Shown here piece by piece: positions 1-64,000 of a stretch of 64,000 bases of DNA. The translations under genes and the position numbers were made by a program. This DNA is from Eledone cirrhosa (lineage: Eukaryota). The notes under the pieces were generated by a model, which saw only the letters and a program-made list of their open reading frames with translations, had not been told where the DNA came from and made no database searches. The stretch covers positions 186,682,001 to 186,746,000 of the forward strand of contig OZ024740.1 in assembly GCA_964016885.1 (NCBI GenBank). The letters are read 5' to 3'. The stretch's first letter is position 1. Each line of letters opens with the position of its first letter.

Positions 1-33
1 TATAATACCACTAGAAACATTATCTATTCAACG

Positions 34-130
34 TTGACTTTGCCGTTCATCCTTATGGGGTCGATAAAATAAAGTACCAGTAATGCACTGGGTAATTGCT
101 GGCCTTGTGCCAAAAAGTAGAAAGAATTAT
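34..130 (+). mobile_element. 3' half of tRNA-derived SINE (family A, Meta-domain-like core)
   Basis: TTGACTTTGCC.TTCATCCTTA.GGGGTCGATAAAATAAAGTACCAG core, near-identical to copies at 1270-1452, 26297-26443 and 36197-36370. Confidence 0.8.
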
Positions 131-869
131 TATCTTTGTTTTATCATGTTTTATTTACTGGCATGGGCTGGATGAGAATTTTTGAGGCAGTATTTTATGG
201 TTGAATGCCCTTCTAGATGCCAACCCTTTTAGTCATCTCTTATAACATACAAAACTCAGTGTACCTATACATGGTAAAGAATAATACAGTCTCAGATATG
301 CAAAGCTTAGAAAAGAACATGATAGTCAGTCATTGCTGGAATTCCTTATCCTAGGTCTGTTCAAACCAAACGGTAAATTTGGGTAGAGAAAAGTAAAGAA
401 AATTTTAAACATTCACATATTATTGCTTTGACTTGAAAGTTGAAGCCAGTTTTCTTTTACTGTTTTTTAGAAACTTCATCAGGTGATTTAAACTTTGAGT
501 GGACAACCACTGATGTAGTGACTGTATTTGTTGACTTCTGCCAATAATTTTAAAACTATTTAAATAAATGGTTGCCATCTCTTTTAAACCAGCTTGCACT
601 ATTATTTTATCAAGAACTTTACAACCAGAAAAAAAATAATTCTATCAACAATAAAATCATAAATATTTTATTTAAACTGTGAAATCTTTAGTCAAATAGT
701 AAAGATTTTAAAAAAAATGTAGTATTATTTTTAAAAAAATAGATGTTTCAAAAAGTAAAACTATATAAAAAAATACAATCTCATTCATTTAATTTTTAGT
801 TTTATTCTTTTCTGAGAAATTAATGGTTTCTGATTTACGCACAAGGCCAACAATTTTGATGCTTTATTT

Positions 870-1002
870 CTTTATTTTATTGACCCCATAAGGATGAAAC
901 GAAAGCTAACCACAATGGGATTTGAACTCACAATGTAATGGGACATAACTATATGGTGCAAAACATGTCTAATGTTCTATCAATACTACCAATCCACTGC
1001 CT
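870..1002 (-). mobile_element. Decayed SINE family A copy
   Basis: Reverse complement of core (TTTTATTGACCCCATAAGGATGAAA...GGGATTTGAACTC) including B-box. Confidence 0.6.
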
Positions 1003-1269
1003 TATTTTCTTAAGAAATTAATGAAATCAACGTTGAATAGATAATGTTTCTAGTGGTATTATAAGTAAAATATACTAAATAAAATTCAAAGATATTTGCT
1101 TAAGACACATTCTGATTTTAAACCAAGCAACAGATTAAGGCTACCATGTAAGTTGGCAGCTGCGGCATTGGAACTTAGAATGCACAGAGGCAGGAACAAA
1201 TGCTTCAAAGCATCTTGTTCAATTCTCTAACAATTCTGTCAATCTCCAGCCCTGGAGTTGTACATTGGT

Positions 1270-1452
1270 GGATTGGCAGTATTGGTAGAGGGTCGGACGC
1301 CATGCTTTCCAGCATAGTTACATCCCTTTACGATCTGAGTTCAAATCTTGCCGAGGTTGACTTTGCCTTTCATCCTTACGGGGTCAATAAAATAAAGTAC
1401 CACTAATGCACTGGGTAATTTGCTGGCCTTGTGCCTAAAGTAGAAACAATTA
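1270..1452 (+). mobile_element. Near full-length tRNA-derived SINE, family A
   Basis: A-box-like TGGCAGTATTGG, B-box-like GAGTTCAAATC, conserved core, AT-rich tail; multiple copies in window. Confidence 0.85.
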
Positions 1453-2839
1453 TTTTATCTTCCTCAGAAGGATGGTAGGAGTTAAGCTTTGAATACAGAG
1501 TGATATTTTGTCCAATGTTCTAAGAACTCTGCCTTTCACCACAATGTAACCTTCAGCTTGACTGGGGCATTGTATAACTAGAAAAAGGGAGTTGTGAGTT
1601 GAGCCTAGGGATTGCTTGATCAGATCTCACTTTTTTCTAATTTGTTCTTTATCAACAAATCATTTAAATTAAATAAATACATATGTTATTACAGCATTTA
1701 AATTTGCTTTATATTAACACAACACAGACTTATGGAATATATGGTATTAGTTGGTTTGTAAGAATAAGGCATTCAGTACTAAAACAAAATTTTAATTATG
1801 ATTACAGATAGCTAAATGTTGTGTAGATGTTCTATCATCACTCAGCTTTCTTTTATTCATTTGGATATTTTTCATAAGAATATTTGTTCCAAGGGCTCTC
1901 CTTTGAAATAGTCTCAAAGGACAATCACATCAATTCATTATTGGAGATGTTATCTCTTATTTAGATATGGTGCGCCTCAAGATTCAGTTTTGTGTTAGCC
2001 AGTATTCATTGCTGTTTAGGATATGATACATTATTGAAGTATGATCTAAAGCTGCTGGCTGTACAGATGATCACAGCAGATTTTCAATATTCTCATCTAC
2101 TTTCAAATATGGTGTACCATGTAACAAATTAACTAAAATGTCTCATTAGAAATTGAATTGCCAATCTCCTTGAGATTAATCAATTGAAAATGAAAACTGA
2201 AATTGCAATATTCTGTGATAAGTCTTTTCAAATATAAGTGCAGATAAATTTGCATCGTAAACTTGACTAAATCAATGAAAGAAGTATTGTGTTAGTGCTG
2301 TTTAGGTGCCAATGTTTGAAGGTAACAGTGATTAATTGATCAAGATGACCAAAGATTTGGAAAAGATTAACACAACCCACTCCAACAGGATTTGATCTCA
2401 GAAAATACAAAAATGACTCCTGAATGAATTTAAAATATAAGGTATATTGTTTTAATAAACATACAATTTATCCTCAGGGAAAAGTTCGAGGAAATGACTT
2501 ACTTCTCCAATTAACATGTAAGTATCTATACTTAATGTAATTCTCAGGCAGATTAAGCATGATACAATGAGTGACAAGGCTGGGTCTTTGAGGTAGAGGC
2601 ACAATCAATTTGATGGGCATCCACACAGTTTCCATGTACCTGATTTCCACTTAAGATTTTGGTCAACCAAAGATGATCATATTAAACATTTTTCCAAGAT
2701 GTCATCAAGTGGAACCAAACCACAAACCTCATGATTGTGGATCAAACTTTTTAATCATTTGACCAGGCTTCATCTGTGTTAAATATTACAGTATAACTAT
2801 ATTTTCTTTTTCTTTTGTTTTTAGTATATAAAATATAAA

Positions 2840-3000
2840 AAGGCAGTGAATTGGCAGATTCCTTAGAACATTGAATAGAATGCTTTGTGATGTACATTCC
2901 GACTCCCTGCTCCCTGAGTTCAAATCCAACTGAGGTTAACTTTGCCTTTCATCCATTGAAGGTCGATAAAAATAGTACTGGTCTTGTACTGGGGTCAATT
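2840..3000 (+). mobile_element. SINE family A, older copy
   Basis: GGCAGTGAATTGGCAG head, GAGTTCAAATCC, TTTGCCTTTCATCC..GGTCGATAAAA core. Confidence 0.7.
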
Positions 3001-3659
3001 CTTCCTCTAGATCTCTTTCTCACATCTCTCTCTCTCACTCTCTATCCTTCTCTGTAAGAAATGTATTATATTTAGACCTGACAGCAGATAGGCTCCTCGA
3101 GGCTAAAGTGCCGAAGAAATGTTACATGTCGATGTGGTACTCAACGACTCAATCAGGAGTTATGGGTCCAATATATAAATTATGCTTCAAATATAACCAT
3201 ATGATATAAATTATGCTTCAAATGAAACTTTCTTTCAGAATCCTTTCATAATCTTCTCTGCACAATTATTTAGCTGTACTGAAATTATGCGTAAAATTTA
3301 TTAGATTAATCTTTGCACTTAAGACTCTAGAAGTCATCCTATCTAGTTTTCATGCAGAATATCTAGTTTGGGTCTCCTCTTATATTTCATATAATCATCA
3401 GATATAATCCTCTTATATCAGCCTCATTGCTATTAATAATGATTCTTTAGACTGCTGCCAAAAAATATTTTAGCTGGTAAATAAACAGGATATTTAAAGC
3501 AAAAAGATAAAACTATGTATTCCTGATGGATGGATTAAGTCTCTGTACGTAGATACATAAACAAACACACACATATATACACACATCTTTATGTAATTTT
3601 CTTTTACACTTCATATATCATCCTTTTACATTCTAGCTAAGCCCATTTTCTCTCATGCA

Positions 3660-3727
<68 letters not shown>

Positions 3728-4529
3728 TTGGTTCCACAACAAATTACCAAACACTACTCAAGCATGCACGTTACACTAAGCAGATTTATATATATATGTA
3801 TATATATATATATATAAATATATATATATACAGAGGCAGCAGCAATTTAATAGATATCCTTAAAAGCCACTGATTTTACAACCAATCAAAGATAATTTGA
3901 AGAAGAAAAAACAAATGAAATGTTCATTATCAGCCGCAGAAACAATTTAGGAATATATATACCATTATAAATACATACACCTATGCATACATAAAAGATA
4001 CACAGACATACACACACACATACATATATATTGGTTTTCTCTCTTTTCCTGTGTGAACATGGCACAAATGTGCCAGTAGCAGTTGAGAATGCCAGATAAT
4101 ATGTGTATGTATATATATATATAGTTGTCTTTAATTGTTTATTTGATTGTGTGTTGCGTCCGCACATTCTCAATTGAACGACTAGGGACTGAGCGATATT
4201 AAGCACTCTACGGGAAGATTTCTACAGGTGGATGCCAACAGTGATAAGGAATCATGAAGAATACAATAGATTAGTGTTATACACATGAAATATAAGACAG
4301 CAGTTTGTGATTACATACTTAAATTTATTCCGTTATTTGCATCTCCACAATGACTGCATAATGTTACATAATCGTAACTGAACCTGCCTGGATTCATCAG
4401 ATAGTATTTTGCATTTAAGCAGAGGTTATTGAAAAATTGCGAAGTTATGTTTAAATGAAAGACATGTGTCCATTGTGGTGTGTGTTTACTTAGCTTAGCA
4501 AATGCATACATATATACAAATATATATAT

Positions 4530-4782
4530 CATCATATTCATTTTAATGTCTGCTTTCCCCAGCTAGCAAGGTTTGGACGGCTCTACAAAGATCAAGTTGG
4601 TACTGAAGAGGAGCCATTGATCTCCTAGGCAAGCCAGAGACCTGAGTTTCACTTTATCTATGGTCGATGCTTCACTGTGTGCACTGGAGAGGTTGTCATG
4701 TCTTTGACACAACTGAGGGTCCCCCTGACACTTTTGTTTGGCAAACTTCCTACTGCTGCATGCCCTTCTATCACCAACCACT
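4530..4782 (-). mobile_element. Non-autonomous element with RTE-type 3' tail
   Basis: Similar to 5385-5700 (-) and 8580-8825 (+); shares CTGGATGCCCTTCCTA motif and RTE-like tail. Confidence 0.65.
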
Positions 4783-4886
4783 ATATATATATATATACAC
4801 ATACATATAATTATATATACACACACACATATATATAATTATATATACACACACACATATATATAATCATATGTATATATATATAA

Positions 4887-4982
4887 ATATATGAATGTAT
4901 ATATAGTGTATTTTGCAATACACTGTATGCTTAATTAAGCATACAGTGTATTCCAAAATACACTATATATACATTCATATAT
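4887..4982. repeat. 96-bp palindrome centred on TTAATTAA
   Basis: 48-bp arms, no spacer, one mismatch; right arm is repeated directly at 5251-5333. Confidence 0.9.
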
Positions 4983-5384
4983 ATATAGCTATTTCAGAGC
5001 ACCAATTCTAATTTTCAATTTCTGCTTGACCGGCAACCGCTCTGTATAATCAGTTCCTGATTATTTACTAGAATTCTATAAGAACCAAACATCCATGATT
5101 TTAGCAAACAGGAGGAGTAGTTGGCTTTGATAAGCATCAATAAATGCAAAACAAGGCCTTGTCAGCTTTATCTCCCCCTATTTGCTGAAAATTAAAGTAA
5201 GTGAGCATGTCACTACTCTAAAACAATAGCATAAGGTCTTCGAAATGCTTTTAATTAAGCATACAGTGTATTGCAAAATACACTATATATACATTCATAT
5301 ATATATAGAGCTATTTCAGAGCACCAATTCTAATATATATACATATATATGTGTGTGTATATATATATTATATATACACACATC

Positions 5385-5700
5385 ACAATCATCATCTTTA
5401 ACATCCATTTTTCCTGCTAGCAATGTTTGGAAGGTTTGTCACAGTACTTACTTGGAACGCTTGACCCCTCAGACCTTTCAGAGCAGCGTCTTTCTTACAT
5501 ATGTTCATGAAAACTATAGAGTATGCCAGGCGCATTTTATTGTGACACCATTACTAGAGAGGGTTTCATGTCTTTGGCACAATTGAAGAGTCCTTAGGAC
5601 CCTTTGTTTGACAAGTTTACTGCAACTGGATACCCTTCCTATCACCAACCACTTTATGGAGTGTAGTAGGTGTATGTTATAATGCCAGCAACACTACAAT
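5385..5700 (-). mobile_element. Non-autonomous element with RTE-type 3' tail
   Basis: ATCATCATC-TTTAACATCCATTTTTCC tail (reverse complement); similar to 4530-4782. Confidence 0.65.
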
Positions 5701-6299
5701 TATTGCTGTGCTCTTCAAATAGCTTGCTTAGTATTTTTATAAATTTGTTAAACTTATATCTACTTAATCTTTACATCATATGATTAAGAGGTTTAAATCT
5801 TAAATCTGCCAACTACCATTTCAGACTCCTCGATTTATTATCAGAATATAAAACCAAAAAATGATGGCATGATGTGATATGAGACATAGATTTAATTTAA
5901 TTTTTTTTTTTTATTATTTCATGAAAAATGATTAGGGGTTAACAAAATATCCTTAATTGAGAGATCCATGAGCAAAAAACATTCAAAACAGTACCATGCT
6001 GTGTGTATAGTATCTAGGTCTATATTATGTAATGTATTCCTTCCTTATTCAAGATATATGGTGTGATATAGAAGTTTCCTACTTCAAGCTTCCATACATA
6101 TAGGCATGGCTGTGAAGCCAAGTAGGATTTACAGACATGTTGTTTTGGTTTTGATCCTTGAACCAGTATTTTCATACAAATCTTTTGGTTGACTAATGGC
6201 TTGTGATAAAAGTTTGGCTGCTCTTCTTGTTGTATAGTTTTGATCTAGATAAATCTGATCGAGAAAATACCCTTTAACATTTACATTACTATTCATTTT

Positions 6300-6938
6300 T
6301 TAACCCTTTAACATTTACATTACTATTCATTATCATCATCATCATCATCGTTTAACGTCCATGTTCCACGCTTGCATGGGTTTGGACGGGAGTTTTCCCA
6401 CTTGAGGCAAGAGTGGTTGTCTTGCTCGCATAGGACTGTCTGGCAGGTTTTCTATGGCTGGATGCCCTTCCTAACACCAACCACGTTTACAGTGTGGACT
6501 AGGAGGTTTTTACCGTGTTGCCTACACAGCCACATTACAGCATGGACTGTGTGTTTTTTGTCGTGACACCTACACGATCTCATTTGTTTCGGCCTGGATG
6601 TTGTGGCACCAACATAACTTTACATTGAAAGGGACGGTGTGGATGGGGTGGGGGTGGGGGGGGGTATTTTGTTAGAGATGCCTGCTGCCTGTAGTAGGTT
6701 TTACTTTGTATTTAGGTAAGGCGGGTCTTCTCAATTATATTTACTATTGTATCTTTGTGGTAAAGGCTTTACCTCACATAATTATCTCACATAATATCGA
6801 ATCTACAAGCTTTTGATGTTATTTATTTTGAGAAGAACACCTTAATATAAGTATGAGTGATTAGTTATGGCCAGTTTGAACAGAAAGAAGTGAGAGAATT
6901 CTGGCCGGATAGGGCCGGTTTAAATGCTAAAGGATTAA
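6300..6938. mobile_element. piggyBac-like MITE interrupted by an RTE 3' fragment
   Basis: Ends TTAA-CCCTTTAACATTTA ... TAAATGCTAAAGGA-TTAA form an imperfect TIR with TTAA TSD. Confidence 0.65.
6332..6733 (-). mobile_element. 5'-truncated RTE 3' UTR with (GAT)n tail
   Basis: Reverse complement aligns along its length with 14657-15047. Confidence 0.9.
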
Positions 6939-8204
6939 GGAGAGAAGTGGGTATTTTCTGGAATATTGCTTTCTATTTCTAACAAGGCAAGTTACAATGT
7001 AGAAGTTCCATGGCTAAATTCATTGGATATGTTTATATATGTGAATCATCTATATATGTATATATTGTTCGGCAATGTATATCAGCAAAAGATGTACACA
7101 TTGGCAAGAAAATCAATAAAACAAGTTCATTCAAATATAAATATCTCTCAGTATTTATTCCACCCAAGTGGCACAGACACTTCTTTGCCACTGTTCCCAT
7201 AGGAAATGTAATAAAACAGTGATTGATCCATTGGAAACTTATAACTAATGACACTATTATTCACAAAATGTATGATGTAAAATAAAAATAATTGAATAAA
7301 ATATCTAGAGGCTTCATCGTTATCACATTTTGTTTTATGAGATAAGAGTTGAAATATATTAAGGCGGACACTTTGGCAGATACAGTAGAATGTTGTGTTA
7401 TTTGTTTCACTTCTTTGGGCTTCAAGTTCAACTTCCACTGAGATTAGCTTTGGCTTTCTTCTTTTGGGATTGATAAAGAAAGTACGAGCCCAGTGCTTGT
7501 GCAGCCATCTCTTCCACTGGCTGCCACATCCTGGCTTTACTGCAGTATCAAGTATGGTCAGTCAAAAGGTTGTTTGTGTCTGCTCAGAACTAACATGGAT
7601 ATCTAAAGCCATTAACGAAAGTATAGTACATATTACCACCTAGACCTTGATGATTAGTTTATTTGAAACATAAGAGAATAGATAGCCAAATCAACAGATT
7701 AACAACAATGTTAAATGTAAGAGGTCCATATCTAATGGTTGGTATGGCAGTAAATTGTAACACTTAACTTTTACCTGGTTCAAGCAACCTGTCTGTAAAT
7801 AGGATCAATTCACCACAGTAAGCAGTGGAAGCAGTATAGAATTAACAAGTATTTGTTAGCTTGCGCAGCTAGCTTGCAATCATCCTGTAAGTTTAGTCCA
7901 GAAATTGATTGAATAATCTCAAGAACACATACACTATATGAAGATGGAATATTCAGTGATAAACATATTACATACGGAGTGATGCACAACCTTTTTTTCA
8001 TGGGATTCATAAAGTTTATCAGGAAAATTTCATGGACCACCATATATAAATTTAATTGCATTTGCAACGTGCAAAAAATGGGACATAAACCTCACTGTGG
8101 ATCACCAAAACTTTGATATGAAACACTTCTGGTCCACCTGAACCACATGTGGTAACTCTGGCTTTAGAAACACGCAAGCTGCATATATTATTGCTCAACC
8201 CAAA

Positions 8205-8352
8205 TTGAGTAGATATGTTATTGTTCAGCTCAAAACAGAGCCCTGAATAAGCAGATATTTTATTGTTCAATGTTATTGTTCAACTCAAATAGAACCTGAT
8301 AGAGCAGACGTTATTGTTCAACTCAAATAGAACCTGATAAAGCAAATATGTT
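8205..8352. repeat. Short minisatellite, ~37-38-bp unit
   Basis: TGTTATTGTTCAACTCAAATAGAACCTGATA.AGCA.A repeated 3-4 times. Confidence 0.8.
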
Positions 8353-9559
8353 TTCAAAGGCATTCCTATTAAGATTATCTGGTTTGTTGATCATTCATAC
8401 TTTATATAAATAGAATATATTATTGAATGTGAGCTTGAAGGAGATTTGGATGTTATTTCTTACAGGTCAAATGATAATGTTGAGGCTTTCTTGTCTATAG
8501 TTGATAAAAAATGATACTATTTCTTGAAATTGTTTTCAAATACTTAAGGATTTTGTGTAATTGTATTAAATATAATAAGAAGGGCATCCGGCCCTCGGAG
8601 GCTTGCCAAACAAAGGTTTGGGAGGACCCTCAGTTGTGTCAAAGGCATGACAACTTCTCCTGTGCATTTGGTAGAATGTGAAACCATACACAAATGAGAT
8701 GCAAATCCATGGCCTGTGTGGGAGATCAATAGCCCTACTTCAGTACTGTATTGGTCTATGTAAACTTGTCCAAACCTTGCTAACAGGAAATGTGGATGTT
8801 AAAATCATGATGATGATGTTGATGATATATATATTCTCACATTAAAATTTTGAAGTTAGCAGAAATGCAATAATTTTATAAATCAAAACTGGGGAGTGGT
8901 ATTTTGAAATCGAAATTTGAACTCAAATTGAAATTCAAATAAATCAATAGCAACTCATTGAGTTGTTAATTATATCAAAAGGATTTCATATAATTAAAAA
9001 TTTAATGACTTGAAACTTTTTTAGCTTGTTTTTCTAAGAAATATTAAAATATTACTAAGGAATTTCCAATATGTGTTGGGAGTGTTTTGATGTTGGGTGA
9101 TGTAATGGTATAAATGAAAAAATAGGATAGCTGAGTAAATGAGGTCAGGAGTTCAAACCTGCTGCAAGCATTCCATTGTTTCTTTATATCTTTGATTCTT
9201 TTATTGGTTTATTGCCATGCTAAGCTACCAATTTCTTGATATTTAGTCAATACAATTGATCCCAGTATTTATTTCAATCTGGTACTTTATTGATCTTCAT
9301 TTAACAAATAGCTAAGTATTTCACATAAAGGGATACAACTAATTTAAACTGAGAGACATAAACACTAATTGCTTTTCACTGTTTCTTGCCACAACCATAT
9401 AATTCTTTTCTAAACAAACTATAAAACATATATACATCCAAATACTACTGTTTGATAATGAAATATAAATAGCTTATTCAAGGGAATAAATTAACAGTTT
9501 ATTTGAACATTCTTTTCATATAACTAAAGTTGGCTTGTGGGAGCAGTGCAAACTATGTA

Positions 9560-10743
9560 CAGAGGAGCTGTCAATAAAGAGAGTAGGAAGTGAGTTTAGT
9601 GAGGAATTCAAGGTACAGGTAGGAGTTCATCAAGGTTCAGTTCTTAGCTCAATGCTGTTTATCATGGTTCTTTAAGCCATAACAGAGGTGTTTAAAATGG
9701 GCTGTCCATGGGAACTTCTCTATGCAGATGATTTGGTCCTTATAGCTGAAACCGCAAAAAAGAACTTGAAAATAAATTTTCATTACGGAAACTGAATATG
9801 GAATCAAAATGTCTGAGAGAAAACTTGACCATAACTAAAGCGCTAGTGAGTAGGAATGAAGATAAGACCCAGATTCCTTCAGGGAAGTGGCCCTGCTCAA
9901 TATGTAGAAAAGGAGTAAGCATAAACTCCTTACAATGTACAATGTCATAACAAGTAGACTAACAGGAAAAGAGAACTTTACATGTAGAAGATACACAGGA
10001 GTAATTGAGAAAAAGAATGCCAATGATACATACTTTTTCCAATCACAGGAAGGGTCCCTAGATGTGGTTCATAGCTTCTTCTATCTATCTGACTTAATTA
10101 GCAATGGAGGAGTGTGTGCCAAGATTATAATAGGATAGGATGGAAGAAGTTTAGAGAACTTCCCCCACTGTTAACAATGAACGGTTTATCCCTAGGTCCA
10201 ACAGGAAAGCTGAATGATACCTGTGTGGGAAGTGCTATGTTGCATGGTTGTAAAACCTGAGCTGTGACTGCAGAGCACATGCATAGACTAGAGAGAAATG
10301 AAGCGACCATGCTTCGTTTGATATGCAATGTAAGTGTGAGAGAAAGGCAGAGCTTGGACGAGCTGAGTGAGGAGCTAGGTTTAAGAGGAATCAAAGGTGG
10401 TGTGCAGGGAAGCTTGGATGAACTGAGGGAGAAGCTGGGTTTAAGAAGAATCTGATGTGGTGTGCAGGATAGAAGACTGCATTGGTATGGATATGTGATG
10501 CACATGGACAATGACTGTTGGGTGAAGAAATGCCAAGAAATCCCAGTGGCAGGAAGCCGCAGTTGAGGAAGACCAAGAAAGACCAGGGCAGAAGTTGTGA
10601 GGCTGACCTCAAATCGCCAAGACTGGCTGAAGAGATGAGGAAGGAATGCGATGAATAAAGAGATGCCATGCTGTGAAAGACCCGTCCAAATCATGCAAGC
10701 ATAGGAAAATAGACGTATAAATGACAATGATGATGATGATGAT
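9560..10743 (+). pseudogene. Decayed RTE LINE 3' part (RT with PHD remnant), related to the 13438 element
   Basis: Translates in pieces to [54 protein letters not shown]; frameshifts, stops, internal tandem duplication near 10340-10470, (GAT)n tail. Confidence 0.9.
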
Positions 10744-11324
10744 AATTGGCTTCTGCATATATTTTGTCTCGAAAGTTAGGTTTCAAATGGCATTGATTGC
10801 TCTGATCCTATAGTAGATGGTGTACAGTATGATGGAATCTAGAATTACACATTTGTGAATCAAACCTCATAACCGTAAAAACAAGCTTAAATTCTTGCAG
10901 GTTTTTCTGAAAGAATTTAAATGTTAAGTAATATTTAAATAAATAAATAAATAAAAGTAATAGCTTAGAATGTTTTTTATAAACAAAATATTTTTTTAAA
11001 CAAGAATTTGAAAATAAAAAACAAAAATCTCTGTGAGGTGGAATCAAATCACAGTGCACTTAGCTGCAGAACAAACACAATTCTTATTCTCTTTACACCA
11101 GGGACTATATAACTTCATTCTCTCAAATTAAGATGCCAATAGAAGCGAGATCTCACTGGTTCATATTCCCATCACTGGGTTGGTTATTGTTACTTTCAAA
11201 TGAATATAATTTAATATTATTTCTTTTGCATGTGTAATTTTATCTTTACAAGTAAAAGAGCACCAAGAAATTGTGTAATGTTTATATTTATTGTGAATCT
11301 ACTGCTCTTCAGTTTCACTCACAT

Positions 11325-11884
11325 AAGTAAGGCAAGGTGTGGACAACAGACCCAACCTCCCTCATAATGGGACTATGATGTGGGCAGGATACAGCATGGC
11401 TGACTGGCCAAAACCTCCTCATAAGGGCTCCGCTATGCGTAAGGCTTGGTGCAGCCAACTGAGACCACCCTGAACCCACAACACAGTAGTAAAAGTCCTG
11501 ATATTTTCCAAGGTATGGTGTGATCATCTGGTCAGACTTGGCGCATAACAGGACCAGCAAGTAACATGGCTTCACTATGAATAAAGCTTGGAACAGCCAT
11601 AGTGGGACCACCCAGCCCTCAAACTATGGTTCCATTGTAAGCAGGGTAAGGTGTAACCAACTGGTCTGTCCCTCCTCATAACGGTGCCATCCAATCCCCC
11701 ACGGTAAACATGGTTGGTGTTTGGAAGGGCATCCAGCTGTAAAAATCCCAGCCAAATTTGCAGTTCCGTCTGAGCAAGATACAGTATGGCCTACTGGCCA
11801 AACTGGTCTCATGACGTGATTGACACGTCTAACCTATGCAAGCATGGAAAATGGATGTTAAACGGTGATGATGATGATGATGAT
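11325..11884 (+). mobile_element. GC-rich non-autonomous element with RTE-type tail
   Basis: GGAAGGGCATCCAGCTGTAAAA motif and CCTATGCAAGCATGGAAAATGGATGTTAAACG(GAT)n tail; internal repeat of GCA.GATACAG.ATGGC..ACTGGCCAAA. Confidence 0.7.
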
Positions 11885-11944
11885 ATATATATATACACAC
11901 ACTCATATATATATATATACCTACATATACACACACACACACAT

Positions 11945-11977
<33 letters not shown>

Positions 11978-12639
11978 ATATAGATATATATAAACTCATA
12001 AAAATTTACTTCGTCATATGTTTCTGTTTAACATTTTTAAACATTAATGGCTTTGGATAAATCTGTCACTTCTTATGATAAGTTCAAAGAAAACTGAAAG
12101 AAAGAAAAGTATATTTCTGGTTTTATTTCATAATACCACCATTCTTTTGAATATACTTAAAAAACCAGCGAAATCACTGTTTGGAAATCAAAATAATTGG
12201 CTGAAATTCTTTTTAGGTTTGCCTACCTTGTTTTATTATAACTACTATTATTACATTTTTTTTTTCATCATTTTTTTTTGTTTCTTTTTACATAACTATT
12301 TTCTGTCAAGATATGTGATTTATATTATAATAGAAAGATTATAAACGCAGTGTTGCAGAATGTAGAGTGATAACATCTTTAGTTTGTCACTGTATGGCTA
12401 ACACACTTCTATCACCTGTACAAGATTCTAGTTATGTATATTTCATTTTGTTTCATTCTTATTTCTATTAAATAGTTTTCATCCACATTTCTTCACATGG
12501 ATGGGTCACATGTGTATGCATGTGTGTGTATTATGTATGTGTGTGATTATGTATGTGTGTATGCATGTATGTATGTGGATTGCTTTGCAGCTTAATGTAT
12601 TGCCTTCAGTCTGAAAGCAGCGTACCTGACACAGGCATC

Positions 12640-13060
12640 ATGTAAGAACAGGATGCACCAGTATGAAGTCAATCATTATAACCATTCTAATACAATGGGC
12701 AGGCCATGGTGTTCATTTGCATGATGATAGGCTTCCAAAGCAAATCTTTATGGTCAGCTACATGCTGGAATATTCTCTCAGCATAAGCCTAGGAAAAGAT
12801 ATAACAATCATCAAAAGCAATCTAAGCAAGCTTCAGATTGATGTTCAGAACTGGGAAGAACTTGTTACAGAGAAAGCTTATTGTGGAAGTCTGGGAAATA
12901 TTTGAAGAGTAACATTAAACATGAAACCTTTAAGTGGGAATTTAGAAGGAGCTATCTTCAGAATCTCAATCAGAACATAAAGAACCAGAAATGTCAATCA
13001 TGCAGGCATGTTTTACTTTCTAAAGCTGGATATGACACATCAATGGTCTCATGTTTTGTG
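12640..13060 (+). pseudogene. Decayed C-terminus of a second RTE family
   Basis: QWAGHGVHLHDDRLPKQIF ... IDVQNWEELVTEK and a downstream CQSC..LLSKAG zinc-finger-like remnant. Confidence 0.7.
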
Positions 13061-13294
13061 AAAGACCAACAGTGTACAGATTCCTTCCTCCTAGACCAAA
13101 TTAGTCTAACAAATTGGGAATAAAAGGCCCTGAATGGAAAAAGTTGACAGCATCACCAATGGGACTCAGAATGTCCAGCATATGGTAGATGTGAGTTCAA
13201 GTCCTACAGGCAACAATGTCAATTTTTTCTATTCAGGAACTTTTATGCCCAGTTTGTTAGACTATTTTTCATTGTAAAAAGAAATACAGTGAAG

Positions 13295-13368
<74 letters not shown>

Positions 13369-13371
13369 GCT

Positions 13372-13407
<36 letters not shown>

Positions 13408-13437
13408 GCTTATATATATATATATATACACATACTG

Positions 13438-15047
13438 GATAATGGAGCGGGGGACTCTGGAGAAAGCCTTCGACAGAGTCCCCCGCTCCATTATCTGGTG
13501 GGCTCTTAGAAAACTTGGCGTTGACGAATGGCTTGTGAGGGCTATACAAGCCATGTATAAAGAAACAGTCAGCAAGGTTAGAATTAACAACGAATATAGT
13601 GAAGAGTTTAGCGTAAAAGTTGGCGTCCATCAGGGCTCTGTTCTCAGCCCCCTACTATTTATTATTGCCCTTCAGGCTATAACAGAGGAGTTCAAGACAG
13701 GCTGCCCATGGGAACTCCTATACGCAGACGACCTGACACTCATAGCGGAATCAATGGCCGAGCTAGAGAAGAAATTCCAAACATGGAAGCACGGCCTAGA
13801 GTCAAAAGGACTTAAAATTAACCTGGCTAAGACCAAAGTTCTAGTTTGTAGGAAAGAAAACAAGGCGGCGGTCCCTTCTGGGAAATGGTCGTGCTCGGTG
13901 TGTAGGAAAGGCGTAGGTAGAAACTCCATTTTGTGTCCTAAATGCAAAGTATGGGTGCATAAAAGATGTAGTGGGATCACAGGTAAGCTAACTAAGAACA
14001 TAGATTTTACATGTGGCCGGTGTTCTGGTGCAATAAGTAGCAGCAAGTGCCCACAAAATACTAGCTCTTTCAATTGCGCAGAGGGTTCTATAGAAATAGT
14101 GGACAGCTTCCGTTACCTGGGCGATAAAATCAGCAGTGGGGGAGGGTGCTCTGAAAGTACTGTAGCTAGAGTCAGAACTGGTTGGAAAAAGTTCAGAGAG
14201 ATTATACCACTATTAGCTGCTAAAGGGTTCTCCCTAAAAATGAAAGGCAGGTTGTACGATGCCTGCATACGAACAGCAATGTTGCATGGCAGTGAGACCT
14301 GGGCATTGTGTGCAGAGGATATACGCAGACTAGAGAGGAACGAAGCTTGCATGCTCCGCTGGATGTGTAACAGTAATATACGTGAACGGCAAAGCATAAA
14401 CGAACTAAGGAAAAAATTAGAGATAAGAGGGATCAGATGTTGTTTACTCGAGAGAAGGCTACGTTGGTATGGACACGTGATGCGCATGAAAGTCGATAGC
14501 TGTATAACAAAGTGCAGGGCAATAAAGATAGACGGTAGCCACGGAATAGGCAGACCTAGAAAAACCTGGGACGAGCTGATAAACTCCGACCTCACACACT
14601 TACACCTCTCCAAGACAATGTCACTGGACCGAGACCTTTGGCGGTACTCAGTAACAGAGAAGACCCGCCTTGCCAGTAGGCATCTCTAAAAAAAATACAC
14701 CCCGTCCCAGCACCACCACCCCCACCCCATCCACACCACCCCGTCCTATGTAAAGTTATGTTGGTGCCGCGCCATCCGGGCCGAAACAAATGAGATCGTG
14801 TAGGTGTCACGACAAAAAAACACACAGCCACGCTGTAATGTGGCCGTGTAGGCAACACGGTAAAAACTTCCCAGACCCACACTGTAAATGTGGTTGGTGT
14901 TAGGAAGGGCATCCAACTGTAGAAAACCTGCCAGACAGTCCTATGCGAGCAAGACAATCACTCTTGCCTCAAGTGGGACTACCCCCGTCCAAACCCATGC
15001 AAGCGTGGAACACGGACGTTAAACGTTGATGATGATGATGATGATGA
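13438..15047 (+). mobile_element. Young 5'-truncated RTE LINE insertion
   Basis: Uninterrupted ORF, ~340-bp 3' UTR, (GAT)n tail; located next to a (TA)n array. Confidence 0.93.
13442..14689 (+). CDS. RTE-clade non-LTR retrotransposon ORF, 5'-truncated (RT plus PHD insert plus C-terminal domain, no APE)
   Basis: Open 415-aa frame: [70 protein letters not shown]. Confidence 0.95.
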
Positions 15048-16714
15048 TACACAAATATATATACACAACAAAAAGCTTCTCTCTATGAAGGAAAGACCAA
15101 CTGTATAATATTTTTCTCCAATGTACAATGCTGCATGTCAGTAAGACATAGGCGGTAAATGCTAAGTATGCTAAGTCTGCAGAGAAATGAAGCAGGCATA
15201 CTTTGATGGATGTGTAATGCTAACACATGGATGAAAGAGGAATAAGATATAGTGTGTATGAGAGAATGATTTTCTGTCAATGGGTCCTCATAAATACTTA
15301 CAAAGTTTTGGGGTTTGTTGCTGTAGTTGTTTATCTCGAATAAAAATATTTCTTACTTTGCTCTTGGCTTGGTTTTCAAGAAAAAAGAGAAAGAAAGAGT
15401 AAGAGAAATCAAATTTGAGTGTTGATATTTTCTGACTGTAGTTTCCACACTTCCATAACAGCATGAAATTATCTAATTCTGTGACATATCTCGAAAGACT
15501 ACATTAAAGAAATGTGTAGACTATAAAGACTTCAGCAAGATTAATATTGGAGCTGGAGTTAAGCCAGGAAACTAAGTGTCATGTCTGCAGAGATTTCTAT
15601 GAATTCACAGTTATATTGCTATTTATAAAACAAAGAAAGAGCAAAAACGAAATAAGCAATAAATAAACTAATATATAAATAAATGTCACCATTTGGAAGA
15701 GAATTGTAAATATTCTAGCTCACTTTCCCTCCCTGCCTTTGGCTTACAAGCCACTTCTAACACCATCATTGCCATCATCTTCGAATGATGAAAGTCATGA
15801 GTTGGAAACATCTCTCCAAGAAAATAAAAATGTCTCAATTCTGATAAAGAATCAAAGAAATGGGACTATTTAAAGGAAAGAAGAAAGATATATGGCAAAA
15901 AAAGGAGATGGTATAACAAAAAACCAGGGATAGGAAAGAGAGAAAGAGAGAAAGAGGAAAGAGAGAACGAGAAAAATGAAGAGATAATATAATTGGTGTA
16001 CTAGTAAAAGATCAAAGAACAGCGTGTGTCTCTTAGTTCTTTTAATTTTTTCAGTTTTTTTTTCATTTTGTAAAGCTAAATATATTCCAAGGATAAACTA
16101 GCTAACAAACTTGGTTATCAAATTAAGGTGAAAAATAGAAATAAAAATATAAAAATAAGGTAAATGAAAATATGAAAAACAAAAACAAAATACAAAAAAA
16201 GGCCAATGATAGCAACAAGATATAAATATTAAACCAATACCATAAAAAATGGCAGAGGAATCCTCCATCTCCCTACCAACCAAACAAGTAAAATCATCAT
16301 CCTGACACCAACAACATCAATAAAATCCACACTAGGTATAAATAAATATTAAACTAACAACCATGAAAATGCAAACGAGAGGAGGAGTGAACCTCCACAC
16401 ACACCACAACTCCACAAGCAACAAGAAGAAAACAATCAAAACAACTAGAAACATCTTGACACCACCACCAACAACAACATCAACAAAATACAAATATTGA
16501 ACTAACACCATGAATAGATGGAGGTGAGCAGGGGATTGAATGCACATACACATACCCCAACCAAACAAGCAAAATCATTTTGACACCAACAACAAAATCC
16601 ATACCATACCATTTGAAAAGGGGGGAATGAGATGAAACGAAAAGAAATATAGTAATAATAATTATAAAATACATAAAAATAATATATAAACAACACATAT
16701 AGAACCATATGTAA

Positions 16715-17135
16715 AACTACATTTAAAGGATGTATATAAAAATATATATAAATATAAATAATATATATAAATGTATATAACTACATAAAAATACATATAT
16801 ATAAATATATATACCAACATAAAATTCACATATATATATATATATAAATGTATATAACTACATAAAAATACATATATATAAATATATATACCAACATCAA
16901 ATTCACATATATATATATATATAAATGTATATAACTACATAAAAATACATATATATAAATATATATACCAAGATCAAATTCACATATATATATGTAAATA
17001 TATATAACTACATAAAATACATATACATATATAAATATATATAGCTATACAAAAATACATATATAGATATATATATAGCTACATAAAATACATATATATA
17101 TAAATGTATAACTATATAAAAATACATATATAAAT
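16715..17135. repeat. AT-rich minisatellite, ~75-bp unit
   Basis: AAATGTATATAACTACATAAAAATACATATATATAAATATATATACCAACAT.AAATTCAC repeated with decay. Confidence 0.85.
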
Positions 17136-17256
17136 GTGATATCATCCCAAAGTAAGTCATTTCTTGCGAGATACCATCATAGATATTCTCTAGCATACAT
17201 TTCTAATAAAAGTAACTCTTAGCATAAATTTAGCATAAATTTCTACTAAAACTCAC

Positions 17257-17301
17257 CGATTCGCAAGACCAACTTTCACAGCAAAGAATTAATAACACTA
17301 T
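17257..17301 (-). other. Candidate 45-nt exon (IVLLILCCESWSCES)
   Basis: Acceptor tttcttcag, donor gtgagt, only phase 0 open; no homology recognised. Confidence 0.25.
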
Positions 17302-18754
17302 CTGAAGAAACATGTCAAATAGAGCATGTAGAAGAGAGTTTGGATAGAATTTGATTTATTAGTGTATACGTGAGTATTGTGTGTGAGAATAGTATGTGTG
17401 TGCGTATATGTTTGTGTGTGTGTCTGCATAGAAGGTGTTGTGTGTGTGTGCAGATGTAAGGTCTACAATGAACCAATATATGATTGTATGATTGGGTTCT
17501 TCCATTTATTTATAACTCTGTATGTGTGTCTGTGGGTGGAGTGGGGTAGAAATGTACAGGTATACCTATGTATCAATCTGTCTGTGAGTATTTGTATACA
17601 GATCTGAGTCTGTTTGCCTCTAAGTTTCCACCTGTCTTTATTTCTATACGCATGTATGTGTGTGTGTGTGTGTGAATGTGTGTATTTGTTGTAATGTGTA
17701 TGAATATGTGAATGTAAAAATTAGAGAGAGAGACAGAGAGACAACTTTCATATGTTTATGTGAAATATTTGTTTATATGTGTATATCTATGTGTCTGCAT
17801 GTTTGTATGTACATATCAAAATGTGTGTGTGTGTGTGTGTGGTAATCAAATCTGAATATGATATATATACGTTTTAGGTTTTTGAGTTTTATTAGTGTTC
17901 TTTTATTTCCATTGCAGAATATGTCAGGCTAAAAATAGAAACAAAATATCTAGCATTAATACAATATCTATTTACATTGAGATATTGTACAGAAAAGAAA
18001 CACACAAACAAGCATCTATCTCGCCATCCTTCTCTTTTTCTGCCCCCCCCCCCCCCCCCATTCTCCTCTTCTCTCTCTCCCCCTCTCTTTCTTTCTACCT
18101 CTACCAGTATTTCTGCCAGTTTTAGCATCTAAATGACAGGGTTGTTGTTGTTTATTCTTTAGATTTTAAACTATGTTACTTAAACTCAAAAAGGTAGGAG
18201 AGGGGTGACTGGAAGAGATAGTATTTAATCTTATGTGTCATGAAAAGACAACAAACATCTGTATATGTATTTTCCATAAGAATGAAAAGTTGAGGAAACA
18301 AGGTAACAGTTACCGAGTAAATAGGTGTATAAAATAGTAAATAAGGCAGTGTATTGGCATAATTGTTAAAAAAAGTTCATGTGGTGTTTAAAACCCTACC
18401 AAAATCAATTTTGATTTTCACCTTTCCAAGGTTGATAAAATAAAGTACTAGTTTAAGGCTGTTGGATTGGCAAAATCTTTAGAGTACCAAAAGAAAAGTC
18501 AATTGGTAGAATTGTTATACTGGCACTTTATGTTATGTTCAAACCACTTTGAGATTGACTTTGTGTCTCATTCTTTACTAGGTTTATAAAATAAGCCCAA
18601 GTTCAAAGTATAGAATAGGCAGAACCATTTGAGCAGCAAACACAATGCCTTGCAGTATTTCTTAAAGTTCTTGACCATCTGAATTCAGACCTTCATCTAC
18701 TAATATATTGTGTTTTTGAACATTATGAAAAGGGAGGTAACTCATCTACTACAT

Positions 18755-19058
18755 ACTACTACTTTGATGCTAAACTCTGCCAATTGCAGACTGCGCATCA
18801 ACATTAGATATTTTTCTCCACAAAGTTCGATCACCAACACCAGAATTTAAAGAGCAAAGATCAAGTCCAGTCCATAGGTTGGGTGGTAAGAGAAGCAGAG
18901 GCCAGCAGCTAAAACGATGGCTTGCTAATGTCAATCTATGGACTGGACTTGATCTTTGCTCTTTAAACTCTGCTGTTGGTGACCGAACTTTATGGAGAAA
19001 AATATCTCATGTTGATGTGTAGTCTACGGCTGGTGGAGTTTAGCGTCAAAGTAGTAGT
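18755..19058. mobile_element. Fold-back of two RTE-like LINE 3' ends
   Basis: Arms 18755-18881 and 18932-19058 are inverted; 18882-19022 reads GGKRSRGQQLKRWLANVNLWTGLDLCSLNSAVGDRTLWRKISHVDV*, with (AGT)n tails facing outward. Confidence 0.85.
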
Positions 19059-19107
19059 GTGTATGTAATTCTTATTTTTAACTAGCATTCTTAGAATGGC
19101 TACACTT

Positions 19108-19497
19108 TTGTGAGTGCATGTGAGTGTTTGCGTGTGTGAGTGTATGTGTGTGCGAATGTATGTGTGTGAGGCTGTTAGTGTGTGTCAGTGTGTTTGTGTA
19201 TGAGTGTGTGTGGGTGAGTGTTTGTGTGTGTGTGAGAGTGTTTGTGTATGTGAGTGTTTGTGTGTGTGAGTGTGTTTGTGTGTGTGTGAGTGATTTTGTG
19301 TGTGAGTGTTTGTGTGTGTGATTGTATGTGTGAGTGTGAGTGTTTGTGGTGGGGGAGAGGGTATGTGTGTGAGAGTGTATGTGTGTGAGAGTGTATGTGT
19401 GTCTGAGTGTTTTTGTGTGTGAATGTATGTATGTGTGTGTGAGTGTTTGTCTGTGTGTGTGTGTATGTGTGTGTGAGTGTATGTGTGTGTGTATGAG
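19108..19497. repeat. Degenerate (TG)n microsatellite field
   Basis: Direct reading. Confidence 0.95.
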
Positions 19498-19799
19498 TTG
19501 TCCAAGGAGGCAAGTCCCTAGCAATATCGAAATAAATTAGAATTATCAAGAATATAAAACGACTGCAGTTGAAAGGTATATACAAATACACATCTACCCT
19601 TTAGCCATCATTTTTGATGGCATGGGCCAGCTAGTAGAGATATATATTGTGATTCGTTTCTCTAGAATCAATAAAGTAAAGTCCTAAAGTGACTAGTCCA
19701 GGTGAATAAGATTACTAAACTGTTAGACCATAGAACAAAATACCCTGTGTCATTTATTCCAGCTTTTTACATTTTGAGCTTGTCTATTATGATATTGTG

Positions 19800-20250
19800 A
19801 AGGCACATGGCTTAATGGTTAGAGCATTGGGCTTGCAATCAAAAGGTTGTGAATTCAATTCTCGGACCGGGTGATGTGTTGTTTCCTTGAACAAGACACT
19901 TTATTTCACATTGCTCAAGTTTACTCAGCTGTAGAAATGAGATGATAGGACTGGAGTCCCTATCATTCCACTGCAAAATGGTCGCGGAGGTGCCACGGCA
20001 AAAAAAGCACCCAGCCCACACTATAAAGTGGACATGTAGGCGCCACAGAAAAAAATGCACCCAGCACTCACTGTAACTGAGGTTGGTGTTAGGAAGGGCA
20101 TCCAGCTGTAGAAATCAAGCCAGAATCAGTTCCCATATGAGCAAGACAAGGTCAGCTGACTGGACACTGCCCACAACAGGACAACCCGTCTAACCCATGC
20201 TAGCGTCGAAGAAGGAACGTAAAACGGTGATGATGATGATGATGATGATG
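19800..20250 (+). mobile_element. tRNA-head SINE followed by RTE-tailed segment
   Basis: TGGCTTAATGGTTAGAG A-box, GAATTCAATTCTC B-box-like, CCTTGAACAAGACACTT core, then GGAAGGGCATCCAGCTGTAG and (GAT)n tail. Confidence 0.75.
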
Positions 20251-21154
20251 TACAATGCAGTATCAGCTTCTGTCAATCTGGTGGCCAGAAGTGGGAAATT
20301 GCTGTATGGGCAACTACTGATCTATTAAAAGGCACCTTACCTAAGCTTGAATTCTAGAGAGAAACTGCTGATGCATAGTCAAGCTTGATCAAGAGAGGCC
20401 ATAGATATATGGAGAATAATACATGTGTATTATATAAGCAGGTTTATAATTCTAAGTTTGTATGCCTTTTTGTTAAAAAAAAAGAGGAAATCAGAAAAAA
20501 AATCAAATCAAACTACTTATGTGATTGGAATTCTATGATTTTTTTCATACCTTCATTACTGAAAGGTAAATACAAAATAGAATAAATACAATTTTACATT
20601 TGAATTTTATTGTTAATTAAATATATGTTAGCTATGAAATGAATTGTAAAATAGTTTCTCTCCTTCTCCTGAAATTAAAATGAATGGACCAATCAGAATG
20701 AAACTATAAGTGCTGAATATGTGGAATAGCAATAAATGGATTATTTATCAGTGAGAATTTATGAACTTAATAAGAACGGTTAGTACGTACCTCAAGAACT
20801 CAGAATAGCAAATTGCATTAATTTATAAACAGTTAACAACTGGAAATATATTTGTAACATAATTTAATATCAATATTTGTTCTTAAGGACATCCATCTCA
20901 GTGCATGGTCTTAGTGTTAGTTATCTCTGGTCACTATTGAATCTAACAGGTGAGAAAACAATTCTGGCAAAATGGATACATACTGGTCATGTAACTCCTG
21001 GGGAAATCATAGGGGTCTTATATTGACATACAACATTTCTATGGTACTTTTTAACCTGGTGGAGCCCATCACCTCTCCAGATCTTAATAAATCAGATTTC
21101 TTTCAGCAAAAGAAAGGGAGCGAAAGAATGGAAATGAGAGAAAGATTGAGAGAA

Positions 21155-21312
21155 AGAATTGACCCCACTACTAAACTGATACTTTTTTTATTGACCTCAA
21201 ATGGATGAAAGGCAAAGTTGACCTTGTCGGTATTTGAACTCAGACAGTAGAGATCCAAAACAATACTGCAAAATATTCTACACAACTTTCTAACGACTCT
21301 GCCAATTCACCA
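21155..21312 (-). mobile_element. SINE family A copy
   Basis: GGATGAAAGGCAAAGTTGACC...ATTTGAACTCAG. Confidence 0.7.
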
Positions 21313-23664
21313 TCTTACATGCCCATATAGCAGGATACAAATTAGTATTTTACAAGTCTTTAAGGTAGGAAACAAATTCAGCACTGCAAGCCAATGAAAC
21401 ATATAACAGTTTGACAATGCTTCCAATGTTACAGCAACAAATTATACCACCCTGAAGTATCACATACATTTAAAGAGAAACTTCACTGCTTGTGAATTAA
21501 GTGTCTTGATATAGTACAAACAGCTGAAATCTAAGCTAGATATATAATGAGACTGTACCATCTCAGAGGCCACCTTATTTAATAAGATGACTACTTAATC
21601 CTTTTGATACCAATCTACCTGAGACAACGTTTTGTTCTATGATACAAAACCATATAGTTCAATGTCTTTCGTTTCATAATTTTATATAAGAATCTTATAG
21701 CAGTTCTCTTAGTTTAAATTCTCTCAAAGGGTTATGTGTGCTGTCCTTTCATCTGACTAAGTGATAAAAATATATACTATTAAATAAATAAAATTAGTTA
21801 TTCTATTAAATCCTTAAATACTTTTGGTTATTTTCAAAATTAATTAAAGCATATAAGCATTTTAACTCATTAGAAGTAGTCAAGAACAGGCCAAAGCATC
21901 AATAATTTTTTTCTTTTTTCAAATAAAAATAAAAATTCATTGATGTTACTTATTCTCAATAATTATTGATGGTTGTTTTTCTAAAGATTACTCCATCTTA
22001 AAATAAGTGGAAATGTTAGAAGGTTGAATGACCCAAATATTTTCATGGCATATAATTTTACATGGTGTTATTCTTTAATTTATTTTTCAGTTTAAATCAT
22101 TATATGAAAATGAGAAATACACTGGAGTTACTATAATATACTGTAAATATAGTGGGATGATTCAAATAACTGAGATTATTCATACGACCAGTAAACAAAT
22201 GCTTCTTCAAAAATGAGCTCAAATTCTTTATAAAAACAAAAAAACAAGCAAAGTAGTTACATCCAATAAAATGAATGATGATGCTAGCAGTATTCTATTA
22301 CTGTGGGATACCATGGCTGATACAAACATTTACTTGTCTTTTTTTTTTTTGCTGGTATTTAATGTCAAGTACGATCTTGACACATCTAACCACTGAGCTG
22401 CAGGACTTTTGTTTATTTAGAACATAAACAAACATTCCCTCCTGCACTAACAATATCAAATGAAAAGCAAACACACAAATATTCATGATGGGCTTCCTTA
22501 CAGTGATTGCCTATAAAGCGCAGGTCAATCTAAAATTATAGTAAAAGACACTAATGTGTTTCCAAAATGATTCTTAACTACTCAACTATGCCTGAGTCTG
22601 CTGCACTTTTTACAAGTTTTCTAAATGAATATTGAACTAGTTTACTCATTTCATTCAAATTTTGTCTCAAAATAGAGTATAAAACGTCAATGCCAGAATC
22701 TTCCCCATTTTCGATATTAAGGGAGGAATATTTATCTTTCTTCATTGATTTCAAAAAATTGAACCATTCTTTTACTGCTTTGTATTCATTTTCCATACTT
22801 GCATGAGTGGGATAATTCATTTGTTGAAGCAATTGTTTTTACAGTTGGATACCTTTCTTATTGCTAACTATTCAACTGTGAAATAGGAGTCAAATCTGCC
22901 TTTATTTTATTATCATTATAAATAGTTCTTTTTTTTCTTGTTCAGTCAGGTAAACTGGAGCAAACAGAGTTAGGTAATTTATTCAAGAGAACAACTTAAT
23001 GGCAATTGTAAAATTTGATCTATTAACTATGTAGTTAGTAGTCCTGGCTAACTTTGAGATTAGATGTATGTTAATCCTGGGAGATGTCTGGTATAGTTAT
23101 TCACTTAATGCCCATGAAGCCAGGATAAACTCTGGGCTTTTTCTAACCCATGCAAGCATGGAAAAAAAATGAATGTGAAATATTTAACCCAGACTTGTAT
23201 AAGACAGGCAAATCTATACCTAGAAGTGTTTGAACTAAGAACAAGATATCAAAAAATAAACAAGTAAATATCTTTCACTCTATTCTATCATGAATCTCAT
23301 TCCATGGCCACAAGTGTACTTATTAGATTGCAAAGGGCTTTTGGTCTACTGTTTGATATTCATAACATTTCTTTCGTGCAAGAGAATATATCGATCAACA
23401 ACGGTATAACAATGGCATGCTTAAAGATGACAGACTTGTAACTTCAGGATGAACACAAACACAAAAACAATAACAAAAAGAAAAGACAAAAAATGAAAGA
23501 ATCCTATATCAGCTCTCTACTAAATGAAATATATTTAGAAAAAATAATAAAAACAACAACAATGACGCCTACAACAACAACAACATCTGAACATATTTTA
23601 TTAGAAAGACAACTGTGCTTGAATTTTGAATAACAATTCACCCAGGAGATATCATAATAAAAAT

Positions 23665-23716
<52 letters not shown>

Positions 23717-24155
23717 ATAATAATAAATATATATATATACACAGACACACATATATATATATATATTTATATATACATATGTATATAAACATATATATAA
23801 ATAATTTATATTCAGATAGAGATTTTTTTTGCGACAAGAAAGCAAGTATTAATTTTATTATTATTATTATTTTCAAGATGAGAACATTTTTTTCTCCTGC
23901 AGACACCAAACTAGAGATGCTTAAGCTAAACATAAATATATCAATCTCAACAGCCACAAGACAATGAAAGGATCTTCTATCTGGGTGGCTGACATGCTAG
24001 AAATATCAGCTTGAATATTCCTCAAATCATACATCTGACTTAAATAAAGAAGGATACCTTGAACAATGTAATAATTCATGAGATACAAAATTACGAAAAA
24101 GATAATGGTATGAGGGTCACTTTTGGAAGGATTTTCACCATCAATCTGTATGATT

Positions 24156-24510
24156 CCCTAATGGAATTAACCTCTTCCCATTTGAAGGAGGTAGATCCCT
24201 CATCTGGAATACCACATGTAGTGACATGTTCCCTGCCTCCAACTTAATCACTTTGGCTATAAACGCCGGTACTGTGGCCCACAATGCAGAGGAATGGAAT
24301 GCAAACAAATATCATGGATTGTCCAACCGCTTCCTCTTTGCACTATTCACCATTGAAACCTCAGGTATACTCGGATCCCATACTAACGAGCTCCTCAACA
24401 AGTCAGAACATCAGCTGCTCGTCTGAGGAAGGAGCCCTGCGAGGTGGGTGGCTGTTGCAGTGGGCGTCACTGTCCATTGTTCACAGAAATGCTTTTGTGA
24501 TCTTGTCCGT
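24156..24510 (+). pseudogene. CRE-like non-LTR element, restriction-like endonuclease (RLE) 3' fragment
   Basis: PNGINLFPFEGGRSLIWNTTCSD...AGTVAHNAEE..ANKYHGL...IETSGILG...WLLQWASLSIVHRNAFVIL matches the PD-(D/E)xK RLE pattern of the CRE clade. Confidence 0.75.
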
Positions 24511-24652
24511 GGGGTACAGTCCCAACCCCATTGCACCCAGGGCCCAGAGCACATCACCCTCCCCTTCCCCTGCCATTCTTCTGTGTCCCTAGAACCCTTG
24601 CTTTTCCCATCTCTCAGATTATTGGTGACATGGGACAGAATAACAACAATCT

Positions 24653-24685
24653 GGTGGTAGTGTGGTGGTGGTGGTGGTGGCAGTG

Positions 24686-24737
<52 letters not shown>

Positions 24738-24975
24738 CTGCCGCCGTCATCATTGCTCTTGTTGCTCTTGTTGTCTTCATCTTCATCCCAGTAATATAGT
24801 AGTTGTAGTAATAGCAGCAGAAGCAGCAGCGGCAGTAGTAGTAGTAGTAGTAGTAGTAATAGTAATAGTAGTAGTAATAGTAGTAGTAGTAGTGGTGGTG
24901 GTGGTGACACCAACAGCAGGAGCAGCAGCAGCAGCACCATTAGTAGTAGTAGTAGTAGTGGTGGTGGGGGTGGTG
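24653..24975. repeat. Compound triplet microsatellite (GTG/GTA/GCA)
   Basis: Direct reading. Confidence 0.95.
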
Positions 24976-25841
24976 TTCAGATTAGAATCTCACTCACTAC
25001 AGTTTCCTTCATGTGTGTCTTGCTAAGAGACTTACTGTACTTGATAGATGATTCTTCAAACAATAGCTACGAAATTTTGATTTGCTCAAATTAAAAAGAA
25101 AGTTCAGTGGAATAAAAATGGTTCTTTGGCAGAATTTATGGTTCTGATCGAATTAGAACATTTAGGAGGTACAGATGCTGTTGGAGATTTACCAAACATT
25201 GTTTGGCAGATTAAAAGGAAAAATAAATAAATAAATAGATGAATAAACAAATAAATAGATAGATAAATAAAATGAAGTGCCAGCAATACTTTTTCTCCAA
25301 TTCTGCTTTAATTTATTTTATTTCTCTTTGTTTAGTCCTATTTGGTGATATTATTATTGTTATTACTATTATCATTATTATTATTATTAAACTACACCAG
25401 ACAACGTTTTGGGCTCATACAAAATAAAAATGCATTTGCTAAAGCATTTCCGAAAATAACCACACACACATACACACTTATATATATGTATATATGAATC
25501 ATCATCATCATATTTGTTTTACATCTATTTTCCATGCTTGCATGGCTTAAACGTGTTATCACATTCTGAGGCTACACAGACAGGTCAGATGACTGTGCTT
25601 TGCTCATAGGTTTCATTTTGGCATGGTTTCTATGACTGGATGTCTTTCCTAATGCCAATCATTTTACAGCATTTACTGTTTCCATTTTTTCGTAGAACAA
25701 CCTCTACTACTTGATACCTATGTGCATACTCATATACATTTTTTTTTCTCGAAAATAGCTGACTGAATATACACATGTTTTTTTTCTAAAGAAAAAACAA
25801 AACATTTTTCCATTGCTTCTTTCATCTTTTATTTCTCATTC

Positions 25842-25882
25842 AATCTTCTGATGAAGTACTAGTGTCTGAAACATTAAATTTC
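25842..25882 (+). ncRNA. Degenerate minimal hammerhead ribozyme (second family)
   Basis: aatctt-CTGATGA-agtac tagt gtct-GAAA-catta; related remnants TCTGAAACGTTAAGAC at 26161 and GTGATGAAAG..CAAAACTTTAAGA at 41349. Confidence 0.4.
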
Positions 25883-26128
25883 CTTTCCTACTACATCAAC
25901 TGTTAAACTAATATATTTCTTCATTGCAATGTGTCATTTGCTTTGTTATATCTAGTTAATTTTTGCATGTATGTATATATTTGAGAAGTTATATTTTCAT
26001 TTTAAAATGAATTTTTTGTTTGCAATGCTTACATTTAGTATACTGTAAATTTTTACACCTAAACATAATTTTGGGAAAATGAAGCTCTACAAATTACAGA
26101 TTTTACCCTATATAGTATTTGAGTGATT

Positions 26129-26162
<34 letters not shown>

Positions 26163-26278
26163 TGAAACGTTAAGACCCTCTTTCTGCTATATCAAGCATT
26201 AACCTAATATATACCTTCCATATATTGTACCGATTGTGTTGTTATTTCTGTTTACCTTTTACATACATATATATATAC

Positions 26279-26461
26279 ATTATTTTCTTATGGATTTATG
26301 CTTTCCAGCATAGTTACGTCCCTTTACGATCTGAGTTCAAATCCCGCCGAGGTTGACTTTGCCTTTCATCCTTACGGGGTCGATAAAATAAAGTACCAGT
26401 AATGCACTGGGTAATTGCTGGCCTTGTGCCTAAAGTAGAAACAATTATTTTCTTATGGATT
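26279..26461 (+). mobile_element. 5'-truncated young SINE family A with 18-bp TSD
   Basis: ATTATTTTCTTATGGATT at 26279-26296 and 26444-26461 flanks a copy almost identical to 1302-1452. Confidence 0.9.
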
Positions 26462-27133
26462 ACAAAGGAAAATTTTATTTGGTAAACTGTTTATGCACAA
26501 ACAAAACCCACTATTAAAGAAAACATAAAAAGGAAATAAAAAGAAGAAAAAGAAAAAAAGAATTAAACAACAAAAGAAAGGGAACAACAGGTGCTACACC
26601 CCAGCCTGAGCAATGGTTCAGCTGAACCCCTCAGACAAAATGGTAAGATATTAGATAATGAAGTCCTAGATACCATTAAAAAAGCAAAACAGTAATGTTT
26701 GGAATGCTTTTGATCATAGGTCAAAAGGTTCAAGGATTGTTTCCTATTCCCAGCATTGAGACAATTTGTAGCATTTATATTTAGAATTAAACAGACCATC
26801 TGAATGAAAGGCCACTTTATGGTCATTTGACATTCTAGAAATAACAGCTAAATGTCCCTTAAATCACATCCTACTGTCTTTAAAAAATGGAAGAACACAT
26901 TGGATAGCATGACTGAAAAAAATATATGATGGTCACTTTTGGAACACCTTTGATGATATATATAGTAAATTAAACTACAGAATAAACATATAGCATAACA
27001 GATTTCTGTAATGGATTTAAACACGCGTATAATCTTTCGCAAAGTATTTCATTGCAGATCTTCTACTATAACCTGAGGTTGACTAATGCCTTGTAAGTGA
27101 ATTTAGCAGGGAAAACCATATTGTGTGTGTTTG

Positions 27134-27171
<38 letters not shown>

Positions 27172-27631
27172 CCTCTCTCTCTCTCCTCTTTATCTCTTGC
27201 CTTTTCTCTCTTTCTCCATATGGATTTTTATATTGGCAGTATTTAAGCAAGTAATGTTGTTTGTTTATGTATTAAAGTTTAGCAGTTTGACAAAGTGTCA
27301 GTGATACATACAATACTTTAAAAATAAAGTGTGGGTTGATATTGGAATAGAAATCCAGCCATACAAAGAGTGCCTCAAAAAAGTCTCATTCAACTCATTC
27401 CAGCTTAGATAAGTGATTATAAAACGATGATATTGATGATGGTGATGTTTGAATATCACCACATGTTGCTTTTCATTAAATTTTGTCTTTTCCTTTTGTT
27501 ATTGTTTTTAAATTAATCACCAAGTTAATATTGCACCAGCAAAATGTGTGTGTATGTGCATCAGTGTGTGTATGTGCCTATGTGTGTACGTGTGTGTGAT
27601 GTATGTACTTGTATGTATGTACATAAGTGTA

Positions 27632-27666
<35 letters not shown>

Positions 27667-28236
27667 ATGGGTGTGTGTTTCTCTCTTTCTCACTGATATT
27701 GGAAAAGTGATAATAATAGAAATGTTTCCTAGAAGAAAGAAGATTGTAGAAATGTCTGGAAACATTGATACATTGCGAAAGTCCTATTCTTTTTACATCT
27801 ATTTCAGTAGTAGTCAAGGAATGACAATAAAAACAACGATAACAGTAGAGATTTTAATTCCTAGATAGAAAAGACAAACATTTTACAGGCCTTTGAAATA
27901 GGTGTGAAATTCCCCCCAGAAGCTAACACTGAGGAAATTACATTACAGTTAGGACTAAGTGACAGGAGAATTTAATAAAAATCTCTATATTTCATTTAGT
28001 TCAATTGGAACAAGATTATTTAGTTGTGGCATATAGTGCAATGATTGATTCATTCACAGTTAATGACATGAGTCTATGATTTCAGTCTTCAGTTTAACTT
28101 AACATGTTGTGTAATCAAACTGTTTTCTCTATATAATGATTTTGGTTCTCCATTTTAACATATATCATTTAAGGTTTCAATTTAACATAGGACTATTATT
28201 AAAACATACATAAAACTCTACTAAAATGTAAATCTG

Positions 28237-28295
<59 letters not shown>

Positions 28296-28452
28296 TCATC
28301 ATCGTCATCATCACTACTTTCATTGTTAAACATCCATTTTCCATGCTTGCATGGGTTAGAGAGGTTGTCACATTATGAGACAAGCCACATCATTTTCATA
28401 CAGATTTGTATTTTGACTTGGTTTTTATACCTGGATGCCCTTTTAATACCAA

Positions 28453-28521
<69 letters not shown>

Positions 28522-28714
28522 ACCATGGAAAAATAGACGTTAAACAGTAATGAGGACATATAAATATTGTGCATCTGAGAAGTAATAATATTATACCACT
28601 CTTATACACAAAAACAAATTCTCAAAGAGTAGCAGATGAAAAGTATCAGATGCTTTTGTTTGTTTCTCCTTCCATGTGCAACTTTGCTAACATTACACAC
28701 ACACACACACACAC

Positions 28715-28950
28715 AAACAGAAGGTCCGTCAGAAAAGTCTCAAAGCTTAGACAGGGAAAAAACTATGTACATACCTCTCATGCCCAGTGATCCACTGTTA
28801 TAGCACATATTGTATAGCTCTCAGCTCTGCCGTCATAGTTCACATGATATTATCGCAACTCTCAAAGAAGTCAGGAACCATATCTGGAGTGTACGTATCC
28901 TGGTAAATGAGTGAAACTCCTTTCTTTGCCAAAAAATACCTCGGATCAGC
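28715..28950 (-). pseudogene. mariner transposase remnant
   Basis: Minus strand reads FLAKKGVSLIYQDTYTPDMVPDF, resembling the mariner HPPYSPDLAPxDF motif; TIR-like GAAGGTCCGTCAGAAAAGT at ~28720. Confidence 0.55.
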
Positions 28951-28954
28951 CTTC

Positions 28955-29150
28955 TCTCTTGTATACTTCAACTGACTCTTCTTATATCCAGCTTTCCTCC
29001 AAAATCATCTGCACTCTGTTGATCATGCACAATAACATCACACATCGAATGTATCATACTTGCTTCATTTCTTTCCAATCGTTATAGATTTTTTTTTACA
29101 CTCAAAGCCCATATCTCACTACCATGCAAGTATTGTAGTCTTCCATTCAT
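28955..29150 (-). pseudogene. RTE fragment
   Basis: LHGSEIW and RLERNEASMI in reverse translation. Confidence 0.65.
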
Positions 29151-30603
29151 TCTGAGAGATAAACTTTTTGTATCTCCTTAAACATTAATGATGACGATAA
29201 TGATGATATATATATAGGTAGGACTAGATGTAATATATCTTCAACATATAATATTTTAGGGAATCCTTTTACCATTGAAAGAGAAGTAGAATATTTTTGG
29301 CATATAATAATTTAGACAGTCTATTTTACATAGAATTGGAAATAAAGTTGTTTACAACATAATGCCTCAGCTTGGTGACAGCCTACAGGCTAAAACTAGT
29401 TAAAGAGTAGAGAAAAAATTCGGATTTTCATTTAACATAACATCAGAAATTTAAATACTTACTACATACATCATTTAAAAGTTAAATTTAACATGGGAAG
29501 GATTTGAATTAAACATTTTCGGTATATAATAATTTAGGCCTTCAATATAATATACTGCTAGAAATAACATATTATCTCTCTGCATATATATATATATATA
29601 AATATACATACTCACACACATACATTCATATATATCTATATATATATACACACACACATATATATATATACATACATATATACATACACGCACACACTCA
29701 CACACATACATATATATATATATATCATATATGTGTGATGTTTTCGTCTTTCATGTAGCATATACATGGAATTCAAATGGCTTCTACGTATATAACTTAG
29801 AAGCTTGTAATAGAGTAGTTTAGGATTTTAAAATATTAATTGCTTCATTCAGGTTTTATATTCTCCTCTGTATGTTCATTTGCATACTCACCGATCATCT
29901 TCAAACATCACAGTTTTCACATAGGTATTCTAGTCTTCTTTTATTGGTCCCATGGCTTCAGCCCCACTTGAAGAGTTACAATAGCATTTCTTCATTTTGG
30001 ATTTATTTCATTCATTACAATCGTCATCATTTTGGGTCAACTTTATCAGTGCTTCAGCATGGAGGTGTGAGGATTTATGATCTTAATGCAATGGGTTGAG
30101 TGTTGTGTGTTTGAGTAAAACACTTCATTTCACATTGCACCAGTAAACTCAGCTGAAAAAGAATACCAGCAATAGCTGGGGGTTTAATCCAGTGATACAC
30201 TGGTGTCCTAACCAGGAGACAACTTTTACTCTCAGTTGGTTCATGCTATGGAAACTGGAATAAGCACCAGCATGATAAACCTCTGGGCTCAAGACAAGCT
30301 TTAGACATTTTATCAGTGCTGGCATGGTTTGGATTGCTTGTTTCTCAACAAATCAGCACTTCCATTAAAGCTACTAAACTCCATATTTACTAAGTACTAG
30401 GTGAATTTCAGTGTTCTCATAAAATATGAAATGGAAAGTAAATATTGACATAAGGGAAGACATTACAAGTTGGACATTATTACGGCCAGGTAGTTCTGTT
30501 CAAAGGTAATTATTTACCACACAGACATGCTTGCACCTATACACACATGCACATCTCACACTCTTCTTTTCTTTATATATATATATATGTTACATGTGTG
30601 TGC

Positions 30604-30654
<51 letters not shown>

Positions 30655-30899
30655 TATATATACCCACACACATATGTATATATATATATATATATGTGCG
30701 TGCATGTGTGTGGTGACTGGTGAGAAACTTAGCTGATGAAGGGCAGAGTGTTACGATGTGGGAGTTGTATGGAAGTGGGAGGGAAGAAGAAGTGGTGCAT
30801 ACTAGAGACCACAAATTGTTTGCTTCAGCCCATACGCATGGCCGGTCTTCTGCATTATTGCATAATACCAGAGAACTGAATCCTGTATCATTCTACTTC

Positions 30900-31342
30900 C
30901 ATAGCATCTGTCAACTTTAAGTACCCTGCACCTTCTTATACAGCTGTCGTCCTTCATACACATCACGTGTCCATACCATTACAATCTCCTCTCCTGCACA
31001 CTGCATCTGTTCTCTCTTATACCTAGTTTCTCTCTCAGTTCCTTACGCTCTGCCATTCATATATATTACTTATTAGACATCAATCAGAGAAGGCAAGCTT
31101 TATTTCTTACAAATCTTTGTAGGTCCTCTTCACAGAGCACTCAGGTCTCACTAACATGCAGCATTGCTGTTCGTATATATGCAACATACAATCTGCACTT
31201 CATTTTGAGGGGGAACTTTTTGTAGCTAGCAGCAGTAGTAGCTCCCTAAAAATGTTTGCTTTTATTCTTATTCTGGCTACTGTACTTATGGAACACCAAT
31301 CTCCACTGCTAATTTGGTCACCCAGGTAACAGAAGCTATCAT
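30900..31342 (-). pseudogene. RTE fragment
   Basis: DSFCYLGDQISSG..STVARIRI..FRELLLLLATK; downstream WYGHVM remnant. Confidence 0.8.
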
Positions 31343-31364
31343 ATATATATATACCTATATACAT

Positions 31365-31406
<42 letters not shown>

Positions 31407-32279
31407 TATAGAAAGAGAATAAAAATTGAAAAGACTTTTCATAAATAACAGATTTGTCTCTATGTTTCTAGAAAAAAAAAGATATCTGTAAGAATTATTG
31501 TTTACCAACCAAAAATAATGGTGCTCATACGAAGAATCAACAGTTAGAAAAAATATTCTTAATAAGAAAGAAAACCTTAAGAAAAGATTATTAAAAAATA
31601 TATAGAGAAAGAAATGTGTGAGACTTTTTAACTGCCTTGACAAAGAAATAAAACTGAACAATAGAATGTGAGCAAAAAGGAAAATATTTTTTCTTTGTTT
31701 TTCCATTTATATATTTTATTTGTATATATCTATATATATTTCTCCCCCCCCCCCTATCTCTCTCTTTCTCTTTATATATATATATATATATAATGTTTTC
31801 TTATATATATTTATATTTATATATATATAATGTTTTCTTCATTTTATATATATGTATATCATATTTTCTTCATGTTATATTCTGAAGAATCAAAAGAACT
31901 GTTTAGTTTAGAAAAAGTGTGCCCTATTCAATGGTTGAAGTGTGAAATAGGAATAAGTGAATAAATATATAAATAGAAATTATATATGAATGGTTAGTGG
32001 TTGTTTTTAACCACTAAGTCACCCTCATAGATTAGACCTATAATTTAAGGCTGTCCAGCCATGACCATTGTATCAGTTATTCATATGCCTAGCATCCAGG
32101 ACAACATAATGTAATATGCCTTCTCCTTACTTTTAAATTAGTTGGGTATAGTTCCAGCCAGATCAAATGGAGATGGTTGCTTCTGACAGGAGCCCCCTGG
32201 AAGGAGTGTTTTGTGGTCTCTGCCCCTCATAACCCTCTTATGGAGGAGGAGGGGAAGAGCAAGAGGTGGTGGCAGATGA

Positions 32280-32396
32280 GAAGAAAAAGAAGAAGAAGAA
32301 GAAGAAGAAGAAGAACAACAACAACAACGAGGAGGAGGAGGAGGAGGAGGAGGAGGAGGAGGAGGAGGAGGATAATAATAATAATAATAATAATAA

Positions 32397-32427
<31 letters not shown>
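32280..32427. repeat. Compound triplet microsatellite (AGA/ACA/GGA/ATA/AGA)
   Basis: Direct reading. Confidence 0.95.
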
Positions 32428-32428
<1 letters not shown>

Positions 32429-32974
32429 GGGATGTTAAAAGATGATTTTACTGCTTCTTCTAGAGGTTCTACCATTAAGCTTATAATTGTTGCTGTGTAG
32501 CTGTAGTTCAGCCCTGACTAGCCTTCCACTTAGGCATTGTGTTTCTATGACTACATTATCCCATGTGTCTTACCTTTATCAAGATGGTATGGTGTGATTT
32601 AAACAAGATTCAGTTGCCATTTCTAGCAGAGAGGCAGAGCTACAACATCAAGATTCCTTCATTAGTTTATACTTGTTGTTGCTGAGCCCTAAGTCATCTC
32701 CAAGTAACACCCAGGCACTGTATATGTAGGTTTACATAATTCAATGTGTTATTTACCCAACTCAATTAAGATGATACAATATGATTTGATGGAGATTTAG
32801 TTGCTATTTCTAGCACGTCGTTCGACTACATAGGATCATATAATTGTGATGATAGGTAAAGTAATCTTCCAAAACCAAGAAGCTATCAATCAGACATTAG
32901 TAAGATACATATGTCATATTGCAATAACAAAACAATGGTTTAAATTCACAAAAGGTATTGGCAGTACTGGTTGA

Positions 32975-33144
32975 CTAAGGAAGACCTGGGCAGAGGTGAT
33001 GAGAGCTGATCTCAAATTGATGAGACTCACAGAGGAGATGAAAAAGAATCACGACAAGTGGAGAGATATTGTGCTGGAAAAGATCCGTCCAACCTATGCA
33101 AGCACAGAAAAATGGACTTGAAAATGATGATGATGATGATGATT
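32975..33144 (+). mobile_element. RTE extreme 3' end
   Basis: AGGAAGACCTGG (RKTW) to (GAT)n tail; similar to 10575-10743. Confidence 0.75.
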
Positions 33145-33406
33145 GTTGAGTTTGAAAAAGAAGGCAATACAGAATGAGCACATGAAAGAAAAAAGTGTAA
33201 AATGTGAAGAACTCAAGGTATCATGTGAGGAAAGAGAATGAGATGGTCCCAGTAGAGAATAGAATATGTATATCTTGCTCAATCTATTATGTCCTACCTG
33301 ACTGGCATTGAACTAGGGATGGATGGAATTGATTCTTTCTAATTAATTTTGATTAATTTAAATTCTATATTCATCTCTCCTGCCTTTCATTAACAGAGTT
33401 TAGTTG

Positions 33407-33906
33407 ATAACACTTTTGATACCAACCTGCCCTACGCCACCCCTGGTTCTAGGAAACAAAACCACCCATTTGAAAGGGTTTCTTTTTGCTTTGAAATGAT
33501 TGACAAGACCCCAGACCACATTCGCTTACCAAGTGGGGTGGAACTAATCAAATCAGACCAAGGGAATAATGTTTATGTTGGTCTTTCCATTGCTGATACT
33601 ATCTACCAGTTGCTATGCCTGGCAACATGAAACAAAGTCTCATGCTGAAGGACATAATGCACTGCTCGGTCTAGGAATCGAACTCACAACTTCACGATTG
33701 TGAATCCAAATCTGTAATCATTAAGTCATGCTCATGCTATGGGTTCCTATTTAAATTAAATGTTGTAGTAGAATTCTATATATGAACTATATGTTAAATT
33801 ATTATCTTAGTAATAAAATAACTAATAATTTTATTTAAACCTTCTCAAATATTTCATGAATTACTTGAGTGTATTTTATTAAAAATATACGGTCATCAAA
33901 GGGTTA
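33407..33906. mobile_element. piggyBac-like MITE with nested SINE (33480-33735, -)
   Basis: ATAACACTTTTGATACC ... CATCAAAGGGTTAA ends; similar left end at 21596; nested SINE matches 53835-54078 reversed. Confidence 0.55.
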
Positions 33907-34199
33907 AGATGATGATTAATTCATCTCACTGTAGGGGTAATTAAAATATCCAGGCCCTCATTAATGCGTGATCAATTATAATAGAGGCATAAATCACATA
34001 ACTCTCATTTGATACTTGGGATTTCTACCTGTCTGGAAAAAAGGTTAAATATCTAAATGATTGAAATGAGTTGTTCTTTATTAGATAAATATTTTTTTCT
34101 GGATTATTGCACTATTTTAGAGATGAAAAAGATTTTCACAATGTTTACACCTAAGCTACGTTTTGATCTGTTTGATCTCCATTTTGTGTAAAAGTCACT

Positions 34200-34450
34200 A
34201 AAGTCTGCTTGAAGCCCAGAGGCTCATCAGGTCGGTGCTCAACCCAGTTTCCATTATGTGAAGTGACTGAGAGTACAAGACTTCTGCCTGGACAAGACAC
34301 CAGTTCATTGCAGGGTTAAACCCCCAGCTATTGCTGGTACTCATTTTCAGCTGAGTATGCTGAAACAACATGAAATGAAATGTTTTGCTCATGAACACAA
34401 CACAGAATCCAGAAATCAAACCCATGACATTATGGTCCGGTCCCATGCTT
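34200..34450 (-). mobile_element. tRNA-derived SINE family B
   Basis: Reverse complement similar to 30097-30300. Confidence 0.7.
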
Positions 34451-35810
34451 CCTCTTTATTTCATAACTAAAGTAAATAATTTTCATATCTACTGATGCCT
34501 GAATCAGTGATCAGGTAGATAAAGTGTTTTTCCCTCCGGGTTCAAATCTAATCTAATACAATATGCAGAAAGAGAACAACAGCTCACAATTTAATAACAA
34601 AGAGTTTGGAGTGTAGTGTAGATGTAAATATTCTATTTATTTCATTTAAATGTCTATATAAAGTACTCTATGATAGAGTAAAAAAAGATACATATCATAC
34701 CCATTTAATAAAGTTCAGCAGAATACAAAAATAAATAAACATATAAAATAAACATTGAAATGTTTTTACTCTTGTATATTTTGGTTGCGTTTCTGAATTG
34801 AAAGATCTTATTAATGGTTGGTAGAACCTTGAAAATGAATTGTATCTTTAACAGTGGAAATCTTTTGAAAACTAACTTTAATATTTTATCTCTCTCAATC
34901 TGATAATTTTACATTGAGAAATATATAATGCTGTAAAATTTATGAATAGTCTTCATAAGAACATAAAGGCGATTCCATCTGACCTGATAGTGATAGTATA
35001 TAATTTGGAGGGCTATGACCCGTATATAGCCAACAAAATCTTTATATATTTGTATTGTTCAGTAACTGATAAGTATTTATAAGATGATAAATCTGGGTGA
35101 GATAATGGTGGATTAAAGTTTGATAGTTTATATATCGATTCCTCCAAATATTTTTCCAACCATGGTTGATTGTGTTTACTAAATGATTTCACTTGGTATG
35201 TAGTCTATATCTATTATTTCTTCATGCCCATCCCCTATTTTTTGCTGCTTCAGCTTTCTTGTTTCCTATCATATCTATATCAAATGATATCCAAAATCGT
35301 ATTTATTTTTAAATATATAATTTTCTACTTTTAGCTGAATACTTTCAGTCATTTTAATTCTCATTTGTAGCTATTTTATTTCATTTGTGTGGCTAAAAAA
35401 GACATTTTGATAATGATTAAGAACTTGGAGGGATTTAGGAATACAAGTGACTTTCTTATTAAGCGGTGTTTGGAACATAACACATTTTCTTATAAAAAAT
35501 TATAATGAAGGTTTTTAGATAAATATAAAGAATCTAGAATAAACAGCTCAGCATGATAGAACCAAGGACTGTTTCATGTAGTTTGGTACCAAGAGGGTTA
35601 ACAATAGTTCTTACAAAATATTATGTGGAAGGTTTTTAGATAAATATAAAGCATTTAAATTAAACAGCTTTGCATTATAGAACCAGGAGTGGTTTCATGT
35701 TGTTTAATATCAAATGGGTTAAAACATTATATATATGCTTCCCTAAAGAAAGTAATTAGAAATTACTTCAGGATATCTTTTCATATTATATGAGCCATAG
35801 CAAGTCTCAC

Positions 35811-36110
35811 CAGGAAGGAGGTGTTTTAATCTTAATCTTTATGGAGCACAAGGATCTTTCAGACTGGTATTCAACTTTAGTTTTCATAGTAGACCGAAAC
35901 CTGTGATGGGGCGAGAGAAGAGCAAGATGATCTTCAGAGAAAGAACTCTCATCAAGCAATTGTTTTGACTGTTCATTCATTATTATTCTTGACACTTGCT
36001 GCTTTTCTCCTCCAGCAAGGTATGAACTTGGCGCATTCCAGTGATCTTGTTACTCATTCCTATGGTTTACACCATTCAACCATGAAAACCATTGGTAGAT
36101 CACATCACAT
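35811..36110 (-). other. Candidate first coding exon of an unidentified host gene
   Basis: Acceptor tttctgtttaaatag, donor CTG|gtgaga, non-repetitive balanced composition; MNEQSKQLLDESSFSEDHLALLSPHHRFRSTMKTKVEYQSERSLCSIKIKIKTPPS runs open to the donor. Confidence 0.3.
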
Positions 36111-36196
36111 CTATTTAAACAGAAACATCCTATCATAACACTAAGCAGATCAGAAGTAAGTCCTCCTCTGAATAGTATGCTAGTCTTTTCCATATA

Positions 36197-36370
36197 TAAT
36201 TGTTTCTACTTTTGGCACAAGACCAGCAATTACCCAGTACATTTACTGGTACTTTATTTTATCGACCCTGCAAGGATGAATGGCAAAGTTAACCTTGGCG
36301 GGATTTGAACTCAGATCGTAAAGGGACGCAATTATGCTGGAAAGCATGTCCGAACCTCTACCAATATTGC
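36197..36370 (-). mobile_element. SINE family A copy
   Basis: Reverse complement of 1275-1452. Confidence 0.85.
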
Positions 36371-37612
36371 CCTTTTCAGTTGTTGTTTCACCGCCCTTTT
36401 CAGTTGTCGTTTACATTAATGAGGTTTTACATGGTCGTTCAAACTGATAAAAATAGCATCAAAATCTTCTTTAAATCATACCTTACTGTCTTAAAATCAT
36501 CATCATCATTGATTTTAAACTTGCTTTTCCATGCTGACATGGGTAGAATGTGATATTTTGATACAGTGTTTTATGGCTGGATGCACTTTTAGTAACCACC
36601 TATAACACAGAAGGATATGGTGTGTTTATTATAAAATGATAATTTATGCCTGGAAAAACAAATTGCAGGATTGTCATAGTTTAAATGACATTGATCATAG
36701 ATCTGCATGATCAGAGACAAAAAACAAAACAAAAAAAAAACAACAGAACAGATTAGTCTGAATCACTGAGAGGTAGATACTTTGTTTACCCAACACAATC
36801 CGAATCTCATGACAAGATTTAAATGGGCTTGACTGACATTTCATACAGGTTGTTTAGTAATATCCTGTCAACTCAGTATGCTGCACTTTAAAGAAAAGAC
36901 ACATATTACAGTGACAAATTACATGAAACCTCCATAAGTATATTAATCTCAATTCCTTTTTTCACTATATACACATGCTTTTACTAGCTAATAATTGAAT
37001 TGCCAGACTAGTAGGTATTACCGAGATGAAATTTATTCCAATTACCATCAGATCTACTTTTAGTTTAAAACCGTGGAGACACATTTTCTGAGCACTGTCA
37101 TCTTTTATATTGAAGGAAATTGAAAACAAAAATCCAATGAAAAACTAAACATACTTGACAAGCAATAATAATAGCTGATGTTTTGATCAGAAAGTTATAT
37201 ATATATGATATTGAAATATATCAATAAGTCTTCAGACAACATTTCATATATAGAATAACTTTTTGTTTGTTTTCATTTTCATTGTTTTTGTTCATCTTTA
37301 TTCAGACTTATTTTTTCATATCTGCCAGTCATATAACCCTTACAATTAACTTTATGTCTATAGAATTAAAAACACAAACAAATCATGATATTCTTATGAT
37401 ATGTGTGTACATGTGATTGTATATATATATATACATACACATGTGGGTTTGAGTGTACAAATAAAAAAAAAATGACACTATGCATGAACTAGAATTTGTT
37501 TGTTCAAAGGTGATGTGAATAAACACATATCTGTGAAAAATTTGGGGTAGTAACAGAATGAATCCTGAGATTTATAGATAACTATACATATGTATACACA
37601 CACACACACACA

Positions 37613-37666
<54 letters not shown>

Positions 37667-40156
37667 GGTTTTACATAAAATAGACAAATGTAAGAGCATG
37701 TCTCTTTCTGAGTTAATATGGCAGCTTAAATATAAAATATAGATCACTCTGTGTCATGGTTGCCAATCAAAACAAGCACATACCTACATATGACAGTTGG
37801 ATTTATAGCAATCGATGGGATCTTTGTATAACCAAAGCCATAGAGATTATTGGAGATGGGTCCTAATTTCCTGGAGAACTGACTTCTTCCTTAATTGACC
37901 CTACAAATAATTTAAAATGTTAATACTCTATAGAGAGTATTGGTTGTTAGACACAACTATAATACTATAGCCCTTAACCATACTAATACTAAAATGCCTA
38001 TACATAAAATGTTTAGATTGATAACTTAATGTATATACTTGAATCCAAATATAAGTTGACTCCCTATTTTATGTCTGAGAAATGGACAAAGATCCAAAGC
38101 CCATTTATAAGCCAAGCCAGTTAATCAACACATTATGTTTAGATGAAGCAATTTGAAATTCTCATGAGTGGAGAATATATGTATGAAGTTTTAATATTTT
38201 GATATTTAAAATGTTTTAAGTGTCTTTTAGAGTATAGATTTTTTGATTTTGTTTACTAATTTGTTGACGTTTTGAAGCCCATCTTCATTCAAAACACATA
38301 AAAATAGGAAATATGAATTTCCTCTCCAAAGTAAAACCAGTTTAATATTCACCTCCAAAATAAAACAGGTGTAATATTCATCTCCAAAGCGAAAATATTT
38401 TAGTGTCTCATTTACAAAGAATTTGCAGTTGGTGAAAATCAGCAAATATAAGCCCCCCCCCCCCCCCCCCCCCCCCACACACACCACCACCACCACTACC
38501 CTCCCACACACACACCCCATTTTACCAGCAATTTTTTTATCACATATTTCTGGATTCAAACACGTCAAATAGCAGCATATTACATCCCCAGATTTTTCCA
38601 AAAGGAACTATTTCCGGATTTAAATTGCTAGGACTCACAATTTCACGACTGCACCCTTAATCATCATTATACCCTGAAATTGGCATGCTTATTATTCACA
38701 TATCTAACCAACTCTCAGGCTTATTCATACATTTACCTGTTGATAAAGACTAAAGACTTCTGAAATGTATAATCTTCATGCTCCAATCCCTGATTTCTAC
38801 TGTTACTTCTATTTACAATTTACACACCATAACTACTGTGCATCTCAATAAAAACAATAGGTGTGAACATCCATATGTAACATCCATTTTTACTCTTGCA
38901 TTTACAGTTGCATTTGTTTATAACCTATACTCCTGCTTCAAATAGTTTACTCCTCACTTATACTCCTCACATTTACTCTGTATATCTTATCCTTAATCTA
39001 TTAAACACTTCACAAGCACTCTATATTTTTACACATTTTCTTATCTTATACTACATATCTTTCACTCATAACCAAATAAACTGATTAACCAATTCTTCCC
39101 ACCACAGCATGTACAGTTTAGTTACAAACTGACTAAAACACCACCACCCACATTGTTTATATCATGATGTTGTCAGAATGATGTAGAATGATGTAGCAAA
39201 ACATTTCTAGATTCAACTTTTTAATTCCAAGCTGGATAACTCATACTACTTCATTTTTGTTACCTCTCCAACACAGGCCATGGAAAAAAGCACAAGTCAA
39301 GAAGAAATGCTCTAACTAACCATTAAACTACAACAGATATTTTATTATATTTCATTATTATTATTTTTAGATGTGAATAAAGAAATTCCAAGTCATCCTG
39401 CCCATTGTTAATTGTAAGTGGAATCTTACAAAGACACCAAATAGGAACACTTAGACAGCATGCAGATTACTGAACTCAGGAACACTCTTCAATGATATCT
39501 ACAGAATCTACAATAATAAAACTAACAAAAGAAAAATACTTTCCATTAATTGTTATAATGCAACATGAGAATGCATAAAAATACAAAAATACAGTATAAT
39601 GGTTTTATTACCAGTGGTGGTGGTGGTGATGGGGGTGTGGGGGGGGTGTGGGGGGGCTTAAGAAATAGTCAAAAGAACATGACAGTAAATAAACCCATGG
39701 ATTAAGATAAGGTTGAAATGCATTGACTACTGATAAACTAGAATGAACCAAGAACTGCTACATTCTAAACATGCCCACTAACATATAGAGAGAAATTGAA
39801 TGACACTGTCACAACAGAGCATATGCTGACTGAATGTTTGGTGAGCAACAACCCATGGCCCATAGTCAGCATATCACATACATTACCATATATGGTAATA
39901 GATGTTACCATATATGTAATAAACATTATTACATGTATTACCATATACATTATTTGACATTATTGCATGCATTACCATACACATTATCATATACATTATC
40001 ATTGACTACTCTCTGCTCATGACATAGTAGACTTAGTATTCTTTGTCTAATGCCTCTTAAATGTGCATAACAGACTTTTTATAATAAACTAATGTATGGA
40101 ACTATAGAATCATCTCTTCATATTTACTTAAATTTTTTCAAGAAAAGGCAGGTCTG

Positions 40157-40192
<36 letters not shown>

Positions 40193-40194
<2 letters not shown>

Positions 40195-41232
40195 GTAGGA
40201 GGGGAGTTTTATTGTAGTACAATAAAGCAATGCAAATATTGGATAAGTAGCACTCTACAGTTTGTAGGACTGGAGTATAAATAATATAAGATCAAAAGAT
40301 GGTTAAAAGAGTTCCAAGTATTTTATTATGTGCATTTCAAAAACAAATTTTGATGTTAGATTTTTCTTCCTTAAATTCCTTATTAATCCTTCCATGCTCG
40401 TTTGACTTTTACACATTACAATACATAAAAACAAACTTAAACCCTAACTAATTTCTTTTAATATATTATATTATTACCATTAGAAAATATTTCGTAAACA
40501 TATATATTTTTTGATGTTAGATATTTTCTTCCTTAAACATTCTTTTCTTCATTGCTTTCTGCGCTCATTTTTAAACAAACATACACATATTACGCACACA
40601 TATTACATTACATAAAAACAAACTTAAACCCTAACTAATTCCTCTAAATTCATAACTCATTCATTCTTCTACTTCTTTTCCCATTATATCCTTAATGACA
40701 TTACTATTTTTATTTTAATAATACATATTAATAATTTCTTTTCCTCGCACATATTATTAAACCCTTCAATATACAAACCTTAATTTAATATTATTCTTAA
40801 TCCCTTTTTCTCTTCATGCATAAACCTCATTAACTTTTAATTTCAAGTTCTTTTAAATTATCCAACGGCTTTTTAACTTCTCTCTGTGAGACAATATATT
40901 TATTTTCTCAGTTGTAAAGGCTATCTGTCTCTCATCTCTCCTCCTCTCTCATCCTTCCTTCTTATACTCCTCTCCCACCATTCTTTACTCTCATCTCCTC
41001 CTCTTCCTTACCTTTTCCACCCCACCCCCCTCACTTTTTCCCAATCTCAAATTATTTTTCATATGTTGATTTAAAACTTCACTATTCACAAGTGTTTTTT
41101 AAGCTTCATATCATGTATCCCTATTTTATCTGATGAAAACGCAGATATCATCCCATGATGATATTTGTTTTTGAAATGCGCATAATAAAATACTTGGAAC
41201 TCTTTTAACCATCTTTTGATCTTATATTATAT
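40193..41232 (+). mobile_element. Non-coding Penelope-like 3' UTR/pLTR copy with inverted short arm
   Basis: 40600-41232 matches reverse complement of 63025-63655; 40193-40350 is an inverted copy of the element tail; both ends abut (TA)n. Confidence 0.9.
41122..41192 (+). ncRNA. Type I minimal hammerhead ribozyme
   Basis: Stem I TATTTTAT/ATAAAATA, core CTGATGA, stem II with 15 of 16 pairs, GAAA, palindromic TGCGCA stem III, AUA triplet (cut predicted after 41184). Confidence 0.85.
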
Positions 41233-41459
41233 ATACATATATATATATATGAACAGACCTGCTTTTTCTTGAAGAATTTCTTTTTGTTTCTACACCTGCT
41301 CACTCTCCTCTATCGTTCTATTTCTTCTTTAATTTCTCATTATATATTGTGATGAAAGATTAGGGTCCAAAACTTTAAGATTATTCCTACTATATTAAGC
41401 ATGAATCTAATATATATCTTCATTGAACCACATTGTCTGTTGAGTCTTTTCCTTATACT

Positions 41460-41507
<48 letters not shown>

Positions 41508-42247
41508 TCATATATAATATGTGCATGAATATATGCATACATAAAAAAAAAAATATATATTGTTCAAATATTTGTGTTAGTTGATCTTCACAATTAATGA
41601 ACTTTGGTGTAATCATGCATAATCACTCCATGTCTTTAGCGTGCATATAAGTAAGAATTGGTATTACATGTATGGTATCAAATGGAGCATTGTTATGTTA
41701 TTATAAATGAAGAGACAACCCTATGTTTCCATGCATCAATTTATTATATTATGTAACATCTGTAATGTACATTTCAGAGGGATTAGGCAGTGATTACTGC
41801 AAAGCATTTCATTGAATGCTCTAACACTCCTGACAATCATATCAGATATTATAAACAACAATCTGAAAGAAAGAAAGGAAACAGAAAGGGGAGAAGGATG
41901 CTGAATATATTTGAATTTATTATGTCATACTTGTTAGCCTTTTTTTAAAAATATTTCAACGATGTAAGTTTGACCTTGTAAGATAATTTATCTTAGAATT
42001 CAAGATTGTCTTTATTTTTATATAATTGAGGTTGTAATCCATTTACAAATCAATCTTGTCTCTTTCTTCTTAAATAATATATTCTAAATGTCTTATGAAT
42101 TTTTCCTTTTAATGGAATTGAAGGAAAAAGAATTCAAAATATTGATTTTAATGTGTTTGGTTGTTGATTTCTAAATTACATTATCATTATCATAACATTA
42201 TTTTGATGTTATTATTGCTTTTATTATTTTCATAAGAGCAACAGCAG

Positions 42248-42396
42248 CTGTAGTAGTAGTAGTAGTGGTGGTGGTGGTGGTGGTGGTGGTGGTGGTGGTG
42301 GTGGTGGTGGTGGTGGTGGTGGTGGTGGTGGTGGTGGCGGCGGTGGTGGTGGTGGCGGTGGCGGTGGTGGCGGTGGCGGTGGTGGTGGTGGTGGTG

Positions 42397-42457
<61 letters not shown>

Positions 42458-42458
42458 A

Positions 42459-42520
<62 letters not shown>
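42248..42520. repeat. Compound triplet microsatellite (GTA/GTG/GCG/GCA)
   Basis: Direct reading. Confidence 0.95.
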
Positions 42521-43071
42521 AAATTAAACTTGTAGTATACATTTACATCTTTTGAAATAAAAACAAAATACATATTCAAGGTAATGTTTTCACAGGAAGA
42601 TTAGACAGTTCTGACTTGAATTGACAAAAATTAAAAAAACAAAATTAACCTCAGATACTGAAACATTTTGGGTTTAATCTATTGTAAAGAAATTTTATTT
42701 TTACAATAGATTAAAGTAAAAATTGATAAAATTAGAAATGCATAGCCAAATGATTAAGAAGTATGTTTGTAATCATGATGTCCTGGGTTCATTCCCAATG
42801 TATGACAACACAAGTCAATCCATATTCTCTGATTGATATTGAGTAGATTAAAATCGTACAGAAAGAAACCTATCAGATGGATTGTATGGAGATCCATGGA
42901 GAATTTGAGTAAGGGATGCTTGTGAAAAATTTAATTAGTATTGAATGGATTATTGTCCCTTATTTTCTGACTAGTACACATTCCCTATTATTGGAATGAG
43001 GACTCAGGAGCCAGACCATTTCGTAGGACACTTAGACAATGCTAGTTTGAAGTAGAGTACTACCTTCTAGT

Positions 43072-43383
43072 TCAATCCAATCCAGGGCCTGCTCATTCTT
43101 ATTGGGGGAAACCCTCTCAGGTTGACCTCTACTGCTTTCTGTTTGGGATGGTCATGTCAGGGTTGAGACTGTACTCACCACACTTGTCCAACTGGGGGGT
43201 TGGTAAAGCTATTTAACCCATAGTTAGTGTGGATGTCCATTGACTGAGGAGTTTATCTGCCCTTTTAACAGCTCTGTGATTTCTGCTGCAGCTGGGGTTC
43301 CACTTACCCTCCTCACCAGACCAGGGTCTGCTGGGGGTCTGGTTTAGTCACTGACGACTCAAACATGAAGCAAGTTGTACTGC
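43072..43383. mobile_element. GC-rich interspersed repeat, possibly RTE 5'-UTR derived
   Basis: Partial copies at 47135-47330 and 49255-49420 share CTATTTAACCCATAG and TTACCCTCCTCACCAG..CAG. Confidence 0.55.
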
Positions 43384-43791
43384 TTCATCATCAAAAAGCC
43401 TGCTTTGTTAGTGTACAAATTAGGACTTGAACTCCGCACTGCAAGCCAAGGAAGCAGTTATTAATTATAGAATGTTTCTTGCAATTCCTTTCTAGCTCTT
43501 TACACACCAAGTTAAAATTCTACCAAAGTCAATCTTCCTTTTCATCCATTTGTGGTTGATAAATAAAGTACCAATGTAGTATTGACATGAATATAATTTA
43601 ATGTTTCCTCTCTCCAAATTCCTATCCTTGTCCCTATACTAGAACACCTTGCATTTATCAGTTCTTATCCCATGATACATATATACATGAATTAGTGATT
43701 AAAAAATTAGAACTTTATGAAAAACTAAAATATTAATGGAAAAAATGAAACGAAATTTCGTTTCTCACTCTTAGTACGGCTGTTACTTAAA

Positions 43792-44017
43792 TATAAGTAT
43801 GTATACGTACATACATATATGTATACAGACGTACAGTAGTATGTATATATATATACATACATGCACACATATATATATGTACGTATGGATTCACCGGACA
43901 TTTATTATAATGCTCGGTGAATCCATACGTACATATATATGTGTGCATGTATGTATATATATATACATACTACTGTACATCTGTATACATATATGTATGT
44001 ACGTATACATACTTATA
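43792..44017. repeat. 226-bp near-perfect hairpin
   Basis: Arms of ~104 bp close on GGATTCACCG / CGGTGAATCC around an ~18-nt loop; only a few differences (a 2-nt TA indel and a CpG transition seen). Confidence 0.92.
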
Positions 44018-45584
44018 AAATATTAATTTTCAACATTTTTGAGATTTTTTTATAATCCAACTGATTGTTAAATATCAATCTGATTGAGTATAGAATCAAG
44101 TGATTCCTACCTCCTTTATATATTCTCAACTTTCCCTCACTCTCTCTTGCCTGCCCCCCCCCCCCCCCCACTTTCTCTTGCTTGATCCCCCCCACCTCTC
44201 TCTATGGCTATTCCTGCAATTGCTCTTTATAGGCAATGACAGCAGAATAGAATACAAGCAGTTCCAAAAATAATATATAAAATTTTCTTATTACTAAAGA
44301 ACCAATGAATAAAAGTGAATTTTCTCCCACTCTCATTCTTACTCTTTCTCGCCTCTATTCTTTCAGCTGACAAGACAGGGTAATAGTAATAGCAGACAAA
44401 TAAACATACATATGTATAAATATACATAAATGCTTTGACAATATACTTTTCCAACGCTGACAATTCTTTGACATCAATCATTGTTAAATAAAACTAAGTT
44501 TGCAGCTCAGTAAAAGTAGATATGTTTTTTAGGGGAGAGTTGGCATCTATATTTTAAGTAGATTATTTATTTATTTAGTCAGGAATAAATTTGCCTGTTT
44601 TCTCCATGAAACTGTCTTTTTCTAAACTGACAGCCTCTTTGAAGCTAAATACCCAAGTTTGTCAGCTTATTTATAGGAGTTTTCAAAGCTTCATAGCTTT
44701 AAAAAAAACAAAAAAAAAATACCAACTAGAGCAGTGGATCTCAAACTCTTTTCAGGTCATGTCAATCTACCTACTTTGTCTCCACCAGCTCTCCTATTCA
44801 GTATATTATAAAAGCAATATTCAGAATAATAGTTTAGATAACAAAATGAGAGATAATGTTTGGCTTTTGATACATTATTCAGCTACAAAGGAAATGTTTG
44901 TAAGGTAGTGAGTGTAGCCCATTGATCTAACCTATTATATTACCAGTACTTATTTTATCAAAGAGCAGCACATTAGCAGAGTTGTTAGAATGTCAGCAAG
45001 AGTACCTAGCAATGTTCCTCTGGCTTTCTGAACTCTAAGTTAAAATCTTGTTATGGCCAACGTTGCCTTTCAACCTTTTGATGTCAATAAAGAAAGTGCT
45101 AGACCAGCACAGTTGATTTGTGGAATTGTTAGAGTGTAAACAAACACATTGGAAAGGAGTAGTATGCCATCAACAAGTTATCTCAAGTGAGAAAATCTAG
45201 ACTTTCAGACAACATAAAAAGAACCTCTTTCTAGCAACTGTTACCTCTGCAATGGTGAAATGTGAAATGAAGTCCAACCCAGACCAGGAATTGAACCCAT
45301 GGCATTATGGTCGTAAGTCGAACACCCTAACTACTGGCCCATGCTAGTTGAAATACATCAAAATATACACCACATTAAGAAGAATCATTAAGATGAATTT
45401 TCTAAGCCTGGTCATAATTTTAAATGAAATAACTTGGATGAATCTATCTTTTCAATAAGAGAATGGATGATTACTCATGTAATAATTCAATACTATAATA
45501 CCTGGAAATGTGTCTTGTAACCACACTACAACATAGTTTTTACTTCACATGTTTATATACAACTCACAGTTTAAGGTCCAGTCC

Positions 45585-45890
45585 ACCTCATGGTGACAGC
45601 AGACAGAATGGAAAACATATTGCTCCAAAGGATGGTGAGGGAGACACTGAACTGATGGGGCTCATTCTTGTGGGTAGCAACTCTGCCCTGACAACAGTGA
45701 GTAGAGATGTAGTCGATTGGCCAGGAACATTGGAAGCGTCTACTGCCACAGACATGAGCACTAACTTATCAGAAGGCATCTGATACTTCAATAGTTTGCT
45801 CTCTCTAGCCTGACGAACAGAATAGCCTGGGATGGTAGATGAATGTGCCAGTATGTCACTAGAGAAGGTGTTGCGGTATCTAGCTTCATT
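45585..45890 (-). pseudogene. CRE-like RLE 3' fragment
   Basis: NTFSSDILAHSSTIPGYSVRQARESKLLKY..SDKLVLMSVAVDASNVPG..KNEP..SLTILWSNMFSIL; homologous to the 24156 and 52865 fragments; the GC-richer block probably extends to ~46240. Confidence 0.65.
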
Positions 45891-48130
45891 GATGAAGGGC
45901 CTACCATCACAGAACAGGAAGACTTCGATACACTCTGGTCTTTTACCATCTCCTCAGTCCAGCTCGAGCTGGGAAAGAAAGCCTGTGCTGTCCATGCCAT
46001 ATTTTATGATCTTGCCAAGAACAGCATGGCATGGAGGTAGCCAGCATTATAACAGTGTGACAGTGGGTGGAGACAGAAAGAATCTGCAGTTGTCTGAACT
46101 GACATTGGTGAGGTTCACAGATCTGAAGACAGAGTCTTAGGCAATGTGCAAACAGTCACTGTCCAGCTGAATGCTATTCAAGAGTGATGGTACAGTGATA
46201 AGGCAGGCACTGCTGAGGTTGGAAGTGGATATATGCTGCTTAGTCTAAGGTTTCCATTATAATATGACATGGTTGACATTCTTATATTCACTGCTCACTT
46301 TCTAAAGATATAAGGGGGCTTGAAAACCTATTGATATAGCTTAGCTAATATGTTGTATGGTTCATACTTTTATGATAAGTCTAATGTGATACATAAGGAA
46401 GCTATATTTCCCCAAATTTATTCTGCAACAGATGCTAAGGTTGACTATTTTGTATGTTACCTTAACTTATTATACCTCTGTGTATTTATGTTAAATGACT
46501 GCAAAGTCCTTATCTCAATATAAATTGCTCATTACAGAATGTAGATTCTATCATGTAAATGTTACATAAGACAACTAGCTCACATATTTTGGTGGTGTCA
46601 GCAAAAACACAATGATTCTTATCTAACTTGTGTTTATTACAGTGTTATGTTCATCTTTATTTAATAATGGCAAACTGCCTACTGAATTCTATTGTTTCTA
46701 ATGATAAGGTCATTGAAATTAGTAGATAAACATCAGCAATATTATAGAAAAACAAGCAAGCCTCTACATGGGAGATCAACCTGCTAGAAATAAAAGCCAA
46801 ATCTCCTTCAAATCCTGCCGACCTACTATAATTGGAAGAAAGAATTAGATAAAGCCTCTAGTATTTATGTTTCACAATATAATCATTAGATGTCTCAATT
46901 AATTTGGCTGCAATATATTCATTAAGTTGTTATAAGTCTTATAATTATCAAATAATTATACAGTGCAGCAGAATTAGTTAAGACAACTAAAGATTAAATA
47001 GTGTAAAAGAATTAGTCATCTCACTGACAGCATGCCACTTGTGTAAAATCTCTACTAATTCAGTCACTCTATAATCATTTATTGGAGACTGTAGTGTTGA
47101 GAAGAGCATCAACCTTTTTGATACCAATCCCATCCCATCCAATCCAATTGCCTGTTAATGAGGCTATTTCACCCACAGTTGAGCATTGACTCCGAGGAGA
47201 TCATCCACTCTTTTTACAGCTATTGTTTTTGTGCTTGTGGGGTTCTATTTACCCTCCTCACCAGGCCAGTGTCTGGTGAGGAAGCCAGTTTAGTCTCCAA
47301 ACACTCCACCATGAAGTACGTTGTTTTGGAATACTGATCTAACATATTTGAGGTTCTATGATATAAAAGTGTTTGTTTCAAAATGTTTATATTTACCTAA
47401 AAACCTCCCTACATAATAGTGTGTAAGAAACTTTGTTAAGCTATGCTCCACGTTACAGTTTAATAATGAGACATTTAGTTATATTACTAAAGCCTTCCAA
47501 ATTCTTTTTATTTTCCAAATTTTTGAAAATCGTAGACATTGTCTTTCATTATAAATATAAAAATGAAAGTGTCAAGTCTAGCTGAAGACATTACATACTT
47601 GACACCATCTTTAGTGTTAGTGCCATGATAAAATGTACCCAGTACACTCTGCAAAGTAGTTAACATTGCAAAAAGCATTCAGTTGTAGAAACCATGCCAA
47701 CAATAGTATGTACAAGCTAGATGTGGTCCTCTGACCTAAATAGAAAGCTAGTTATTCCCAATAGCAATTGACTCAGATATTGATACTATGTTCAACCCAT
47801 ACCAGCATGGAAAATAGACATAAAATGATGATGATGATATGGTGATGATATGATGAAGTTGTTGGTGATGCCTCTATAAAACCTATTAGTTGTCTATACT
47901 AATTCTACCACCCTATATAATCATTATTAGATGTCTTGGAAATTCTCAATGAATCATGAGAATCACTATGTCGCATGTTTCACCTATCAATAAAACCAAT
48001 CAAAATGAAAAAAAAAATACTCCCCGCTCTCTCACACACATACATATATGTGTGTGCGTGTGTATGCAATGTATATATATGAATATATGAATATATGTAT
48101 ACACACAGACATACAGACACACACACACAC

Positions 48131-48185
<55 letters not shown>

Positions 48186-48680
48186 TGTATGTATATATAT
48201 GTAAATATATATGCATATATATATATATGCATCTATATGTATGTGTATTGAAAAGTCTAATAACTAAATACAATGAAGAATAAAAAAAATAAAATAAAAC
48301 CAAGAAAAAAATCAATACTACATATGTCATAATTATTCAATTTTCCACCCACCAGCTAACAACATCTTGCTCTATGTTTATTACGTTTCAATAGGTGAAT
48401 TATTACTTAATTTGACAAGAAATATCTCTCTCCACCACACAAATAAAAAAAAGGCCAAACAGAAAAGAAGGAAAAATTACAGAAACATAAAAAGCATTTT
48501 TTTCTCGTAAAACAGAGAAAAAAAATAATAAGCCTACTATCTGTATTTCTCTTTCTCTCTCTATTATCACTCTTATATGTTCTGTCTCTATCATTTGTTC
48601 TCTCATTTTACTCCCCACTTCTGTTCTCACCCTTCTTGTTTCTTTTGTTGCTTATTTTCATTTTCTAATATTTCAATATA

Positions 48681-49222
48681 TACCATATATTCTGGCATAC
48701 AAGGCAACATTTTAACCTTAAAGTATCCAAACAAAAATAGAGGATGGGTTCGTTTTATACTCTAGGTATAATGCATGAAGCTTAACCCTTTGAACCAGAG
48801 CATTTGAATTATCAGCTGCAATTTGGTAGTACCCACAATAGAAGAAGCCAATCTTTTGACCACCAAGTGTCCTAGTTTATGCACCCTAAATAAACATAAG
48901 CTTTATTTTATGTATGGCTTGTTATGATCAGCAGTACATTTGTCTCCTTGTATGAATTTTTCTGACTTTTGCAGATCTAAATCATAAAACAAAAATTTAC
49001 AGGAAGAAAATAATTTTTGAAAACCACAAATATATATTTTTTTAGATTAGTCTAGTGTAGAGGCTGCAAAACATTCAGGAGTTTGACAATCAAAGAGTTA
49101 AATACTATGGCAAACGGTAGGTAGTTAGTATATATGATGGCTAACAGTAGGTTATGCCCTTCCTTGATAACTATTAATGCATCTTATATATCCAGTTGTC
49201 TTATACACCCAACAATTCAGTA
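48681..49222. mobile_element. Tc1/mariner-type (Tc2-like) MITE containing a nested TTAA MITE (48782-49101)
   Basis: Degenerate TIRs TACCATATATTCTGGCATACAAG / CTTATACACCCAACAATTCAGTA; inner TTAACCCTTTGA ... TCAAAGAGTTAA. Confidence 0.5.
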
Positions 49223-51490
49223 TTTACAACATTAAATCAAGATTGTTATAAAGATCCAATCCAATCAAACCCAGGGCTTTATCACTCCTGTTGGAGAAAC
49301 CACTCTCTGGTTGACCTCCAATGCTTTCTGTTTTATTTTGGTTGTCAGAGGGTATAGCTATATTGCAGGTTCGTGAGGTTATTTAACCCATAGCTGGAGT
49401 GGATGGCCATTGACTCTGGTAAAAAATAATGGGATGTTAAGATGTTCAACATTTTAAATGTTTTTATTGTTGTTTAGTCATAGGCCAGTGCTAACTGAAC
49501 AGATTAATAATGAAAACCTATAATCAATGTTTATCAAATATTATCCAACAATAACATTAGAAATTTATCAAACAATTAACCTCATCATTAAAGATGAAAA
49601 ATGTCACAATATTGTCACCTACACTATGTTTAGACATGTCTGCTCTTCAATCATCGTCTGGTATCTTATTTACAGATGTGTACTCAGTCCTGGTACAGGA
49701 ACCATTATTTCTAAAAAAAGGATATTAATGAACATTTGTATGCTTCTTCTTATCATGTACACACTTATAACTGTTGCTTGTGGTGGTGATAGGATAAGCA
49801 GTGTCTCATGAATACTCCCAGGGCCACAGCGTGGATGCTCCTATCTTGACCACATGCATTATGCTACTGAGTAGTTAAGTAGTTTGTTTCACAATCATGA
49901 AGTCCTGGCATCTTGGGCAAGTGTCTCTTTATTTCATCAAAGCCTCAGCTCAACCCACACGATGTGAGGCAAATTGGGTAGATGCATGGAAACATATCAC
50001 ATGCCAAACTATATTTAGACCTTGGGAGGCCTAGGGCAGTTGAGGTTTGGATCGCCCCTCATATCACAACACACGCATATGTATGCGTGTGTGTGTGTAT
50101 GTATGTAAATGTATATATAGATATATAGATATAGATATGTAGATATAAGATGGAAAAGACAGAAGGAGACAGGGAAGATGGGACTCTGTTTGGGGGTGGG
50201 GTGCTCTGTTTCATGAGAGGAGGGCCAGATAATTTACCCTCACCTCCCCATTAAATCCAGCCCTGATCACATTGATTATACTTCAAAAATCTCCCCTTTT
50301 GACAGATTTTAACTTGCTGAATGTACATATGGCTGGGGAATATTTAGTTACATACATGTTAACTTCATCAAACACCTGAATGCTTATCCTTGAAACTAGT
50401 GAATCTAATGGATCACCTGGTAATCTAATGGATAAGAACTATTCTTAGTTTAGAAATAAAAGTTTTTAGTTTGAATCCACTGTGTGATTATATTTAGTCT
50501 GAAATTGAATACAAATTTTCATCTCTGAAAATGAGGTTAATAGTAAAATGAAAAACAATCATATTTATATATTTAATCCTTAGAACATTAAAATACCAAA
50601 GTCAGATCTGATAATATTAGTCATTATTTGAGGACCAATATTAGCTTTTCAAGATACATGGACTGGCAGAATTGTTATAGTGTTGTAAAAATGATTTGTA
50701 ATATTTATTCTGGCTCTTTAAATTCTAATTTCAAATCCTTCTGGGGCCAACTTCCCTTTTCAACCTTTTAGGGTGTGTAAAATAAAGTGTCAATCATGTA
50801 TTGAGGTTGATATAATTAACAGTCTCTTCCCCACACCTAATTCCTAGTTTATGTCAGAAGTGATATTTTTTTTCCTTAAAAAATATTGAATGCAAATGTT
50901 TTATTCTTACTGGAACTAATCAAGAGAAGTGTAGACTTACCATAACTTGTTGAAATATTAACAATGAAAGCTTTTCGTAAATATATAGAAATTTATATTT
51001 AATGAGTGAATGCAGTCTGAGACTAGTCCAGTCATGTTTCACTGATGTTGAAACTTTTTAGGAAATATCGACTTAATATATTTTGCTGAATCATTAACAA
51101 TTCATGTAAATATAGAGATATGTATATGTAATGGTGTAGAGAAAAATAATTAATGAGAAATGAAATAATTTTGATATGTCATTCACATGAGACCCACTCC
51201 AGACAGGTTTCATTTTTGTTGGAACTTTTCAGCAGAAGTGCAAATTCAATGCAACTTGCAGGCGTATTAGCAATCGCATCACTAAGTAAACAAACAAACA
51301 AAAAAAATGTATATTTGTTGGTGGGAAGTAAAAGAACTAAGGTAAAATTAAATTATTCTTAGACGTCATCTGCATTATGTTAAAGGAGGCAGTAAAAGCA
51401 ATAAGAAATAGTGTTTTCCTTAGCTGTTTTTCAACATTATATAGATTAATTCTGACATATTAGTAAATTCTTACATGCCAAGATACTTAC

Positions 51491-51553
51491 CAACTCCTTG
51501 AGAACAAATGGGAAATAATACTGAAATGCTGCACAATAATCTATGATAGGAAC
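51491..51553 (-). other. Candidate 63-nt exon
   Basis: Acceptor ttttgtaatag, consensus donor G|gtaagt; phase 0 gives VPIIDYCAAFQYYFPFVLKEL. Confidence 0.2.
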
Positions 51554-52864
51554 CTATTACAAAATCTTATGTTGATATTATGAGCAGAGATTCAAAGTAT
51601 AAAATGTGTTCCTTCATTAAATACATTAGATAAGAATAAAGTTATAATCATAAGGCTGAAATCATTTGCACTTGGGCAGAGTGAACGTGAATATTCAGAA
51701 GTTGAAAGTAGATTTCCTGCAAGAAAACTAGATAAACAGCAGCTTCTAGGCAAAATCTTGATAGAATCTTCTTGTTTGATTTTTCATGTTGTGCAACTAG
51801 TTTTATTGGGGAAAATATTGAAAGCAGTCAATCTAAAATATATACAATAGCCTTCAAAATACCATTAAAAGTATCTAGACTGAATCTAAAAGTAGTCAGA
51901 CATACAGCATTCTGTTTATAACAGCCAGCACTTAACACAAATCAATGAAAGTGCTGTTTTGTAATTTAGGGACAACAAGATTTGTTTTTTTAATAAAATA
52001 AAAAAACAATGATGCTAGAGCTGAAGAGATCAACAAGAAGCAGAGAAATATATAGATATAGATAAACATAGAGAGAGAGTGAAAATGAAAGAGAGATAAA
52101 TAGATAGTGATAATAGAAATAAAGAGAAATAGATAGAGAAAGAGAGATATAAATAGGCAGGGGAGAGATTATTAGAGAAAGAAAGTGTAAAACATTTGCT
52201 AATCTATACATGTTTATTGGATACAAAATTGTTCTGTCTTGACTTGAAGAAGTCTTTTATTCTAAAACACATTTGACCTAAGCATTTACCTAATGTTTTC
52301 TTTCATCACAAAAGATCAATTTTTGATTATCTCAAAATATTTTCCTTTATGTATGTGTATTTGTGAATATGTGTGCAACAGCATTAGTATAATGTATGTA
52401 TTTTTCAAGTTTATGTATGTATGCTTGAGAAAGAGAGAGAACGAGAGAGAGAGAGAGTGGGGAGAGAAAATTATTCTAAAATTTTAAAAACTTACTTTTG
52501 TAATCAATATTTCTAAACTAAAATTCATTCCTTAAAATTCTGCTTTTCAAAAAATATATGACAGTACTGCATGTATATATACATTAACTAAGACTTGTAA
52601 CTTGGAAAGTTACATTATAAAATCATTTCAATAAGATCTGTATATGCAAATATATTTCAAATAATCCAATTCTTCCCCCAAAGGAGAAATATCTGTTGGT
52701 TATAAACTTACTGTAGCCAAGAGAAACTGAGATTAATTAATATTAGTTGATGTTATAATCATAGTTATAAACCTGAATTAATACTTATTTCATTTCTCAA
52801 CCTACTCATGCTCCTGGAAGTAAATCTAATCCACATGTTACCACCATCAATGGATTTTAAGGGT

Positions 52865-53220
52865 TAGTCTGCCTCCTGGTCCCAGCTGTCAGGATGGAGA
52901 AGATATTGCCCTGGAGGATGGTGAGGGTGATATGGTAGAACAGCCACTCTACCTCACAGGGCTTTCACTTGTGGGCATCCAACTCTGACCAGATAGCAGT
53001 GAACAGGGATGTTACTTGGAGGTCAAGAATGCTGGAAGTCCCCACTGACACAGGTTCAACCACAAACCTATCTGAAAGTGATCGATACTTGGTCAGTTTG
53101 CACTCTTAGGCCTGACAGACAGTGAAATATAGGCTGGTAGCTGAATTCACTAGGTTGCCACTAGAGAAGTTGTCACATGTGGCATCCCAGATGAGGGACC
53201 AAACCCTGAGAAATGGGAAG
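52865..53220 (-). pseudogene. CRE-like RLE 3' fragment
   Basis: SLIWDATC..FSSGNL...KLTKYRSLSDRFVVEPVSVGTS...PCEVEWLFYHITLTILQGNIFSIL. Confidence 0.72.
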
Positions 53221-53834
53221 GTTGTCATACCATCTATCTATTTTCATGCTTGCATGAGTTGGACATGTTATTATGGACCAGATTATTCAGAGCTACTGTA
53301 CTCCTATAGTTTACATCTTTTGGCATGGATTCTATGGCCTGATGCCCTTCTTAATACCAACCATTTTCCAGAGTGTACTAAGCACATTTTATCATGGCAC
53401 CAGCACTAGATAGGTTGTGACATCCTTGGTGTGACTAAAGAGTTTTCTTGATTTTTGGGGTTCTTTCCTAAATGCATCCCACTTTATAAGTGTACTTGGT
53501 GAATATCATCATGGTATCAGCACTAGAGAGATTGTCCTGTCCTTAGTATGACTAGAGTCCTCTCTTCCCTATGTAATTTACCTTGACATTAACACATTTA
53601 TGTTAACAATTATTGCAGTCTCAATAAATTGCAGTCTCAATAAATTTGTTTCAAATCTCTCTTGAAATATCATCTTAAAGAAGAAAGAGATATGTAGTCC
53701 TAGATAGTGTCAGAATTAAAAAAAAGAAATGATCACAACTACGATGCTTTTGATATGACTTTCCTGGGTAAACAACAACACTGTCGACCAGAAGTGGAGA
53801 TTTTACATGGACATTATTCTTAATAAATGTTGAC

Positions 53835-54078
53835 ATTTAGTGGTTAGAGAACTGGATTCACAATCATGATGTTCAAGTCGATTCCTGGAACAGGCAATAC
53901 ACTATGCCTTTGAGTAAGACATTTTATTTCACATTGCTCCTTCTGCCACGGGTTGTGACTGATAGATAGTATCAGCAATGGAAAGACCAATAGAAAGATT
54001 GTTTTCGTTGTCTGATTTGATGAGTTCTACCTCACTCAATAAGCAAATGAAGTCTGGAATCTTGTCGATCATTTAAAG
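53835..54078 (+). mobile_element. tRNA-derived SINE family C
   Basis: TTAGTGGTTAGAG head, GTCGATTCC B-box-like; body matches 33480-33735 reversed. Confidence 0.7.
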
Positions 54079-54631
54079 AAAAGTGTAGAAACTAAGTTTT
54101 CTTTAATAACCTCCATCATAATTAAAATGAAGACATTATTTAAGCATCTAAAACAAATTTCTTACAATCCTTATGATAATTAGTATCAACTGGGTTATGT
54201 CTGAATGTTAGGGCAGCCAGATGCAAGATAAGTCTAGCTATAAACTTAAACTGAACAGATCCTCAATGTTTGGCAACTGTCTGTATGAATAGAGCTAATC
54301 ATCCTACTCAATATTAATACAAGTCTTGAACCAACACGTTTAAACCTCCAGTAATAGCAATCAAACTCTTTCAAATCACCACTTACCATTTTCGAAAAAA
54401 AAAAGAATTGGATATTGTCGTCTGTGCACAAAAAAAAACAAACACAAATTGATGAAGGTTAAATTATCAATGATCACAGGTCGGGACTAGACAATAACAT
54501 TTGTTAGCTGGGATCTTCTAAATATTAGATTGCAAGATCATTCATCAAAATCACACCTCTTCATCACCTCTGATGCCACTCCATCTTCTCCATGAAGAAT
54601 ATTAAGAAGCCAGAGAAGATTACTAATGTAG

Positions 54632-55212
54632 GTGGGATGCTGCCAGAATTGGTTGACGACTTCCTGTATTTGGGAGCAAAGATTGGGAATATGGAAGTTG
54701 ATGAGGAAGAGCAAAGCCTGGGCGGCATGCCACAGCCTGAGATCGGTGTGGAAGTCAGACCTTCGTAAAGACCTAAAGATCTGCCTCTTCATTGCTGTAG
54801 TGGAGTCTGTGCTGCTGTACGGGTCTGATACTTCAACACTGACCAAGAAACTCACTCAGATGGTGGATGGGTGCTACACGAGAATGGTGAGGATGGCTCT
54901 GAATATTAATCAGTATACACTGAGGATGAAGAACTCAGAGCTGTAAGGGAGCCTTCAAAAGTCATCTCGAAAGTGACACAGAAGAGACTGAGGTTAGCTG
55001 GACATGCTCACCAACATCCATAGTTGATACTGCACTCAGTGCTCCTGCATGGAGACACTGGAAGAGGAAGACCGAGGTTAACATATGTTGATGACCTGAG
55101 GATAGACACTGGTCTCTTGCAGACGCAGGACATGGCAGTCATAATGAGGGACAGAGACCGCTGGAGAGAACTCGTCCATGGATCTCAGAAATTTTACCCA
55201 CCCTAGATAGAT
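54632..55212 (+). pseudogene. RTE-X-like LINE 3' fragment
   Basis: VDDFLYLG, KAWAACHSLRSVWKS, VVESVLLYGS, DGCYTRMVRMALNI, RLRLAGH, GRGRPRLTYVDDL, MRDRDRWR; TAGATAGAT end. Confidence 0.85.
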
Positions 55213-55604
55213 CATTAAAGCACCATACAAAATGCCTCACAATATTTAGTTATGTCATTTTATATTCAGAGTTCAAATACCGCTGAAGTACTTTGCTTCT
55301 CCTCTTGCCAAGGGTTGATAAAATACATACCAATCAAATACTGTGTTTGATTTACTTGCCTATACCACTCCACCAAACCTCTGGTGTAGTAGATTTCATA
55401 GACCATTATATATATATATACCTGTTGAAATGGCAAGAGCTCAGCTGTCACTCTTTGTCTCTATAGTGAGGTTGATTCGTTCTTTATTTCTCAATATAAA
55501 ATAAGTACCAGTTATAAACTAAAGCCAATTAAACTGACTATCTTTTTATTCACTATGAATTTGTAGCCTTTGTTCCAGTGTTAGAAATCAATTACATTCT
55601 GATA

Positions 55605-55647
<43 letters not shown>

Positions 55648-56614
55648 TTTTTTTTTTAGTTTTGTTGTGTAGATTAAAAAGGAAAAAATTACAATCATCA
55701 TTTATTTTCTACCTACATTAATTAGTACATGCTTATACTATGCTATTATAAGTGAAAAACCAAACAAAGCAGGCATTATTACTTTTAACTCTTCGTTAAT
55801 GATGTCTACACAACAGAATACTAATGTTAAATGCATTATTCTGTTGCAATCAGCAACTTCTAAATGATACAGAAAGAGCTAATAACTACAGCAATATAGT
55901 AGACGTTCTAGAAAACGAAAGCAACAAACTTAGTTACTATAGTGAATGTCCATTAGTAGCTGTGAAATGCTCGGTTGGGGGTTGGCAAAAATCAACTTCT
56001 TTAACATTTACAATTGACTCGCTATTCAAGGTGATAATAGGTTACAATTAGTCGACACAGCTTGCAAGCATTTCTCTTACAACACCTTCTGCTCATTGAA
56101 AAGGGGCTCCAATAAAAGAAAGTGAAATGAATGAAAGGAGAAATGATCAAAGAATATCCTGTTCAGAGTGCAACATTAACAAATACCAAGGTCAATTCAA
56201 CTTGATTCTTGTCCCAGCAATAAGTAGATTATACGAAGTTCTATGCAAAGCTCTCCTTGCGTGAGAACAGGTTTCCATGTATGTGCATGTGTATGGTAAC
56301 CTGTGCATCTCTAAACAAAATGAAATAAATGGCCACAAATTATGGTGCTAATATAATTATCAGGAAATATGTTGTTGTTATTATTATTATCATTATTATT
56401 ATAAGTATTATTATTGGTGTTGTTGTTGCCAAAATGCTTACCCGTATTCAGTTATAGCACTTTACATTCAGAGATCAAATCCACGTGGGGTCAACTTTGC
56501 CTTTCATCTTTACAGTGTTACTAAAATAAAGTGCTAGTCAAGTATTGAGTTGATATAATTGGTTGTCACCTCCCACCATATTTTCTGGCCTTGCACCTAT
56601 TAGAAACAATTCTT

Positions 56615-57985
56615 CTTATTATTATGAATTTGATATCTCAGTCATTGATTTAACTGGAAAATTTACCCAAATGAACATCAAGCTTCTACCTGCAGCCTCA
56701 GATATTCAGGTCATATTAAAGGGTCCTTCCTGTTCCTAATAGGCCATGCCTTGTGAAGTTTTCCAAAAAAGGGGCCTGGGCTAATGCTCTTTAACCAGCT
56801 CTGGAAAATCTTCAAGATAGTACATAGGGTTCCTATGATGATAGGGACGACCTTGATCTCATGACAATCCCAAATCCTTTTCAATTCCCACCTTAGATCT
56901 TGGTACTGGTTAATTTTTCTCCTCCTTTTCTTGCACTCTTGTGCCAAAGGGGCAAGCTACATCTAATATCAAGCAAGATCTTTTTTTTTCTTTTTTGATT
57001 TTTGTAATTTTGGCTATGACACGTTTTAGTTCCTCTATTACCTTTTGTGTTGTATTTCTCTGTCAATCAATCCTTAGCATCAGTGTTTTATAAAGCCCGT
57101 TTGTTGAAAACTCAATTTTCACAATGTCCTTTTTTATTTCCTTGATGTGACCATTCAACTGCTTCTTCCATCAAAGTTCTGTCCTTTCTTGCCTGTTTTC
57201 CCTCATTTTGATATCAACCATTTTTTCACCATAATTGTGTCTGCTTTGAGGATATTGTTGCACTGGTGAAGCTTCTTCACCTCAATGTATGGGACAATCC
57301 TGTTTACCCTGTTTACCCTAGCTGTTGTTTTTTTTGTTTTTTTTCTGTCTACAAACCTTAGATTCATAGGTTTTCCCCTATCATTATTCATTTCATCCTC
57401 CATTAAATTCAGAATATCAATAAAATTTTGCCCTAGCCCATCAAACATTAATTTTCTCAATGACTGTATCTTTATTCCATATTTTATTTCTCTCAGCATT
57501 TAGATGATTACCTTCTTCAATTACTTCCTCAGATCACCCAACCACTTCACCCTTATTTTCTACTGGCTCATTTTTCTGACTTGTTCTGCTTTCTACAGGC
57601 TCATTTGCCCGATCTGCTCCACTTTCCATTTCCAGCTTATTCTCTCTACTCAGTTCCTTCAATTCCAACTCACTTACCCATCCATTAGTTCATATTAGAT
57701 GAGCCTGGCCTGCTAGTTTTTGTTTACTCAATTCAAGTAGACCATTATCATTCCAGATTTTATGTATTCATTGCTTTCCTTAGTGGGATCACTTTTCAGA
57801 TAAAATTTCATTACAATTTTATTCAATTCCTTCATCCAGTTGGTTCTTGCTTTGTTCCTTCTTCTTCCTCCAACACTAGAGGTAGTTGGATGATAGTTGG
57901 ATCCCTGCTGCAAAGCAGGTGAGAGTCCTTCACATGAAGTTCCAGCCTCTTTTACACCATTATGTGAACTATTTAGGTTCAATAT
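56615..57985 (-). mobile_element. Internally deleted R4/Dong-like non-LTR element
   Basis: N-terminal RTNWMKELNKIVMKFYLKSDPT and C-terminal RLE CLILDVACPFGTRVQEKEE-KINQYQDLRWELKRIWDCHEIKVVPIIIG; short (TAA)n tail; no RT motifs between. Confidence 0.75.
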
Positions 57986-58727
57986 TTAAGCACTCATAAA
58001 GAGGATTAGTGAATTCAAATCTGAGAGCTTTCTGCACAAAACAAATGTGAGAAATGTTGGAGTTGTACATGTTTGGCAAGTGATTTGAGCTAAGACTGTG
58101 TTTTGAAACAAAAGTGATTAGATTCTGAGAAAAATATTTTTGTTATATAAAACATATAAAAATTATTACATCTACTTTTCATTTATTTCTTGAAGTTCGA
58201 ACATATTTGTTGCAAGCTGATCAATGATATAATTCTGTTTCAGTGGAATTGTGTCAGTGATTATGTTGCAGAGGAGCAATGAAAATATTGACTTCCCATA
58301 ATAGATGACATATGAAAGTTTTTGTCTGTTTGTTTCTTTTTATGGCTGAGAGTCAAGAAATGAAAGAAGAATTAAAATAAATTGGAAGAGAGGGGAAAAA
58401 AGGGAAGTGGAAGACAAAAGAAGGAAAAGTAAGCTAGCTATACCAGTGTGTAGTTTAGTTAAAATGAACCCTTTACATCAATTAGATTTATGAGTGATGG
58501 TCTAATATTGGTCATAAAACAAATTAAAACACTTAAGAAATTTTAGGATGTATGGTAAAAACAGTGTTTAGGCTAATATCCCAGTAGTCAAATATTGGTA
58601 ATCAAATCTTAACTTGCAAAAATTATGCTATAAATAATAATATTTTCATTCTCAAGAGAGATGGATGAATTAATTTATTTTATGAAAAAATACACTGACT
58701 CACAAACACGCGCACACACACACACAC

Positions 58728-58789
<62 letters not shown>

Positions 58790-59244
58790 CAGATATTTTC
58801 AACACATACTCTCTGAGTTGTGTGGATTAAATGCTTTAGTAGGAAAGAAAGAAAAATCTTTTGAAAGCTACAGTTATGCAATTTTATGGGAGTGGGCCTA
58901 ACATATAGCACAATGCAGCCTGTTCAAAATATTTGCCAATTCAAGAATTCTATTTGGGATGTTCTATTGAAGAAATTAACTAAAACATTATAAAAGATAC
59001 TTGGTCTTCTTTTCAATATATGATATTAACAGAAAAGAAAATTCAAAGTATTTTATGAAGAAGAAATATTAAGAATAAAATGGAAAGAAAGTAAAAATAA
59101 AATATGTACTTGTTTGAGGATAAAACGAATGAGTGTATACACACACACAGACACACATATATATATATACACACACACAAACACATATATATATATATAT
59201 ATATATAATATATAAGATCAAAAGATGGTTAAAAGAGTTCCATG

Positions 59245-59315
59245 TATTTTATTATGCGCATTTCAAAAACAAATATCATCATGCAATAAGATTTGTGTTT
59301 TCATCAGATAAAATA
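59245..59315 (-). ncRNA. Type I minimal hammerhead ribozyme
   Basis: Same fold as 41122-41192; sense to the PLE ORF; stem II substitutions mostly keep pairing. Confidence 0.8.
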
Positions 59316-59669
59316 GGAAGACATGATATGAAGGTTAAAAAACACTTGTGAATAGTGCAGTTTTAAATCAACATATGAAAAGTAGTTTTAGATTGATGTG
59401 TGATATTGGGAAAAAAAAATGTGAGGGGGGGGGGGTGAAAAAGAGGAGGAGATGAGAGTAAAACGTGGAGGGGGAGAAGTATAATTAGGAAGGATGAGAT
59501 AGGAGGAGAGATGGGTGATAGAGAGAGAGAGATAGCTTTTATAACTGAGAAAAATATATTGTTTTACATAGGGAGGTTGAAAAACCGTTGGAAGATAATA
59601 TATAAATTAAAAGAATTTGAAAATTAACGAAGAGAAAAAAATAATGTTAAGTTAAGATTTGTATATTGA

Positions 59670-59837
59670 AGGGTTTAATAATATGTGCGATGAAAAGAAA
59701 TCGTTAATATGTATTAAGAATCATATTTAAGGGTTTAATAATATGTGCGATGGAAAGAAAATTTTAATATGTATTAAGAATAATATTTAAGGGTTTAATA
59801 ATATGTGCGATGGAAAGAAAATGTTGATATGTATTAT
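59670..59837. repeat. 60-bp tandem repeat x3 in PLE 3' UTR
   Basis: AGGGTTTAATAATATGTGCGATG.AAAGAAA recurs at 60-bp spacing; single copy in the sister elements. Confidence 0.9.
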
Positions 59838-60250
59838 TAAAAAAACAATAGTAATGTAAGTAAGGATATATTAGATGAGCATGAAAGGTGGAAAAAATAA
59901 TGAATTGAGGATGAATAATCTAACGTCAAAAAAATGTTTATGTTTACGAAGGATTTTTTCAAGGTGATATAGAGTAAGAATATATTGTACTGTGTAATAA
60001 TTGTTTCTATGTTAGGCACAATGAGAAAAGGTACAGATTACGGGTTAGAAATTAAAAGAAAAAGAAAAGAAAAGGAAAAGGAAGAAAGGGAAGTGATAAA
60101 TAGGAGTGATATAGAATGAGTAACTAGTATTATATAATGTATAATAAATAACTTTGAAATAAGGTAGAAGGATGGGTATATTTTTAAAGAAGTATATATA
60201 TATATATGTGCCTTTGAGAAAAGGATTTTAAATTGATAAAGTATTAGATA

Positions 60251-62578
60251 TTAGCTGTATACTTTATGGAATGTTCTGTGGAATTTATGCAAGCAGAGAG
60301 AAAACAAGTCAGTGCGTCTATTTTCATTTAAACAGAGATTGCAACTGTTCAAGTATGGAGAAGCAGAAGAAACCTTTTTCCAAGAGATGTTATATTTAAT
60401 ATTTTTGTCTTTCAAGGACCATATGAGTTCTGAGAATGCCGTGTTGGTTCTTTTAAGTTGGTATTTAAAAGATGAATGATGATTATAAAGACGAGCTTTA
60501 ATGGAGGTGGAAGTGGAGCCAAAATAGGTGAAGGAATTGGTGTCAGTTATAACTTTACATTCGTAGATTAAGTTTTTTTCAAGACAATGGTTGTTGAGAG
60601 GACATTTATTTTTAATAGGGCAATTGCAATTGCGATTAGAGAGATTAGCAGAGTTATAGTGACCTAGTGTTATCTATAGAAGGAATTGGATTGGAGAAGT
60701 TATTTACGATAGGAATAATAGTTTCTTGATTTAGAATGGGATTAAGAACATTTAGCGAAGTTGTGTTTGACGTTGTATTTGGGTTTGCAGAAATTAGCCT
60801 AGAGTTTACAATGACGTCGGGAGTACTATTACTATTATTATGATATTCAGTGTTGGAAGGAAGAGATTTAGTATTTAGTATTTTATTGTTGTATTTAGAG
60901 ATAATGTTGGAAATGGTGTAGCAGGTCGAATAGGAAAATTTTATAGTGTGTTTGTTAAATATTTTACTATAGATATGTGAGGGAGGGAAGCATTTATTTA
61001 AGGCACTAAAGAATAATTTAGGAATATTATTATTAAATGAGATGGAGAAAGGAGTATTATACCAGATTATGTTTTTGTATCTAGGTCTTTTATTAAAGTT
61101 ATTGGAATGATCATTATTAATTATTCTACTGTAAGATCTTCTAGAATTTGTTTCTTTACTATATTTGATTTTCTCAGGATAGCCGGCTTTAGAAAGCGCG
61201 TTATTATAGTAATTGGCGTTAGCATCAAAGATGTTTTTATTAGAAGATAGGTTAGATATTCTTTTTCCAATATTACTAACTATAGCATTCTTAATATTAG
61301 TGGGGTGGTTAGATTTAAAATTAACATAATTTAGGTTTTCATTGTTTTTATGGTAAGGGTAATATAGGCCAGTGTCAAGATTAAGAGATACATTCAAGAA
61401 ATTAGCTAGTTTGATGCTGTTATCAAATTCAATTTTTAAGTTATGTTGGTTAAAGAGATTACGTATATTGTTCTTGATAATATTAAGGTTAACTATGTTG
61501 CAATTTAAGATAGTAAAGAGTCCATCGTCACGATAAATTCCACCGCGAAGTTGAGGAATTTTCCGACTCAAAGAGTTCAAAATAAAGATACCAATTAAAT
61601 CTGTCAATTGGGATGAATCGGATGCTCCCATTGTGATGTCGAAATTGTTAGAGGTATCAGCTCTGGTCCAATATTCATTGTTGAACTCTAGGATGGTTTT
61701 ACGTGCGGTGAGAATGATGTGAAGTTCATCTGCGGTGATGTCAGAATATTTAAATGCGAAAGATAGAGCATTGTTGAGAAGTGAAGGCGAAATAGAAGAA
61801 TAGTAGCTGGCAATATCAAATTGAACAAATTTTAGTTTGTTTTTATTATTCAATTTGTTGAACCAGCCAATTACTTCAGAAGTACCAAACCATAAATTTA
61901 AGTTCAAAGAAGAGCAATTAGAACGAACCTGTGGGATAATTCTAACCAAGATGGCTTTGCTAACAACGCCCAGATCTGATTTAGAGGGGGCGATTAATCT
62001 AACAGGTAGTTCAGTACGAAAATTGTTTTTGTGATCCTTGAGATTTATCCTCGGAGTCCTTGGGAGGAATGGTTCGGTCTTTTTTCCGATGCCAAGTTTT
62101 GACATAATCTCAGAAGCCTCAAAGTTTATGGATTCTAAATTATCATGGTTGGTTTTTCGATATTTTTTCCTAAGTTCCTTTAGGATAAGGTTGTTATAGT
62201 TATTCTTGGAAATACCATATAAATTATTGGTTTTGAGGAATTTAGGTTTGAAATTGTGTTCTTGAGATTTACAAGGTGCTCTTGTCCTTTGTAAGGGTAT
62301 CTCTTGAATTTAAGATTTTTTATAATTTTTGTTAAGTCTTCCTCGAATTGCACTAGATTTTTGTTGGAAGGAGGATTTCTTCTAGAATTAAATAGATGAT
62401 CGAGGAAGTTATGTTCCTTGGTATAGAAGTTCCCTTTTAGATGCTGGTCATAGAAATAAGCTATCCATCTAAGCCTTCTTACAAAGGAGTCAGTTTTTTC
62501 AATTAGAAGTTTGGTGAATTCAGATTTACCAGGTATAGGAATGTCTTTAGTTGAATTGGTTATGTTGTAATAATCCAT
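60251..62578 (-). pseudogene. Penelope-like RT plus GIY-YIG endonuclease, frameshifted
   Basis: STKDIPIP..LIEKT..VRRLRW N-terminus; (D)KTNNLY; LKDHKNNF..PVRLIAPSKSDLG; FDIASYYSSI; ITMGASDS; GIYRDDGL; FLNVSLNL; then CNC..CPLNNHC..LIY..YFGST..R.YNH..CNLC..CLH; frameshifts near 62230, in the linker before 60650, and near 60488. Confidence 0.93.
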
Positions 62579-62732
62579 GTTGTAGAAGAAAAAGATAAAG
62601 GACCATCAAAAGGTATCCAATATGATATCCAATTGATCTTATATATTATGTATACTCCAGTCCTACAAATTGTAGAGTGCTTCTTATCCGATATCTGCAT
62701 TGCTTTATTGTACTACAATAAAACTCACCTCC

Positions 62733-62735
<3 letters not shown>

Positions 62736-62828
<93 letters not shown>

Positions 62829-62871
62829 TATATATAAATATATAATATATATATACATATATATGTATATG

Positions 62872-62937
<66 letters not shown>
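62736..62937. repeat. (TA)n array between two PLE tails
   Basis: Direct reading. Confidence 0.95.
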
Positions 62938-62939
<2 letters not shown>

Positions 62940-64000
62940 AGGTGAGTTTTATTGTAGTACAATAAAACAATACATATATCGGATAAGTAGCACTCTACAG
63001 TTTGTAGGACTGGAGTATAAATAATATATAAGATTCTAAGATGGTTAAAAGAGTTCCAAGTATTTTATTATGCGCATTTCAAAAACAAATATCATCATGA
63101 GATGATATCTGCGTTTTCATCAGATAAAATAGGGATACATGATATGAAGCTTAAAAAACACTTGTGAATAGTGAAGTTTTAAATCAACATATGAAAAATA
63201 ATTTAAGATTGATGTATGATATTGGGAAAAAGTGAGGGGGGTTTGGAAAGGGTGAGAAAGAGGAGGAGATGAGAATAGAGAATGGTGGGGGAGGAATATA
63301 AGAAGGAAGGATGAGAGAGGAAATAGAGAGAGAGAGAGAGATAGCCTTTACAACTGAGAAAAATAAATATTGTCTCACAGAAAGAAGTTAAAAAGCCGTT
63401 GGAAGATAATAGATAATTTAAAAGAATTTGAAATTAAAAGTTGATGAAGAGAAAAAGGGGGGTTAAGAATAATATTAAATTAAGGTTTGTATATTGAAGG
63501 GTTTAATAATCTGTTCTAGGAAAAGAAATTGTTAATATGTATTATTAAAATAAAAATATTAATGTTTTTAAGGATATACTGTGAAAAGAAGTAGAAGAGT
63601 GGATGAGTTATGAATTTAGAGGAATTATTTAGTGTTTAAGTTTGTTTTTATGTAATACCTATTTCGGTTCCACTTCCACCTCATTCAAGGTGAGATTTTA
63701 TAATCACAATTCTTCTTTTAAATACCAACTTAAAAGAACTAACACGGCACTCTCAGAACTCATATGGTCCTTGAAAGACAAAAATATTAACTATAACATC
63801 TCTTGTTGGAAAGTTTGTTCTGCCTCTCCCTACTTGAATGCCTCCCTATCTAGAACGTGTAATCTTTGTTTATCTGAGAAATTTACCATTATATCTAATT
63901 TAGATTCTATAATAAATAGACGCACTGATTTATTTTCTCTCTGCTTGCATAAATTCCACAGAACATTCCATAAAGTATACAGCTAATATCTAATACTTTA
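62937..64000. mobile_element. Third PLE insertion: 3' UTR (-) 62937-63656 joined to GIY-YIG C-terminus (+) 63657-63986; continues beyond window
   Basis: TYFGSTSTSFKVRFYNHNSSFKYQ...CNLCLSEKFTII..INRRTDLFSLCLHK is an inverted paralogue of 60251-60530. Confidence 0.9.
63061..63131 (-). ncRNA. Type I minimal hammerhead ribozyme
   Basis: Identical to the 41122-41192 core except loop II (TCAT vs CCAT). Confidence 0.85.

Follow-up and report, generated by a model that had tools for sequence, protein, structure and literature searches.

The canonical insertion unit of Penelope-like elements (PLEs) is described for Penelope of D. virilis (PMC2377424), for Pen2a of Adineta vaga (PMC3846280) and in Fig. 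2 of PMC8557442. The inverted copy, the one-sided tail and a bias toward microsatellites are all described in the available text of PMC8557442 and PMC3846280. Within the PLEs, the Hydra clade is presented in the accessible part of PMC8557442 (Craig et al. 2021) as a group of C-terminal EN+ elements with a DKT motif, a CxCX5C linker, a hammerhead and insertion into (TA)n. The origin of the inverted ends, of the one-sided tail and of the second strand is stated to be open in the available portions of PMC8557442, PMC3846280 and PMC11167929.

Two experimental and genomic precedents bear on how such units might be made. The Poseidon element of Anolis carolinensis (PAc), studied in vitro by Frangieh et al. 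2024 (PMC11167929), is described in the available part of that report as cutting and extending both target strands, with reverse transcription starting at two internal sites that lie downstream of the hammerhead and bound the tail. For L1, twin priming and dual priming have both been put forward (PMC2837659, as far as its text is available). The retrozyme preprint 10.64898/2026.07.22.740005 and PMC13282606, in the parts available, have no bearing on mechanism. The layout, the tail, the targeting of (TA)n and two start sites for reverse transcription are already published, the first three of these for PLEs and the Hydra clade, and the locus described here holds a known kind of element in a known kind of layout.

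Three inverted insertions of a Hydra-type element

The window analyzed here, a stretch of 64,000 nucleotides from Eledone cirrhosa contig OZ024740.1, contains three insertion units that are all copies of one Hydra-type PLE. In each unit, two segments of a single repeat family meet head-to-head in opposite orientation, and the element 3' ends face outward into (TA)n. Two kinds of end are found. T2 ends stop a few bases past ...TTTTGATCT (position 0), and T1 ends run through a tail to about +97, with T1 lying 96 nt beyond the T2 anchor; the tail measures about 90-97 nt, and some 88 nt of it occur in T1 arms alone.

Unit 1 lies between (TA)n targets at 40160..40192 and 41233..41250, and the flanks outside these targets (40131..40159 and 41251..41279) are inverted duplicates of each other. 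Its T1 arm (40193..40350, minus strand) extends from about -59 to +98 relative to T2 and carries the tail; its T2 arm (40351..~41232, plus strand) consists of 3' UTR/pLTR up to T2, without the tail. The plus-strand site -161, at which arms stop family-wide, is the A of ATATGTTG at 41061..41061, and this copy reads through it. A type I hammerhead motif (CUGAUGA...GAAA-UGCGCA-UA), a candidate ribozyme, occupies 41120..41194 of the plus strand.

Unit 2 begins in a mixed (TA)n/(CA)n target at 59157..59206, the (TA)n tract itself being 59185-59206. The T2 arm (59200..62625, minus strand) is an almost complete monomer that begins a little downstream of the T1 position on its upstream side and ends at T2. 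It includes a candidate type I hammerhead (59243..59317, minus strand) and an RT-GIY-YIG open reading frame of Hydra type (60251..62578, minus strand), which is split over three reading frames in this copy. A 7-nt junction insert copied from nearby arm sequence (62626..62632) leads to the T1 arm (62633..62737, plus strand), which is the tail alone and stops at the T2 site. The (TA)n tract that follows, 62736..62936, is common to unit 2 and unit 3, each of which has its T1 end there.

In unit 3, the T1 arm (62933..63656, minus strand) contains a candidate hammerhead motif at 63059-63133. The partner arm (63657..64000, plus strand, within the window) begins in the endonuclease coding region and extends about 1 kb beyond the window. 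Sequence read past the window shows that this arm reaches ~65011 and is followed, at about 65012-65355, by a flipped T2 end with no tail. All 84 overlapping bases of the flipped segment are identical to the partner arm (84/84), and we read it as the product of a later local inversion.

The coordinates and orientations of three two-armed units that had been proposed for this DNA hold. The five visible termini do abut (TA)n, as had been claimed, in the tracts 40160-40192, 41233-41250, 59185-59206 and 62736-62936. The original prediction of 3' tails pointing outward was right that the ends face outward into (TA)n and wrong in treating the tails as equivalent at both ends. Only 3 of the 5 visible termini are tailed, the long arms of units 1 and 2 stopping about 90 nt earlier, at T2. 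A fourth tail that had been expected past 64000 is absent.

The element was assigned to the Hydra type by matching the published description of that clade, with RT and GIY-YIG domains assigned by motif in the intact 798-aa open reading frame of a natural copy, L107 (YRDDG at 356, LIY...YFG at 676). Pfam gave zero domain matches for either the pieces of the unit 2 frame or the intact one. The L107 protein resembles the Hydra clade, as described in the available text of PMC8557442, in its DKG-to-DKT change (SDKTN at 122), its CxCX5C linker (CNCPVKNKC at 657), the C-terminal CxxC (CNLC at 757) and CxH (CLH at 785) motifs, and a GIY-YIG core that has one cysteine and lacks CCHH; the hammerhead motif and the (TA)n target agree as well. 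It differs in having RWI (at 37) where that account gives RWK and where the nearest relatives show RWK or RWR. A search of protein representatives returned 375 relatives at E up to 1e-30, and among the best 40 of these 375 the 27 long ones have DKT in 22 cases and DKG in none (0/27). The T2-to-T2 period is 3,709 nt in L107 and the monomer measures 3.5-3.7 kb, compared with generally <3 kb in the same account, which is a tendency and no criterion. The Eledone element has at least 10,000 copies, and the anatomy of insertions is unquantified in the Hydra-clade account as available (PMC8557442).

Hammerhead core motifs with stems I and II occur in all three units, just upstream of T2 in each pLTR, where the motif matches a minimal type I hammerhead, a candidate ribozyme; an Rfam scan gave no hammerhead match, only microsatellite-driven miRNA noise. 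In four partial tandems (L069, L070, L086 and L091) the tail runs on into the leader of the open reading frame, forming pLTRs, and the tail is therefore element sequence, as in PAc. Folding of the tail yielded three small hairpins with z of about -1.8 to -2.0, which is not significant.

Fixed ends, the (TA)n target and the pairing of arms

An exact 26-mer at T1 has 10,789 genomic matches; the family has at least 10,789 ends in the genome. In 8,394 of these matches (6,434 + 1,960), an 8-nt TA-type tract comes immediately after the 26-mer. A pattern similar to the T1 26-mer that reads on into the leader occurs at 207 genomic sites, and one variant of T2 followed by TA has 5,362 matches. Targeting of (TA)n, as originally proposed, is equally evident in the sampled loci: 75 of 76 T1 ends adjoin a TA run, compared with about 2.8% of random window positions (perfect TA run of at least 8 nt), which excludes adjacency by chance. 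T2 partner ends have a TA run of at least 10 nt in 52 of 55 cases. There is no poly(A) at T1, and the position of T2 is fixed. An AATAAA motif is located 18 nt upstream of T1. No target-site duplication was found at the boundaries in 75 evaluable flank pairs, where any duplication would be masked inside (TA)n.

For the analysis of pairing, matches were taken in positional order along the first 70 Mb of contig 1 and classified by hand from BLAST output; as exact matches they represent younger copies, and the T1 and T2 samples overlap. Thirty top-scoring loci, which are biased to long T1 arms, were kept out of the pairing counts, and 20 of those entered the tests of arm identity. The first 73 exact T1 matches comprised 3 internal and 70 terminal ends. 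Among the terminal ends, 55 had an inverted T2 arm as partner, 1 had a T1 arm, 2 had lost the partner end, and 12 appeared single, 3 of these last retaining a short remnant of a partner. The first 70 T2+TA matches gave 52 with a T1 partner, 6 with T2 (from 3 insertions), 2 with a lost or remnant partner and 10 single, one partner in this sample having been placed by a coordinate. Where the partner could be typed, it was therefore T2 for 55 of 56 T1 ends and T1 for 52 of 58 T2 ends, and these fractions sum to 1.88, compared with 1 under independent choice of site. An inverted partner or its remnant is present at 61 of the 70 ends with a tail and at 60 of the 70 without one, leaving about one in seven ends without a partner, and the head-to-head layout is thus as routine as had been suspected from three units.

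The few same-end pairs have a distinctive setting. Three of the four that were counted lie inside inverted duplications that take in host flank (at least 60 nt, and in one case at least 2.9 kb at 99%), so that these three are probably secondary. Inverted duplicated flanks were found at only 3 of 72 T1/T2 pairs, with 22-26 matching letters. Same-end pairs free of flank duplication are L049/L050 (T2/T2) and a T1/T1 pair in L124 that lies outside the counted set. A first version of the flank control gave 32/348 and was dominated by simple sequence; the anchored version that replaced it gave 0/148, and the two differ in scoring. As far as genomic sequence can establish it, the pairing counts show that one T1 end plus one T2 end per insertion is the rule in the Eledone family.

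Source of the two arms and the site at -161

The two arms of an insertion are closely matched. At polymorphic sites, mismatches amount to 33 of 1,677 (2%) within 85 arm pairs vs 40% between insertions, with the same result for 70 pairs, and the arms of a pair differ by 1.4%. Subfamily variants could be followed in both arms. These variable sites, taken with the coordinated inner ends described next, show that both arms derive from the same source and the same template region. Gene conversion may account for part of the arm identity.

Inner ends of the arms accumulate at -161 (41 of 110 arms), and they do so in a coordinated way. An arm ending at -161 is paired with one that reaches further in 1 of 55 pairs, where 14.6 are expected and none of 100,000 permutations gave so low a count; in 15 of the 55, both heads are at -161. 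In every one of 64 read-through copies (64/64), the template has C immediately ahead of -161. Genome-wide, the read-through form is present at 4,880 sites, G stands before -161 at 2,201 sites and A or T at 2,343, and by hand count G precedes 11 of 18 unambiguous heads. An untemplated G is a known mark of reverse transcription across a cap. From this extra G and the internal promoter inside the pLTR of Penelope, reported in the available part of PMC2377424, we infer that -161 would be an RNA start. It is likely that -161 corresponds to the capped 5' end of the RNA and that the extra G records the cap. This G is not universal, in that sites with A or T outnumber those with G.

Two other accounts of the inner ends were considered and rejected. 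Hammerhead cleavage is predicted to cut near -45, vs the hot spot at -161. Collision of the T1 enzyme with a primer at T2 has little to commend it in the positions of the heads: 10 of 55 T1 arms end at or before about -12, T2 arms are similar, and there is no clear excess.

The joints between arms are heterogeneous. Among 63 joints (the joint of unit 1 lies outside the set resolved in this analysis), microhomology amounts to at least 2 nt in 23 and to 1 nt in 6, blunt joining is seen in 3, and inserts, often short or copied from nearby, occupy 31; of the insert-free joints, 23/32 thus have at least 2 nt of microhomology. Raw RAD reads from three samples of another study contain loose TA ends at both T1 and T2 as well as strand-switch joints. 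One of these joints, from +3 to -127, is present in all three runs, with few start positions behind such joints. Contigs derived from reads show many different joints of tail arms into -161, and raw reads and contigs together contain many tail-only arms fused to longer arms. Inversions of this family are accordingly present in the raw reads of other individuals. The suspicion that the inversions are assembly artefacts fails at the level of the family, where the joints are found in reads; for the junction of unit 1 itself, there was no bridging contig among the matches listed.

Proposed priming at two sites and its alternatives

We favor, with a probability of roughly two in three, the view that the three units arose through programmed twin priming, with one template for both cDNAs and subsequent end-joining. 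The enzyme would cleave a (TA)n tract on both strands. Of the two target 3' ends, one would begin cDNA synthesis at T1 in the RNA and the second at T2, which lies about 90 nt upstream in that template, with short AU-rich pairing between target ends and T1/T2 as an aid; we infer that T1 and T2 both mark such priming events. Each cDNA would stall or go on as far as the 5' end of the RNA at -161, the cap there leaving its trace as an extra G, and the cDNA 3' ends would then anneal or be end-joined head-to-head and serve mutually as second-strand templates. Use of T1/T2 in the 5' leader of a partial-tandem transcript would generate a short palindromic class (about 430 bp), and use of T1/T2 in its 3' pLTR a long class. 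The proposal that both target ends prime and that the two truncated cDNAs are joined finds support in the pairing, TA and joint data, and the mechanism appears well supported but unproven. Points against the twin-priming reading are the inserts, rather than microhomology, at 31 of 63 joints, the same-end pairs free of flank duplication, the G that is missing from many heads at -161 and the roughly one in seven ends that have no partner.

The T1 arm passes T2 in 45 of 55 T1/T2 pairs, and twin priming on one template would here involve copying one RNA twice over the same stretch, by strand displacement or by sequential use. To our knowledge, PLE reverse transcriptases lack RNase H, which would allow either. 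Two RNAs of one source fit this overlap equally.

Such a pair of RNAs is the basis of dual priming, in which a dimeric particle would carry two RNAs transcribed from a single source locus, some asymmetry directing one to start at T1 and the other at T2. Apart from the frequent overlap of the arms, the idea can draw on the predicted dimer of PAc (PMC11167929) and on the proposal of dual priming for L1 (PMC2837659), both according to the available text. The editing test, which looked for A-to-G changes as a sign of a single RNA molecule, was negative (shared rare variants: A>G 2, T>C 4 of 26) and gave no single-molecule proof that would speak against it. However, both RNAs would have to belong to one subfamily and one length class, given 1/55 mixed pairs, and two RNAs alone leave the longer T2 arms (20/24, see below) unexplained. 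We regard dual priming as unlikely, if still worth entertaining.

Self-priming was hypothesized by Arkhipova 2013 (PMC3846280), and the available part of that paper favors it; in a related fold-back scheme, one cDNA would fold back at its 3' end and copy itself, and the TATATTAT tract at T2 would let it anneal to the other (TA)n end, the asymmetry of the ends being due to later deletions. Perfect palindromic joints do exist, the commonest single joint in the family being a self-complementary ATAT at -161 with 795 exact genomic sites. The arms are near-identical, a TA-like tract comes right after T2, and palindromes at joints are reported in the accessible text of PMC3846280. The arm lengths in Eledone disfavor self-priming, because the T2 arms usually exceed the T1 arms that they are supposed to copy. 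Among 24 insertions with a long arm, it is the T2 arm that extends further upstream in 20 (p=0.006; two near-ties), and it is longer in all seven short/long pairs (7/7), which rules it out as a copy of the T1 arm; the tail, present only on T1 arms, cannot have been copied from the T2 arm. Among the 10 single T2 arms, 7 have the head directly in (TA)n, which argues that T2 can start alone. The tail restricted to T1, the longer T2 arms and the solo T2 arms would all need extra deletions. Moreover, true fold-back products in the Eledone genome continue past the end into flanking host DNA, and the many tail-only arms joined to longer arms in raw reads and contigs do not fit either. Fold-back is accordingly a doubtful explanation.

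The short palindromes might instead represent a composite or MITE-like element whose two arms are already joined when it spreads. The pairs with both heads at -161 (15/55) and the single exact junction common to 795 sites are what such an element would look like, but the junctions at -161 vary between copies, there is no uniform unit, arm lengths range continuously up to 3.6 kb, and variants in both arms go with the subfamilies. This junction diversity largely refutes a preformed unit, which is very improbable. Assembly error, or inversion long after the elements had inserted, is scarcely credible as the source of the two-armed layout: the unbridged junction of unit 1 among the contigs listed and secondary inversions (the far end of unit 3; L190 and L191) would suit this explanation, but the same strand-switch joints occur in raw reads from three samples of another study, and the arms differ by 1.4% and stop at two distinct fixed sites.

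Programmed twin priming can be compared with the described systems point by point. The Eledone insertions resemble the canonical PLE unit (PMC2377424, PMC3846280 and Fig. 2 of PMC8557442, in the parts available) in their partial-tandem pLTRs, the inverted 5'-truncated copy joined head-to-head, the tail at one end and the internal pLTR promoter. They differ in the length of the tail, about 90-97 nt compared with 30-40 nt, and have two arms as a rule (about 85%) with the tail on exactly one arm. The likeness to PAc lies in two internal start sites that bound the tail downstream of the hammerhead and in an AT-rich target; however, in the available text on PAc (PMC11167929) both sites are used on either strand, with no stated coupling and no target homology, whereas the Eledone element has one site per end, sites upstream of the open reading frame and short AU-rich homology to (TA)n. 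As in twin priming by L1, two target 3' ends would prime two cDNAs that are joined head-to-head, often with microhomology. Unlike L1, as described in the available part of PMC2837659, there would be no priming on poly(A), the second site is fixed rather than random, the arms usually overlap and no deletion is left, and this would be the main route rather than a minority.

The original interpretation is partly supported overall, and the two-armed layout is a real, family-wide feature. New at the Eledone locus are the Hydra clade, the template-class test and a tail roughly three times as long as usual; the literature searched, in which key subscription papers were beyond reach, yielded no paper with a one-of-each rule or with twin priming by a PLE. 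We lean, by somewhat better than even odds, toward a broader generalization in which twin priming would be the normal, programmed mode of PLE integration. On a single RNA, one particle would use two fixed internal start sites, assigning one to each cut strand, and the cDNAs would template each other's second strand; the same process on the capped 5' leader would yield thousands of 430-bp hammerhead palindromes, and the tail would be the spacing between the start sites of reverse transcription, here about 90 nt.

A strict rule of one T1 and one T2 end on one template would turn the question of PLE inverted ends into a direct assay on the existing in vitro system, and would extend it to the divergent Hydra clade. 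Thousands of palindromes that look like MITEs would be explained as by-products of retrotransposition, which may be relevant to repeat annotation and to palindrome-driven instability in (TA)n-rich genomes.

Arm ends and the far side of unit 3

Unit 3, the Hydra-type Penelope-like insertion that begins at 62933 and runs past 64000, has a partner arm whose T2 end, the fixed terminus without a tail, lies immediately beyond the window (3012-3356 in the local coordinates of locus L031). This end is inverted and is accompanied by an 84-nt duplication; both features are as expected for a double template switch. Near-full-length arms stop slightly downstream of the upstream position of T1, the tailed terminus (62625 in the window, 1970 in L093 and 1850 in L171). 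An AATAAA motif lies 18 nt upstream of T1, and the arm stop in L093 comes directly after a stretch of about 22 A residues.

Shared (TA)n tracts and host flanks

Several insertions lie end to end with another family member on a single (TA)n tract (window 62736-62936; L124, L165, L176 and L181), and such tracts have been hit repeatedly. Beyond both (TA)n tracts, the host flanks are short inverted duplicates with 22-26 matching letters in 3/72 T1/T2 insertions, namely unit 1 (40131-40159 and 41251-41279), L018 and L089; the count was 0/148 for element-free TA arrays, a control scored differently from the insertions. The inverted flanks possibly arose by snap-back synthesis at the break.

Neighbouring repeats

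Other hammerhead-bearing repeats, some of them palindromic, occur close to insertions (L015 1293-1363, L023 1003-1073, L049 304-372, L103 2559-2628). They share stem I and differ in stem II, and are probably sister Penelope-like families. The window holds additional palindromes (43792-44017, 4882-4987, 13098-13268, 18750-19063), several centred on a simple repeat. The partial-tandem copy L107 adjoins an ORF of 323 aa (5411-6382); it carries a P-loop motif of helicase-like type, which we take to be Helitron/PIF1-like.

Same-end pairs and larger inverted duplications

At L176 the appearance of a T2/T2 pair is produced by a short interspersed repeat that sits at the T2 site within a T1 arm (about 2625-2815), with a 13-nt target duplication. 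Same-end pairs lie inside inverted duplications at L190 (1473-9001) and L191 (2316-7505), where the duplicated stretch, 2.4 to at least 2.9 kb, takes in host flank and in one case shows 99% identity. These duplications may be assembly errors; alternatively, the element palindromes may act as seeds of larger fold-back rearrangements.
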